NCBI GenBank assembly: GCA_025594325.1
Contig: JANHCV010000014.1
Coordinates: 992,001-1,056,000 of the forward strand
Source: Blastocladiella emersonii ATCC 22665
Lineage: Eukaryota; Fungi; Blastocladiomycota
Direction of reading: 5' to 3'
Length of the DNA stretch: 64,000 nt
The position numbers and the translations under genes are program-made. This document shows, one piece after another, positions 1-64,000 of this stretch. The notes under the pieces were generated by a model. The model made no database searches, was not told the origin of the DNA, and saw only the letters and a list, made by a program, of their open reading frames with translations. Numbering within the stretch: position 1 is the stretch's first letter; each line of letters begins with the position of its first letter.

Positions 1-1643
1 TTGCGGGCCACCTCGGACGTCTCGCGCGAGATGCGCTTGAGCATGTTCTCGACCGTGTTCTCGCCGGTCCCCTTCGACTCCATGTTGAGGCGGATCACCT
101 TGTGACGCAGAAACTCCTTCTCCTGCATGACCTGCGCGTACCGCAGGCGCTCCTGGTCGAGCTGCGCGGCGTGCTTGAGCTCGAGGTCGAGCCGCTGCTC
201 GTCGCGCTCGGCGAGCGCCTTGTTTTTGGACTCGATGGCGACGAGCAGGTCCTTGATCTTGCCCTCGAGCGTCTTGATGTGCGACGAGAGCTTCTCGGCC
301 TTCCCCTCGAGCGTCGCGTTCTGGCGCTGCAGCAGCGAGATGACGTGCTTCTGCTCCGACTCCTGCTGGGTCTTGATGCGCTCGAGCTCGAGCGTGTACT
401 CCTTGCGGACGTTCTCGATGTCGAGCTCGTGCTTCTGCAGCAGCGAGGTGAGGTCGCTGCCCTCGATCAGGTTCATGATCTTGGCGTCCTTGGACACCAT
501 CATGTCCGAGTAGAACTTGTCCTTGGCCTGGATGATGTACAGGATCTCGTGCTCGTACCGCAGCGACTGGTTGATGAGCTCGTCCTCGAGCTTGCTCGAC
601 TCGGTGTTGAACAGGAACTCGCACGTGCGCCGGTACTCGTCGAACAGCGTCTGCAGCGTGAACAGCATTGCGTGGTGCTCGACCATCATGGCCCGCTTCT
701 CGTCGTACTGCTCCTTCTTGTGCGCCTCGAACGCGAGCTTCAGCGCCGCGTACTCGCCCGCCTGCTGCTGCCGGTACGCGTCGTTCTCGATCTTGCTGAC
801 CTGGATGAACTCCTCGTACTGCTGCTTGACCTGCTCGACGAGCGACTCGAGCCCCTGCATCTGCGTCTGCTGCTCCGAGTACTTGCGGCTCGCTTCGGTG
901 CTGATGTCCTGGATCTGCCGCTTCTGCCGCTCGATGATCGACTCGGACTCGGACAGCAGCTCCTTGAACTGCGCAATCTGCTTGGACACGTTCGTGTCGA
1001 CGACCGATTTCGCGACTTCGAGCCGCTCCACCTTGACCGTCTCGCGCGACGCACGGAACACGTCGAACTCGGTCTGCAGGTCGCTCAGCTCGCCCTCGAG
1101 CCGGTCTACATATGACAGAGTGTGAGCTGCGTCGCGGGAGCGGTGACAATGAAATAGAGTACCGTTGGCGGCCTCCTGGTTCTCGAGATCCATCTGCAGC
1201 TGCTTGAGCTCCTCCTTGAGCTGCCGGATCTCGTTGTTCTTGCGGTCGATCGTGTACATGGCGTCCTCGAGGTCCTTGGCCGCCGACGTCGTCACGTTGC
1301 CGCCCTGTTCCCAAAAAAACGCGTCAGCTCCGCCCTTGCGTCTCCTACGCGTGTGACGTACCAGACCGCCACCCGTTGTCTTCTTGGCCGCCATGGCTTT
1401 CGCGGCCTTGTCGCTGTCGCGCTGCGACCGCAGCGTGCGGACTTCATCCTCGAGCGACTCGAGCTGGAGCGACTTGCTGAACAGCTATCAGCGCGGGGTC
1501 CGACCGTGAGCGGGGCGGCGGGGTGCGAGCGAGAGGGGAGGGCCGGGCGAGCGGACCTCGCGGTTCTGGACGTGCGCCCGCGCGCGCAGCTCGTTGTTCT
1601 CGGCGAACAGCTGTTGCAGCAACTCGGCGTCGCCTTTCTCCAT
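1..1643 (-). CDS. Multi-exon coiled-coil protein; 3' end runs off the window
   Basis: Minus-strand ATG at 1643 (MEKGDAELLQQLF). Exons are bounded by GT..AG introns. The long E/K/Q-rich heptad exon reads HKKEQYDEKRAMMVEHHAMLFTLQTLFDEYRRTCEFLFNTESSKLEDEL. The + strand ORFs listed here are its antisense shadows. Confidence 0.7.
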
Positions 1644-1848
1644 GGTGGTGATACATGTGGTTTTGAGAGACAGGGAGAGGTGAGGGATCAGCGGACAACG
1701 CGTCGAGACGCGACGCGACGCGTGACGCGGTCACGCGGGGGCTGGGAGACAGGTGGGGCGAGACAGGGTTTGGTTTATAGCGACAGGGAGGGGAACGACA
1801 GCAGAGGGAGGGATTAAATAACACAACAACAACAGCACGACGCGCGCC

Positions 1849-2851
1849 TTACTTGAGCGCAGCCCACTTCCCCGGGTGCTCGGGGACATGCGTCTCGTGG
1901 GTCAAGATATTGTACCCGACGGACCGCGCGTTGGCCTTCGCCTCGAGCTTAGCCGCCGACACGCGGCCCGCGAAAAACGTCCCCGGCATCCGCGCGCGCG
2001 CGTACCCGGGCATCGCGGTCCCGTTCAGGATGTTGTACGGCACGTGCTGGTCGGTTGTCGACGCGGTCGCCGAGATCTCGCGCTTGGCGTACTCGGGCGT
2101 CTGCGGGATCCCGTCGAGCGGCGCCGCGCGGTGCAGCGACACGGCAGACATGATCTCGGCCGGGTACGGGTACGGGTTGGCCAGCGGCGCCTGCGTGTAC
2201 GCGCGGTGCTCGGCGACCGTCGCCTCGTGCCGCGACGACGAGCGCCCGAGACACGTGCGCGGGATCGGCGGGATCTTGGCGGGGCCGGCGCCCGGCGCGC
2301 CCACCTGCGTGCCCGCGAAAGTCGACTTGTACGACGACGTGTAGCTCACCTGTTGGGGGGAAAGGGGTGGGTCAGAAGGGGTGCGGGGGGCGGGGACGAG
2401 GGAGAGAGAACGAGGTATACCCCTACCTTCTCGCCGTTGGACGCCCACTCGGCCGGCTGGTGCGCCTTGTTCTTGTTGGCGTGGTACTCGTTGAAGGCGT
2501 CGTACCGGCCGGGCTCCTACACGGTCGCTCGGGTTAGTCTTCTCGCCCACGCGGATCCATCGTCGCGGGGAACGTACGTCGTGCGTCACGTACGACGAGT
2601 GCGACGTCGACTCGTACGCGGACTCGGCGCCGGGCTAGACCGCGCGCGCAGCGACGACGAGCGAAAGTGTCAACATGAGGGCTACTCGGGGATGGATGGA
2701 CCGACCCGTGAGGAACTCTTGTCTTGTCGTCACGGGCAGGGCGGCGTAGCGGGCGAGCAGGCGAGCGCACCTGGCTCCCGATCGGGTCGTGCGCGGGCAT
2801 CGGCCAGCTCAGGTTCGACGCGATCTTGTCGTTGGTGAATGAGGAGATCAT
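1849..2851 (-). CDS. Multi-exon uncharacterised protein with repeated YNIL motif (possibly ciliary)
   Basis: ATG 2851 (MISSFTNDKIASNLSWPMP), several GT..AG introns, and a last exon VSYTSSYKSTFAG...YNILNG...YNILTHE ending at stop 1849. Confidence 0.5.
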
Positions 2852-3172
2852 GGCGGGTGGCGGTTGTGTTTCGTTGATACGTTGCGTTGCGATGAGCTGA
2901 AGAGCAAAGGGAGGGAGAGAGGCCCAGGCAGACGAGCGAGCAGCAGCAGCCGACGCGTCGCGCGCGCGAGCCAAACGAAAAAATTGCGCGCGGGAGAGGC
3001 CGTCTCCCTGGCAACGGGCGCGCCCCGCGCGCGCGTCACGCGACCGCGACGTGGTCAGCTGAGGTCACGGCAAGCGTGAGACAATGTGCGAGACAGCGCG
3101 TCTTGACGCGTCGCGTTGCCGTTTACGAGTTACCCTCAACATGTAACTGTATGAAACGCAACGCGAGACACT

Positions 3173-4353
3173 ATGCAATTCGTCCATCTCGCCGAGGAGC
3201 CCTTCTTTGACCACTCGCCCGAGGTCGCGTCGACGCGTGAGGCCAGGGTCAAGCATGTGGGTGCCGATGCTGGGGAAAACTTGGGGCGTGAGCTAACGGA
3301 GCTCGGTCGGCGCAGGGCCGCTAGATCAAGGCCGTCAAGGTCGCCAAGAGCCGCCGACTCGGGCCCGGCGTCTACACGGCCGACCTGCTGCCCCCGCCGT
3401 CGGCGGGCGAGGCCGAGGTGCGGCCGTCGCCAGAGTTCCAGTCCAAGGTACACCCCGCTCTCCCTCGCCCCATCCCGCCGGGACTGACCCGTTCGTTGCC
3501 ACAGGTCCGCCGCCTCGCCCGCTCGCCACACCCCGCCGAGCGCGACACCCCCGCGCCGACCTCCTACGCGCCGCGCACCCCCGACCCCGCGCCCGCGGGC
3601 GGCGCCGCGAGCTGCTTCAAGCCGCCGATCGCGCTCGTCTCCCAGTCGGATGCGGACCTGTTCCGCCACGCGTGCGAGCCCGCGCCCAACGCGTACCAGA
3701 CGGTCGAGCGACGCGATGCCCCCGGCGCAGTCCCCGTCCACAGCATGTTCGTCGACCGGTCGCTCCGGTTCGGGTACATGGACACGCGGCGGACCGAGGG
3801 ACATGTCGCGCCGGGGGCGTACGACGCGGTGGTGCCGGGGAAGCATGTGGATGCGTCGCACGTCCCGATGTTTGACGCGTATAGTGTGCGGGATGTCAAG
3901 GACTGGCAGCCGGTGTACGTTGCGCGCGTCTGATCGCTCCGTGTGTTCCCGCGGCTCACGAACTCTTGTTCGCGCGCGTGTAGGCAAGACTACGCCGCCG
4001 CGCCCGGCGGTCACGACATTGGCCCGGCCTTCACGCGGCTCGCTGGCCCGGGCCCCGTCGCCGTGATCCCGTCTGCGCCACAGGCCTCACACAACCTGCC
4101 CGCGACGAAACTCGGCCCAGGTCCCGCACAGTACCACACGACGCCGCCGCACGCGCACGTCTCGACGCGCCGCCGGCCCTCGATGTGTGCCGCCGTGCTC
4201 AAGGAGGACGTCGGGACACACCGCCCGCCCGAGAAGCTCCCGTGGTACAACGTCGTCGAGGCCGAGGTCAAGCGCAAGGTCCGCGAGACGCGCGTGCGGC
4301 TGCCGCGGCCGCAGTCGACGGACCCGTATGCGAGGCCTATGTGGATGGAGTGA
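3173..4353 (+). CDS. STPG/SHIPPO-like PG-rich repeat protein (multi-exon)
   Basis: Spliced reading contains LGPGVY, APGAYD and LGPGPAQY repeats; intron at about 3448-3503 (gtacac..acag). Exon structure is approximate. Confidence 0.5.
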
Positions 4354-5699
4354 TGAGGCAGTGAACGGAGAAGGATGAAGGAAACATGGTTCGATGTATC
4401 ACTTGCCCGCGCACAGCACGAGCACCCTCTCTCGCTCCCCGTGAGCGATCCGCGACCACGCCCACGCGCCTGACAGTCCTGCATCGCCATACTCACAGAT
4501 CTCGCCCCACCGGCTCAGCCCCGTGCGCGAATGCGGGGGAACGACGCGACGTTCCCCCTCGCTGTGGCGCGAAACGCGGATCGCACCATGCGGGACCGAG
4601 CCGGTGAGGAGGGACCTGGAGCGGATGACGTAGGACCAACGCGTGGGCGCGGTCGCGGACCGGGCTCGAGAATGGGAGGGAGTACGCGGTACAGGAGGGG
4701 TATGGTTTTGTGAGCTCGAGGGCACTCGTCCTGTCGATCGTGCGAGGTAAGTCTAGGCGTTCAGCGAGGTAGCGCGGTGGCTCGGCGTACCGTGAGCGGG
4801 GAGAATGGCAACGTCATGTCCACGGAGGGAGCAGCGTGCGCGAACGGTTGGACATCGAACGAGTGGCCCCGACTAGGCAAACTTTGCGCGTACGTGCGGT
4901 CCACGTTGCAGGACTCTAGGGGTTCCACCTCGAACCAGTCAGTACCTCGCCTGCCTGGTCCAGTCACGACGGGCTGTGCAGCGAGAGATGCGGACAGCCG
5001 TTCGTCGCTGCACCCGTTCAACCGATCGGCATTCTCATGAGGGACGGGAGCCGTCGTGTGCGCTCAGCCCCGGCATCTATTACTGCACACGTGCTCGTCC
5101 GGCGAGGCTCGTCTTCTCTGTTCGTACTGCACTGAATCACAATCCGATGAGCTCCCAATAATAACCTTGCTGTGCGGCAGGCGGAACTGCGCCGACCCGT
5201 CGTCGGGCGCACGACGGCGAGGCCTCGTGGCCTGCAACTCGTCCGCGCTACGTTGCGCCAAGTCTCGTAGATCTTACTGCTTCATGGTTTCCTTGGAGAG
5301 CAGCCTGAGGGATCGAAGGCGCGGCGACGAAAAACGCGCGTGGGAGCTTCGGGTGTGGCTGAAGCCGAACATGTGACGCCGTGCCGGCCATGAGCCGCGC
5401 GGGACGCGTCCATGCCCACTTTAGCCTGGCTCACCTTCCGCCGAGCCATCGGCTGTGCGCCAACCGCTGAGACGAAGGCGCGCGCCGTTGAACTTGGCCC
5501 ACGCGCTGTGTATATTCACGATTGAAATGGAGCGCCCCAGAGAGGTTGGCGTAGCAAGAGATTCCGTCCGGATGGACGAGCATCGGGAGGACGGAATGAT
5601 GCGCAGGGTACAAAGCGAGGCTGCCGCCCCTGCGACGCCGCGAAACTGCCGCGTCGGCGGGCGCCATTGCGGCTGCGGGCGTCGTTGCGGCGGCACTTG

Positions 5700-6870
5700 T
5701 CGTCACGGTCGAGGAGCGGCGTGAGACAGCACGGCGCGTAACTCGATGCTGCGCGGTCCGCGCGCGCCAACGGAGGGCGGCACGGCTGATTTCTCGCACC
5801 GGACGGCGGCAGGGCAGTACCTTGGATCGTCAGCGTTGCTTCGGCGATCGCGCTGCTGTGTAGGTACCGCACGTCCTCTCAAACTGTGCGCAAAGCGGTG
5901 GCCGTCGCGACGGGCAGCGCGACGCGTAGGTGGATGAGCTCGCGCAGGTGGCCGTACAACTGCTTGAACCACGCGACGGGCTGCGCGTCCGCTGTGGCGG
6001 CCGCGGTGCGTTTGAGACGGGTCGAGTCCAGGAGCAGCTCGGTGAGCGAGCCAGCGACGCTGGCACTGAGACTACCGCCGATCTGGACCTCGGCGAGCAC
6101 CGCAAGGGAGCTGCTGATGGGAAGCGTCGTCGTCGAACACCGCCGGAACGAGTGCGCGCGAAGCGGGGCACGCGAACGCGTGCGCCTGCATGTCGGCGAC
6201 CTCGACACCAGTCTTGAGGCATTCGGCGCAGTTGGGCGACTCGTGACGGTGCGGCCATAACTAGTGTAGACGAGCGCCGGTGGGCGTACAGAGCTGAAAG
6301 ATCAGGGGCGAGTTTGCAGCGAGATATTCGCACGGGCGGGCGCGACGCGGGCCGCCCCGAAGCACGTTGGCGAGGGCTGGGACGTCGATGGGCACGGGCG
6401 CGATACCAGCGGCCGCGGTCAGGGAAAGCAGCGGGTCGTGTCGCGCGCCGTGCAGGCGGCGGAGAAAGCGTCGCGGGTCCGAGTTGAGGTCGCAGCCCCG
6501 CCAGCACACCGTGAAGGGCGCGTCCACATTCGTGCGTACGGCGGCCACGACCCCCAGCGGTAGATGCGCGGCGGCGTCCTGGTTGGCGAGCGCGTCGGCC
6601 TCGTCGCTGAACGAGTTTCCGACGTGGCCGCGGACCCACTCGAAGGTGACCTGAAGCTCGCGAGTCGCGACGTTCCAGTGGATTACGGTCCACTCAAACG
6701 AGCACGCTGTGCGAGCTTGGACCTTTGGGAGGGCGACAGCACGTTGACAGGCAGTTCGACATCGATCCCGTCGTCGAGCGTGATGGGAGGCTTTATGCCG
6801 CGGCGAGCGACCGTGGCGGCGTGAGGGCGTCCCACGGCTCAGAGCGAAAGCTCGAGTGGTTCCCGTCATG
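5700..6870 (-). mobile_element. Degenerate non-LTR retrotransposon 3' relic (RNase H + Zn-finger)
   Basis: FEWVRGHVGNSFSDEADALAN is an RNase H C-terminal motif. It is followed by CPNCAEC...HAFAC and is frameshifted. Confidence 0.7.
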
Positions 6871-7150
6871 GACGCGAGCGGCGAGTTCCAGCGATCCGCT
6901 CACGAAGTCGCCCGCGCCCACTGGAACGATGATCAGCTAGCTCACCCGGACCTCAGTGTATTTCCTGTCGAGGCGGCCACACGCAGAGAGCTGCCGAAAC
7001 TGAGAGAGGACGGAGCTGCGAGACGTGTTGGGAAATCAGCTGACTCACCACACGATCAATCAGGCCGGGCCACGCCAGGGAGCCAAGTCGACGCAACCCT
7101 TCGCGCTCGGCCTCGCGCTCCCCTCTCTCTCCGCAAACCGCCTCACTACC

Positions 7151-10100
7151 ATGAAGCAAACGAAAAAGACTCCCCGCAAACGCGGCACCTGCGCCCAAGC
7201 AACCGCTGACCCCTCGCCCGCGCCGGCGCCGGCTGACCAAGTTCCGCCGACTCTGACTTGCGCGACGCTGAACCTCGGTGGCAAGACCGATCCGTTCTAC
7301 CCGTACGGCCGGACCTACCCGCGCGACTTGTTCCTGTACCACACCCCGCGCTTGCTTCGGCGCCTCGACGCGCTCGTGTTCCAGTGCGGCGACTTGCGCG
7401 ATGTGGCGCGCACGTACGACGACGCCAAGCGTAAGCACGGCTTTGGCGCCGACGTCATGTTTGTGCTCAGCGAAATGTATCCCGAGGTCATTGCGCGCAA
7501 CTTGCTTGTCCTGCACGCCGTTGCTGGTTGCAACGCCGCAACGAAGGTCCAGCTCACGCGCCACATCGGCCAGCTTATATACTCGCAGCTTCTTGACCCT
7601 GACACCCATGACTTTTGGCTCGCGCAGATGCGCGCGTGCCTTGAAGCGAGCTGGATCCACGAGGACGCCCAGGTTCGCGTGCTTGACGAGGCCACTCTGC
7701 GCGCTGTCCGTCACTGCTGGGAGTCATGGCTTGCGTGCGACTGGTCGCCGGAGCAGCTTTCTCAGGCCCGCAACGACTACTTTACGCGGACGTTCGGCCA
7801 CGCGCACATCAAGCACATTGAGATCGCCGTGAAGCGATTCATGTTCGATTCGCTCAGCCTCTTCACCCAACGTTTCCCCGAAGGCGATCGCAGGGCCGCC
7901 TTGGATAATGACGCCCGGTCCCTGTTGGTCAGTGAAGTCTTTCGTTTCGATGGCGATTCTGATGCGAATTCCGATGCGGCTTCTTCCGGCACTGCTCGCG
8001 ATCCGCTCACGCTTCGTGTCAACCCAACGATGCCTCTTGCCACTACCAGCCGCTCACTCTTATTCGAGGCTCCGTTCGGCTTCTCGCTTCTCAATGTCTT
8101 TGTGCTTGACCCTTGGGACTTGCGCGGGAGCCTGCGTCGCGCGCTGCACAAGTACGTTGACTCCCTTGTTGAAGCCTTTGGTCCTGGTAGCGACAAACGC
8201 TCCTATGCCATGTCACAGCAGCTCGGCGGCCGCGTGAAGCCTTCGCCCCAGGGTTCGCCGTTTCTTTGTTGTGTCGCGTTCGTCGTTGGCCATCCCGTCA
8301 AGGTGATGGAGCAACTCGCTTCGCAGCCTCAAATTTGCTTCCCTCCGCTGACGCCGCCCCGCCCCGCGTACAAAGGCCAGCCTGAGCAAAATCAATTCAT
8401 CCGCTTCAACGTGATTGAGACCGGTACTTTGATGGACGCATGCGGTCTGCTCAACCTGCTTGTTCACGCATCGCCGCTGCTGGCCACGAATTGGGAACCG
8501 TGCCGCTCGTTTGTGCACGCGTGGACCGACTACCTGTACACGATCGCGACTTCGCGTGCCGAATACCTGCGCCGCGTGACGGCGCTCCCGCTTGAGGCTT
8601 TTCCAACTCTTATTGGCGTCAGCCTCTACGAGCAAGGTACTGACGACCATTGGAGCTCGCACACGACGCGCCTCGCGTGGAACATCTGCCAGGTGGTGCG
8701 CCACAATCGCCGCAGCCGTGAGGAGTTCACTTTCACTAAGCTTACGGGTCCGACCGTGCCCGTCGCGCTTCGTAACTCGCAGTTCCTTCTCGACGCGGTT
8801 TTGCAGTGCGCCGAGGGGTTGTACGGTCCTGACGCGACTGCCCTTGTTGGCACGTACTGTACGCTTGTCTACGCTCGTCAAGTATGCGACCCACTTCGTT
8901 TGAGGCTGAACACGTTATATAATGGTAGCTGTGCCGCATGCGACGGGCGCCTTGCTTCCCAAACTGCTTGCCTTTGCGTTCGCTTCGGGCCGCTTGACTT
9001 GGACGGGCGCCACACAGCTCTCCGTCCCGCCGTGGCCAGACATGCATGAACTGTGGTCCGCGATTCATTCCGGTCAGTCGATTCCCACGCGAACGGCCGA
9101 GATTTTCGCCCAAGCGCAGCTGCTTGGGTTCCCCGCTGGCGAGCCGCTTGACGGAGCGTACCTGTACCGCGTCGAGGGCACGGTGAGCCGCGCTGCGATC
9201 GCGTTGTCATGCATCCCGAACGCCATGTCCGCTGTGGTGGTCGAAATTGGCGGCGCGCACCAGTTCCGCAGCTTGACCGCCGTTCAACGTGACGCCATAT
9301 CCGCGGGCGTCACCGCGGGGAAGGAGCTGCATCTTACTGCGTATGTTCCGCAATACGTTGTGGAGAGCTTCGATGACGAGCTTGACGTTCGCCTCCGCTT
9401 TGACCATCGCCACATTTGCACTGGGTCGACGCGCGAGCAGTCAGTGCCTCTTGCGAACGTGACGACCACCAGGGTTCCTGTCAGCTCAACGACTGGTGCT
9501 TTTGCCAGCGTGCGTAGCATCGCCGAATTTGCAGCGGCAACGCGCTTTTTCCCGTGCAAGCTTCGCGCCACGCCGTTGTCTTCGAGTCTTGTCCTGCCAG
9601 TTGAAAATGCTGTTGAGAGCGCTGACGCAATTGATTTGACGCTTTCAATTCCGCGCGGCTTGCAGCGCGTTCGCGTTGATCGCGTGGGCGAGGACGAGTC
9701 CATTTGTGCTGCCGGTGCCGCTGTCTTCAAAGTCAACGGCCGGCTCCAGGTTGTCCGGCTTCCCTGCCACGTCACGGTGGACTCTATCTCAACCGACTTG
9801 GAGCAGCGCATCGTTAAGCTTACTCTCACGCGCGTGCTTGGACCGACTGCATACCACGTTTCGCTCCTCCCGCTTGTGTGCTACCCGGCCAATCACGCCG
9901 ACACGTACGGCGTTGGCGCGCTGGTTTTGTCTGATCAACGAGCCGCTATTCTCACGACCCACCAGTCCATTTTGCCATACGACAATGCTTTATTCGCGGC
10001 TTCTGCGGATATCCCGGCGAACGACTTGACCTGCGAGCAGAAGGCGTGTTTCGTCCGCTCGCCTGTGACGAGTCTTCTCACTGTCTACGCATTGGGTCAT

Positions 10101-10667
10101 CGTGTCGTCGAGCTCCGCTTCACCGACGTGGCCAAGCAGGAAGCGGCCCCCGCTGCCGTAATAATCATGAACCGCCTGTCTGTGATCCCGCCGTCGGACA
10201 CGTCGCGCGCGCACACGCCCGTACTCGAGGTACAGTACATGCCGCTGCCAGCGCTCAACGGCTTCTCGAAACTTGGCCGCCACGCGCCGGAGGCCACGCT
10301 GAAGCTGTTTGGCCAGATTCGGGGCAAGTACCGTTTACACGGGCCTGGCGAGGCGCCTCCTGTGCACTTGCCGGTGACCAGCAACTTTGCGTCGTGCATC
10401 CTCAAGTACCTCGAGCTCGGGCACCTTTCGATGCCCCAGGAGGGCGTGTGGAACGAGAGCATGTTCGACCCGGCCTTCTTCAAGCGCATCCAGCCGTACC
10501 TGTACCGTTCGTTCCTGATCCCGCACTACTCGGTGCACGGGACCGAGTATAGCGTCCCGATCCCCGCTGCGCCGGTCGGGACGGAAGCATGTGCTGTGGG
10601 CGGCAAGGCGCTCGAGCACGACTTTGCGGCGTTCCATGTTGACGATCGTATCGTCGAGCTCGAGTAA
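7151..10667 (+). CDS. DUF4470-like (methyltransferase-fold) protein, 2 exons
   Basis: N-terminal YPYGRTYPRDLF..QCGDLRDVARTY..PEVIARNLLVL. A 70-nt intron at 8859-8928 (gtacgc..tag) joins ORFs 7025 and 8922 in frame. Confidence 0.65.
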
Positions 10668-11813
10668 ACTCTGACTTTAAATGGGCGTGTGGAAGTGGAA
10701 TTGATCACTAGTTTTATTTGTACTTGGACTCGAGAACGTGACCGCTCAGTTGCAGTCATTATGTCAATTGGTCTGCTGGGCCCGACAGAACCTGCTCGAT
10801 CGAGGTGGACTTGGTGGTGGCCGCTGCTGCGAGGGACTGCAGCTGCTGCATTTTCTGCTGCTGACTCTGCTGAAGCACGGCTTCGAGGAGGGCGTTGAAA
10901 GGTTTGAGGGCGAGGTGCAGGTCCGGCGCGAGTGCTGGGTCGACCATGTCGCAGTCCGCGGGACGCGGGACCCATGGCCCAGGCGAGGGCGACGCATCCG
11001 AGCTGATCCCGGTGTGTAGCAGCGAGGTCGGCGAGCGGCTTGGGGCCCCGACACCGTGGCGATCATGGCGGCAATCGACCAAGACCGGCTATCGTCCGCC
11101 GTCGCCACGCGCGAACGAGCCAGAGTCCGGCGAACCCGTGGAAGACGTAAACCCTTTTCAATTTGTTGTTCGTCGCCTAATTTATGGATCGAAATGATAG
11201 AATATAATCATATCTAGGATTTTACTGTGATGAATCCCGCGAGGGAGTGGCGGTGATGAACAATGTCTCGCCACGCGTCTCACATCTCCCACATGCCTGG
11301 TCACGCAATTTCGCGACGCGTCTTTCCTCTGCTCCCATCTGTCTCCCGTGGTCGTTTAAAAAGCGCGATTTTGCGAAATCTGTAAGAAAAGGACAAAAGA
11401 ATGAAGAAACAAATCCCAAAAGAATAAGTGAGCGCTCACTGCGTCAAGGCGGAAGGAGGGTTCGCGAGGGCAGAGGGGTACCAGCCAGAGCTCGGAGATA
11501 ATGACAAGATTTGAATTGGACCGATTGTAGTCGATCTGTCCCCAGGGGATCCCTCAGCCGTGTCGCGTTTGCACACCCGTCCTTGCCGCTCCGCTCGCGC
11601 TCACGCGAGGGTTAGTAACAAACTCAGGCAAAGAGCACTTCTGACCCGCTGTCTAGAGATCCTTATTCTATGCTAGTATAAAAAATAACTTGTTCTTAGG
11701 GCTCGGCCTGGCCTGGTCCGTCCTGCGCGCCTGTATGTGTGAATGGGGGATCCTGAGATTTCTTGCCGCTACGCCGCCGGATCCATGTCGGACGAGCCGC
11801 ACACCTCAGGTCC

Positions 11814-12260
11814 AAACAGCTTGAGTTATTCATCTCATCGTTGGAGCGCAAGCACCGCAATGCGCTCGTCGTCGAACCCGGCGTGGCCATCGGCACGCTG
11901 TCGTTCGGCAAGCCGGGCACCCAAATGTCGCTGTAGACGTTATGCTCCACTGAGGTTACGCCCATGAGTATGACGCTCGGCGTGCTGCTCCTCAACGGGC
12001 TGATCACTGCAAACAAGGCCATCATCTTCATCACGCCCGTGGTCATGGTCCAGCACTGGAACCCCGACCTCAAGCTCGCGGAGGGCGTCTTCAAGGGCCA
12101 GATCAAGACGTCGCACCTCAGCAACTTGGCGTGTCTCTCCCATCGTACAGGTCAATCCTTTGATAGAGTCGCTGTTGCTGTGCCTCGAGCTCAATGTCGA
12201 AGTCAAGGCCATCAACAAGCTGCTGCTTGAGCTGTACGCGGCGATGGTCACAGCACCCTG
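11814..12260 (+). pseudogene. RPC1: Decayed fragment of the RNA polymerase III largest subunit
   Basis: Reads KQLELFI..VEPGVAIG..FGKPGTQMSL*T..MSMTLGV..VFKGQIKTSHLSNL, then after a frameshift LELNVEVKAINKLLLEL. This matches the RPC1 pattern VEPGTAIG/IGEPGTQMTLKT/KGRIEKTLLSDV/IDKLQLEL. In-frame TAG at 11934-11936. Confidence 0.65.
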
Positions 12261-13891
12261 CTCGCGGTCGAGGACATCAGACTGCAGTTCGATCGGTCAC
12301 GGCCAATGAGCGGCGAGATTGCTGCTCACTCACGAGGCGAAGGGCAACAACAGTTTTGCGCAAGAGAGAGCCGGGAACACTGAGGGGAGAGACACCTTAG
12401 AACATGGACACGTCGCTGTGACGTGTGGGCGATAGTATACTTATGCGAAAGACTCTTAGTGCATCGCCGCGCCAAAGGGGGAGCGAGCTGACGACCGGCG
12501 ACGCCGGCAACGAGGAAAGCCCCGAAGCGCTGTTTGACCATGACGATGGCGGCCTGGCGACTTGGCCGGGATCAGTACGACGGGATGTCGTCGTGTTGTG
12601 GACTTGCGGAAGTCGGAGTGGAACTTGCCGAGCCTGCCACATGACGAGCTTGCGGAACTCGGGGGTCGAGGTAGGACAGCACACGCGGGCGAGCACCATG
12701 GAGTTGTTGCGGCTCCCGGCCACAGTTGAACCCGACTTGTACAATTCGAACTCGAGGCCGCCGTGCACGACGGGAAGGACGGCGAAGCCATTTGGTTGAA
12801 CGCATGGTTCTTTGCATCAGTGAGTGAGCGAGCCAAGCGCGCAGCAGCGCGGATCAACGTACCTTGACGCGGCTGATGGTGACGCACGTGGGAAACGGCC
12901 GCGGCCGAGACGATCGTGCACGCGTGCGGCTCGACCACGACCCCGGCCCGGTAGTTACGCGCTTGGTCACGATGAACGGGCAATGAACGAGAAGCGTTGA
13001 ACTAATGTACACAAACGCGAGCGCGTGGGCGCGCGTTAGCAGGTTTGATCGGCGGCGGCAAGGCAGTCAGGACGATGACGACGCGCTTGCGACTGGACCG
13101 CGCTCGCAACGCACTTTATAGAGCCCGTCGAGCTGATTGAATCGGATGGCCGCCGCCGCCGAGCAACTGCGTGTATGTATGGCTACGACTGGCCGCTGCT
13201 CACTGGCCAGCCTTCTACACAAGTCGTGTCGACTACCGTGAGCTCCAACCGCCAATCACGGTCTCAGACACGCCGGTACCGCCGTACCTGACCGAATGCG
13301 ACTGACCACTGCTGCTTGCGGTGCTCTTGTTGTTGTGGTTGACGTTGCCGGAGCTGCGCGTGTCGAGCATGTCCAGCGGCGCATCGGATCGCGGTGTTGG
13401 GCGGCAGGTGTGCGGTGGCGGGCGCGTTTGGTTTCCGGGTGCGGTTCTGCATGCGTTGGATGCTGTCGAGAGAGAAATTATATTGCATAAAGCGATGGTG
13501 TGGTGGTGTAGGGTGTTTGTGCGTCGGTGGCGGGTGCCAAAAGGAGGGAAGGCGGGGCGCGAAGCGCGTCGTGTTTCAGCCGCACGTGGCGGCGGCGGAG
13601 GGTCGCGCGTCGGACGCAGCTCGCCTCCGGCTCGAATACCTTCCCCTACGTGGACGTGCAGTCGCCGGGTTCACGGCGACCGACCAGCTCGTCTCGCCGT
13701 GCGCTCCCGTCGGACCCAACGGCGGCGTGCGCTCGGGCCGTGGGACCTGCGTCTCTGTTCCTGGCGGCAGCTCGCGCTCCCGTTTGACACACTGCAGTAC
13801 AACTTTGGTACGTCCTCGTCCTTCCCACACTGATCATTCGAGACCGATCCCGTTAACCTCTCTCGCCCCTCCCTCCTTTAGGCCCGAGATA

Positions 13892-14874
13892 ATGGAGTGC
13901 CGTCTCGCCGACTTTGCCCGGCCCGTCGGACCGCTATTCGCACGGCATGGTCGCCATCAACTCGATGCTGTACCTGTCCGGCGGAATCGGGAACCAGGGC
14001 GCGACTACAGTCCTCTGGCAGCTGTCGGCGGCGGGTTCGGCTTCCCCGCAGTGGTCGCGCATCACGCCGCGGCTGGGATCTTCCGGCATCTTCCAGCACC
14101 GTCGCTGTGACGTCGCCGCCCCTGTACCGGCCGACGGTGGTCCTGGCCGACGATCTCGGCAAGGTCATTGTCATTGGCGGGCTCACGCTGCAGTCGGTCT
14201 ACTACTCTTACTCGCGGTTGCTGTTCGAGTTTGACACGCGTATGGGCTTTCGTCCTTCCAAAGCTCTGTTTGATGATGCCGTACCCTCACACGATAAGCA
14301 CGCTCGTGTGGTCTCAGCGCAACAGCAGCTCGCAACCGACCATCTCGACGTGGGCCGCGGTCGTCGCCTCGGCCGTCTCCCGCCCCGCGTCGCGGTTCAT
14401 CCACGGCTTCACCGAGTACGGTGCCCGGAGCTACCACGTCCCGACCGACACGTGGTTCTTTGACCCTATTGACAGCCTGATCTCGTCGACCGATCCCACG
14501 ACCACAGTCGCCGACTTCCACCCTCGCCTGTATCGGTCCGCGTCGCAGGCCTCGCCGCCATCGAGTTCGGCGCCTTCGTCAACGCGCCCGACAACAACCT
14601 GTTCATCCGGTACGACAGCGACGACGTGGGCAGCGGCGACCCGCCGTTCACGGTCACCATGCGTAACCTGTCGCTCAACGCCACGTTCGTCACGCAGTCG
14701 ACGGCGACCGTGTCCCCAAGCACCGACGCGCGCCGGTTCGGCGGGTGGAACGTCTTCGTTCTCGAGAACTGCGGCATTATCGTGCTTCAGTACTCGCTGC
14801 TAGTGTCGGCCGAGAGCTTCACGTACCGCAACCCGATCGATTGCACTCATGCGGACGCACAGACGGTGCCATAG
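13892..14874 (+). pseudogene. Frameshifted Kelch-repeat gene relic
   Basis: PSDRYSHGMVAINSMLYLSGG and DDLGKVIVIGG Kelch blades are spread over three frames. Confidence 0.45.
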
Positions 14875-14889
14875 ACTAGCGCCTCTCTA

Positions 14890-15000
14890 CAATCCGCCGT
14901 TGCGGCAGCACTCGTCATCAGGGTCGAGGAGCGGCGCGAGGCAGCACGGCGCGTAGCCTGTTGGTGCGCGGTGCGCTCGCGTGAATGGAGGGCGGCTGTT
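14890..15000 (-). mobile_element. Short relic homologous to the 3' end of the retrotransposon at 5700-5790
   Basis: gaggagcggcgcgaggcagcacggcgcgta here versus gaggagcggcgtgagacagcacggcgcgta at about 5710. Confidence 0.5.
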
Positions 15001-15699
15001 GCCGTCGGTCTGGGCTTCAACGCAGGGGAAAGTGAAGATCGCGCACCAGGGTTCGAATCCCATCATTAACCCGCGCGATGCTCCTCCGGTACGCTGCTGA
15101 GGGGTACCCAGTCGGCGGCAACATCCATCCACCTTTTCTTTTTCTTTGTTGCTTTGCACTTTTGCCGAGTCGAGGGCTAAAGCCCTCTTTTTAGACCGCG
15201 TCGCGGCCGGATAGGGTGCCGACGCTCACGTGAGCATGTCGCCCTCTCGTCATGTGAATGTCCTCGAAACGCGTGACAGACGCGTCGTTTGTCATGTGAT
15301 CGCTGTGGCGCAACGCGTCCTGGCCGTGCACGTGATCGGCCTCGGCCCAACCCCCGGAAGCGCGTCGCTTGACGCTGTTCCGCTCGGCCATCGCGGAACA
15401 TTTAACGCTTTGCACCGACCCTCGACCAGGCCCGCGAGACTCCGAGCACATGAAAGCGTGAGAGATGCAGAAGCGCGGTAAGCCGCTAGCGGAGCCCGTG
15501 CTTGGCGTGCGTGTTGGAAAACGGAGCCCGAGTTCGGTGCACATCCTTAAACGACGCGGTTCACCTGGGAGCCGCTAGCGCAGGCTCGTTGACGTGGGCG
15601 CGAGTTCAACGGTTGCACCGAGAACGACTTGCGAGGTCCCATGAACGTGAGTTCGAGTGAGGACTGCGAGGTCGAGAGATCCGCTCTTTGAGTTGCGGT

Positions 15700-16783
15700 T
15701 CGTTACACGAGCGGGTCGTTCCGTGGCTTGGGTTTGCCAGACGTTGCAGCGGGCGCAGACGTCTTCGTGAGCGGATCGCTGCAACTCGCTGTTCGCGTGG
15801 GTGCGGGTCCGCGCAACGTGCTCGCTCGAGTGGGCCGTGCTCCGCTGGATCATCGCGGCCCGCGAGCTCCAGGTCGAGTGGGTCCGTGGCCACGCCGTGA
15901 ACTTGGAGAATGAGGAGGCCGACGCGCTCGCCAACAAGGGCTGCCGCGCAAGTCCCGCTGTGAATCGCCGCCGCCGTCCGCGCGGACCTCGATGCGCCCG
16001 CCCTTCACGGCGCGCAGGCGCGGCTGCGACTTCAACTCAGTCCCGCGACGCGCTCTCCGCCGCCTGCACGACGCGCGACACGACCCGCTGCTCGCTCTGA
16101 CCGCGTCCGCTGGCATCACGTCCTCCCCCATCGATGTCCCAGCCCCTGTCACTGCGCTTCGGGGCAGCACGCGCCGCATCCACCCGAGCGAGTCCCTCAC
16201 CGCGAACTCGCTACCGTGCTTCCAGCTCCGCGCGCTCACAGGCCAGCTGCCGACCCGCGGCTGTTTGCACCAGCTCTGGCCGCACCGCTACGAGTCCCCC
16301 AACTGCGCCGAATGCCCAAACACTGGCGGCAAGATCGCCGACACTCAAGCGTACGCGCTTGAGTGCACACTCTTCGCACGCAATCGTCTCCGCGGCACTG
16401 GACGACGTCCGCATCGTAAACGCCCTCGCGGCGGTCGACAAGAGCTAGATCGGGGGCGGGCTCCGCACCAGCGTCACCGGATCGCTCGCCGAGCGCCTTC
16501 TCAACCCAAAACACACATGAAGCACCGTGGCCGCCATCGTGGACGCACCACTCGTCGCGTGGTTCAAACAGCTTTACTGAGACGAACTCATCGATCCACG
16601 CCTCGCGCTCCTGCCGCGACGGCCATCGCCTCGAGCGCCATGCAGGAGCTTGCTTGGCGCCCTCGCTGCAGCGCGATTGCTGATGCCGCGCTGGTGACAC
16701 ATGACGGTGCCCTGCCGCCACTCAACGCGAGCGACCAACCGCACCATTCTTTGTTGAAGCGCGCGCATCGCGCTGTGCTGTGA
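15700..16783 (+). mobile_element. Second degenerate non-LTR retrotransposon 3' relic (RNase H + Zn-finger)
   Basis: LQVEWVRGHAVNLENEEADALANK and CAECPNTGGKIADTQAYALEC; collinear with 5700-6870 in the opposite orientation. Confidence 0.7.
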
Positions 16784-16848
16784 CGCGCAAAGCTGCAACG
16801 CGCAAAGCTGCAACGCGCGAAGCTGCGACGCGCAAAGCTGCGACGCGC
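16781..16848 (+). repeat. 15-bp minisatellite (gcRacgcgcRaagct), about 4.5 copies
   Basis: Directly visible tandem units starting at the stop codon of the retrotransposon relic. Confidence 0.85.
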
Positions 16849-19160
16849 TGTACTGCCACGCTCGAAACGGCGCAAGCGCCCAACGTGGCGCGGGCTTTGG
16901 CCCTCGATTGAAAACCAGACGCGAAGCGTCTAGGTGCCTCAAGTGTAATAAGATGGGAAGAGAGAATCAACGCAGCGTGACGCGTTTCGACGCGCCGCGC
17001 CACTCACGTGAGCGTTGCTCACGTTGGATACTCGATACATTGCCAGTACCTCCACCACTCACTCCGTTCGGGTGTCAACTGTGCGGGGCTTTGCCCAAGT
17101 GCCCTCTTGCCGCGATCACACGGCACTCCAGACGCGTCGTGGACGCGCAATGCAAGGAACTGCATGATTTGTGAACTGAGAGACACGGAACTCGCTTCAG
17201 ATGTAGTGCAGAGGGATATCATGCTTCTGACTCGCATTACTCAAAGGGGCTCGAAAGAAAGAGTCGCGACGCGTCAGAACCACGCGTTGGGGCCGTCGCA
17301 ACACGCCCTCTTCGCGCTTTTGTGCGTCTTCCTGCTCTTGAGGTGGATCAAGTCGACTACGGACGTGGCGGAGATAGCTGAAGGTCGCTGAACGGATCGC
17401 TGTTCAAGTTGCGGGAGCGACTCCTTGTGCAGCGAGTTGCGATCAAGCACGCACAAACACGAACTGACTCGAGTGATGGTGGCTTTGATCGAGCGCTAGC
17501 GCGACTTGATTGTGGGCGCTGATCCGATTACTCTTAACATCGCCTCAATGCAGCATACGCGCACGTAGCGCCTAGTCCCAGCGCGCTCAAGGCAACTGAG
17601 ATCGGATTTGTGACAGACGCGTCAAGGCGAGCCACTCGCTCATAACAGCATGCTGGTGTTCTGAATGAGCCGAAAATAAAGCAGTCGGCGATCGTGAACT
17701 AACAGAATGTATCATGCACAACGAATGCACGCGAAGACTCGATATCGACCAACGCGTTGGTTTTCCGCCAAGAAAGCACCCGACGACGATGGCGGTCGCG
17801 TTGCACGCTATTGATCTGGCTTGAGACCTCAAGCGAGCTCACCTCCTTGAGCACGGAACAACAGAGCTCGGATGAAGCGGATCTATGGTGGAAGGATCGC
17901 GAAAGGTCGACGCGAGTTAGGGTGCCACGGAATGTTGTTGACAGCGACACGAGACACTAAAGCGCAGATGGATGGATATCGTGTACGTCTTGATGCGCGC
18001 ATGAGCGGAGCGCTTTGTCTCGCTCTTGTTCGCCTGATGAAAGTTGCTGACGGAGCGATCCTCATCGTCGTGCGAAACCCCGGAGAACGTGAAGATTGTC
18101 AAAATTGTACTGACGCACGCCCGTCGGTGGAAAGCCAGCATCAACGGTTCCAACCGCAGTCGCGACGGTTTGCTCAGCCGACTTTCTCTCGCCTCCAGTT
18201 GCTCGGTAGACCTTGACAAGGAGTTTTCAGTGAATCCATAACACGTTTCGCCGCTGTGCAGGTAGCAGGGGTCGAGGTAAGAAGCGGCCAGCAGCGCAGC
18301 AGATGAGCCGCGCGTGATTGCGCTGGAGCAAAGCCAGATGTGCGCTTCGCTCGTGATGAAGTTCGCATCCCAGGCCGCCGAAGCAGAGATACCGCGTAAC
18401 CGCTCGTTGCGAGGGTTTAAGCGACTTCGTTGCACAACCCTTCGCTTGGCACGACGTCCCTTGGCAAGTGAACAGGACGCGAGGAGTCGCCGGGCGGGCA
18501 CAACGGCGGTACAGTGGCGGCAACGGCGGTCAAGAAAAACGAGTTTTACGACACAAGGGGAAGAACTAGAACACAAGTAGCATCGCCTTTGAGCCTGGGT
18601 CACCACGGGAAACAAGGCAATGAAAGGCCCAGGTACTGTGAAAGCATCCCACAACACGCTGCTCCACTCGGCGAGCTCGCCTAAGCAGCACTTGTGCATT
18701 AGCAAGAGCAGAGTGCGAAAGCCATGCTAAAGGAACACTCAAGTCACCGGTCGAGTCGAGCACAGCACGTCGCCGTGCGAGCGCCACCCAGAGGCGCCGA
18801 GGTGGGACAGGACCGGCGTGTCGTCGATTTCGTGATTTATGGAATCCATTGCATGGAGTAAATCAGCTTCATTGATTGAGGGGAGCATACGGGAGGAGAG
18901 CGGAGCGGAAGCGAGAGCCGAAGCGAAGTGGCGCAACGCGACACGGGGAGTGATGTCATTGAGAAAAGTGTGACTGTAACGTGACGAGCGTCAAAACGAA
19001 ATCGCAGCGACTATAGCTTGGGCAAAGCCCCGCAGTTGGGTCGTGACACAACTTTTTAGAGTACGCGGTGCTCGCACGATCGAATAACGATAGCCAACGA
19101 GAGTTTTCAACACGCAGCAGTGAAGAAGCAATTTATTCCGTAGGGCCATCAACAGAAGCA

Positions 19161-22100
19161 TCAGATGCCCCCGTCCAAGAACTCCTTCGACAGCGCCCCC
19201 AATAAATCCATGCAACCTCCGCACACGGCGTAGGGAGGATGGATCAGCGCGCGTTTAAGCAGCGGCTTCACCGCCGCGTAATCATTCGCGCCAATCCGTG
19301 GATCTGCCTCAGGCACCTGGTCCGGTAGCAACGTCACGAAGTCAAGTAGCTGCGGCGGGAGGGCGCTGCCGGTCGGAAGATTGGTGACGGACAAACGCTC
19401 ACCCAGCGCCTTGGCACACCGAAAAAGCACTTGCAACGGCTTCGCACTGTGCGACGGGTCGGGGGCCTCGCAGGAAAGGGGCGCGGCTGCAATGCTGCAC
19501 TTGAGCGCCGGCGTTGGAATGGACCCAGGGCCGGCCGAGGGAAGCATGGCGGCGCGGTCAAAGAGAATGAAGAGAACTGGCGCGCTAGTACACCGGCGGA
19601 CCAGAAGGCCCTCAAAACCCTTGGCAAACGCGATAAAGATTGCACGAAATATCCCGACCACGTGCACGACGCTCAGATGCGGGTTGGTGTTGGAAATGTG
19701 AGAGACATCCTTGGCGCTGCTAACGTAGTTCGCTCGCCAATCCAACTCCACCTGCAGCTCAGTGGAAGTGGCAATCGCTGCGCCAATCGAGTGCTCCAAG
19801 ATCCGGCTGTCAGGCGCAACTGTCACGCGGCGACCAACTCGTGGGTACGAGGGCAGCAGTCCCAAGTCGGTTGCTGCGCTCAAGACGCGTTTCATGGTGA
19901 GAGTGATCCGGCCCGAGTTGTGGTCGACTTTGAGGCCCGTGACACGGCCAGGCGAGGTCAAGCGCATGGTTTGGCGCTTGTCATCGATGACGAGCGACAC
20001 GGCGCCGCAATCCGCAGCCAGCTCGGCGTAAGTCCCAATTGTAAATTTGGCAGTCGAGCCAGACTGGAGTTTGAGAAAGACTTCGACTGAGTTGGAAGCT
20101 TCGCGGACGTGATCAATTGAGAGCGGCCAGGCGAGCGGAGCAGCTGGTCCAGATTGAGGAGAACATGGACAAGGTTGAGCGATCGCCTCCAGGAGCGGGG
20201 AGAATCGTCTCAATGGCGTCCAGGTGATTTTGACTGCCGCGATGGGAATAAGCTTGCCACCGATGAGCTCGCGATTTCCAGGTTTCCCGCCGCGCCCAGG
20301 AAGTTCCTCGCGGTACACGCCAATCATGGTCCCGGGCGGCTGCGCATCATCGGCAAATTTGGCGGACACGTTCACCGCAACGTGCAACACTGGACGAAAG
20401 CCATGGATCAATTTGACGGCAAGACCCTCAAGGCGGTACGTAACTTTGGGCATGACAATCTCAAGGACAAGATAAGGCGAGCGAAGCAGGGATTTTTCGT
20501 CGGCTGGGAGAGAGAGCTCGATGCAGAGATAGTTCGTGTCTGCGCTGAAATCACAGTAGCGCCACCCGTATTGCGTGTAGGAAACTGAGAGCTCGCTGAC
20601 GAGTCGACTCACATACCCAAATGCTGGCCCGAGGTCTCCCGCAAAGCTGTCGACCGTCGAAATGCTCGGCCATTCGCCGTATGAGCCCACGAACGCAACT
20701 CTTTTCGAAGCCAGTGCAAATCCGACAAGCTTAAAGATGAAGGTGCGAGGGGTGAGGGTTAGGGCTAGTGCGTGTGTGGCGGAAGAGTGAGCACTAGTGT
20801 GAGTGAAATTGTCAGCGGGGGAAGCAGTACCTCTGTGTGTCTCTGCGGTTGGTTGTGCGACGGCTTTGATACAATTGAAGACCGCGTCCTTCAAAAACGG
20901 CGAAGCGTTCAACGCAGTTGGCACCGTCGGGTGCGGCAGCCTGGCGAAAGTCAAGCAACGGATCGGGTGAGCATCAAGGTGGTCAAGACTCCACGCGAAA
21001 GGCTGGATCCACGTCGTAGGGTCATCTTTACTTGATCGCTCCGCGAGAGCAACGCCAAAGAGTGCCAGGAAAGTTGCATGCGGGAGGCCCGTCACGCGGA
21101 GCAAGTACTTGTCCAAGTCTTTCGAGAAGCCCGATTCAGCGTCGGTGGAGTAGGCAAGCAGGCGGGCACGCTCGCAGAAATCGTCATTGTAGCGGAGAAG
21201 TACGGAACCGTGAATTAGGATGCTGAGCAGGCCGCACGAGTCCATGAGGTTGTCCGTGTCCACGACGTCAAAGCGCATCAAGAGATCGATCGTTAGCAGT
21301 TCCATGGCAGCGACCGCGTGGCCACAAATGAGAGCAATGCGAACGCGGTGTTTGTGATTCTGGAGAGAATCGCCAAGTGTCGTGACCCATTTGCCGATCT
21401 CAGCAAGCATGGCGGACTCGGGGAGCCTGTGGCCCAGGAACAAGTCAAAGGCGTCGGACGGGAGCGTGCTCGGATCGACTGCGTAATACGGCACGTCGTC
21501 GCTGGAGATCAATGTAAAAGTTGGATTGACAACAGGAACTTGATCACCACTCGTGAACGCACTGGACTCGGCAAGGCGCTCGAGGTTGCATGCCGTGCGC
21601 GCCGACTCGGCGCTCTGGAGCACGCCGCGATACTGAGCCTGCACCTGGTTCATTAACCTGGATACCGGACAAGTCGATGCGGTAGTCGAAACCGATTGAG
21701 TGTACCGCTCGCGCTTGGTAAGCAGCGCTTCGACGGACCAGTCGACTTCAAGCCAAGCGCGCCAGCAGCGGCGGAGCTCGATGAGAGTTGTGTTGTTGAG
21801 GATGCGGAGCGGCGTGTCGACCGGAACATTGACCCAGTCCTTTGCGATGCACTCGCGCATTCGAGCAATCCAGAAGCCGCGAACCTCGGAATCGAGAACA
21901 TGCGAGTACCAAAGCTGGCCGACATAGCGAGTAAGCATGGTTGTGTCGACCTCCTCTGACGGAGTGCGTGCGACGGCATGAAGGATAAGCAAGTTTCGCG
22001 CGAGGACTTCGGGCTGCCAGTCGTTAAGCGCGAACGAGAGCGTCGCCGTGGCACCCTTGGTTGCTGCCTCGCACACGGTGCGGGCGACCTCGGCCAGGTC

Positions 22101-22406
22101 GCCGCACCCGCAGAGAAGCGCTGCCAGTTCGGGTCGCGTACACGAGTCGTGGAAAAGGAATAAGTCGCGTGGCGGCTGGTTGCGGAACGGTCGGAAGCGC
22201 TCAACGCGGCTCCCGCGGTACGGCGTGCGACACGTCGAAAGTGCCGAGATCGGCGCGTAGGGCTTGTCAATGATCGTCAGGCCAGGATTCGCGGCGAAAG
22301 TCGCCTCCGTCGAGAGGCCCTTGGCGGGCTGTGGCATAGTAGCAGGACCTCGCCCAGATGCATTGCCGCCAGTGGCGGGTTTATTCACTCTCGGTTTCGG
22401 CTTCAT
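19161..22406 (-). CDS. DUF4470-like protein, 1081 aa (paralogue of 7151-10667)
   Basis: RDLFLFHD..LLCGCGDLAEVARTV..DWQPEVLARNLLIL; shares blocks with the 7151 protein along its length (VNPTF/VNPTM, LMDSCGLL/LMDACGLL, LTMKRVL/LTLTRVL). Confidence 0.7.
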   Translation of the reverse strand: MKPKPRVNKPATGGNASGRGPATMPQPAKGLSTEATFAANPGLTIIDKPYAPISALSTCRTPYRGSRVERFRPFRNQPPRDLFLFHDSCTRPELAALLCGCGDLAEVARTVCEAATKGATATLSFALNDWQPEVLARNLLILHAVARTPSEEVDTTMLTRYVGQLWYSHVLDSEVRGFWIARMRECIAKDWVNVPVDTPLRILNNTTLIELRRCWRAWLEVDWSVEALLTKRERYTQSVSTTASTCPVSRLMNQVQAQYRGVLQSAESARTACNLERLAESSAFTSGDQVPVVNPTFTLISSDDVPYYAVDPSTLPSDAFDLFLGHRLPESAMLAEIGKWVTTLGDSLQNHKHRVRIALICGHAVAAMELLTIDLLMRFDVVDTDNLMDSCGLLSILIHGSVLLRYNDDFCERARLLAYSTDAESGFSKDLDKYLLRVTGLPHATFLALFGVALAERSSKDDPTTWIQPFAWSLDHLDAHPIRCLTFARLPHPTVPTALNASPFLKDAVFNCIKAVAQPTAETHRGTASPADNFTHTSAHSSATHALALTLTPRTFIFKLVGFALASKRVAFVGSYGEWPSISTVDSFAGDLGPAFGYVSRLVSELSVSYTQYGWRYCDFSADTNYLCIELSLPADEKSLLRSPYLVLEIVMPKVTYRLEGLAVKLIHGFRPVLHVAVNVSAKFADDAQPPGTMIGVYREELPGRGGKPGNRELIGGKLIPIAAVKITWTPLRRFSPLLEAIAQPCPCSPQSGPAAPLAWPLSIDHVREASNSVEVFLKLQSGSTAKFTIGTYAELAADCGAVSLVIDDKRQTMRLTSPGRVTGLKVDHNSGRITLTMKRVLSAATDLGLLPSYPRVGRRVTVAPDSRILEHSIGAAIATSTELQVELDWRANYVSSAKDVSHISNTNPHLSVVHVVGIFRAIFIAFAKGFEGLLVRRCTSAPVLFILFDRAAMLPSAGPGSIPTPALKCSIAAAPLSCEAPDPSHSAKPLQVLFRCAKALGERLSVTNLPTGSALPPQLLDFVTLLPDQVPEADPRIGANDYAAVKPLLKRALIHPPYAVCGGCMDLLGALSKEFLDGGI

Positions 22407-22556
22407 GTTTCGAGTGCAGGGGAGCGTGAGAATTCGCTCGACGCGTCACGAGTTCCCATCCGGCCAACCTCGCGTGACCGCGTGAGGTGCGGCGCAACGC
22501 GTCTCAGTCAAGTTGTAAAAGAGCATATATTTTCAGAATACTCTCAATAGCGTCGG

Positions 22557-24198
22557 TCACAGATTACTGCCCACAACCTTGAATGCGTCAGGCACGACCC
22601 GATTGAACTCAGTCGCAATTGAGCCGGGAGGTTCACCTGCGTCGGATCCCGCGTATTTGGTCAATTTGCGCACAAGGGCGAGCAGTTCATTGGGATCCGC
22701 AAGCCCGTCGAGCGCGCCGTTGGAAAGAGTGCGCAGGATAAGCGGCGACACACTACCCGCGTTGACCTGATCGCGAAGCGAATCAAAGGCCCGTTGCGGG
22801 TCAGTATCAAACAGAAGCTGCACAAAGCACCGAGCGGAGGCCAGGCGACTGCATCCAGCGGGCTTCGCTGCTGTATAGGCGCATGAGGCCCCGCTATCAT
22901 CAACGCAAAGCATGCCCAGCTTTGACCACGATTGGTCAACTGCGAACACGATTGACTCGATTTGGTCAACCGTACAGAGTTGCACAATCGCGTCAACGAG
23001 AACGCGCCAGGCCATTTGAGCCGCAAAAGGACAGGTGGTGCAGAATGACGACTCGAGATCGCCCAACGAAGCAAATTCGTTGCGCGTCATATGCTCTTCA
23101 CAAGGTGGGAATAAGGCGAGGATGACGGCGTCAAGGAATCTGTGGGCTGAACCCGACTCGTGAATTTGATCCAAGAAATCCCGCGGACAGTAAGCGTGCT
23201 GGATAGCCAAGGAGACTAGTTGCGCGATGTCGACCGACATTGCCCAGGTGAGGTGCTTGTCCGCGGACCGCGAAGAAAGCAAATCCAGGATCTCGACTGG
23301 GAGAAGAAGCTCCTTGCCGCTGAAAAGAAACTCGACGAGTCCTGCCCCGGGATACGCTTCGTGGTCCAAGCCACGCTGGTGGAAAGCATTGACGAAATCG
23401 GGCAGCGTCAAGCGAGTGTCGGTTCCAATACGGGTACTCGGGATGAGCGCAAAGTTGAGCACATGCTTGTTGATGTCTTTGAGAGGCCGACCGGCGCGAA
23501 AACCCTCGCAAAAGGCTAACAGGGAGATAGAGCGCGTCAGAACATCCGCCAAACGACCTTGAATAAGTCAGCGACAACGTACCGTTCAGGAGTAGCTGCT
23601 CCCACTGCTCGAGGCTGTGCCGCTCGTAAAGCTTCGCAACGTATTCAAAATCTTCACGGGCAAGCGCGGCACCAAGAATAGCTGGCCAGCGCTTGGGAGC
23701 AACGAGCCCGTTGGAGTTGAGCAGCTCGAGGTCTGCAACTGAGAGCTGCTCGCTGTCAAACCAACGGACGATATGGCCACCGAGCTCGGAGAAGTCGAAC
23801 TCGGGAATATCCACTTTCAACTCATTATCCCTTTCGTACAGGCGAGGGACCACCGGCTTGATTCGTGCATCCTGGAGCACAATGTCATAGGTCAAGGAGA
23901 GCTTGAACTGATCGGGAAATCGGGGAAAGAGATTGAAGAAGATTCGGCGGCCCGTTTCAACAGCGACGCTGACGTACATGTCACGCACCGAGGCTGGCAA
24001 CGGCGATCCGCATTCAAATATACATCGAAAGATTGGGGTAAACGCGGCAGGAACATCGTAGTCGGGACTTGCGAACGCGAAGAAGACTGACTTTTGAAGG
24101 AGGAAGCGAGCTGGCGCCACTGAGCAAAGCACTGCAGCGACGGCACGCGAGTCCACCGCGTACTGAGGGTCGGCAGCAAGTCGCTCGAAATCACCATA
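22557..24198 (-). pseudogene. 3' part of an F-box-like gene split by the Helentron
   Basis: The frame is open right up to the Helentron CTAG and has no ATG (YGDFERLAADPQYAVDSR..). A 25-nt GT..AG segment at 23558-23582, or a 1-nt frameshift, joins ORFs 24156 and 23552 in frame. Confidence 0.6.
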
Positions 24199-26222
24199 CT
24201 AGGGGTGTGTGCTTTGCACACTCTGTCTCAGCAGTAGGCGACTAGGCTGGCTTGAAAATATGCTGGACGTCAAGTTCCGTCCGCGTTGAAAGGCGAGTAG
24301 TGAATGACGTGTCAAAATCGCAATGTATTAATGAGCTAAGGACTAGGTAGTGGTTGCCTCCGCCAGACTTTGCAGTCGAGCGTACTCGGCAAGTAAATGT
24401 TGATCCTGTGTTTGATTCAGGCCTTGGATACCTGGATCACGCAGGATCAGGATGTCGTCACCGCGCCGTACACGCGATAGGATCATGTACAGGAAGCGCG
24501 ACGGTAACGATCCACGCGTCATGTCGGCGAGATCAACGATGACCTTTTCGAGGGTCATCCCTTGGGCCTTGTGCGCCGTCAGCGCGTACGCGAGCTCGAG
24601 CGGGAACTGGGCTCGATGGATCGTCTTGGATGTGCCGGCCACCTTGTCCTTGAGGCGGAACGAGGCGATCTCGCGGCGCAGCGGGAAGCAGCCGTCGGGG
24701 ATCCCGGGTAGCTTGGGCATGCGACCCAGATCCTTGTTGGGCCGGATGATGACTGCATCAATGTCATTGTTCGAGTCGGTGGCAAAGCCTTCAACACGGC
24801 CAATGACGCCGTTGACGATGCCGCGACTACACGATGCGAAGCGAGGAAGCGCTGGTGAGTCCACGCGCCTAATGGCCGGCGAATATGACGCGGAGACGTA
24901 CAGCGTGTTGATGTTCCGCGTCACGATGACACGCGCGCCAGCAAACAGCTTGAGGGTAGACGGGATGTGGTCCGTCTTGCTTGAGGGAAGCAGTTTTGCG
25001 AAGTCGAGCATGTGCCAGTCGCTGTCGCCCTGACCGCTGCTCTTAACAACGAGCTGCCGCCAAAGGAGTGGTCCGGTTGTGGAGGGCTTGCGGACGAGAT
25101 CGACGCACTCGAGGTCAAAGATTTCGTCGGGTTGGAGACCGAGGCGACGCGCGTGTTTCGCGGCGGCCATCGAGTTCCACGCGTCGCGTACCGAGTTCTG
25201 CGCCGTGATGAGGACCTGGTCGCTCCAGTCGTCGAGCTGGCCTGGGTGCTGGGTGCTGGCCCAGTACGACGTCTGCTCGCCGCGAGCCGAGGTACTCGAT
25301 CACGCGCTGCGAGACGTTACAGTTGTGCGGGTCGTTAAGCACGTTGTGCAAACCCGCGTCGCCCGACTGCCGCATCTGCTGGACGAGGAAGAAATCCGAG
25401 TCGAAGGCGAGCCACTGATCGCGACCAATGTTGGCGTCGGTTGGAGTTCTGCTGACCGCTGGCGGCTCCTTGCGCTTGGACGCGCGCTTCTTCTGCTGCT
25501 GCTGCTGCTGAGGCTCGCCGTCGACCTGCATCAAGTCACCATCATGAGCTGCATCCACCTCGGGTTCGGGTGCGCGTTCGACCGGCTGCTCAGATGGAAC
25601 CGTGAGCGAGCGGGCCATGACGGGCTCGAACTGGAAAAAGTCGCCAAACGCGAGGACGTGCAGGCCGCCAAACGGACGATGGTCGCGGCTCGGGTATAGC
25701 GCGTCGAAGCACAAGTGCATTGCGGCGAACAGCTCGGCGCCGACCATGGAGATCTCGTGCGCGTCTCGTGCTAGTGAGACACAAGAGACGCGATGTGTCT
25801 CGCGCACGCCACGGGTGCGAGACAGGAGACGCGAGACAAAAAACGCGAGTCACAATACGCGCAAGCGGTGAATTAAATCAAAGCGTCAGGGAAGCGTGTG
25901 GATGCCCACGTAGGACATGAAGGACGGAGGAAATGTAGAGGATATGCACAGTGGCCGCGGGAGGAGCGGGAAGAGTGAGAGGTCAGGTACACGGAGAGTA
26001 TTCCGACGTCGAACTGTGCCCCAGACGATTTTAGTTGAGTTGCATAGAGTTAGAGGGTAGATTTATTAAGAGGATTTGGAGAAAATTGAGGAGAAGATAA
26101 TTCGAGCTCGACCGAGACGCGTCGCGACGCGTGTTGATGGGAGTGGCAGAAAAGTCAGGCGTGCCAAATGGCCCAGCTTGAGCGCGAATTCAGCTCCACA
26201 GAAACTCAGCCTACTGCTGAGA
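24199..26222 (-). mobile_element. Non-autonomous Helitron2/Helentron element (~2.0 kb)
   Basis: 14-bp asymmetric inverted repeat (24226-24239 / 26209-26222); 3' hairpin gtgtgc-aaa-gcacac (24207-24221) followed by CTAG; T on both flanks; contains a PIF1-helicase relic. Confidence 0.8.
24343..25760 (-). pseudogene. PIF1-family (Helitron RepHel) helicase C-terminal relic
   Basis: EISMVG..FGGLHVLAFGDFFQFEPV..QQMRQSGD and QFPLELAYALTAHKAQGMTLEKVIVD; 5'-truncated and frameshifted. Confidence 0.85.
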
Positions 26223-26223
26223 A

Positions 26224-26976
26224 CCTCCAGTAGCAGAGCGCGCAGTAGGCAAGGGCGTCGGCAAAGCGCATTGGAATGTCCAAAGGGCTGCGATCGTGGT
26301 CATTGGCATGGGCATCAATACTTAAGTTAAAATAATGGTAAGTAAAAACAAGCTTGGGAGGCGCCCATACGATAAAGTCTCGAGAAGCACAGAGAAATGC
26401 AGTCGAGCCGGCGGCGACCATATCAAGAACAGGCCAAAAGATCTTTGGCCAGCCCCGACTGATGGCAGTGGTGACAAGCCGCACGAAAGCACGAAAGGAG
26501 CACTTCCAAAGAACGTTTTCAAGCGTGCGAAATGCGTCGTGCTCGCCGACGCGAGGATCCCAAGAGCTAATATCGTTGGGCCGCACGCGGCGGAGCAACA
26601 CCTTCGCCACGTTGACAAGAACTTCCGTCGAGGTAAGAGCGAATCGATGGGTTTGCGTTGCTTGACAAGCCTCGTTACGAAGAGTCTGCAGAACGTCGGC
26701 GGGGTCTGAGGCAAGCTCGAGAAGCCGATCAAACGCGTCGCCCGTTGGCTTTACGTTGCGAGCGGCAAGCGGGCTGAGGCGCACAACGACGGTGACGCTC
26801 CACTGCAAGCGTGTGGGCTCGTCTCGAGCGACAACGCAAAGGGTCGCCGAGGCCGCGGCGATGGCGGTGCGCGGATCCGCGAGGCGAAGCACACAAGTTG
26901 CAAGTTCCGCGGGAAGCCGAGCGAGAGATCCAGCATCCAGGTTCGTTTCATATGATTGCATCAAGTCGTTGCTCAT
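26224..26976 (-). pseudogene. 5' part (251 codons) of the F-box-like gene split by the Helentron
   Basis: ATG 26976, MSNDLMQSYETNLDAGSLARLPAELATCVL (LPxEL F-box-like). It joins 24198 in frame once the element is removed. Confidence 0.55.
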
Positions 26977-27252
26977 TGCGGACGGTCGAGTGTCTGCAGT
27001 GGGGGAGGAGAGACGAGAGGCGGGCAAGGGAAACGGCTGGGCAGGACACGGCGCCACAACCCCCGCGACCACGTGCTATCGGGTGATAAATCGACGCGTC
27101 TCATGTCTTGCGTCGAGCACTTGCTCCGAGTCTAACTCAAACCAACGGCCAAGAAAGCTTCGAAAAACCCAATCTTCTTACAGGAGATCGGATTGGTATT
27201 TTTCAAACAGAACAAGACACGAACTCCATTCTTAGAAGCAGGCATTGAAGAC

Positions 27253-28478
27253 TCAGGCGACCGCCGGAGTTTGGTGAGCGGCCGTAGCGTTGGCCAGTTT
27301 GGTTGGGTGCATCATAGCAAGCGGAAGCGCGCGATTCTTGCTCTTGGCCGCGGGAGTGGGATCGATGCCCATCATAGACTTCGGAGGCCCCTTTTCACAT
27401 TCGCAGCTGCAAATAGGAAAACGCTCGGGGGTATAGTCGTGCCAGTGGTACATGGGGTTGAGACTCGACACGCACACTGGGCCATTCGAACCGCCGTCAC
27501 GGAAGCCGCACGAGTAGGTGACCCCATCGTACCAGAAGTGCTTCCACCTCGGACGATAAGCGCAAGTAAATGAGCAGAACCAGCCACCCGTGCGATATCC
27601 GTTGCACTGGCGTTTCATATCGGCAAGCCCGTTGGTGTGCTCCTTGCCGAGGGCAAAGATTTGCTCCTGCCCGCCGTGACAATGCCACAGCTGGAGCTTT
27701 TGGCCGTTGCGATCGCCGTTCCAACCTGGTCAAGGTGCGAATGGGTCAGTGATCTGGATCAGATGTTCACGCAAACATCGCGAGGACAAAAAAAAATACC
27801 TTGGTCAGGATCGAGGCAGAGGTTCGTGTTGAGGTCCGAGCGGATCGGGCCGCCTTCGGCCCGCGGAGGAATATACCAGGCCTGGGCCTTGGAGCCGTTG
27901 CTGGGGAAAGGTAACGCTCGAGTTAGCGATTCCTGCGGCCAGTAGCTCGAGCGAGCAAGCGATCAGATCGTACCATTTCCACCAGCGCACGGTCGCGCCA
28001 GCGTACGCGTTGCCGTCAGGCACGTCGAGGCAGTAGTCGACGCCGCGGTAGCAATGGCGGATCCACGCTCAGTTGCTGTCCGTGTCGAAGCCGACCCGGT
28101 GCTCGTGCGGCGAGCCCGAGTCATCCCAGGTCAGCGAACAGGCCCAAATCTGCGACTTGGCGGACGCGCCATCTAGAGAGGCGCGACAGCTTGTCAGCAC
28201 TAAGTCGAAACGTTAATACGACAGCGAGGCGTACTGGCAGTGGCCTCGGAAAAGTCGATGCACCGACCAGTCGTGACGTAGTCAGACTTGCCAATCGCCA
28301 TGCCCACGATGGAGAGCGCGGTACTACATACATGAGGGAGAGGATGTCGTCAGTAACCCGGTCGCACGCAGTTCTGGCGTTCGCCGTGAACGTACTCGAT
28401 CTCGCGCCACGAGGCAACGACCGGCTGCATGGCCAGCGCAAGAATCGCGATGAAGAGTAGGGTGAATGGGTTCCACAT
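27253..28478 (-). pseudogene. Secreted ricin-B lectin-domain + Cys-rich protein, multi-exon, with an apparent internal TGA
   Basis: Signal peptide MWNPFTLLFIAILALAMQPVVA. Ricin-type repeats YCLDVPDGNAYAGATVRWW, KAQAW, NLCLDP and GQKLQLWHCHGGQEQIF. In-frame TGA at 28069-28071. Confidence 0.55.
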
Positions 28479-29093
28479 CGTCGGTCGTCTTTGCCGCAAG
28501 CGGACGGGTGAGAACGAGAGCGAGGGCATCGTCGGGGATCGGGGTGATACTTATACCCGGTTGCTCGCTTGCGTTATGCACACGCACAGCTCGCCGCCTG
28601 CACGCCCGCCAACTCGAGCGCACGCGCCGAGAAGTGCAAAACACAAGCGCTGCAACGACCCACATGGAGACGGCGGTCAGCCGGACAGATGCGCGCACGC
28701 GCGAAGTGCCGGCGAGCTGCAGGTGCGCGGCGCTCATGCAGCTGTGCCACTCACGCGACGACCAGTTGGCCAATGACCAGCGTTCCTTTGCGCCACAGGT
28801 GCGCCACGAGCCGCGTGGGCCACGTCTCGTCGACGTCGGATTCCACTTCAGAGTCGTGGCGCGTGCTGGATCAACTCTCGAATCGGCGACGCTCCTCGCG
28901 CGCTGCATCAAGTTCATCCGCCTTGAGTTCCGCGTCGTGTGATCGCTCGCTGTGCGGCCTCGTGGGCACAGAACCTTGCGGCAGCGGCGGCGGCAGCGGC
29001 AACGGCAGCGCACAGTCATCGATAACGACGAAGACATGGTTGAGCGAGGATCCAAGCGTGGGTGTAGGAGTTGGTCTATTGATGTGCGGACGT

Positions 29094-30143
29094 CTAGTCG
29101 AGTTTCTTGGCGCGCGATTTCGCCCACGAGCGCTGACCGTGCGGCGGAGCCTTGGACTCGAGGAGGAAGTGGTTTGTGTCCATGAACTACAGCAAGCAGT
29201 GTCAGGAACCGCCAGATCCCGAGCGCCGCGACTGAGAAAAGCGTACCCAGTGACCAAAGTCGTTGAGCCAGATGGGCGCGGCGCGGACGATGAGCGAGGT
29301 CCAGGTGAAGAGCGGCAGCCACACGTCCTGGCTCGCGTTCCGGTCCAGCGTGTCGACGATGGCACGCGCGACGTAGTCGGGCTCGAGCGACGGGCACAGA
29401 AACTGGAACGGGACCGTGACCGAGGCAAACAGCCGCGTGCGGATGTGCGACGGGCACACGATGCTCGTCTTCACGTTGGTGTGCCGCAACTCCTGGCGCA
29501 GCGACTCGTGGAACCCGAGCAGCGCAAACTTGCTCGCGCAGTAATCGGTCAGCCACGCGAGTCCGACGAGTCCCGCCGCAGAGCCGACGTGCAGGACGTG
29601 GCCCGCGTCGGCCGCGATCCAGTGCGGGAGGAGCAGCTGGGTCAGGAACATGGGCGCGCGCAAGTTCACGGCGAGCGTGCGGTCCACGTCGGCGGGCACG
29701 AGATCCGTCAAGTACTTGCCCGAGACGACGCCCGCATTGTTGATGAGGATGGTCGGGACGCCGTGCTTCGCGATGACTCGGTCAACGAGGGCAGCCAGAT
29801 GGGCGTGCTGCTGCTCCGCGTTCATGCCTGCGCTACCAGCCAAGTCGCAGGTCACAAGATCGACGCGGTGCGCGTCCGACTCGGGGACCCAGTCCTCCTC
29901 GGGCGGCTCGCGGTCAACGACGACTAAGCGCAGCGATGGCGACTTGGCGAGCAGCCGCTTGGCCGTCGCAAGACCGACACCGTGTGACCCACCGGTCAGC
30001 AGAGCGAGCTGCGTGTCCCAGTCGAGCCGTTTGGGCGCCAGCAGGAAGCGGGCAACGAGGGCGACGGTCGCGAGCCCAACCACCACGACGAAAACGAGCA
30101 TAACAATCGATTCTGTCGCATCTAACCACTGCATCAGGTTCAT
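29094..30143 (-). CDS. Short-chain dehydrogenase/reductase with an N-terminal TM helix
   Basis: TGGSHGVG, ILINNAGVV and YCASK motifs; the last exon (FMDTNHF..) follows a gtacgc..tag intron. Confidence 0.9.
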
Positions 30144-30361
30144 TCGACTTCAATCTGTTTGCATTGCGAGGCCAGCAAGAATGAGAGGGGGAGTCGGGAG
30201 AGCTGCTGGGAGAGAAGCGAAGTCGGAGTGGCGTAGCGACGGGTCAGCCGCAGTCGCGTGACGTCAAATCAACACTGTATACCTCCGCCACCCCAGCCGC
30301 CGTCCTCGACGCGTCTCGACCCCGCCAACCACGACGCACACGGAAAAAAAACGTAACAACC

Positions 30362-32937
30362 ATGGAAAATTCTGCACGCGGTGGATCGCGTGGTGGTGCT
30401 CCTCGCGGCGCCCCTCGCGGCGGTCGTGGCGGCAGCCGAGGCGGCGCTCGCCCCGCTGGCGGACCTCCTCGCACGGCCCCGAAGCCCACCCCAACAACCA
30501 CCACCACGGCCGATGCCGAACCCGCATCTACGCCGAAACCCGCACCGGCGGCACCGGCCCCGAAGGCCGACGACACGACCGTCAAGCAGCACCGGCTGCA
30601 CATTGGCGGCTTCCGCGACTCCGTCGCCGCGTCGGACTTTGCCACGCGGTTCCGCTCGTTTGGCACCATCTCGGACGTGGCCATCCCGCAGTCGGAGACG
30701 GGCGTGCCGCGCGGGTTCGCGCACTTCACGCTCGCCGGCACCGACGCGCAGGTGCAGAAGCTGCTCAACACGTACAACGGGTCCAAGTGGAAGGGCGGCG
30801 TGATCCACCTGCACCCGGCGCGCGAGTCGTACGAGGCGCGCCTGGCCGCCGAGCGCGCCGCGAGCGCCGCCAAGGAGGCCCGCCGTGCCGTCAACTTCCC
30901 CCAAAAACCGCGCGACCCGTTCCCGCTCGACGGCTGGGCCGAGTGGCAGCGCAAGCGCATCGCCGAGCGCAAGCGCGAGGCCCGCGGCACGCTGGCGGGG
31001 GCCGAGAAGCGCACCATCTCGCAGGTCATGCACGACGACATGCAGCTCGACGGCAAGGGCGAGCACAAGTGGTGGAAGCGCGCGCGGTTCGGCCGCGTCC
31101 TGCCCGTCATGCGCCGCCTGCGCACCCCGCTCGGCCCCATCACCATGGACCCGACGCGCCTGCGCGACACGTTCGAGCGCCTGTACCTGAACGCCCGCAA
31201 CAAGCCCGTCGCGCAGCTCACGTGGGTCATTCGCGACCGCGACCGTGACTACGGTGGCGACGGGTTCGACCGCGGCTACGATCAGCGCGACCACGGCGAC
31301 TATTTCGATTCGCGCGCCGAGTCGGACTGGCGCGCCCAGCAGCAGCAGCAGCAGTCGAAGCGGCACCACGAGGGGCCCGTCGGCTACCACCACGACGAGG
31401 AGCAGTACTACGAGGAGGCGGAGCACTACGACGAGGGTGATCAGTACGGCGAGGAAGCCGAGGAGGAGGAGGAGACGCCCGACACCCAGTACCACAAGGC
31501 CTACGAGCACGTCGAGATCGAGTCGGCGCCCACATCGTCGTCCGACGACAACGACGAGGAGGAGGACGACGAGTCCGACGCCATGTCGGTCGATGAGCCC
31601 GCTCCCGCTGCGCCCGCACCCGCTCCCGCCGCGACCGACGCCATGGACCTGTTCTCGGACGACGACGGCGAGGCCGAGTCGCCCGCTTCGGTCGAGAAGT
31701 CGGCTGCCGATGCTGGATCCGAGGACGAGGATGCCGACCGCTTCGGTACGCTTTCACCCCTCTCGCCACCTTGCCATCCGAACTAGAACTAACCCACGCC
31801 TCGCCCGCCACCGTTGTAGAGTTCAAGGAGCAGTTCATGGGGCCCAAGGGCAAGCAGCTCATGGCGCTGCAGAAGAAGGCGGGCGGCGACGATCGCTTCC
31901 AGTTCACGGCCGACTTTGCCACCGCTGCCGACGAGGACGAGCAGCCGCGCTCGGACGCTGACGGTGAGGGGGAGAGCGACGCCGAGTCGGACGCGGGCGA
32001 CGAGTCTCGCGACGCGGACGGCGACGCGCTTGACCCCGACGACGAGAATGCGGCGCGCAACGTGCGCAAGGAGCGGTCCATGGCCATGGACGTGCTCGCG
32101 GGCATGTTCGGCGAGGAGGTGACCAAGCGCGACGTGTCAAAGTCCGCTCCGAACACGGGCGCCGCCAAGGGCACGACGCGCGCCGAGGCCGCGCAGGCCG
32201 ACCGCACGTTCGAGCTCACGGGCATGTCGTTCTACGACCCCGACGCGGCCAACGCGGACCGGTTCGAGGTCAAGCCCGTCGAGCCCGAGCCGCCCGCGGT
32301 CGCTGCTGCCGGTTCGGACGCGTCGGACTCGGAGTCGTCGTCGGACGAGGAGGACTCGGACGCCGACGACTCAAGTAGCAGCAGCGATGACGAGGCCGAG
32401 GCCAAGCAGAAGCCCGAGGTGGCCACCCCCTCGTTCCTCGACGGCCTCTTCGGCAGCACCGCCGAGTCTGCCTCCGCGGCCGCGCCGACCTTCTCCAAGT
32501 CGGGCAGCATGATCAACACCGACTTTGCGACCATGTTCGGCAAGACGGGTCCCGCGGCCGAGTCCAAGTCGTCGTTCAGCCTGTTCGGCTCGTCCACCAC
32601 GACTACCACCGCGACGGCGAGCGACTCCGACGCCAAGCCCTTCTTCGCGACGGTCGCGGCCAAGTCGACGGCGGCACCCGCGTCGGCCAAGTCGGGCCGC
32701 ACGGCCACGCTGGCCTCGACGCTCTTCTTCGTCGGCGACCGGCTCGGCGCCCTCGAGACCAAGGCGTTTGTGCGGACGCAGACGGACGCGCAGGTCAAGG
32801 AGACGTGGGCGGCGCGCCGGTGGGATCTGCACGCCGAGCTCAAGAAGCGGCACAAGAACGCGGCGCGCAAGGCCCGCATGCGCAGCAGCCAGCACCGCGG
32901 CGGTGTCGCTGTTGGTGGTGGCGGGCGTCGGTCGTAA
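30362..32937 (+). CDS. NOL8: Nucleolar protein 8-like (N-terminal RRM)
   Basis: RLHIGG..RFRSFG..RGFAHF..YNGSKWKGG..ARESYEARL, plus C-terminal FVRT..W..R..LKKRHKNAAR. Intron 31746-31819 keeps the frame. Confidence 0.75.
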
Positions 32938-33431
32938 TCGTTGCGTGTACATAGATATCCTTCATTCGAATTTCGATCTGGACTCCACTGGACTTGTGTC
33001 GCGTTGCGGAAGAGAGGTTGCAGGTCAGAAACGGGACCATCTATTTTTGAGGGACAAGGCAGGGGCGAGACGCGCGTGCGCTTCACCGCACGGACCTTGG
33101 AGCGTCGTCGAGTCGGCCACCGATGGACTGCGCACCCGCCACCGTCCGTCACCTCGGCCGCCAGCACTGCCTGACGCGTCTGATGGCGAAGCTGATGACG
33201 ACGGCGAGGAACAGGATGAGCGTAGATCCATGAGCTGGACGGCCGACTGGCCGACAATGAACTTGCGAGAAGAGGTACGGGCCCTTTCAACACGGGCGTG
33301 TGGTGGGCGTTGCTAATGTGCACGGGCCCCACGTGCGTGGCTGGGTTCGAAACTTGAAACTTCATCGGGCGTCGCTGTGCGACTCCGGGTTCCGGCTCCC
33401 GTGAACGCTCGCTACACTGCATGCAAAACAA

Positions 33432-36308
33432 ATGGAAGCTTCCTGGGACTCGGCGCAATATGCGCACCTGTACGAGGGCCACCCGCCGGGCCAAGCGCCC
33501 GGGTGGCCGGGCGGCTTCGTCGGACCCGTGCCTTCGTACCCACAGCCGCAGCAGCCTTACTCCCAAGCTTACTCTCATCCGGCTGCATCTGGTCCCGAGA
33601 TTTCACCATTTGCTTCTAGTTCGGTTAATCCATCCGAGCTTGACTTGCTTCTCTTCACACAGCAGCGGCTCGTCGTTCCGACCCTGACCGCGCTCGGCGA
33701 CCCCGATCCCGCGACGTGGCTTCGAGTACTGGAGACGGACCTCGTTGCACTCAACCTACCACGCCAGTTCTGGCATCTTGCAGCGCTTTGCTACGCCGAC
33801 GGCGATCTCGCGCGAACGCTGCGGCTCCGAGCGCAGGAACGATACGACGCGGCCGGCGCGACGGGTGACCTCTGGCAGCTCGGCATCCGACCTGCTGTTC
33901 TCGAACTTCCTCGGTACGCACCTCCCGACTCAAAGTTGCGTGCGACGACAACGGTCGGTCCCGCGACCGTGCTTGGTGAATGTTTGTCGAACGGTTACTC
34001 GATGTGGCCGGCACCGACTCAGCACCAGCAGCAGCCACCGCCCGTAGCGGGTGAGTGCGAGCCGCAGCCCTTCACATCATCCGTCGATTCGCAGTGTGAT
34101 GGCTCGTCCCCAACTGGGGGTTTGTTGGTCGCCACACTTTCGCAATCATCCGACTTGGACCCCGAGCCCTCGCTTACCTCAAAACCCGACCCTTCATTCT
34201 CTCCGGCTGCGGAGCACGCTCCCGAACTTGATCCTGCATCGGTGACCAGCATTAGCGACGACGAAAGCGAATCCGCTTCTCTGCCTTTAGACACAACGCT
34301 TTCTGACGATTTTGCTTCCAACTCGGATGTTGACGACTTGACTTCTGCTCACTCATCGACAACCGTGGAGGCCGATCCCACCACTACTTCTGATTTTGCT
34401 CCGATCAACGATGACCAGGCCCTCGCCGCGACTGCCGATCTCCTTGTCAATGCAGACATGCCCCACTCCCCTTGCCCACCGGCACGCTTGCCCACTCCTC
34501 CGCCGCCTTCAATCTTGCCGGCACCTTCGACTCGTTCTACAAGCCTGCTTGACCGCACGGAGTCGCTGTCGCTCGAGTCTGAAGTGAGCGATGCTAGACT
34601 TGAACACGACGCGCCTGTCGCTCCAGATTCGCTTGACTACGATGCGGACCTGACTCCCTCTCGCACTGTGGACGGCGATCCTGATTTTCCAGGTTTGCGC
34701 GAGCCCAACGTGGCCGGGTCTGGACTCGGCGGCGCGGGCAGTTGCGATTCGTCGCCGCCTCGTGTGGGTGACGCGAGCAACACTTTCCCCGAGCGCGATG
34801 CGGAGACTTTGCCCGCTTTGGGTCCCTTGCTTCCTGCGACGGACGCGGACGTCACTAACGGTTCTTTGCAGTCAGGTGAAATAGACGAGGCACCGCACGG
34901 CTCTACCAACTTGGATCCTCATTACGATTTGGTGCGCGACCTCGACGAGCACGGCCTCCCGTCGTTCCACTTGCTTCCAGCGCCATGCGGCACGACTGCT
35001 GGTCCGACTTGGTTTGATCCTTTGGTTCTTGATATGCCGGGTATCCTTCCCAGCGTTCCAACCGTCCACATTCACCTGGTGCTTACCACTTCAATTGGCT
35101 TGTACTACGCGGGGCCTGGTATCTGGGACTTTGATTCGGACAAGATTCGCGGGCACTACGTTGTCGTCGCTCCAGCCGATGCAACGTGGGGCGCGGCCAA
35201 GGATTTCATTGAATCTTGCGTGATCGGGCCATGCATCCTGGAGCAGAATCCCGTCTACTGGCGCCTCCCGGGTAACGTAGTGGGTGTCGATGTGCGTGTC
35301 TCGATCAATGACGGGCTTCTCTCGGATCCCGACCTTACGCTCGCCCAGCTTGTCGCCGCGAGCAGCGTGAGCAGCGACGGCGGGAAGCTGCCGCCGGCCA
35401 AGAAGAAAGGCAAGAAACAGAAGCGCGCGACGGCATCAATGACCGTGACCTCGGTTGCGCCTGACGATGCTGATTCTGCCGCTCCTGCAGTGCTCCGAGT
35501 TTTGAGCGCTCCACTTGGCGAAAAAGCTTTCAAAACGGCTCCATCGGCGCCGAAAGGTGTGCCCTTGCCCATCCCTCAGTCGATCATCCAAAACTACATG
35601 ATCGACCGAACTCTCATCCTGATCAAGTATTACCAGGCGCCCTCCGCGCCGCGAATGCACCTCCCGTGTTGGGTCAATCCGACTGGTCCCGTCTCTGACC
35701 TCGTCGACGTCTTGTCGCGCTCCAAAGACACGTTTTCGGGCTGTATCTTTTCCCAGCCACTTTGCTTCTACGAGGAGCGGCCGGGCAACGCTCCACCGCG
35801 TTGTCTCAGCCCGCGTCTTTCTTGGCGGAGGCTGGGCGTTCCATTTGGCGCCGTGATCGTTGTCGAGTACGCCGCCGCGAAAAGCAGCGTTGACCTGATC
35901 AGATCGCTCTCACCAAAGGCCTCGAAGTACACGACCCTGAAGACGCATTCTGATGCGATGCAGCTCAGGAGCATGAATCACGCCATGCACAAGCTCGCGT
36001 TCCAGTGCGCGGACCCGGCGCGCGTGCAGCTCGCCATCGACACGGCCATGTCCGTGTTCTTGATCTCTCTTGCGTTTGTACCGGGCATGCTCTTGGACTT
36101 GCGCCACGAGTACCGCATGGTTGCGCGCGGGCGGGTGGCACCGCCAACGTTCCCTGAGTGGTTTGACGCGTGGGTTACTGGCGCATGGAACCGCGAGTTT
36201 ATCTGGTTGTGCGATCCCGACGCGCCCAGGTTTACAGAGGAGGGGCTCGATGCGGTTGATCCTCGCGAGATCATGGACGAGCCAAGCGCGAAGAGTGATG
36301 ATGCATGA
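33432..36308 (+). CDS. 958-aa intronless protein: gag-like N-terminus, S/D/P-rich linker, two possible ubiquitin-like domains
   Basis: Long open ORF. DPDPATWLRVLETDL..FWHLAALCYADG resembles a retrotransposon gag core; LLSDPDLTLAQL and LSPRLSWRRLGVPFGAVIVVEY resemble UBL C-termini. Confidence 0.55.
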   Translation: MEASWDSAQYAHLYEGHPPGQAPGWPGGFVGPVPSYPQPQQPYSQAYSHPAASGPEISPFASSSVNPSELDLLLFTQQRLVVPTLTALGDPDPATWLRVLETDLVALNLPRQFWHLAALCYADGDLARTLRLRAQERYDAAGATGDLWQLGIRPAVLELPRYAPPDSKLRATTTVGPATVLGECLSNGYSMWPAPTQHQQQPPPVAGECEPQPFTSSVDSQCDGSSPTGGLLVATLSQSSDLDPEPSLTSKPDPSFSPAAEHAPELDPASVTSISDDESESASLPLDTTLSDDFASNSDVDDLTSAHSSTTVEADPTTTSDFAPINDDQALAATADLLVNADMPHSPCPPARLPTPPPPSILPAPSTRSTSLLDRTESLSLESEVSDARLEHDAPVAPDSLDYDADLTPSRTVDGDPDFPGLREPNVAGSGLGGAGSCDSSPPRVGDASNTFPERDAETLPALGPLLPATDADVTNGSLQSGEIDEAPHGSTNLDPHYDLVRDLDEHGLPSFHLLPAPCGTTAGPTWFDPLVLDMPGILPSVPTVHIHLVLTTSIGLYYAGPGIWDFDSDKIRGHYVVVAPADATWGAAKDFIESCVIGPCILEQNPVYWRLPGNVVGVDVRVSINDGLLSDPDLTLAQLVAASSVSSDGGKLPPAKKKGKKQKRATASMTVTSVAPDDADSAAPAVLRVLSAPLGEKAFKTAPSAPKGVPLPIPQSIIQNYMIDRTLILIKYYQAPSAPRMHLPCWVNPTGPVSDLVDVLSRSKDTFSGCIFSQPLCFYEERPGNAPPRCLSPRLSWRRLGVPFGAVIVVEYAAAKSSVDLIRSLSPKASKYTTLKTHSDAMQLRSMNHAMHKLAFQCADPARVQLAIDTAMSVFLISLAFVPGMLLDLRHEYRMVARGRVAPPTFPEWFDAWVTGAWNREFIWLCDPDAPRFTEEGLDAVDPREIMDEPSAKSDDA

Positions 36309-36382
36309 ATACGATGTATTTCTTTCTTTACTGCAGTTATTCGCCGATTTTCACGTCGAGGAAATGAGTTCCACTAGTTTAC

Positions 36383-37369
36383 ATGTTTCGGGGAGACATG
36401 AGCCTCCATCCCTTTGAAGCTGCTGTTGCCACGGGCGAAAACGAGTCCATGGACTGGTGGATCCAAGTGGGGCTCGAGCCCGACTACGATCGCGCATTCG
36501 ACATCGCGGTTGATAACAACCAAGGTGACCTACTTTCATGGATCGCTATCTCTTACCGCCCACCTCGTGCCGATTACCCCAGCGACACAGGCATCAGCGA
36601 TGAAGATTTCGAAGCCGAGGAGCGCAACGAATTTGTATCTCGTAAACGCGAAGGCCTGGTCAAACGAGCGCTCGAGCGCGGCTTCACAAGTGTCCTTGAC
36701 AACTATCCCATCGATAAAGACTACCACGAGTATTGTCGCGACGACAATTGGGCTCATGCAGTCAACTGGCCCAACGTGATTCTTGATTGCACTCGAAAGG
36801 ACTGGCCGCACATGCTTGCATGGATGACCAAACCTCCCAAGGCCTTCTACTTCGACTATGCTTACGACGACCCGTTCACGCTCGTCAGAGGCAGCGGCAT
36901 TGAACGCCCCACCATCTCGCCGTTCCATGAATTCGAGCGCAAACACTTGTTGTTTTTGGACGAGGCCACCAAGTCGTGCGCGATTGGCGGCCTGAACTGG
37001 GTCAAGCAAAAGAACGACGAGCGCTACAAACCGCTGCCTGGCACGACCTACTTTAATCTCGACCTTGTCCGTGAGGCCGCGCGCCTGGACCACATCGAAC
37101 TCGTCGAGTGGTGGCTCCAATCGGGGCTTATGGACAAGTACGAGCGGCGGGCGATCTTCGAAGAACTCGAAAGTGCTGGTTTCTCGACTGAGCTCCGCGA
37201 GGAGGACTTGTACTTGGAGTCTGAATCGGAGTTTGAGTCCAGCTCAGATCAGAGTACGAGGAAGAGTCGGAATCGGAATCGGAATCGGAGTCCGAATCCG
37301 AGGAGGACGCGGACAGCAACAACTGATGTCACATTTGCATTTGATAATTTGACATTCATCTTTCCATAA
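36383..37369 (+). CDS. Ankyrin-like repeat protein with an acidic/RS tail
   Basis: AAVATGENESMDWW and AARLDHIELVEWWLQSG; close paralogue of 38085-39110. Confidence 0.6.
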   Translation: MFRGDMSLHPFEAAVATGENESMDWWIQVGLEPDYDRAFDIAVDNNQGDLLSWIAISYRPPRADYPSDTGISDEDFEAEERNEFVSRKREGLVKRALERGFTSVLDNYPIDKDYHEYCRDDNWAHAVNWPNVILDCTRKDWPHMLAWMTKPPKAFYFDYAYDDPFTLVRGSGIERPTISPFHEFERKHLLFLDEATKSCAIGGLNWVKQKNDERYKPLPGTTYFNLDLVREAARLDHIELVEWWLQSGLMDKYERRAIFEELESAGFSTELREEDLYLESESEFESSSDQSTRKSRNRNRNRSPNPRRTRTATTDVTFAFDNLTFIFP

Positions 37370-37746
37370 TTACTCGTGTGCATGGCGTGGTCGCGGAGGA
37401 GTGTGATTTTTTCACATTCGATGGCTGCGGTCGAAGCAGGCCGTTCCTGCAGCTCCGACTTTTCATGCCCGCAGGGGTGATCAAGGTAGCACTCCTGTCT
37501 CGGACTTTGCTCAGCCAAAGTCTTTCCCTCGCGGTGAATGCGTTCGTCTACACAAATCGCTCGAGTTTCTTTGAACGGAAGTGAGCAGCACACAGCCGAC
37601 GCTGCGCGAAAGGAAACGGAGCGCGAGGGCGTTGCGGTGACGCGACTGACTGACGTGTCAGGTGATCAGTGAGGCGCTCCTCATTTCAGGTTCGCTCGTC
37701 CGCCTTGTTCGCCGCTCCCTCAGAGGACACTACCACGGCGGAAACC

Positions 37747-39110
37747 ATGAAGCAAACGAATGAAGACTTATTGCAAAAAGCAGAGCGCCCGCTCCCGCGC
37801 TTGCCTCTCGAAATCGTCGAGCAAATTATTCTCATCGCGCTTGGCGGTTGCAGCGGCACCAGTCCCGAGTCGGGTAAACAGGCTCTCAACTTGCTCCGAG
37901 CCTTCCCTGGACCTTCTCCGCACTTGCGCAAGTTCATCTCCTGCGACCCGTTGGCCGAGGGCTTCGGGATGTCGCGACGCGCCCCGCGAACAAGCGACAT
38001 CGCGAAGCGCTCCTCAAGCACTTTGTCCCGCCTCCCTCTCCCAGCAACGCCCTCGAATGTGCTTTCTACATCAAGCTCGCGTCGATGGCGGGTCGGACCG
38101 AGCTCCTCGACGCCTGGCGCGAGTCTGTAAACAAGGTTTGCAATGTTCCCTTCGCCATGGAAGCTCTTGAACTCGCGATTTCTGCGGGCCAGTGCGATTC
38201 GTTCGAGTGGTGGTGGCGCTACGGCAAGCTCGAAATTGACTACGACCGCGCGTTTGATATTGCGTTCGAAAATGATCAGGCTGCGGTCCTGAGCTTGGTT
38301 GCTGAGTGCTACCGCCCTCCTCAGCCCGACCCCAGCAGCAGCGATGGCGATAGCGACGAGGACGAGAACAACTTCGAGGACGAGAACAGCTCTGACGACG
38401 ACAACAACCCCGACCACGTACTTGACGATTACGCGTACGAGGCGCGCTATGAGTTCATTTATCGTAAAAACTTGGACCTGGTCGATCGAGCCCTTGAGCG
38501 CGGATTCACCAGTATTCTTGAGGAGTTCCCAATCAACCCCACGTGCACCGAGGTGCTGCGTGTTGACCTTGACTGGGCTGATGGGGTCTACTGGGATCGA
38601 GTGATTGTCGAATGCATCCAAAAGGATTGGCCGCACATGCTTGACTGGATGTCCAAATTTCAAACATGCTTTTACAGTATCAGAGCCCGACGTGGCATGG
38701 AGCGCAGCTGCGGCGGCCACGGCCCTGTCCTGCCGTTTGCGTATCTCCCCTGTAACGGCATTTCCTTCCTGGACGAGGCGACCGAGGCGTGCGCGATTGG
38801 CTGCTTGAAGTGGTTCAGCAAATACAACGCCCGTTGGGACGAACCGCTGCTGGGCACCGACGATTTCAACTTCCGCGTTGTTCTGAAGGCCGCGCACCTG
38901 GGCCACATCGAGATTATCAAGTGGTGGCTCAAATCGGGGCGCCTCGTCGATTACGAGCGAAGTAAGATCTTCGAAGTTCTTGATGTGACCGCGGACCTGC
39001 GCGACTCGGTCTTGGACTCCATGGACGAAAGCGAATCCGATTCTGACTCCGACCGAAACGCGGACAGCGACGAGGATGATTACAGCGAGGACGAGGACAG
39101 CGATGGTTGA
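37747..39110 (+). pseudogene. F-box-like + ankyrin-like repeat gene with a 2-nt frameshift near 37937
   Basis: LPRLPLEIVEQII at the N-terminus. Removing 2 nt at ttcatctcctg joins it to ...LASMAGRTELLDAW..AAHLGHIEIIKWWLKSG. Confidence 0.55.
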
Positions 39111-40669
39111 TTGCATAAACTGGTTTATTGTATCTCGAATCGAGATGTGTGGAGTGAACCAAGCAATACATGTTCTTTCTTAGCACCCGCCGCGCCGACC
39201 GTCCATAACACGCGAACCCGGCTCCAGAAATTCCGAGCAATTCAGACCACTAAACCCCAAACTTGACCGACCCACGACCTCGCGGACGCGCCCGTTGGCG
39301 CCCCCTCTCAACGACGGACCCGCGCTTCCGCGCCCGGGTTATCAGGGCTTGCGCGCGTAGCGGGCGTGAGAGCGAGAGCAATGGCGTTGAGCTGGCCAGC
39401 AGACGCCGACGCGTGCGCGAGATCCTGGGCCGCGTTCGATGGGCTTGATGGAGCCTGTTAAGGGGAAGGGCGGACGAGGATTAGTACACGGTGCTGAGAG
39501 GCGATGAATGCGAGCAAAAACGCACGTTCGTGGTCGCACTGGTGCGTAGGTGGGCGTCGAGATCAAGTGAAATGCGCCATGGCGTAACGACCACCGTTGC
39601 CGCTGTAGTTCAATAAATGCGTTCCACACCTCCAATGCGACGCCGGCCGTTGCACGGTGTGGTGCGAGGTAAATCGAAAGGATATTGGGCAGTCGGCCAT
39701 AAGACGGCCAATTCCGTTGAGTACGCCAGCCGGTCAAGATGCTTGTGCTGATATACTTCGGGTGAGAGAGAGCGCATTGTGACGTCGGACTCCGAGCAGG
39801 GAGCGATAGAGTAAAGTCTTGAGTCCGGCCCGCCGTTGCGCGGCACCTACTAGATCGGAGTAGCAATGCATCCGCTGAAGACGTTTCACTTCATTCGCCG
39901 CGAATGAAAGCGAGATGGTTGCAGTCATAGTCATGGCCTCCTCGACCAGAAATCGTACTGGCTCCCCGGACCGCTGATACGGTTGCAGGTTAAAAAGTTC
40001 AAACACACCCGTGGTAAACGCCTTTCGTGAGCTCTTGCATTGCCCCGAGTGTGCCACACGCAACTCCGACTTTGAAGCCTGCAGTGGACGCAAGGACGGC
40101 GAAACGACGAATGAGAGTGATGCAGCGGACAGCAACCGGGCCAAGGAAAGTCTTCGAGGCAGAGCGCAGATTTATTGTTTGAAGAGCTTTTCGTACGATG
40201 ATATCTGAGCCGGGTAATCAAGTCAGCCGAAGCGGTTCGAGTCAAAGAGTTCGACCAGGCGTCGCGACACGACAAGAGCACTCGATGGGCATAAATAAGC
40301 GGATTGCAGCAAGTGATACATAGTTTAGAGGGTCTACATGGCGTGGGACGCGTTGGATGGGGAGAAGCAGCGACCGCGACTAGCGCAGCTCAAGCCACCG
40401 AGATAATCGGATGGGAGTGACAGCGCCATCGCGTGCGCGTGTTCAACACGTCGATTCATTCGTGAATGCCTCACCGCTTGACCGCTTGACCGCGTGGGCT
40501 GTTTTGGGGCATAAATACGCCATTTTCGATACAAACTGAGTGCATCGCGCAGAAGCAGGCGCGACGTGCGAACAACGTCCGCGAACTCGTCCACCCGCGG
40601 CCGGTTCCGAAGACAGTTGTTCGCGCTGTCCACGCTGTTTGCACCCTCTAAATCGCCCTCGCCGAACCC

Positions 40670-42944
40670 ATGGACTCGATTCCGAAGCCACGGCCGCGGC
40701 GAACGGCCGCGACGAACACGCGCGCGAGACGGTCACGTGCGGGTGAGAGACGCGTTCCCGCGCCTTCCCCTGTCCACCCACCCGCGCTGAGCAGCGATCC
40801 GTGTCAGGAGATTCCGCCAGCCTTCTTCCATTTTAGGCAACGGGCGGCTCCCTGCATCCATGTTTGCACCGACTGGTTTCGGCAACCCAATGATCAGGCC
40901 GATATATTTACTGTGGCGACCACCGCCGCCGCCTCCCAGGCCGCCGCCGACCCCGCCCGCTCCGCCTCCTCTCCTGAATCGCTTCTCCGCCTCGTCGTGA
41001 GCGGACTCATTGCAAACCCCATTGCGGGCGCCCATGCATCACACATCAAGACTCCGGCTCGATCTTTGAAAGTGCCGACACGATGCCAGCCATCGGCGCC
41101 CGCGCCGTGTCCTACTTCACGCGTACGCCCGGCACCCGCGGCCACAACCATTCCGCGGCTGACCTTGCCACACACTCCGTAGGCAACGCGAAACTAGGCG
41201 CGAAGCAACACGATGCGAAACCATCCGCCGCCAAGCCCGTCTCTGGCCGCCCAGCGAAACCGCTCGACTCGGGCAACGTGCTGACGTCCGAGTCGACGGT
41301 CGTGTGCGATCCAGCGTCGCGGTCGTCGGTGGCCCTCGTGAAGCAGATCACGCCCAAATCGCTGTACCCATGGTCGGTGCCGACGCTCGGGCGCGGCGAC
41401 GCCATGCTCATGCTGTCCGCCGACAAGTGGCTGCTGCTCGACCCGCTCACGGCGCGCGCGAGTCTCCACGCGCTTGTCAACATGGACGTGCTGGCGGATC
41501 CGCTCAAGGGGAAGAAGGGCGACCGGATTCGGCTGATGGCCAAGCTTGGTCGGCTCCTCAAGCGCGGGACTCGCGGCAACGTGGTCGCGGACGAGGAGGC
41601 CAAGTACCTGCGGTCCATCTCGGTTCGTTCCTGCCTACGAGCCGACCACGCCGTACCCGACTGACGCCCTGCACCGTGTAGTACCCGATCGAGTGGATCG
41701 ACCCGCTGGCGCACGTCCTAGCGCAGTCGCTGACGGACCTGCCGCCGCCGGTGGTCCCGACGGCCGCGCAGCTCGACTGGACGCAGAGCCTGTTCAAGCG
41801 CGCCTACTCGTCCACCGACACGTCCGCGGCCGCGAGCGGCGAGCTCGAGTCGCGGTTCCCGAACCTGCTCGTGAACCTGCAGAGCGCGCCGTTCCACGCC
41901 GCGACATGGGTCCTGTTCCTCGAGTCCCTCGCGCGCATCAACCTGCTCAAGTCGGTCCCGAGCGCCGAACTCCGCGAGCTCGCGGCGCTGACGGACGTGC
42001 TGGGTTCGCCCGACGAGCACTGGACGCTGCTGGCCGCGATCATCGCGACGCTGCCGCTCGCGAAGCGGATCACGGCGGTCCTCGCGCTACACGTCGCCGC
42101 GGTCCTGCTCGTCCGCGGGCTCGCGATCAGCACCATCGTCAACTGTCTGGTCCTCAAGCTGTTCCGCACGCGCAAGCGCAAGGGTGCGACGGTGCTCGTG
42201 CTCGCGAAGCTCGCGCGGTGGATGGTCGAGACGGCGCGCGCTGCGTTCGGTGTCAACGGCGAGTCGATGTGCCCGAGCCGCGACGCGTCGATCGAGCGCG
42301 CCATCAGCTGTCTCCTCGAGACCGAGAACCCGGGGCTCGCGGCGGCGGTACCGGACGAGGAGACGCAGCCGTGCCCGTTCCTCGCGGTTCCTGACGTCGC
42401 CGCACGCGCACCGCTGCCGGCCGTCGCCGATCCCGCACGCGAGGAGGTGAGCCTTGCGGCGTTCCTCGCCGAGCTGCCCGCGCCCGCCGCCGCCCTACCC
42501 AACCCGTCGCACGCGTCGTCATCGACAGACCACCTGCACCTCCGCCGCCCAGGCCTCGCCGTTCCCTACGGCGGCAGCAGCAGCGGCGGTATGGTCGATC
42601 CGACGCAACTCGGCGCGCGGAGCGCGCATGCCCTGGCGCAGCTGAGCTCGAGCTCGCTGGCGGCGTCGCGCGCACGGCTTCTCGCCGGCGGCGGCGAGTC
42701 CGGGTCGGGCAGCATGACGCTCGCCTCGTCATCGTCAACGACGCGGTCCGACGGCGCGCGGAGCAGCAGCATGGCGCTCGCGACCGGGCGCAGCGGGAGC
42801 GCGGGCGACGTGGCGCGCGAGCACTGGAGCCGGTCGCAGACGGCGCCGACGCACCTGTTGCGACAGCTCGCGATCGTCAACGCGTCGCGGCGGGTGGGCG
42901 TGCGGTCGCGCGCGGCGGAGATGGAGGAAGCCGAGGATGAGTAG
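40670..42944 (+). CDS. Multi-exon protein with a degenerate RhoGAP-like domain
   Basis: IDPLAHVLAQSLTDLPPPVVP and IIATLP..LALHVAAV resemble the RhoGAP LRELPEPL and LP..L..HL..V helices. Exon structure is approximate. Confidence 0.4.
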
Positions 42945-42983
42945 GCGAGAGCGGGGGTTGTATTTACAAAGTTAGTCAGTAGC

Positions 42984-44144
42984 TCATTCCATGCAGTCGT
43001 AGCGGTACAGCTCGCGCGTCTTCTTCTTGTTGACGTCGAGGCCGAGGAACAGGACGAGCTCGTCGATCGAGTGGCGCATCGCGGCGAAGGCCTCGATCCC
43101 GCGCATCGGCGTGTTCGCGATCGTTGGCTTGTCGACGGACAGGTCGGCGGCGCGCGTAGTCGTGAGGACGGTGCCCGACTCGGGTGGCGACATGATGGAG
43201 ACGAGGCGCGGGTCCAGCAGACTGATCTCGACGACGCGCTGCGGCTTGTCGAAGATGGCGAAGAGCTGCGTGTTGACGACCGTGAGCGCCTACACGCGAT
43301 GCCAGAGTAAGCCGCCTGCTCAGCATGAGGGGAAGGGAGCGCCGTACCGCAAGATCCTCGCCCGGTCCCGGCGGATCGAACGCGCCGAGGTACGTGAGCG
43401 GAACAACGGGCACCGGGTCGCCCTTCTTGGGCCGCTGCGCCTCGCTCATCTCGATCGGCGCTTGGAACACGAAGATACGCGCGTCGGACTGACGCCCGGC
43501 AAAGAAAAACCCGCGGTCCGGGTGCGCCGGGTCGGGCACGTACGTGAGCGCCTCGATCCCTCCCACATCCTCGTCGATGCCGATCGCGCCGGCGAGCGGG
43601 AAGACGCGCTGCACGCTGCCGTGCGTCAGCGAGAACTCGAGGACGGCGGGCGGGAACTCGTGGCCGAGGTACACGACGTCTTTGCTACACGCGAGCGATG
43701 GGTCAGATCGGGAGACATCACAGCCAGAAACCGCGACGCGTACCGCGACGGGATCATCGTACACCCCTCGAGATCCGCGCGCCGGTCCTCGCCCTCATCC
43801 CTCTCCGTCGCCGCGACCACGGGATCCGCCGCTGCGAGAACCGCAGTCGAGTACGGCAGCTGCACGAACCACGACTTGCGCAGGTCGCCGTCGGGGCTGA
43901 ACTCGCCGAGCGTGCCGTCGTCGCTAACGACGAACAGCGAGCGGCGGCGCGCGTCGTAGTAGGCGTCGGACGGCTCAAAGTGTTTCGGCAGCGACGTGAA
44001 CCGCGTCACGCTCGCGGGCCGCTCCAGGCAGTAGCTGAGGTCCGAGAACTCGAGGTTCGCGTCGGCTTCGGCGGGCGTGATCTCGCGCGCCGCGGCGAGT
44101 GACGCCAGGGACAGGCATAAGAGGGATAGCAGAAAAAGTTTCAT
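42984..44144 (-). CDS. Secreted YjiK/SdiA-regulated-like beta-propeller protein (about 3 exons)
   Basis: Signal peptide MKLFLLSLLCLSLASLAAA; FEPSDAYYD..LFVVSDDG..FSPDGDLR, DLEGCT and GIEALTYVPD blades. Confidence 0.55.
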
Positions 44145-44330
44145 GGAGTCGAGTTGCGTGTGAACCGATGAGGACGGCGCTACTGAGCGACGGCGAGGAG
44201 AGAGGACGCGCCCGACGGCGCGCGGCGGCAACAGGTGACTGTGGCTGCGCCACCAAAAGGTCGACGAGGGCGAGCCGACAACGGATACCCCTCCTGTTTC
44301 TTGCACTAGCGCATCTCGCTTACGAAGCAA

Positions 44331-44407
44331 ATGTATACTTGGGGACATGATGCAACGGGCGGCCAGCCCCCGCGCACCGCGGCCGGCGGGAGCGACCGTT
44401 GGGAAGT
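44331..44407 (+). pseudogene. 5' end of host gene X, interrupted by the PLV
   Basis: AAGCAA-ATG at 44331, MYTWGHDATGGQPPRTAAGGSDRWE; continues in frame at 59586 after removing the PLV and one TSD. Confidence 0.7.
44403..44407. repeat. Left 5-bp target-site duplication GAAGT
   Basis: GAAGT immediately precedes TG at 44408; identical to 59581-59585. Confidence 0.92.
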
Positions 44408-44433
44408 TGTCGTATCCCTTAAGGGATACGACA
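44408..44433. other. Perfect 26-bp terminal palindrome TGTCGTATCCCTTAAGGGATACGACA
   Basis: Self-complementary; the right-end copy at 59555-59580 has one mismatch. Confidence 0.95.
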
Positions 44434-45463
44434 TGGGCTGACCTACTGCCACTCGGGCTGACCAATTGCTTACCCCGAGCGGTCGGCGGCAGTCACTCGG
44501 GGTAACCACGTGAGACCCAGTTGCTTACCCCGGGTGGTTAATAATATGTTGGATTCAAATGTCGTGTTCCCTTAGGGAACACGACACGCGGACGGAGGCC
44601 GAAGGCCGAAGCAGGTGGGCGGGAGGGTGGGTGGAAGGGAGGGGGCGAGTGGTTGAGGAGTGAGTCCCTGACCTGACCCCCGAGCCCGTCCCTAACCAAC
44701 CCCTTGGGCTGACCATCGCTTACCCCGAGCGGTCGGCGGCGGCCGGCGAGCGCAGCGAGACGAAGAGCAGCGCAGCTGCGGCTACCCACTGACAGAGTTC
44801 CCTGGTCTGGTCCCTGACCTGACCCCCGAGCCCGTCCCTGAGCCCGTCTGTCACCGCCCTTAGGGATTTCGCCACCCGGATCGGAGGCTGAAGGCCGAAG
44901 CAGGTGGGCGTGGGGGAGGGGGGAGGGGGGAGCAGCGATCACATGCCCCAGACGCGCAACGCAACGCGACCACAGAGTCACTCTACAAGCCGGCCCACGA
45001 CTTGGTCGGCGACTTGGTCGCGGCAATAGGCCCTTGAAGGCTCTCGGAATAATTCCACGAGAGGTCGGCGGTCAGTCCAAGAACGCGAGCAGCGACCCAG
45101 GTCAGCGACCAGCCCCTGACGGCTCTCGATGGCCGCCCCGAACTGGACCGGGTTTGAGCTCACTGGACCGGGTTCAAAGACAACCCGGTCCATGAAATTC
45201 GCTTGGGGTAAGCCATGGACTGGGTTGACCGGGTTGACCGGGTTGTTTTAAAGTAACAGTGTAGTGAAAAGGGGGGGAGGGACCGCTCCAGTGCCACTCT
45301 TCCCCCCCTTTCAAATCCCTAAAGGTCAATCGACCCCTCAACCCGGTCCACCCGGTCCATGGCTTACCCCGAACGAATTTCAATCAACTTGGTCCATTGA
45401 ACCCGGTCCATGGCTTACGGCGAACGGTTCAAAGGGCGGGCAACCCGGTCCAGGCTGCCGTGA
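44408..45463. repeat. Left TIR (1,056 bp)
   Basis: Reverse complement of 58524-59580; the mirrored ORF calls have identical offsets from the ends. Confidence 0.95.
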
Positions 45464-45607
45464 CCCGGTCCATGGCTTACGGCGAGCTGTTCAAAAGTGG
45501 TAGGGGCCCTGGTCGGGTCCACGATGCCGTAGTGTGTCCCGTTGCTACGTCATGCCAAGTGCGTTGAATGCGTTTGTCAATTTAAACTTTGTTGGACTAC
45601 TGTAACT

Positions 45608-45760
45608 ATGCGAGGCTGTATCAAAGAGATCGTCCCCCTGCCCAAGCCGCCATGCGATCACTATGATGCTCCCAGCTGGGTCCATGACAATGAGCTGCTG
45701 TGGGTCCAAGTCGTGTACCCATGCTGTGGGCACAAGTACACATACCGGCGGGTAGTCTGA
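45608..45760 (+). CDS. PLV small Cys/His-rich protein (50 aa)
   Basis: ctgtaactATG start context shared with other PLV genes; C..CDH..CCGH. Confidence 0.45.
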   Translation: MRGCIKEIVPLPKPPCDHYDAPSWVHDNELLWVQVVYPCCGHKYTYRRVV

Positions 45761-45810
45761 GAGCGACCAGTAAAGGCTTCAAGGTAGCTAACCAAGTTAA
45801 CTTGAAGGAT

Positions 45811-45966
45811 CTATTCAAAGCAGACAGTGTACACAACCTTGACACCTGGCAGGGCCACGTTGCGGATGGCTGTGTAGTTGGCTGTTGTCTGGGGGCCCGG
45901 ACGGCCAGTCCAAGGGATGCTCGTGGAAGGTGCGCGGGGCGTTGATGCAGTAGAGCCAGTATTCAT
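45811..45966 (-). CDS. PLV small ORF (51 aa), not in the supplied track
   Basis: MNTGSTASTPRAPSTSIPWTGRPGPQ..KVVYTVCFE*; agtaa motif upstream. Confidence 0.3.
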   Translation of the reverse strand: MNTGSTASTPRAPSTSIPWTGRPGPQTTANYTAIRNVALPGVKVVYTVCFE

Positions 45967-46020
45967 TGTCCTGTGTCTTACTATGCCTTCGCAGAAAGAA
46001 TTTAAAGCACATGTCGTTGC

Positions 46021-46122
46021 TTACTCTACGGCGCGGAATACTTTGCTTGTGTACCCAACAATGGCCAGGTTGGCTACAAGGATCAGGGCGTTGGTGGCAA
46101 CAAGGAGCGTCTCGAGGATCAT
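46021..46122 (-). CDS. PLV 33-aa single-TM micropeptide, not in the supplied track
   Basis: ctgtaaacATG; MILETLLVATNALILVANLAIVGYTSKVFRAVE*. Confidence 0.5.
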   Translation of the reverse strand: MILETLLVATNALILVANLAIVGYTSKVFRAVE

Positions 46123-46153
46123 GTTTACAGTAGAACAACAATTAAAGTCAACG

Positions 46154-46897
46154 TCAGATGAACGCAAGCTCGACGTAGAAGGGTTGGCCAAGAAAGTCGA
46201 CAGAGCGCAGGTTCTTGTCTACCACGTCAATGTCAATACAGTCAATCTGCTGGGCCTGTCCCTGCGCGTCAAAGCGAAAGTAGTCGCCCATGTGTGGTCG
46301 ATGCTCGAACCAGCTGCCAAAGGGTTGCGTGACGTGGATGCTACAAAGTACGCCGTTGTCTTGTGGGTACGCCAAGAACATGTTGTCCGCGAGCCGGGTG
46401 CCAAGGTTGCGCAAGTAGACGTGAAGCAGGTTGATGGGCGAGATGTTGACCAGCGCCGACCCGTACTGGACCTTGCTGTAGCCATACGCTCCAACAAAGC
46501 CCATGTGGACGTTCAGCAACGCCGTCCCTGTTCCAATTGTAAAGTCAACCGTGTCGTTGGCCAGGCGCATCTTCTGGGTAGTCGAGTCGACCTGGACGTC
46601 CCAGGAGCCCTGCCAGAGGTACGACGACGGCGCGTTGTTGAGCAGGCTCTTGAGCGTGGCCGTGAACGTCTTGACTGTGTAGTTGCCGTCAGGGACAGTG
46701 ATGGTACCCGGGAACGTCAGCGCGCCACGGCTCTGGGTCAGGTACACTTTGTTGGCCTTGGAGTTGACCGTGTGCCAGCTGTTGCAGAGGTACGCCGAGT
46801 TGACCTTGACGCCGCGCACGGACAGGGGTCGTGGCAGGTACAGGATGCCATTCTTGAGGTCGCGGCTGCAGATGGTCAGCGTCTTGTACTCGGACAT
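46154..46897 (-). CDS. Minor capsid protein (penton)
   Basis: TICSRD..LPRPL..VNSAYLCNSWHTVN..NKVY..ITVPDGNYT..LKSLLN follows the PLV penton N-terminal pattern; lies downstream of the MCP. Confidence 0.75.
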   Translation of the reverse strand: MSEYKTLTICSRDLKNGILYLPRPLSVRGVKVNSAYLCNSWHTVNSKANKVYLTQSRGALTFPGTITVPDGNYTVKTFTATLKSLLNNAPSSYLWQGSWDVQVDSTTQKMRLANDTVDFTIGTGTALLNVHMGFVGAYGYSKVQYGSALVNISPINLLHVYLRNLGTRLADNMFLAYPQDNGVLCSIHVTQPFGSWFEHRPHMGDYFRFDAQGQAQQIDCIDIDVVDKNLRSVDFLGQPFYVELAFI

Positions 46898-46915
46898 TTA
46901 AACAAAGACAACAAT

Positions 46916-47182
46916 TTATTGTACAGCTGTCCCCGTGTCGTCAGCGTCTGCCTCAAAGATCTCGCTCGTTGGTCGGTTGTACCAGGTGTGAATGTCTTGG
47001 GCGAGGTCGGCGCCCTTGGACACCATCTGCGCAATGGAGCTCACGGCGGGGTTGTGCGACCGCTCAAAGAACTTGGACACGGTCTTGACGCCTTTGAGGA
47101 CGGTCGGCATGTGTTTGTTGACAAAGGACCCGACCTGGCCGAGCACATTGCTAAAGTTGGTCCAGAGGTTACGGAAGATCAT
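46916..47182 (-). CDS. 88-aa protein with an N-terminal amphipathic helix
   Basis: Hydrophobic residues at positions 2,3,6,7,10,13,14,17,20,21 (IFRNLWTNFSNVLGQVGSFV); lies between MCP and penton. Confidence 0.6.
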   Translation of the reverse strand: MIFRNLWTNFSNVLGQVGSFVNKHMPTVLKGVKTVSKFFERSHNPAVSSIAQMVSKGADLAQDIHTWYNRPTSEIFEADADDTGTAVQ

Positions 47183-47224
47183 GGCGGGGTTTAACTCTAC
47201 GCAAGAAAAGAAAGGACAGGGCTG

Positions 47225-48445
47225 TTACTTGTAGATGTTGATCTCGCCGGTTGGCAGGAACTCGTAGACCACGTCGATGCCAATGAAGGCGTCCACGCGC
47301 TGGTTCGGGGCCACGCTTGAAGTCAGGATCACCTGCATGTCCACGGCCGGGCTCTTGCAAGACTTGTCGCCGCTGACCACGGTGCGACTCGACTCGAGGT
47401 CACGGCCAACGACAAAGGTACCCTTGGCCGGCGCGTTGAACTTGTCAACTGTGAGGCCAGCGCCAATGACGTGGCCATGGAAGGCATTGGTCAGCTCAAC
47501 GAACGCCTCGGACGCGTAGTTGTCACAGCGGATGGGTCGCTGAGGGAAGAGTCGGCCGGCCACGCTGAACTGGTACGATGTAATGGTCTTGGCACAAAGG
47601 AACGAGTCCTTGGCATTGTCGTTGAGCACGGCATTGTTGCGGAACAACAGCAGGATGTCTTTCTGTGAGGCCGAGCGGTCCGAGATGTTGAGCGTCGAGT
47701 TGGGCACCGAGTAGTTCAGGAAGTGGTGGTTGTAGGTCGTGCCAAAGAGCTTGAGGCCCTGCTTCTTGAAGGCCGCGTCCATGACCGCGATCTGCTGGTC
47801 GTTGAGCTTGATCAGGTCCAAGACAATGCAGACGTCCTTGACTGTGTAGCCCGGGATGGCATTGTTCTTGACCACGCAGGCGTCACTGCCAGGTGCAAGG
47901 GTGAACTCGACGCGGATGCCGCCCGTGTACTTCATTGGGAGGTGCTTCTGGTTTGCCAGCAGGGCCGACTTGATGGGCAGCATGTACCGGTGCAGCCCGG
48001 ACGAGACAGCGAACTTGTCCGCGCCGGACGCAAAGTAGCCCTGTGCCACGCCGAGACACAAGTCCTTGAGGTACTGGGGGACCGTCACGTCGGCCTCGAT
48101 GCGCTGACGCAGGTTGTAGTACAGGAGCTCTTCGAGTAGGGCACCGGACGCGCTGTAGATGCGGACACGGTCAATGACGCTGAAGATACCATCGCAGAAA
48201 GCAACGTTGGCGTCCGTGGTCTTGGCCGAGAACTGCAGGAAAGTACAGTGCGTGTCCATCATGTCGTCGCGCGGCGGGAGCAGGACGCTGATGCTGTTGC
48301 CAGGAGCAAACTCGGGGCCGCCCTGAGCCGTGAACTGGACGGTCTGGCGCTTGGCATAGACGGACTCCTTGGGCAGGTTGAACAACATCTCGGGAGGGAG
48401 AGTCTTGGACAGGACCTGTGAGAACTGGGCGTTGGTACTGGACAT
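47225..48445 (-). CDS. Major capsid protein (double jelly-roll, PLV type), 406 aa
   Basis: FAPGNSISVLLP..DTHCTFLQF..GIFSVIDRVRIYS..LEELLYYNL; YQFSVAGRLFPQRP; FVVGRDLE..VSG. Confidence 0.8.
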   Translation of the reverse strand: MSSTNAQFSQVLSKTLPPEMLFNLPKESVYAKRQTVQFTAQGGPEFAPGNSISVLLPPRDDMMDTHCTFLQFSAKTTDANVAFCDGIFSVIDRVRIYSASGALLEELLYYNLRQRIEADVTVPQYLKDLCLGVAQGYFASGADKFAVSSGLHRYMLPIKSALLANQKHLPMKYTGGIRVEFTLAPGSDACVVKNNAIPGYTVKDVCIVLDLIKLNDQQIAVMDAAFKKQGLKLFGTTYNHHFLNYSVPNSTLNISDRSASQKDILLLFRNNAVLNDNAKDSFLCAKTITSYQFSVAGRLFPQRPIRCDNYASEAFVELTNAFHGHVIGAGLTVDKFNAPAKGTFVVGRDLESSRTVVSGDKSCKSPAVDMQVILTSSVAPNQRVDAFIGIDVVYEFLPTGEINIYK

Positions 48446-48484
48446 GGTTTAGTTTAGGACTCGGCAACAAAAAAAGTCAAGGGT

Positions 48485-49282
48485 CTACTGCTTCACAATC
48501 CACTCGCTGAAGCTGTCTACGAGCCGGTACTTGGGCGGGTTCTGGTTGTTGACGCCCAGGAAGCGTCGCTTCGTGTTGCCAGTACGCGTGTCAAAGAGCT
48601 GTTCAATGATGGCCTCAAACTCCTTGAGGTCGAACTGCGACCCAATCTCCTTGTGCAGCGTCTGGACCTCGGTCTTGTCATAGATTGGGTAGACGACGCT
48701 GTAGCTGCAATTGATGCGCAGAGTCTTGGGCAGGGCACACCACCGCTGGACGCCAATGATGCAGCTGATCTTCAAGTGCCACGAGTTGCACAGAAAGTTG
48801 GTCAGCGTTCTGTGGCTCAGCAGCTTGAGCCCAAGCACGTTGTCAATGATCAGCAGCTGGTCCTGGAGCGCCTTCTTGCCAGACTCTTTGAATGTCTTGG
48901 TCAGGTCCTGGCGCATCTTGAGCAGGGTCGGGATGAACTGCTTGGGGTCCGTGACAATGCACCCTGGCTTGATCTTGAGCCGGTCCGGGTCGCGCTCCTG
49001 GGGGTCCAGCACGTTGCGCTCCTTCTTGGGCGGTTACAGGATTGGTTGACTGGCAATGTACTCGTACTTGTCGTTGGCGTGGAACGTCGGGTTAAAGACC
49101 CAGACGTTGTCGAACTGGCCCTTGTAAAAGTGCGGGAAGCAGACCATGTTCGCAATCAGCGTTGACTTGCCCTGACCCTTGGCACCAATGACGTTCATGG
49201 TGAACGGGTGCTTGGGGATTGGCAGCGGCTCGCCGTTGTCATTGCGCGTAAAGCCGTTGTCAATGGCAACAATGTTGTACAT
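48485..49282 (-). pseudogene. A32/FtsK-type packaging ATPase with an in-frame TAA at 49034-49036
   Basis: Walker A GAKGQGKS; Walker B region LLIIDN; NSWH..ISCIIGVQ..LPKTLRIN. The two track ORFs are in the same frame on either side of the stop. Confidence 0.88.
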
Positions 49283-49308
49283 TTAAAGACTGCCAACAAA
49301 AAAGGGCG

Positions 49309-51024
49309 TCAGTCCCAGCCGAGGTCAAAGACAATGCCGCTGCGCTTTGGGGTCTTGCGGACCTGCTTGACAGGCCGCTCAGGGATCTTCTGGTGACGCT
49401 GGATCTTGGGCGCTGTCAGCCCGCTACCCGCTGCCCGCTTGTCTGTGAACAGCTTCGCGTCGGTCGGCTTCTTGTAGCCCAGTTGCTTGAGGATCTGTTC
49501 AAGGAGCATGTCGGTCTTCTTAGAACTACCGCCAGAATTGTTTTGCGCGGCCAGCTCCCTGATCATGGCCTCGAGGCCGCTTGTGTCGGCAGGTTGGACA
49601 ATGACTTGGGGTGCAGGGATCGTGTCCAGCTTGGACCCAAGGTCTTGGAGCGTCTTGGTCATGGCCTCGTTGCTCTGGGTCTGCCCTTGGATCGCGCCCT
49701 GGACGCCGCTTGCAAGCTGGTTCATGAGCACCTGCTGGTTGCTGAGCGCAGAGGACATGCCCGTGGCAATCTCAGACACAAGCGCGCGGTTGCCAGCGTC
49801 AATCTGGCGGACAAAGTCGTTGCGTTTGGCTCGGAGCGTGTCCACGATCCCAGACGCGAGGTTGGCAAATGCGTCCATGGCCAGTCCCTGAGCGGCCACC
49901 GACTGCTTGATGAGCGCCTGGTACGCCTGGTACTGCATGACCTGGGACCCGGCAAACTGCGAGGCAATGAGCTTGAGCGCGGCCATGACGTTCGGGTCAT
50001 TGTTGTACTGGACCAGGATTTGCTGTCGCATGTCCACGTTCTGCTCGTAGTAGTTGTTCTCGTACTGGGTGATGAACTGCCGCATGTCAACGTTCTGCGT
50101 GTTCTGCTGCGTGTAGCTGTTGTACACGAACTGGTTAAACTGTTGAAAGTTCTGGACAACGTCAACCTCCATGTCGTCCGTGGTTGTCAGCGCCCGCTCA
50201 GGGTTGTAGACCTGCAAGTCCTTGGAGCCCTCGATCATGCGTGCCTCGTCCATGGCTGGGTGGACGTGACCCTCATTGTACACGCCTTGCCACTGTGCCA
50301 CGTCCGGGCCGTAGCTTGGTGGCATGACCACAAGGTCGTGGGTGCCGTCGTCAAGCCTTGGGGGCGGGTTGTTGCCGCCGTCATTGTCATTCTGGATCAG
50401 GTACTGGCCGGGGATCATGGCGCCGTACTTGTCAATGTCTTGACCAACATAGTCGCCGGCCTCGACCGGGTACTGCTCGGGCATGACTGGCCAGACGGGC
50501 ACGGGGAGCAAGTGGTCCGGTACAGCGTCCTTGTCAATGACGTCCAGGGCTTGTGAGATCTCTTCTGCCAGCTCGTCGCGTTCCTCTTCGCTGCTGCCCC
50601 TGTCGATGTCTGTGGCCGACTTGGGGGCCTCTGGTCTGGGGCTTGCTGCTGGTGGAGCAACTGGGACTCGAGTGACCTTGCCCGTTGCCTGGTGCTCTTC
50701 CCACGCTTTAAGCGTGTCTTGGACGTGCTCCTGGAGGTCCTTGACCTCGTACCCAGTGACGCCGTCCTGGTGCCTGAGGTAGAACAGCGAGTTGCCTCGT
50801 TTGCGGCCAAAGTTGTTGGCATAGCTCTCGGGCGTCACCTTGTAGTCAAAGGCAAGGATGTAAGGCACCCAGACGTCGAGGAGCTCTTTGGCATTGGGGA
50901 ACGTGTACTTGCGGCCGTCAATGGTTGCCTTGATCTTCTGCCCTGCAAGGCGCTCAGCCGTGATGCGCCCGCCGGTTGCCTTGGTCACTCTTGCAAGTAG
51001 ATCTGGTACTGTTCTTTGGCCCAT
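49309..51024 (-). CDS. PLV hypothetical protein (571 aa from the likely ATG at 51024) with a Q/N-rich segment and helical C-half
   Basis: cagtaaccatcATG start context; two QNVDMRQ repeats. Confidence 0.65.
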   Translation of the reverse strand: MGQRTVPDLLARVTKATGGRITAERLAGQKIKATIDGRKYTFPNAKELLDVWVPYILAFDYKVTPESYANNFGRKRGNSLFYLRHQDGVTGYEVKDLQEHVQDTLKAWEEHQATGKVTRVPVAPPAASPRPEAPKSATDIDRGSSEEERDELAEEISQALDVIDKDAVPDHLLPVPVWPVMPEQYPVEAGDYVGQDIDKYGAMIPGQYLIQNDNDGGNNPPPRLDDGTHDLVVMPPSYGPDVAQWQGVYNEGHVHPAMDEARMIEGSKDLQVYNPERALTTTDDMEVDVVQNFQQFNQFVYNSYTQQNTQNVDMRQFITQYENNYYEQNVDMRQQILVQYNNDPNVMAALKLIASQFAGSQVMQYQAYQALIKQSVAAQGLAMDAFANLASGIVDTLRAKRNDFVRQIDAGNRALVSEIATGMSSALSNQQVLMNQLASGVQGAIQGQTQSNEAMTKTLQDLGSKLDTIPAPQVIVQPADTSGLEAMIRELAAQNNSGGSSKKTDMLLEQILKQLGYKKPTDAKLFTDKRAAGSGLTAPKIQRHQKIPERPVKQVRKTPKRSGIVFDLGWD

Positions 51025-51136
51025 GATGGTTACTGTATGGACCAAAAATAAAACGTCCCCATGTCGGTACCTTTTGCCCCGTGCATCTTGCACCATTGGG
51101 CGTACCTTTTTCCCCGTGGCAGGTGCCTTTTGTCCC

Positions 51137-51391
51137 TCAGACGGTGGTGCTATTTGCCCCCTGGTCCCGGCGCTTGGCGTTGAGTGCCTTGTAGATCCAG
51201 ATCTTGACCCGCTCTGCCCGCGCTGCCTCGTTGTCAACGTGCGTGTACCAGTTGGCCTTGCAGTCGCGCTTCCGTAGCCACTTGGCCTTGTCCTTGTCGC
51301 TCTTGTTGTACCAGCTGCTTGGAACGGGCATGGTCCCGGCGAGGTGCTCCCGCCACTTGTCCAGGCTCAGGTCATGGTCGCTGGAAATCAT
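51137..51391 (-). CDS. PLV basic hypothetical protein (84 aa)
   Basis: ATG with a cttaa motif upstream; K/W-rich. Confidence 0.5.
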   Translation of the reverse strand: MISSDHDLSLDKWREHLAGTMPVPSSWYNKSDKDKAKWLRKRDCKANWYTHVDNEAARAERVKIWIYKALNAKRRDQGANSTTV

Positions 51392-51411
51392 TCTGTTGCT
51401 TAAGGTTAAAC

Positions 51412-53355
51412 ATGGTCAAGAATATCTTTAACGTCTCAAGTACTGCGTCTCCGACCGTGTCTACCACGGGGGTCCCGGACGTGTCCAAGGCCTACGTTGA
51501 CGCGGCCATCAGTGCCGTGTACGCCACGGTCGGCGCACCTGTTGCTGGCCCTGGCGTGGCAGTCTCAGGGACCACTGTCTCGACCAAGGTCGACAACCAG
51601 ACCCTTGGCGTGGGCGCAGCTGGGCTCTATGTCAAGTCGGTTGGCACGGTACAGCTGCTCCCAGCCAGCGTCACGGCCAACAAGGTCGCCACGATTACAG
51701 CAGGGCAGGTCACAGGCAAGCTCGTCGATGCTCAGCTGGACACTGTGTCTGCGTCCAAGGTCGTGGGCGTGCTCAGTGCGTCCAACCTCCCAGCCGTCGG
51801 AACCTCGGTCCTGGCAGACGGCTCAGTGACAGATGCCAAGGTTGCGTCCGTGTCCGGGTCCAAGCTCGTGGCAGGCACAGTCGGGACCTCGGTCCTGGCA
51901 GACGGCTCAGTGACTGATGCCAAGGTCGCGTCCGTGTCTGGGTCCAAGCTTGTGGCAGGCACAGTCGGCACGGCGGCTCTCATTGACCTGGCAGTCACAG
52001 ATGCCAAGGTCGCGTCCGTGTCTGGGTCCAAGCTCGTTGCAGGGACTATTGGGACGGGAGCCCTGGCAGACGGTGCCGTATTGAACGCCAAACTGGCAGC
52101 TGGCATCGACGGGTCCAAGCTGGCAGCAGGCACGGTTGGCACCTCGGTCCTGGCAGACGCGGCCGTGACCAACGCCAAGCTGGCAACTGGCATTGACGGG
52201 GCCAAGCTCAACGTTGGGTCCATTGGATCTTCCCACCTGGCAGCAGGTGCAGTCACGGACGCCAAGGTTACAGACGTGTCAGCAGTCAAGCTCACTGGGA
52301 TCCTTGACCCTGCCCGCATTGCAGACGGGACCCTGACCAACGCCAAGCTGGCATCCGGCATTGACTCAGCCAAGCTCGCAGGGACCATTGACCTGGCACA
52401 ACTCCCCGACGTCTCGGCCAAGGTCACAGCGGTGAGCGCAGCCTCGGTCGCTGGCACGCTCCCCCAGTCCACCCTTGGGCTTGGCGCTGCCTTTGCCTTT
52501 GCAAGTACGACGGACAGTTTGACATCAAGCACTGGAGCAGTCACCATTGCTGGTGGTCTTGGAGTTGGCAAGCAACTGACTGTGCCCAACGTCCTGGTCC
52601 AGAATGCCACAAGCGCAAACCTTGTCTTTGACTTGGCTGCCAATACATTGACGTACGTCGACTTTAAGCAGGCAGGCGTACTGCGAAGCAACCTGGCATG
52701 CACAGCGGCGGGTAACATTGAGATTGCGTCTGCAACCACGGGTGGGGTCTCCCTTGTGGCAGGTGGCGGCAACGTGGTTGTGGGCTCGGCGACGCTTGGC
52801 ACAGAAAAGCTCCGCGTCAATGGCACTGGTCGCTTCACAGGGCAGCTCACCCTTGACCTCACTCCAGTGGCAGGCACCGACGCGGCAAACAAGGCGTACG
52901 TTGACTTGCAGTCTGGCATGACCTGGTATGTCGCTCAGGCCAAGCACCGCTCTACAAACGGAGTGACCACGGGCAGCAAGATCATTGGCGGCACAGCATT
53001 GACGGGCCCGGCCACCTTTGCGTTCCAGTCCACGGCAGGCGCGTTCACGTCTGTGATCAATGGATGTGTCAAACCCCCTGTCAGTGGCTACTACCTCGTC
53101 CATGCAAAGGGCTACTACGCAAACGGCGCGCTCCCTGGAGCCCACACTGTGAACTTTGCGCTGTACAATATGACGGACATGATTGCAGTGTCGCTTGTCA
53201 CTGGGTGCCGCGCTGAAGGCAACGTCCAGTTCCTTCAGTTCTCGAGCATTGAGTACCTTGACGCGGCCAAGAGCTACTCTTTCATCTGGATCCCATTGGT
53301 CGCAATTGCCAACAACTGCCAGGTCATCATTCAAAGCTACTGGACCCTGCTCTAA
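51412..53355 (+). CDS. Fibre/spike-like protein (647 aa) with tandem shaft repeats and a C1q/TNF-like head
   Basis: gttaaacATG; two KAYVD motifs; 28-aa GTSVLADGSVTDAKVASVSGSKLVAGTV repeats (84-bp DNA repeats at about 51799-52050); C-terminal PVSGYYLV. Confidence 0.7.
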   Translation: MVKNIFNVSSTASPTVSTTGVPDVSKAYVDAAISAVYATVGAPVAGPGVAVSGTTVSTKVDNQTLGVGAAGLYVKSVGTVQLLPASVTANKVATITAGQVTGKLVDAQLDTVSASKVVGVLSASNLPAVGTSVLADGSVTDAKVASVSGSKLVAGTVGTSVLADGSVTDAKVASVSGSKLVAGTVGTAALIDLAVTDAKVASVSGSKLVAGTIGTGALADGAVLNAKLAAGIDGSKLAAGTVGTSVLADAAVTNAKLATGIDGAKLNVGSIGSSHLAAGAVTDAKVTDVSAVKLTGILDPARIADGTLTNAKLASGIDSAKLAGTIDLAQLPDVSAKVTAVSAASVAGTLPQSTLGLGAAFAFASTTDSLTSSTGAVTIAGGLGVGKQLTVPNVLVQNATSANLVFDLAANTLTYVDFKQAGVLRSNLACTAAGNIEIASATTGGVSLVAGGGNVVVGSATLGTEKLRVNGTGRFTGQLTLDLTPVAGTDAANKAYVDLQSGMTWYVAQAKHRSTNGVTTGSKIIGGTALTGPATFAFQSTAGAFTSVINGCVKPPVSGYYLVHAKGYYANGALPGAHTVNFALYNMTDMIAVSLVTGCRAEGNVQFLQFSSIEYLDAAKSYSFIWIPLVAIANNCQVIIQSYWTLL

Positions 53356-54464
53356 AGCCCAAGGTCCCACTTTTCTTGGACTTGGACTGGGACGCGCCTG
53401 ACCCGGGTCGAGGGCTCCCTTGGCGTGACTGGGGTATGCGCAACAGGGAGCCTTGGAAGACCTGGACCTACGCGCTGCCTTGTTGGCGGGTCCTGGGTCG
53501 CTGTGACTGGCTGGACGTCGCTGCGTGGATAGAAGCCCTTGAGGCCTTGGACCTTGTAGCTTGGATTGCTCACGCCTGACCCCTTGCGCACGACCTGGAC
53601 CTGGCTCACAGTTGTCAACCAGACCGGCTTCCCCTTGGCCTCCATGGCAGTCTTGTACGGCTCGCGGACTTGGACCTGGGTCCCTACCTTCAACAATGCG
53701 CTCAGAGGGTCGCCCTCAGGCTTGCCCTTGGCAGCTCGGATCTCCTTGAGCTCTTGCTTGGCCGTTTCGCGGGGCATGTCATGGAACGCGTTGGGTGCCT
53801 TGCTTGTGGCCCTCGACTTGCTGCTGTTGATCACAGATTCAATGGTCTCGAGGTGCTTGGGCCAGTTGTTGTTGCCCGGGATGGACAGCCACGGTGTGAG
53901 CATCCGGCGGATGGTCCCGTTCATACGCTCAACGACACCTTGACCGTATGGCACTCCTGCCTTACCCTTGATGTGCTTGGCCTTGGTCCCGGCCTCTATG
54001 CCAAAGAACTCGGTCCCATTGTCTGTCTGGATCGTGGCAGGTGCAAGGCTGTGCTTGGCGACCACGCTGGACCATGCTTCCCGCGTCTTGTCCTTGGTCT
54101 TGATGGGTTGGAGGTAGACGCGGCGGCTTGCCAGGTCGACACACGTGAGAATGTAACGGAAGCCCTTGTACGTACCGTTTTCGCCCATGTCAATGAGGTC
54201 GAGCTGAAAGTTGCGGCCAGGACTTGTTGAGTTGATGCTTCGAATGTCTCGGCGCTTCTGAGGTGCGCGTTTGTACTGCTGCCACACAGACTGTTCACCG
54301 AGCCATCTCTCAAGCTGGGCGCGGTAGATGTGCTTCCCTGTGTGCTCTTGGTCAACAATGTCAAAGAGACGCCGGACCCCAACCCCAACATGGCCACGTT
54401 TGTAGTACAAGTCTGTCAGGAATGCTTGCTGTGCGTCTGTGAGCGGCTCTTTGTGGGCATACAT
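53352..54464 (-). CDS. rve (retroviral-like, Polinton-type) DDE integrase, 370 aa
   Basis: QLDLIDM, YILTCVDLASR, QTDNGTEF and GVVERMNGTIR motifs, plus an SH3-like tail KVGTQVQV..YKVQGLKGFY. Confidence 0.93.
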   Translation of the reverse strand: MYAHKEPLTDAQQAFLTDLYYKRGHVGVGVRRLFDIVDQEHTGKHIYRAQLERWLGEQSVWQQYKRAPQKRRDIRSINSTSPGRNFQLDLIDMGENGTYKGFRYILTCVDLASRRVYLQPIKTKDKTREAWSSVVAKHSLAPATIQTDNGTEFFGIEAGTKAKHIKGKAGVPYGQGVVERMNGTIRRMLTPWLSIPGNNNWPKHLETIESVINSSKSRATSKAPNAFHDMPRETAKQELKEIRAAKGKPEGDPLSALLKVGTQVQVREPYKTAMEAKGKPVWLTTVSQVQVVRKGSGVSNPSYKVQGLKGFYPRSDVQPVTATQDPPTRQRVGPGLPRLPVAHTPVTPREPSTRVRRVPVQVQEKWDLGL

Positions 54465-54492
54465 TGTATTAACAAAGGCGGAGACAAAAGGA

Positions 54493-55643
54493 TTACTGAG
54501 GCGTCATGTAGTAGGTCAAGGCAACAGGGACGCTGTGACCCATCTTGTGTGCGCAGTCAGCAATAGCTTGCTGTGCGGCAAAGTTCTCACTGGTCAAGAT
54601 ACGGCGGATCACTGCCACGCCGCCATCCTCAAAGCCAACTGTCTCTGCAGCCTGGTGAATTGACTTGCACCAGGTGTTGCTAACCCTCTTGCAGAGCATG
54701 GTGTCCTTGAGCTCCTTGCGGGTGTAGTTGTTGAAGACAAAGTCATGGCCTTTGGCGAGACGCTGGGCAATGATACGCTTGAGAGCGGTGGCGACCTTGG
54801 GCTCACTAACTGTGTGCGAGAAGTTGTAGCCACAGCCCTCTGTCTTGACAATGACATCGCCGGCCAGAATCTGGGTCTCTGGGTTGTAGTACGGGTACCC
54901 AGTGATTGGCTTTGTGGTCAGGAACGCAGGGTCGCTGCGCACTGCACTCACAACTTGGAGGTACAGACGCAGAAGCCCCGTGCCCGAGTCCCAGCCCTTT
55001 GCATCAACAATAGCAGTGCGAATGGCGTCACAGCTCGGGAGCGCACCAGACTCGAGTTCCTTGCGCATGTCGCGGAAGTTGGCAGCGTCCTGCTTCTTGG
55101 CCTCTGTGTACTTGGCCCTGAGTTCAGGCTGACCATTCCAGGTGCAGTACTTGGCCAGGGCCTTGAGCGTCTCAACCTGCAGCCCCTGCTTGCCCTTGGA
55201 CGCGCGGTACGCTGCCACAGCTTTGGACACGGCATCAACGTCTTCAATGTCCATGCCCGACTTGGCAAAGGCACAGAGCACACGGGATGTCTTGGCCTTG
55301 TCCGTGTCGCTCAGCTCAACCAGTTCCCCGTGCTTGTTCTGAACACGCGCGTTGACGCACGCCGCAATGGATTCCTTGGTCATCTGCGCGTACTTGACCT
55401 GGGGGTCAGTGTCCATGGGCTCGCCAGACTTGTCGATGGGGGTGTGATTGGGACAGTGATTGCAGTTACGTGACACTGCAGCCAGCGCGGTGAGGCTGGT
55501 CTCAACTCCCTTGAGCCGCTTGTCAAAGGATGCCAGCATGCCAGCAGCGGCTTGATACCATCGAGCACTTGGTGCACTACATTGGCGGCAAAGTGCTGAG
55601 CAAGGGCAATGGCGACCTGGGAGGCAAGAGAGTCAAGCGCCAT
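54493..55643 (-). pseudogene. Tyrosine recombinase-family protein (380 aa restored), frameshifted by an 8-bp duplication
   Basis: VSAVRSD (R), IVKT (K), VAVIRR (R, no His), MGHSVPVALTYY (H..Y). TGCCAGCA is duplicated at 55531-55546. Confidence 0.7.
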
Positions 55644-55764
55644 GGTTTACTGACTGTCAACAAAAAGGCTCCATGGGCTCAAGTGCGTTTGAACGCAACG
55701 TTCTTTTTTCTGGGTAGCTGGGCCTGGGTCAGGGTCAGGGTGGTGGCAAGTCATGGACCGTGGG

Positions 55765-56030
55765 AGGGCCCAGGTCACGGTTTGAGAGGTTTGTGACCTC
55801 GGACCCTACTGGCTCCCAAGTCGGGAGCATGGGGGGTCCGTGACTTTGCCCTCAGTCGCTGCCCAGGTCACGGTTCAAGGATCGTGACCTGAGACGCGAT
55901 TGGCTCCCAAGTTGGGAGCATGGGGGAGGTCGTGTCTGGGTCAGGGTCAGGTCACGCAAGGGCAGCTGGGTCAGGGTCAGGGTCAGGTCACGCAAGGGCA
56001 GCTGGGTCAGGGTCAGGGTCAGGTCACGGC
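55765..56030. promoter_or_regulatory. Hairpin- and repeat-rich intergenic control region between the recombinase and helicase genes
   Basis: Twice-repeated AGGTCAC..GTGACCT and GCTCCCAAGTYGGGAGC palindromes, followed by (GGGTCA)n arrays. Confidence 0.55.
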
Positions 56031-56150
56031 CAGCAGCAATAGCGATAATCGCGGCACTTCAAGTACACGGCCCTGCCCCTGCTCCCAGACTGCGTTTTTC
56101 CGCATCAAAGTACAATGCTTTTTTCTGTGCTCAACAGTAACTACTCGGCC

Positions 56151-58457
56151 ATGCCCCAGCTAACCAAGATCGCCAAGACCCTCGACTACACCAAGTCCAT
56201 GTTCACGGACTCGCGCCAGGTTGTGCTGCGTGAGTACTACAACAAGGACGTGCTTGATGGGCTCTGCGCGCGGTACTCGGGCATCAACGCTGAGGTCAAG
56301 AAGAAGCTCAAGGCCTACGCGGCGCTGGCCAAGGCGAGCTACAGCGGCGGCAAGGAGACTGTGTACTTGTTCACCACGCGGTCGACCTTGGTTGAGAAGA
56401 AGTTTGGCCGACTCTACGCCACGTCGCCGTCGCTCCAGAGCTTCAGCAAGGACCTCATCCGCAGCCCGCTGGCCAAGGGCGTGCTCCAGGACCTTGACAT
56501 GAAGGGCGCGGCGCCGTCGATCCTCCGCGGCGTCTGCCAGCACTACAACCTTGGCCACGGCGTCTTTGACCAGTACCTCGCCAACCGCACGGCCGCGCTG
56601 GCCAAGTGGGGGCTCGGGGATAAGCAGGAGTTCCTCTCAATGCTGTTCAACGAGTTCGTTGACCCAGACGCGGTGCACCCTGAGCTTGTGGCCTTCCACC
56701 ACATGCTGTACGGCTCGCTGTACAAGCTGATTGAGAAGGACTTTCCGCACGTTGTCAAGGCGTCCAAGCCTTGCGTGGACAAGACCATGAACAAGGGTTT
56801 GGTGCTCTCCAACCTGTTCCAGGCCGTCGAGTCAATCCTCCTGATGCGCGCCATTGACTTTGCCCGCGCCAACAACCTTGTGCCAAGCGTGCTTGTGTTT
56901 GACGGGTTCATGGTCAAGAAGGACGACTGCGTCAACGCCGAGCTGCTTGCCAAGATGTCCGCCAACACGCTCAAGTACACGGGCTTTGAGGTGGAGTGGG
57001 ACGAGAAGGAGATCACGGTGCCTGAGTCCAAGGACAAGGGCAAGCTCCCCGACTTTTGCAAGGACCCGGCCGCGTTTGTTGCCATGCAGCTTGAGCGTGA
57101 CCCGCACTACGACGACGACTGGATTGGCAAGGTTGTCACCCACTACCTCAGCCACAAGGTGGACGAGGACAAGCAGTCGTGGAAGGAGGTTGTGATCAAG
57201 TACGTGGGCAAATTTGTCCGCAAGGACCTGGTCGGCGAGATGTACTTTCGCCGCACTGTGACCAACGCCTGGGATACCAACGGTGAGGACAACGTGAAGC
57301 AGGCGTGCAGCACGGGGGCCATCAAGTACGCTCCACAGGTCAAGGCGCTCATCTTTGACATGCACAAACCGCAGTGGGGCCCGTCTCACCAGAACGGCCT
57401 CGTGGTCGACTACTTTAACGCGTTCTACGGGTTTGCGGCCACGGACCTTGGCTGCAACATTGAGCCCGAGTTGATTGTCATGTACCTCAAGTACATTTGC
57501 GACGTGGTCTGCAGCGGCAACGAGGAAGAGTACGCGTATGTCCTCAAGTGGATCCAGTGCCTGCTCACCACGGGCAAGGCCAATGGCGTGATGCTGCTGC
57601 TGACGGGTCTTGAGGGCGTGGGCAAGGGCAAGTTCAACCACCTTCTGGCCCAGTACATTATCGGCCGCAAGAACATGGTGTCCATCAGCAACGGGCCGAC
57701 GTGGCTCAAGGGTGAGTTCAACTCAGAGATCGCCCACAAGATGCTTGTGCTGTTTGATGAGATGCCCTCCAGCAAGCCAGCCGAGCTCAAGAACGCGTTT
57801 GACAAGCTCAAGAGCATGGTCACCGAGGACAAGCTCATTGTCAACGAAAAGTACATGAAACGCAAGGAGGTCAAGAACGTCAACAACTTTATGATCGCGA
57901 CCAACAACTGTGACGTGCTGCCACTCACCAAGACTGGTCGCCGCGAGTTCGTCCTCAAGATGTCCAACATCAAGTGCCAGGACAAGAACTACTTTGGCGA
58001 GCTTGACGCGTTTGTCAAGGAGCACGCCAACGAGATCTTTACCTACATCCTCCGCCTCGACCTCTCGCACCTGACGCTGTCCAAGTTCCCGCGCAACCAG
58101 GCCCGCAACAACGCCATCATGGCGGCACTGGAGCCGGTTCCCGCGCTGGCCATGGACATCATGGAGTACGGCGGCTTCCCGCTCAACCTCCTGGACCACA
58201 CGCGCCAGGTCGAAGTTGTGCCAGAGCTTGAGGCAGACGCGTTCTACAAGTTTTACCGCAAGTACGCCAAGAAGCGCTTCCCTGGCCGCTCGTCCATGTC
58301 GCAGACCAAGTTCGGCGAGTACATCAAGCGCGAAGTCAACCCGGCCAACAAGCAGGAGCTCTTCGAGGTGACGCGTTGCACCGTGAATCGCCGCAAGCTT
58401 CGCATCTACAAGTACCGCGGGCCGTACACAGTTGAGCTGTCCAAAGACGAGATGTAA
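56151..58457 (+). CDS. PolA-like (TVpol) primase-polymerase fused to a D5-like SF3 helicase
   Basis: GRLY..SLQ, DLDMKGAAPSIL and VLVFDGFMV (family A motifs); GLEGVGKG, LVLFDE and FMIATN (SF3 motifs A/B/C). Alternative ATG at 56115. Confidence 0.85.
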   Translation: MPQLTKIAKTLDYTKSMFTDSRQVVLREYYNKDVLDGLCARYSGINAEVKKKLKAYAALAKASYSGGKETVYLFTTRSTLVEKKFGRLYATSPSLQSFSKDLIRSPLAKGVLQDLDMKGAAPSILRGVCQHYNLGHGVFDQYLANRTAALAKWGLGDKQEFLSMLFNEFVDPDAVHPELVAFHHMLYGSLYKLIEKDFPHVVKASKPCVDKTMNKGLVLSNLFQAVESILLMRAIDFARANNLVPSVLVFDGFMVKKDDCVNAELLAKMSANTLKYTGFEVEWDEKEITVPESKDKGKLPDFCKDPAAFVAMQLERDPHYDDDWIGKVVTHYLSHKVDEDKQSWKEVVIKYVGKFVRKDLVGEMYFRRTVTNAWDTNGEDNVKQACSTGAIKYAPQVKALIFDMHKPQWGPSHQNGLVVDYFNAFYGFAATDLGCNIEPELIVMYLKYICDVVCSGNEEEYAYVLKWIQCLLTTGKANGVMLLLTGLEGVGKGKFNHLLAQYIIGRKNMVSISNGPTWLKGEFNSEIAHKMLVLFDEMPSSKPAELKNAFDKLKSMVTEDKLIVNEKYMKRKEVKNVNNFMIATNNCDVLPLTKTGRREFVLKMSNIKCQDKNYFGELDAFVKEHANEIFTYILRLDLSHLTLSKFPRNQARNNAIMAALEPVPALAMDIMEYGGFPLNLLDHTRQVEVVPELEADAFYKFYRKYAKKRFPGRSSMSQTKFGEYIKREVNPANKQELFEVTRCTVNRRKLRIYKYRGPYTVELSKDEM

Positions 58458-58523
58458 CGAGTCCAGAGACTCCTTTGTGAATACAACTTTGTACCTTTTG
58501 TTTACTGTACTTGCAGCGACCGT

Positions 58524-59580
58524 TCACGGCAGCCTGGACCGGGTTGCCCGCCCTTTGAACCGTTCGCCGTAAGCCATGGACCGGGTTCAATGGACCAAGT
58601 CGATTGAAATTCGCTTGGGGTAAGCCATGGACCGGGTGGACCGGGTTGAGGGGGTCGATTGACCTTTAGGGATTTGAAAGGGGGGGAAGAGTGGCACTGG
58701 AGCGGTCCCTCCCCCCCTTTTCACTACACTGTTACTTTAAAACAACCCGGTCAACCCGGTCAACCCAGTCCATGGCTTACCCCAAGCGAATTTCATGGAC
58801 CGGGTTGTCTTTGAACCCGGTCCAGTGAGCTCAAACCCGGTCCAGTTCGGGGCGGCCATCGAGAGCCGTCAGGGGCTGGTCGCTGACCTGGGTCGCTGCT
58901 CGCGTTCTTGGACTGACCGCCGACCTCTCGTGGAATTATTCCGAGAGCCTTCAAGGGCCTATTGCCGCGACCAAGTCGCCGACCAAGTCGTGGGCCGGCT
59001 TGTAGAGTGACTCTGTGGTCGCGTTGCGTTGCGCGTCTGGGGCATGTGATCGCTGCTCCCCCCTCCCCCCTCCCCCACGCCCACCTGCTTCGGCCTTCAG
59101 CCTCCGATCCGGGTGGCGAAATCCCTAAGGGCGGTGACAGACGGGCTCAGGGACGGGCTCGGGGGTCAGGTCAGGGACCAGACCAGGGAACTCTGTCAGT
59201 GGGTAGCCGCAGCTGCGCTGCTCTTCGTCTCGCTGCGCTCGCCGGCCGCCGCCGACCGCTCGGGGTAAGCGATGGTCAGCCCAAGGGGTTGGTTAGGGAC
59301 GGGCTCGGGGGTCAGGTCAGGGACTCACTCCTCAACCACTCGCCCCCTCCCTTCCACCCACCCTCCCGCCCACCTGCTTCGGCCTTCGGCCTCCGTCCGC
59401 GTGTTGTGTTCCCTAAGGGAACACGACATTTGAATCCAACATATTATTAACCACCCGGGGTAAGCAACTGGGTCTCACGTGGTTACCCCGAGTGACTGCC
59501 GCCGACCGCTCGGGGTAAGCAATTGGTCAGCCCGAGTGGCAGTGGGTCAGCCCATGTCATATCCCTTAAGGGATACGACA
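58524..59580. repeat. Right TIR (1,057 bp)
   Basis: Inverse of 44408-45463 with one extra G and a few substitutions. Confidence 0.95.
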
Positions 59581-60392
59581 GAAGTGACCAAGGAAGGCCT
59601 GTGCCAGTTCGAGGACAACTTTGACGTCCACCCAGACCTGTGGAGCTTCGTGAACCGCATCCTCAAGTCCTACACCAAGGAGAGCAAGTGGGTCCATGCC
59701 TTTGCCCCGCTTGACCACGTCAACAAACGCGTGTGGGCAAACCTCATGGACGAGCCGACCGTGGCTGAGCTCGTTGCCACCCTGACAGAGTCAGCTGCTC
59801 AGGGCAATGGGGACGCAGAGATTATGCTTCGTGGGGGCCGTTTGCGCACTATGCGTTTGCCAAGGCTCTCGGCGCGTACCTCAAGACCGGCGTCATGCCT
59901 GGAAACCCTGAGCTCCTTCAGGCCAACGTCACGGTGCTTGCCAACATCCTGATCGCGCGCATTGTCACGGTCCTCCGCCGCCACAAACTCCTCCGCGGCG
60001 CCACCCAGCTCGCCGCCGCGCGCGCCAAGAGCAAGGTCGTGGACGCCGTCGTGCATGTCGTTGCGCAGCGCGCGTGCGCCGTGGGCGAGTTTGGCAACGA
60101 GCCCGTTAACGGAATCTGGGGCCTGTTCATGAACCCAATCCCGATGATGTACGAGGTCCCGCACCGCCTGCTGACACACGCCTTGCGCCGGATCAAGCTG
60201 CTGGCCGCATTCATTGACCTTGTCCTCAAGCGCATGGTCGCCGTGTTTGACCGCGAGGCCGCCAAATCGGAGACTGGCGTGCCGATCTTTGAACTAGCCA
60301 AGGATGTCATGTGGCCCATCTTCTACGACGTCGTCCTGTGCAAGATTCTTGCGATTGCAAACAAGGTTGTTGCAGCCCGTGGTCAAGTCTGA
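59581..60392 (+). pseudogene. Right TSD (59581-59585) plus 3' part of host gene X, with a 1-nt frameshift in the G run at 59833-59837
   Basis: EVTKEGLCQFEDNFDVHPDLWSFVNRILK..FAPLDHVNKRVWANLMDE aligns with the paralogue at 63457. Confidence 0.7.
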
Positions 60393-60843
60393 AATATTTC
60401 ACGTTGAATAGGACAATTTTTTCTCAGCTGTAGCTTTAGCGAAGCTGAGTTTCTGTGGGAGCAATTGAAACCTATCAGGCACATCAACCTTGCTCTTGTG
60501 GTCACATGAGTGGCTCAGTGACCGTTTTCAATTTTCGTCGCGCGACGGGTTCTGTTGTTTTTCGCTTTCACTTCATTCCAACCCCTGCAACGTAAATCTG
60601 GACTGTGCTTTGCCTAGTCCCCAACAGTTCGAGGCTGTTCACTTCGTGGTCCATGAGCTGTGTGATCCCAACCAACCAGTACGTCCTGATCCGCTGTTTG
60701 ACTCTTCTGCGAATCTTCTCACTCACGAATCGATGTGCAGTGTGCATGGCAGTAAGGGCCTGTGGGTGATGGGCAAGACCATGCTCGTCTCTGGCCCGCT
60801 GTTCTGCGGCTTTGAGGGTGCGGCTAACAACAACCACTTCACC

Positions 60844-61593
60844 ATGTCCTCGTCCGTCGCCTTCTTCATCACTGAGATGCGGTCGGTCGCCACTGCGACG
60901 GCTCCGCCTCCTTCGCAGGGCCCCAACGGTCCGCCCATGTTCACGGCCGGTCCCTTGTTGCCCGCCAAGATGGTTCCCGGCGCTGCGGCCGCGCCCGCTG
61001 CGCTCGTCCCGCTCATGGCCGCGTGCACCACCCGCTCGCCGACTTCCACCTCGGCATCCGTCAACGCGCCGTTGGGCGGCACCACGTCGGGCAGCACCAC
61101 GTCCGGCAGCGCCACGACGCCGTTGGGACCCGTGGCGTCGGCTGTCGTCCAGGAGCTCGACATCAACCTGCAGGAGTGGGACGACGTCGGCAGCGAGTCC
61201 GACATGACCGTGGTTCCCGCGTTGTCGTCCGCCGTGACCAAGAACAAGAACATTACCAAGATCGTCGTCGACTTGGAGGCCAATGAGGAGGTCAACGCCA
61301 ACGAGGAGGAGAGCAAATGCGAGTCGGGCCCGTCGTTGTTGTCAAGCCGCGCGCGCAAGATGGCCACCAAGGCCAAGGGCCGCGACAAGAACAAGACGGT
61401 CAAGACCCCGCCGGCCTCGCCCACCAAGCGTACCCGCACGTCGGCCGTCAAGGGCAAGTCCGGCGCTGCCGTCCCTGCCGCCCAAGACGACGACAAGGCC
61501 GACGACGACGACTCGGCGACCCCGCCGGCCTCGCCGACCAAGCGCGCGCGTCGCGGTCCCGCCAAGGGCAAGGGCAAGGACCGCTCGGCCTGA
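60844..61593 (+). CDS. Low-complexity ORF inside the Helentron with two TPPASPTKR motifs
   Basis: Open 249-aa frame from ATG 60844; A/S/T/P-rich with a basic C-terminus. The true start is uncertain. Confidence 0.45.
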   Translation: MSSSVAFFITEMRSVATATAPPPSQGPNGPPMFTAGPLLPAKMVPGAAAAPAALVPLMAACTTRSPTSTSASVNAPLGGTTSGSTTSGSATTPLGPVASAVVQELDINLQEWDDVGSESDMTVVPALSSAVTKNKNITKIVVDLEANEEVNANEEESKCESGPSLLSSRARKMATKAKGRDKNKTVKTPPASPTKRTRTSAVKGKSGAAVPAAQDDDKADDDDSATPPASPTKRARRGPAKGKGKDRSA

Positions 61594-62022
61594 TCCTGAT
61601 CCTGTTCCTTCCCTCGTTTCTTTCGAAAATACTTCCGCTGTCTGATATATTCCAAACTCTTTTTCTTCCAACTGGTTACTACTCGAATTTGTGAGGTGCT
61701 CGTCGACTGGCGAGCTCAAAGAGTTTACCCCTGAACTCTGAGAACGCGTTTCAAAGACGCGTTGCGTGACGCGTCGCGTCGGCGCTCGCGTTCGTGTTCT
61801 CACAACTGTGACGCGCGACGCGCAACGCGAAGAGCCCTCGCTTCTCTGTGCTCTCTCCCAAACCCACGATACACTCGGTCAATCTCCATGTAAACTGCTA
61901 GCCGTGCTTGGTCTGCAAGGATGCCACCTAAACGAACTCTGGCCGACATGGCCGTTCGCGGCCTCAAAATGCACCAACTTCTTGCCAAAAATCCTCAAGC
62001 TTCCGCACGGGAGGTTTGACAA

Positions 62023-63216
62023 GTGACGGGCTTGCACGGGTCGTACCTCGTCAAGGCAGCGACTGAAGCATACCTGCAAGCTCGAGACCACCCACTTGCT
62101 CAACATATTATTGCGATGAAGTCTCAAGGTGACGGCATGCTTCACATCATAAGCACGACAGCGCTACCCGCCAACGTGGTTCACTCGATCCTGGCAGTTC
62201 ACCACGCTTCAACCCCAAGCGACGCTTCCAACGCGCAAGTTATCAGTTCGGACACAGGATCGACTGGTCACGGCACTTCTTCCTCGCGACCGAGCTCGCC
62301 AACATCTCCATCTCCTTCCCAATCAAGCGCCTCACCGCCGCAAGTCCCGCCTTGGCCAATGGATCTGAACCGGGAGCACCTGGAAGGTCTTCTCGGCGAG
62401 GCCTTGCACGCGCTACAAGACGAAGCTTTACTTCACTCGGCTTGCGCAGTTTGCGGTCAGCTCTCGCCAAAGTCGACGTGCTCAACGACACTGATAGCCA
62501 ACTTCCTCGCGGCTCACGGCGAATTCCTTGCTGAAAAGGCGGATCACATGTGGAAGAAGTTCTGCGCGGGAAAGGAGGGATTCACGCGACCTCCAATCCG
62601 CGAAGAATTCCGTAGTGTTCCCCTCTGTGAGGACGGAGTTGATGGCGAGAGTATGTGCTGGTGTATCTTGCCAAAAACAACTCTGACAGTTGATCCGCTT
62701 CCTTGTAGACGTCACCGTGTGCTCAACCTGCCTCACGCATCTCAATTCGACTGACCCAAAGAAACGTTTGCCCGTTTCTTCGCTCATGAACTACGGCAAT
62801 CCCGGAAAGAAACCGACTCCGCTCGAAAATCTCACCTTCAGCGAATCCCAAAACTCGACGGAATTGACGAGTTGGGTGACATCCCCATCAAGCGCGAGAC
62901 AATTAGCAAGATGGTCACCATTGACGGCAAGCGGTGGACCTTTTGGCGATCGCAGTTCCCCATTGAGCTGAGCTACGCGATCACGGCGCACAAGGCGCAG
63001 GGGATGACCCTGAACAAGGTCATTGCCGACTTCGGCGACCCCAAGCTCCCGCATCGTTTTCCTGCCCGGTACCCGTACATGGTCCTCTCTCGAGCGCGCA
63101 GGACCGAGGACATCCTCATCATCCGGTTCAACAGTCGGGTTCTCGTGCAGAAGGCATTACAGCACGTGGCGAAGGACATGGAGCGACTGTCCCCGCTGAG
63201 CAGGAGTGAGAATTGA
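62023..63216 (+). pseudogene. Helitron RepHel relic: Cys-rich N-terminal region fused by deletion to the PIF1 C-terminus
   Basis: CAVCG..CSTC..KRLPVSSLMN..PLENLTFSE is followed directly by SQFPIELSYAITAHKAQGMTLNKVIAD. The Rep and helicase core are absent. Confidence 0.8.
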
Positions 63217-63456
63217 TAAACTACTTCACTTTCACCAACTGAAACAGTCTCAAGAAGCCAAGTAAAGCTACAGCTGAGACCCAAGTGTGTGCGCAGCACA
63301 CACACCTAGTTGACACCATATGAAATTCGCGTACCTGCCTGGAGTGAGCCGGCGGTGGGGGACAAGATGAGCGCGCTGTGGCGCGACGCGTTCCTGAACG
63401 CGTCCAACCGAATTTCCATGCTCCCACCCACACACGATACACTACACGGAAAGCAA

Positions 63457-64000
63457 ATGAACTCGGCGGGACCTAGCGCAACGCGTGGCAAGCCGCTGCC
63501 CAAGACCAAGGGGCCGGGCAAGGGCGTCCGCCGTCCCAAGAAGCCAGCGCAGGCCAGCGGCGGCGGCCGCAAGGTGACCATGGACGGGTTTGGCGACAAC
63601 TGGCAGCTCGCGATCCAGGCGGGCCTGAGCCAGTTCGCGCGCGGGCCCGAGCTGCAGCCCGAGGTCCTCGGGTTTGTCAACCGCTGTCTCAAGCGGTACG
63701 CGGACGACGCCGAGTGGGACCGCGTGTTCGCGCCGCTCGCGCACGTCAACCACAGTATTTGGGCGAACCTCATGGAGCTGGCGACCTGGGACGAGTTTGA
63801 TGCTGTACTGGCGAGCGCGGTCGCCACGGGCGACAATGTAGCCAAGTCAATCTACTTCAACCCGTGCGAGAAGGGGAAAATGGGCAACCTAAACTTTATC
63901 AACCTTTGCATTATCACCGGCGCCGTGCCGCTTATTCGTCGTGGCTCGTTCACGGTGGAGACGGACGAGGGGGGCGTCGAAGCGCAAAACCTGCTCACTC
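63457..64000 (+). CDS. Uninterrupted-so-far paralogue X' of the PLV-disrupted gene (runs off the window; not in the supplied track)
   Basis: AAGCAA-ATG at 63457; the frame is open to the window end: MNSAGP..DNWQLAIQAGLSQF..FVNRCLK..FAPLAHVN..WANLME..IITGAVP. Confidence 0.75.
   Translation, partial: MNSAGPSATRGKPLPKTKGPGKGVRRPKKPAQASGGGRKVTMDGFGDNWQLAIQAGLSQFARGPELQPEVLGFVNRCLKRYADDAEWDRVFAPLAHVNHSIWANLMELATWDEFDAVLASAVATGDNVAKSIYFNPCEKGKMGNLNFINLCIITGAVPLIRRGSFTVETDEGGVEAQNLLT

What the first reader, a model, noticed from the sequence alone, without database searches (positions are those of the whole stretch)
44408..59580. Complete 15.2-kb endogenous Polinton-like virus carrying both an rve integrase and a tyrosine recombinase, with TG..CA ends and a 5-bp TSD
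Seen: ~1.06-kb TIRs, GAAGT TSD, TG..CA termini and 13 compact intronless ORFs. Known: MCP + penton + A32 ATPase is the morphogenetic core of PLVs, virophages and Polintons; classical Polintons have pPolB and a protease, and usually a 6-bp TSD. Here neither pPolB nor a protease is seen, replication appears to rely on TVpol-SF3, and two different recombinases coexist. The LTR-like TG..CA/5-bp footprint implies the rve enzyme did the integration, which leaves the recombinase's role open. Inference: an undescribed PLV lineage in a probable zoosporic fungus, possibly a parasite of a giant virus.
Basis: partly seen in the sequence, partly recalled or inferred. Interest (0 to 1): 0.92.

Follow-up and report, generated by a model that had tools for sequence, protein, structure and literature searches.

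The report
Integrated capsid-encoding virus in a water mould
This is a real, recently inserted copy of a small capsid-encoding DNA virus (a Polinton-like virus) in the genome of the zoosporic fungus Blastocladiella emersonii; it belongs to a multi-copy family that carries two different DNA-joining enzymes side by side, but this copy has two damaged genes.

Summary
A 15,173-bp element (44408-59580) has about 1.06-kb terminal inverted repeats (99.2% identical), TG..CA ends and a 5-bp GAAGT duplication. The host is Blastocladiella emersonii: its assembly GCA_025594325.1 holds at least eight further copies, 80-97% identical. Two of those also have 5-bp duplications of other sequence (GAAAT, CAGCT).

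- **Capsid and packaging:** the 406-aa protein folds as a double jelly-roll capsid protein (pLDDT 91; PBCV-1 Vp54, E 1e-17). The A32 packaging ATPase is confirmed.
- **Integrase:** the rve integrase is confirmed, with an intact D,D,E triad.
- **Helicase:** the SF3 helicase is confirmed.
- **Second recombinase:** supported at fold and motif level only.
- **Absent:** no pPolB or protease.

- This copy is not intact. The ATPase has one premature stop and the recombinase gene one frameshift.
- The "TVpol" domain could not be verified.
- The penton rests on synteny only.
- Nothing here bears on a giant-virus helper.

The rve plus tyrosine-recombinase pairing has a precedent in the mid-GC endogenous virophages of Cafeteria. 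New details are conserved palindromes at and near each end, and one promoter-like motif shared by the capsid, ATPase and recombinase genes. Verdict: a new Polinton-like virus (PLV) lineage in a fungus, of moderate interest.

The parts
44403..44407 (.). left copy of the 5-bp target-site duplication GAAGT
44408..45470 (.). left terminal inverted repeat (about 1,056-1,063 nt)
   Evidence: 99.15% identical to the right arm
44408..44433 (.). terminal 26-bp perfect palindrome, beginning TG; can fold as an 11-bp hairpin
   Evidence: dG -11 to -14.7 kcal/mol, z -5.25. Conserved in all copies. L004 and L005 carry a paired change on both arms that keeps the symmetry.
44560..44586 (.). subterminal 27-bp near-palindrome related to the terminal one, 152 nt inside the end
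   Evidence: same distance from the end in the window, L001, L002, L003, L006, L007 and L008
46154..46897 (-). 247-aa putative penton (minor capsid) protein
   Evidence: It lies downstream of the MCP and is conserved in all copies (84-96%) and in metagenome relatives L011 and L012 (37%, E 1e-45). dN/dS 0.13-0.39. No Pfam or PDB hit, even as a profile. The fold was not tested.
46916..47182 (-). conserved 88-aa protein between MCP and penton, function unknown
   Evidence: 90-100% in siblings; 46-52% in L011 and L012 (E 1e-17 to 1e-19)
47225..48445 (-). major capsid protein, double jelly-roll, 406 aa
   Evidence: AlphaFold pLDDT 91, pTM 0.87. Foldseek: PBCV-1 Vp54, SGIV, Sputnik, E 1e-17 to 1e-11. 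BFVD best TM 0.77. Profile hit to PBCV-1 MCPv1, E 0.0016. 454 cluster representatives with E<=0.001.
48485..49282 (-). A32-type packaging ATPase gene, broken in this copy by one premature stop
   Evidence: Pfam Pox_A32, 2.8e-7; the two pieces were searched apart. It is colinear with intact 265-aa siblings at 95-97% identity.
49309..51237 (-). large protein of unknown function, annotated as 571 aa in siblings; N-terminus basic, middle Q/N-rich
   Evidence: dN/dS 0.21-0.41; same position as the 497- and 632-aa genes of L011 and L012
51137..51391 (-). small ORF (84 aa), annotated as a 63-83-aa gene in siblings
51319..53355 (+). fibre-like protein with 28-aa (84-nt) tandem repeats
   Evidence: Pfam Phage_Tail_Tip 1.1e-8; PHROG tail-fibre families; tandem repeat 51796-52073. 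The protein at this position in L011 has an endosialidase-chaperone domain.
53352..54464 (-). rve (DDE, retrovirus-type) integrase, 370 aa, open frame
   Evidence: Pfam rve 2.4e-6, below the gathering score. Profile A5 hits PFV, HTLV, MMTV and Ty3 integrase cores, E 2.5e-11. D89, D148 and E179 are invariant. 33% identical to the integrase of L012, the closest MCP relative, E 9e-46. dN/dS 0.16-0.24.
54493..55643 (-). tyrosine-recombinase-like gene, broken in this copy by one frameshift in the N-terminal non-catalytic part; the 348-aa ORF holding the catalytic domain is open
   Evidence: Foldseek: nearly all of the top 50 PDB hits are tyrosine recombinases, protelomerase or topoisomerase IB (Cre E 2.5e-3, TelA 3.8e-3), on a pLDDT-65 model. 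R201, K232, R312/313, H335 and Y344 are invariant in 7 copies. hhalign to a Pfam Phage_integrase protein: E 1.4e-4, with R, H and Y in register. Frameshift count. dN/dS 0.38-0.57.
55658..55666 (-). promoter-like motif TTTTTGTTG, 15 nt upstream of the full-length recombinase start; the other two copies lie at 48465-48473 (MCP) and 49294-49302 (ATPase)
   Evidence: these are the only three exact matches in the 64-kb window. The same three positions are kept in L003, L004 and L007.
55934..56028 (.). 36-nt tandem repeat (2.6 copies) in the divergent intergenic region between the recombinase and replicase genes
   Evidence: In siblings the neighbouring stretch (window 55768-55926) is repeated up to six times.
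56115..58457 (+). 780-aa replication protein: C-terminal D5/SF3-type helicase, N-terminal 450 aa conserved but unassigned
   Evidence: DUF5906 4.8e-18 and VapE-like; PHROG 'DNA primase' families 2.5e-26 over aa 456-754; PDB primase 6k9e 1.2e-9. N-terminus: no hit.
59402..59428 (.). right copy of the subterminal palindrome
58517..59580 (.). right terminal inverted repeat, ending CA, with the terminal palindrome at 59555-59580
59581..59585 (.). right copy of the target-site duplication GAAGT

Best explanation
The element is one integrated copy of a multi-copy Polinton-like virus family of Blastocladiella emersonii.

Shown:
- It encodes a double jelly-roll capsid protein, an A32 packaging ATPase, a fibre-like protein, an SF3 helicase replication protein, an rve (DDE) integrase with an intact triad, and next to it a protein with the fold and catalytic motifs of a tyrosine recombinase.
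- It ends in 1.06-kb inverted repeats with TG..CA tips.
- It and two siblings sit between 5-bp duplications of unrelated sequence.
- Copies differ mostly by synonymous changes.

Inferred:
- The linear genome was joined to the chromosome by its own rve integrase. The integrase attacked the target with a 5-bp stagger, as retroviral integrases, Mavericks and mavirus do.
- The family spreads, or recently spread, as a virus rather than by decay in place.
- The tyrosine recombinase did not make these insertions. It most likely works on the conserved palindromes at and near the tips, to process, resolve or release genome ends. This is suggested because it shares a promoter-like motif with the capsid and packaging genes.

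This particular copy is slightly decayed: 7 mismatches and 2 gaps between its repeats, one stop in the ATPase gene and one frameshift in the recombinase gene.
For: - Anatomy.
- Host and copies: (83-96% identical MCPs named Blastocladiella emersonii ATCC 22665); loci L001-L010 on six contigs of 1.07-2.02 Mb.
- 5-bp duplications in three of the four copies with both ends seen, all of different sequence. That fits a DDE integrase and not a site-specific recombinase.
- MCP fold.
- ATPase.
- rve.
- Recombinase.
- The rve-recombinase tandem is present in all nine copies.
- Purifying selection in every gene tested: dN/dS 0.12-0.57 against siblings, with dS up to 0.8.
- The repeats of L002, L003 and L004 are 100% identical within a copy, while copies differ by 3-20%.
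- Copy L004 has no stop in any of the eight genes tested.
- Metagenome relatives L011 and L012 keep the same capsid-module order plus a related rve gene.
- Palindromes.
- Shared upstream motif.
Against: - The recombinase has no Pfam, NCBIfam, PHROG or PDB sequence hit. Its model is only pLDDT 65. The histidine of the HxxR box is not kept.
- The hhalign comparator was picked as the best (E 0.5) hit of a database search, so its E-value is flattering.
- No free, circular or hairpin form of the genome was seen, and no solo palindrome was found in about 270 kb examined.
- The penton and the polymerase domain are unverified.
- Copy L002 has no duplication; its flanks are inverted repeats.
- Copy L001/L010 lacks a left repeat.
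- Expression was not examined.
Confidence: 0.8

Rival explanations
1. The tyrosine recombinase is a second integration enzyme for a different target. For example, it could insert the genome site-specifically into the genome of a co-infecting giant virus, as has been proposed for recombinase-encoding virophages. In that case rve serves only for entry into the fungal chromosome.
For: - PMC8547959 and PMC4642659 give this reading for virophage and PLV recombinases.
- The gene is conserved and under purifying selection in all copies.
- Gene spacing is very tight, and short AT-rich motifs sit just upstream of start codons in a 58-65% GC genome. This resembles virophage gene organisation.
Against: - No giant-virus sequence is in the window.
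- The Mycodnaviridae paper does not mention Blastocladiella.
- No attachment-like site shared with another genome was found.
- The only conserved symmetric sites are the element's own tips.
Confidence: 0.2
2. The recombinase-like gene is a passenger or relic with no present function, or is not a recombinase at all. In that case the element is a plain rve-dependent Polinton-like virus.
For: - No family model recognises it.
- The model quality is modest.
- Its dN/dS (0.38-0.57) is the highest of the genes compared across all sibling copies.
- It is frameshifted in this copy.
- The gene upstream of rve in L011 and L012 is not detectably similar.
Against: - It is kept at the same place in nine copies whose synonymous divergence reaches 0.8.
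- It gives a single-frame match in all eight siblings.
- Five candidate catalytic residues are invariant.
- Its upstream motif is conserved.
- Nearly all of the top 50 fold matches belong to one superfamily.
Confidence: 0.15
3. The element is an assembly chimera or a contaminant rather than a chromosomal insertion.
For: - Repeats of 1 kb at near 100% identity can mislead assemblers.
- One sibling (L002) has flanks that look like a fold-back.
- The window's own proteins are not found letter for letter in the protein collection.
Against: - The window copy and two siblings have perfect 5-bp duplications.
- Sibling copies lie inside contigs of 1.07-2.02 Mb with different host genes around them.
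- The flanks in the window are ordinary high-GC sequence with the same DUF4470 gene family seen next to L004.
Confidence: 0.03

Closest known systems
Polinton-like viruses (PLVs) integrated in protist and chytrid genomes (Yutin 2015, PMC4642659; Bellas & Sommaruga 2021, PMC7805220; cryptophyte PLVs, PMC12220804)
   Same: - Size of 15 kb and long terminal inverted repeats.
- Morphogenetic core of double jelly-roll MCP and A32 ATPase, plus a putative penton.
- No maturation protease and no pPolB.
- A helicase-fusion replication protein.
- Short duplications of 5-7 bp where an rve integrase is present.
- Many copies per genome and mosaic gene content.
   Different: - In 8,300 PLVs surveyed, rve and a tyrosine recombinase co-occurred only when the rve belonged to a nested retrotransposon (PMC12220804). 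Here both are native, adjacent, free of any reverse transcriptase and conserved in all copies.
- The host is a blastoclad fungus. One PLV was reported in the chytrid Spizellomyces, and only ATPase signals in other chytrids.
- The nearest MCP relatives are unnamed metagenome proteins at 38% identity or less.
Mid-GC EMALEs, the endogenous mavirus-type virophages of Cafeteria burkhardae (Hackl 2021, PMC8547959)
   Same: - An rve integrase plus a predicted tyrosine recombinase in one element.
- No pPolB, and a long primase/helicase instead.
- Terminal inverted repeats.
- Target duplications mostly 3-5 bp with no site specificity.
- Many recent copies.
   Different: EMALEs have a virophage-type MCP, a maturation protease and the MV14 gene, and are tied to the giant virus CroV. 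Here there is no protease and no known helper. No sequence similarity to those elements was tested.
Polintons/Mavericks in the strict sense
   Same: An rve integrase, terminal inverted repeats, a capsid module and a short target duplication.
   Different: No pPolB and no adenain-type protease. The duplication is 5 bp rather than 6 bp. The MCP is of the PLV type.
Tyrosine recombinases and telomere resolvases acting on symmetric sites (Cre/loxP, XerA, TelA)
   Same: - Predicted fold.
- An R..K..R..H..Y set of conserved residues.
- The element has candidate sites built as two inverted arms around a short centre.
   Different: - No sequence-family membership.
- The HxxR histidine is replaced.
- The sites are fully symmetric and lie at the tips of an element that was inserted by a different enzyme.
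- No activity or product has been seen.

Membership tests
Polinton-like virus (PLV) | double jelly-roll major capsid protein | tested here: met
   pLDDT 91 model; Foldseek hits to PBCV-1 Vp54, SGIV and Sputnik MCPs at E 1e-17 to 1e-11; profile hit to 8h2i MCPv1
Polinton-like virus (PLV) | A32/FtsK-type packaging ATPase | tested here: met
   Pfam Pox_A32 above the gathering score. The gene is broken by one stop in this copy and intact in six siblings.
Polinton-like virus (PLV) | minor capsid (penton) protein, single jelly-roll | tested here: inconclusive
   A conserved 247-aa gene lies downstream of the MCP in all copies and in L011 and L012. It has no family or PDB hit, even as a profile.
Polinton-like virus (PLV) | no capsid maturation protease; genome 14-40 kb, often with terminal inverted repeats | tested here: met
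   No protease family hit in any ORF searched; 15,173 bp with 1.06-kb repeats
Polinton/Maverick in the strict sense | [quoted passage not shown] | tested here: not met
   No ORF hit a polymerase B family. All ORFs over 300 aa were searched and none is a pPolB.
Polinton/Maverick in the strict sense | rve integrase with 6-bp target duplication | tested here: not met
   rve is present, but the duplication is 5 bp in the three copies that have one
rve (retroviral-type DDE) integrase | RNase-H-fold catalytic core with the D,D,E triad | tested here: met
   Profile A5 hits PFV, HTLV-2, MMTV and Ty3 integrase cores at E 2.5e-11. D89, D148 and E179 are invariant. Pfam rve on the window protein alone scores 28.2 bits, below the 32.6 cut-off.
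Tyrosine recombinase superfamily | catalytic-domain fold | tested here: met
   Nearly all of the top 50 Foldseek PDB hits are Cre, TelA, XerA, XerH, Tn1549 and lambda integrases or topoisomerase IB. Best E is 2.5e-3 with probability 1.0, on a model of only pLDDT 65.
Tyrosine recombinase superfamily | R-K-H-R-H/W-Y catalytic residues | tested here: inconclusive
   R201, K232, R312, H335 and Y344 are invariant. R312, H335 and Y344 align with the R of HxxR, the H and the Y of a Pfam Phage_integrase protein. The HxxR histidine position is Ala or Gln.
Tyrosine recombinase superfamily | match to a curated family model (Pfam Phage_integrase or similar) | tested here: not met
   No hit in Pfam, NCBIfam, PHROGs or PDB sequences
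TVpol-S3H replication protein | superfamily 3 helicase domain | tested here: met
   DUF5906 4.8e-18, VapE-like, PHROG primase families, PDB 6k9e 1.2e-9
TVpol-S3H replication protein | N-terminal PolA-like (TV-Pol) palm domain with conserved Arg hairpin, two Asp and RxxxK (PMC2579912) | tested here: inconclusive
   Residues 1-450 are conserved among three copies. They hit nothing in Pfam, PDB or phages, alone or as a profile. Motif resemblance by eye only.
Virophage (dependence on a giant virus) | replication only with a Nucleocytoviricota helper; virophage-type MCP and protease | not testable with these tools
   No helper sequence is in the window, and the protease is absent. Among the Foldseek PDB hits, NCLDV capsid proteins score better than the one solved virophage MCP, Sputnik, at rank 50.

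The most novel reading that the evidence does not exclude
The family uses two enzymes for two directions of one life cycle. The rve integrase puts the linear genome into the chromosome. The tyrosine recombinase, expressed with the capsid and packaging genes, acts on the conserved symmetric sites at and 152 nt inside each tip. There it would release or resolve genome ends, by excision or circle formation, or by telomere-resolvase-like hairpin ends. This would answer how a Polinton-like virus that lacks a protein-primed polymerase regains defined ends from an integrated copy.
Probability: 0.2. Interest if true: 0.8.

Novelty: new member of a known kind. Interest (0 to 1): 0.55.

Why it matters
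Blastocladiella emersonii is a long-used model zoosporic fungus, and fungi were left out of the large surveys of integrated small DNA viruses (PMC10120064). A family with at least nine copies, identical repeats within copies, purifying selection and at least one copy with all tested genes open shows that such viruses are, or recently were, active in a blastoclad. It also gives a second, independent case, besides the Cafeteria virophages, of an rve integrase kept together with a tyrosine recombinase and a non-pPolB replicase. Here there are clear candidate sites for the second enzyme. That makes the question of what the second recombinase does approachable by descriptive data. With giant viruses now reported in zoosporic fungi (PMC13533422), it also raises the question of a virophage-like relationship in fungi, which remains untested.

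Tried and rejected
- **Recombinase by sequence:** Pfam, PHROGs, NCBIfam and PDB sequence searches gave nothing. Only the fold search and one profile comparison gave signal.
- **N-terminal half of the replicase:** Pfam at E<=10, PDB alone and as a 3-sequence profile, and tblastn against phages gave nothing. The TVpol label is therefore left open.
- **Penton:** a profile against PDB gave only a chance hit.
- **Environmental relatives by DNA scans:**
  - Replicase against IMG/VR: nothing.
  - MCP alignment A1: too diverse to scan with.
  - rve alignment A6 and MCP alignment A7 against JGI metagenomes, and A7 against IMG/VR: nothing confirmed.
  - The terminal palindrome in IMG/VR: three unrelated AT-rich phage contigs.
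- **Recombinase in the metagenome relatives:** I tested whether the cut gene upstream of rve in L011 and L012 is a recombinase. BLASTP was negative. hhalign aligned only the GHS..Y stretch, at E 0.13. Inconclusive.
- **Target-site preference:** considered because of similar flanks. I had misread one flank; the eight flanks seen show no consensus. Rejected.
- **Nested Crypton or retrotransposon as the source of the recombinase:** rejected. There is no reverse transcriptase, the position is the same in all copies, and the upstream motif is shared.
- **Host genes at the insertion site:** the flanking ORFs gave no family hit.
- **Exact look-up of the window's own integrase:** not on record.

Full report
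**1. The observation**

The stated coordinates are exact. Two inverted-repeat segments, 44408-45337/58651-59580 and 45334-45463/58524-58653, make up terminal inverted repeats of about 1.06 kb. Realigned, they match over 1,063 nt at 99.15% identity, with 7 mismatches and 2 gaps. The element begins TGTCG and ends CGACA, and GAAGT lies directly outside both ends. The element is 58.6% G+C. The 5 kb to its left is 65.2% G+C and the rest of the window is 61.5%. It holds no tRNA gene, and none of its proteins has a second copy elsewhere in the window.

**2. Host and family**

The 406-aa protein finds seven proteins, 83-96% identical, all named "hypothetical protein, Blastocladiella emersonii ATCC 22665". 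The window's own proteins are not in the collection letter for letter. The window is therefore either an unannotated copy or comes from another assembly of the species.

I fetched ten loci from assembly GCA_025594325.1, covering eight sibling copies on six contigs of 1.07-2.02 Mb. The copies are 80-97% identical to the window in DNA.

Both ends were seen for four copies, counting the window:

| Copy | Span or size | Flanks |
|---|---|---|
| window | 15,173 bp | GAAGT duplication |
| L004 | 5437-20770, 15,334 bp | GAAAT duplication |
| L005/L009 | 18,670 bp | CAGCT duplication |
| L002 | 4650-20821 | no direct repeat; flanks are inverted repeats of each other for at least 97 nt |

The L002 flanks remain unexplained. 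One further copy, L001/L010, has no left repeat within reach.

Three different 5-bp duplications, with no shared flank sequence among the eight ends seen, are what a DDE integrase leaves. They are not what a site-specific recombinase leaves.

**3. The genes**

- *Capsid protein (47225-48445, minus strand).* The sensitive search found 454 cluster representatives with E<=0.001. With 63 of these relatives as the alignment, AlphaFold gave pLDDT 91 and pTM 0.87.
  - Foldseek matched PBCV-1 Vp54, grouper iridovirus, faustovirus, vaccinia D13 and Sputnik capsid proteins at E 1e-17 to 1e-11.
  - It also matched viral MCP models, with TM up to 0.77.
  - The sequence profile alone reached PBCV-1 MCPv1 at E 0.0016.
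- *Packaging ATPase (48485-49282).* It matches Pfam Pox_A32 above the cut-off. In this copy it has one in-frame stop. Six siblings, 95-97% identical, have an open 265-codon frame of the same length.
- *Putative penton (46154-46897).* This 247-aa gene and the 88-aa gene before it are conserved in all copies and in two metagenome contigs. The 247-aa protein hit nothing in Pfam or PDB, even as a profile. "Penton" therefore rests on position only.
- *Fibre-like protein (51319-53355).* It has 28-residue repeats that match phage tail-fibre families.
- *Large protein (49309-51237).* Unassigned.
- *Absent.* No ORF matches a B-family polymerase or a protease.

**4. The integrase (53352-54464)**

On its own the protein scores just under the Pfam rve cut-off. 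A profile of it with four relatives hits the catalytic cores of foamy-virus, HTLV-2, MMTV and Ty3 integrases at E 2.5e-11. D89, D148 and E179 are invariant. The closest MCP relative from a metagenome (L012, MCP 36% identical) carries an integrase 33% identical, E 9e-46. So the integrase belongs to the lineage and is not a recent pick-up. In NCBI's annotation of the assembly the gene is called in only one of the sibling loci fetched. This explains why the protein search found no Blastocladiella homologue.

**5. The second recombinase (54493-55643)**

Sequence searches found only Blastocladiella paralogues and no family. Three lines of evidence support a tyrosine recombinase:

- *Fold.* A model built on the eight paralogues is mediocre (pLDDT 65). 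Even so, nearly all of the top 50 Foldseek hits in the PDB are tyrosine recombinases, the protelomerase TelA or type IB topoisomerases. They are led by Cre (E 2.5e-3) and TelA (E 3.8e-3).
- *Conserved residues.* R201, K232, R312/R313, H335 and Y344 are invariant in seven copies that are only 55-93% identical.
- *Profile comparison.* The only tblastn hit in 2.3 Gb of phage genomes (E 0.5, not significant) is a gene annotated as a site-specific recombinase. That protein is a clear Pfam Phage_integrase (1.4e-19). A profile comparison with it gives E 1.4e-4 over 100 columns. R312, H335 and Y344 sit opposite its HxxR arginine, its histidine and its tyrosine.

The HxxR histidine is not kept. I rate "tyrosine-recombinase fold with a plausible active site" at about 0.8.

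In this copy the gene has one frameshift in the N-terminal, non-catalytic part. All eight siblings give a single-frame match to the 375-aa form.

The gene sits 28 nt upstream of the integrase gene, in the same orientation, in all nine copies. No reverse transcriptase is nearby. It is therefore a native gene, not part of a nested element.

**6. The replication protein (56115-58457)**

The C-terminal half is a D5/SF3-type helicase. The first 450 residues are well conserved between copies that are 55% identical. They hit nothing in Pfam, PDB or phage genomes.

TV-Pol is defined by a PolA-like palm with an arginine hairpin, two aspartates and an RxxxK motif (PMC2579912). I can see candidate motifs by eye but could not test them, so the TVpol label stays open.

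Three siblings (L001, L002, L006) carry a different, roughly 950-aa replication gene at this place, with a Herpes_ori_bp hit in L001 and L006. Divergence is also discordant between genes. Against L008, the window's recombinase has dS 0.11 while its MCP has dS 0.74. The family is therefore mosaic, as PLVs generally are.

**7. Is the family alive?**

- Against the siblings, dN/dS is 0.16-0.24 for rve, 0.12-0.53 for the MCP, 0.13-0.39 for the penton, 0.20-0.31 for the fibre and 0.38-0.57 for the recombinase. Synonymous divergence reaches 0.8. Most divergence therefore arose under selection for function, that is, while replicating.
- The repeats of L002, L003 and L004 are 100% identical within each copy.
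- Copy L004 has a 5-bp duplication and no stop in any of the eight genes tested.
- The window copy looks somewhat older: its repeats differ at 9 positions and two of its genes are broken.

**8.

- *Terminal palindrome.* The outermost 26 bp of each end is a perfect palindrome that can fold as an 11-bp hairpin (dG -11 to -14.7 kcal/mol, z -5.25). The diverged copies L004 and L005 have a change on one arm matched by the complementary change on the other, so the symmetry is kept.
- *Subterminal palindrome.* A second, related 27-bp near-palindrome lies 152 nt inside each end, at the same distance in seven of the nine copies, counting the window.
- *Shared upstream motif.* TTTTTGTTG occurs exactly three times in the 64-kb window, all on the coding strand. 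It lies 12-20 nt upstream of the starts of the MCP, the ATPase and the full-length recombinase. The same three positions are kept in L003, L004 and L007.
- *Other starts.* Most other structural genes and the integrase also have short T-rich tracts just upstream of the ATG, and the gaps between genes are only 18-42 nt.

**9. Mechanism**

Shown: the anatomy, the capsid and packaging genes, an rve integrase with its triad, the variable 5-bp duplications and the selection pattern.

Inferred: the rve enzyme joined the TG..CA tips to the chromosome with a 5-bp stagger.

The recombinase cannot have made these insertions, because there is no common core sequence. Its likely substrates are the symmetric sites at the tips: two inverted arms around a short centre is the usual build of such sites. 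Sharing a promoter-like motif with the capsid and packaging genes suggests a role late in the cycle, in resolving or releasing genome ends. This is a hypothesis, which I rate at about 0.2. No free form, circle junction, hairpin end or solo site was seen in the roughly 270 kb at hand.

The rivals are a second integration route, for example into a helper virus as proposed for virophages, and a relic without function.

**10. Comparison with the literature**

- PLVs typically lack rve, and some have a tyrosine recombinase (PMC4642659).
- Among 8,300 PLVs, the two enzymes co-occurred only through nested retrotransposons, and 5-bp duplications with rve are known (PMC12220804).
- A recent preprint links DDE integrases with pPolB and tyrosine recombinases with PolA or primase replicases (10.64898/2026.10.13.758929). 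This family breaks that rule.
- All mid-GC EMALE virophages of Cafeteria combine rve, a tyrosine recombinase and a long primase/helicase without pPolB, and have 3-5-bp duplications (PMC8547959). The pairing is therefore not unprecedented.
- One PLV is known from the chytrid Spizellomyces (PMC7805220), and ATPase signals from other chytrids (10.64898/2026.06.19.733378).
- Fungi were excluded from the large protist survey (PMC10120064).
- No paper in the library links Blastocladiella with Polintons, and the Mycodnaviridae paper does not mention the genus.

**11. Verdict**

This is a real integration of a new PLV lineage in a blastoclad fungus, structurally complete but with two broken genes. The dual-recombinase feature is genuine at fold level and native to the family, but it has a precedent. 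The terminal palindromes and the shared upstream motif are new leads. The giant-virus link is untested. Interest is moderate (0.55).

Noticed in passing
L002:4553-4649 and L002:20822-20918: One sibling copy has no target-site duplication. Its two host flanks are perfect inverted repeats of each other for at least 97 nt, and the match is cut off by the end of the fetched locus. This could be copying outward from one repeat, insertion in a host palindrome, or a fold-back assembly error.
   Followed up: partly
L001:5000-9900, L002:4650-9900, L006:5023-9900 versus window 56115-58457: Sibling copies carry two unrelated replication modules at the same place. One is the 780-aa helicase protein of the window, L003, L004 and L008. 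The other is a gene of about 950 aa, whose annotated product hits Herpes_ori_bp in L001 and L006.
   Followed up: partly
window 54493-55643 and 47225-48445 versus L008: Divergence is discordant between genes of the same pair of copies: recombinase dS 0.11 against capsid dS 0.74. This indicates recombination between lineages of the family.
   Followed up: partly
L011:1-11506 (ENA ERZ27299535) and L012:1-10678 (Logan ERR3281035): Two metagenome contigs of 42-45% G+C keep the same order: fibre, small gene, large gene, ATPase, MCP, small gene, penton-like gene. Both also carry a related rve integrase. The gene just upstream of rve is cut by the contig end in both. In L011 it has a GHS..Y stretch like the recombinase's, but the match is not significant.
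   Followed up: partly
L010:12921-22140 (same copy as L001): This copy has no left terminal repeat within 9 kb beyond the penton gene. It is truncated or rearranged.
   Followed up: no
window 55768-56028: The intergenic region between the divergent recombinase and replicase genes holds a 36-nt tandem repeat. In L001 and L002 the neighbouring stretch of about 160 nt is repeated three to six times. It may be a control or origin region.
   Followed up: no
L002:18191-19219 and other siblings: The public annotation fuses the 88-aa gene and the penton-like gene into one 303-aa product with an intron. It calls the integrase gene in only one of the sibling loci fetched. Both look like gene-model errors on a virus-type region without introns.
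   Followed up: partly
window 6168-6520 and 15999-16366: A pair of inverted repeats, 77-79% identical, lies about 9.5 kb apart. They may be the ends of another, older mobile element. ORFs with a DUF4470 domain lie at 7025-9049 and 19161-22406, and one is also next to L004.
   Followed up: no
window 17000-28000 and 34000-41000: Stretches of lower G+C (55-58%) hold long ORFs without family hits, plus one weak UvrD_C_2 hit at 24343-25170. They may be other mobile DNA.
   Followed up: no
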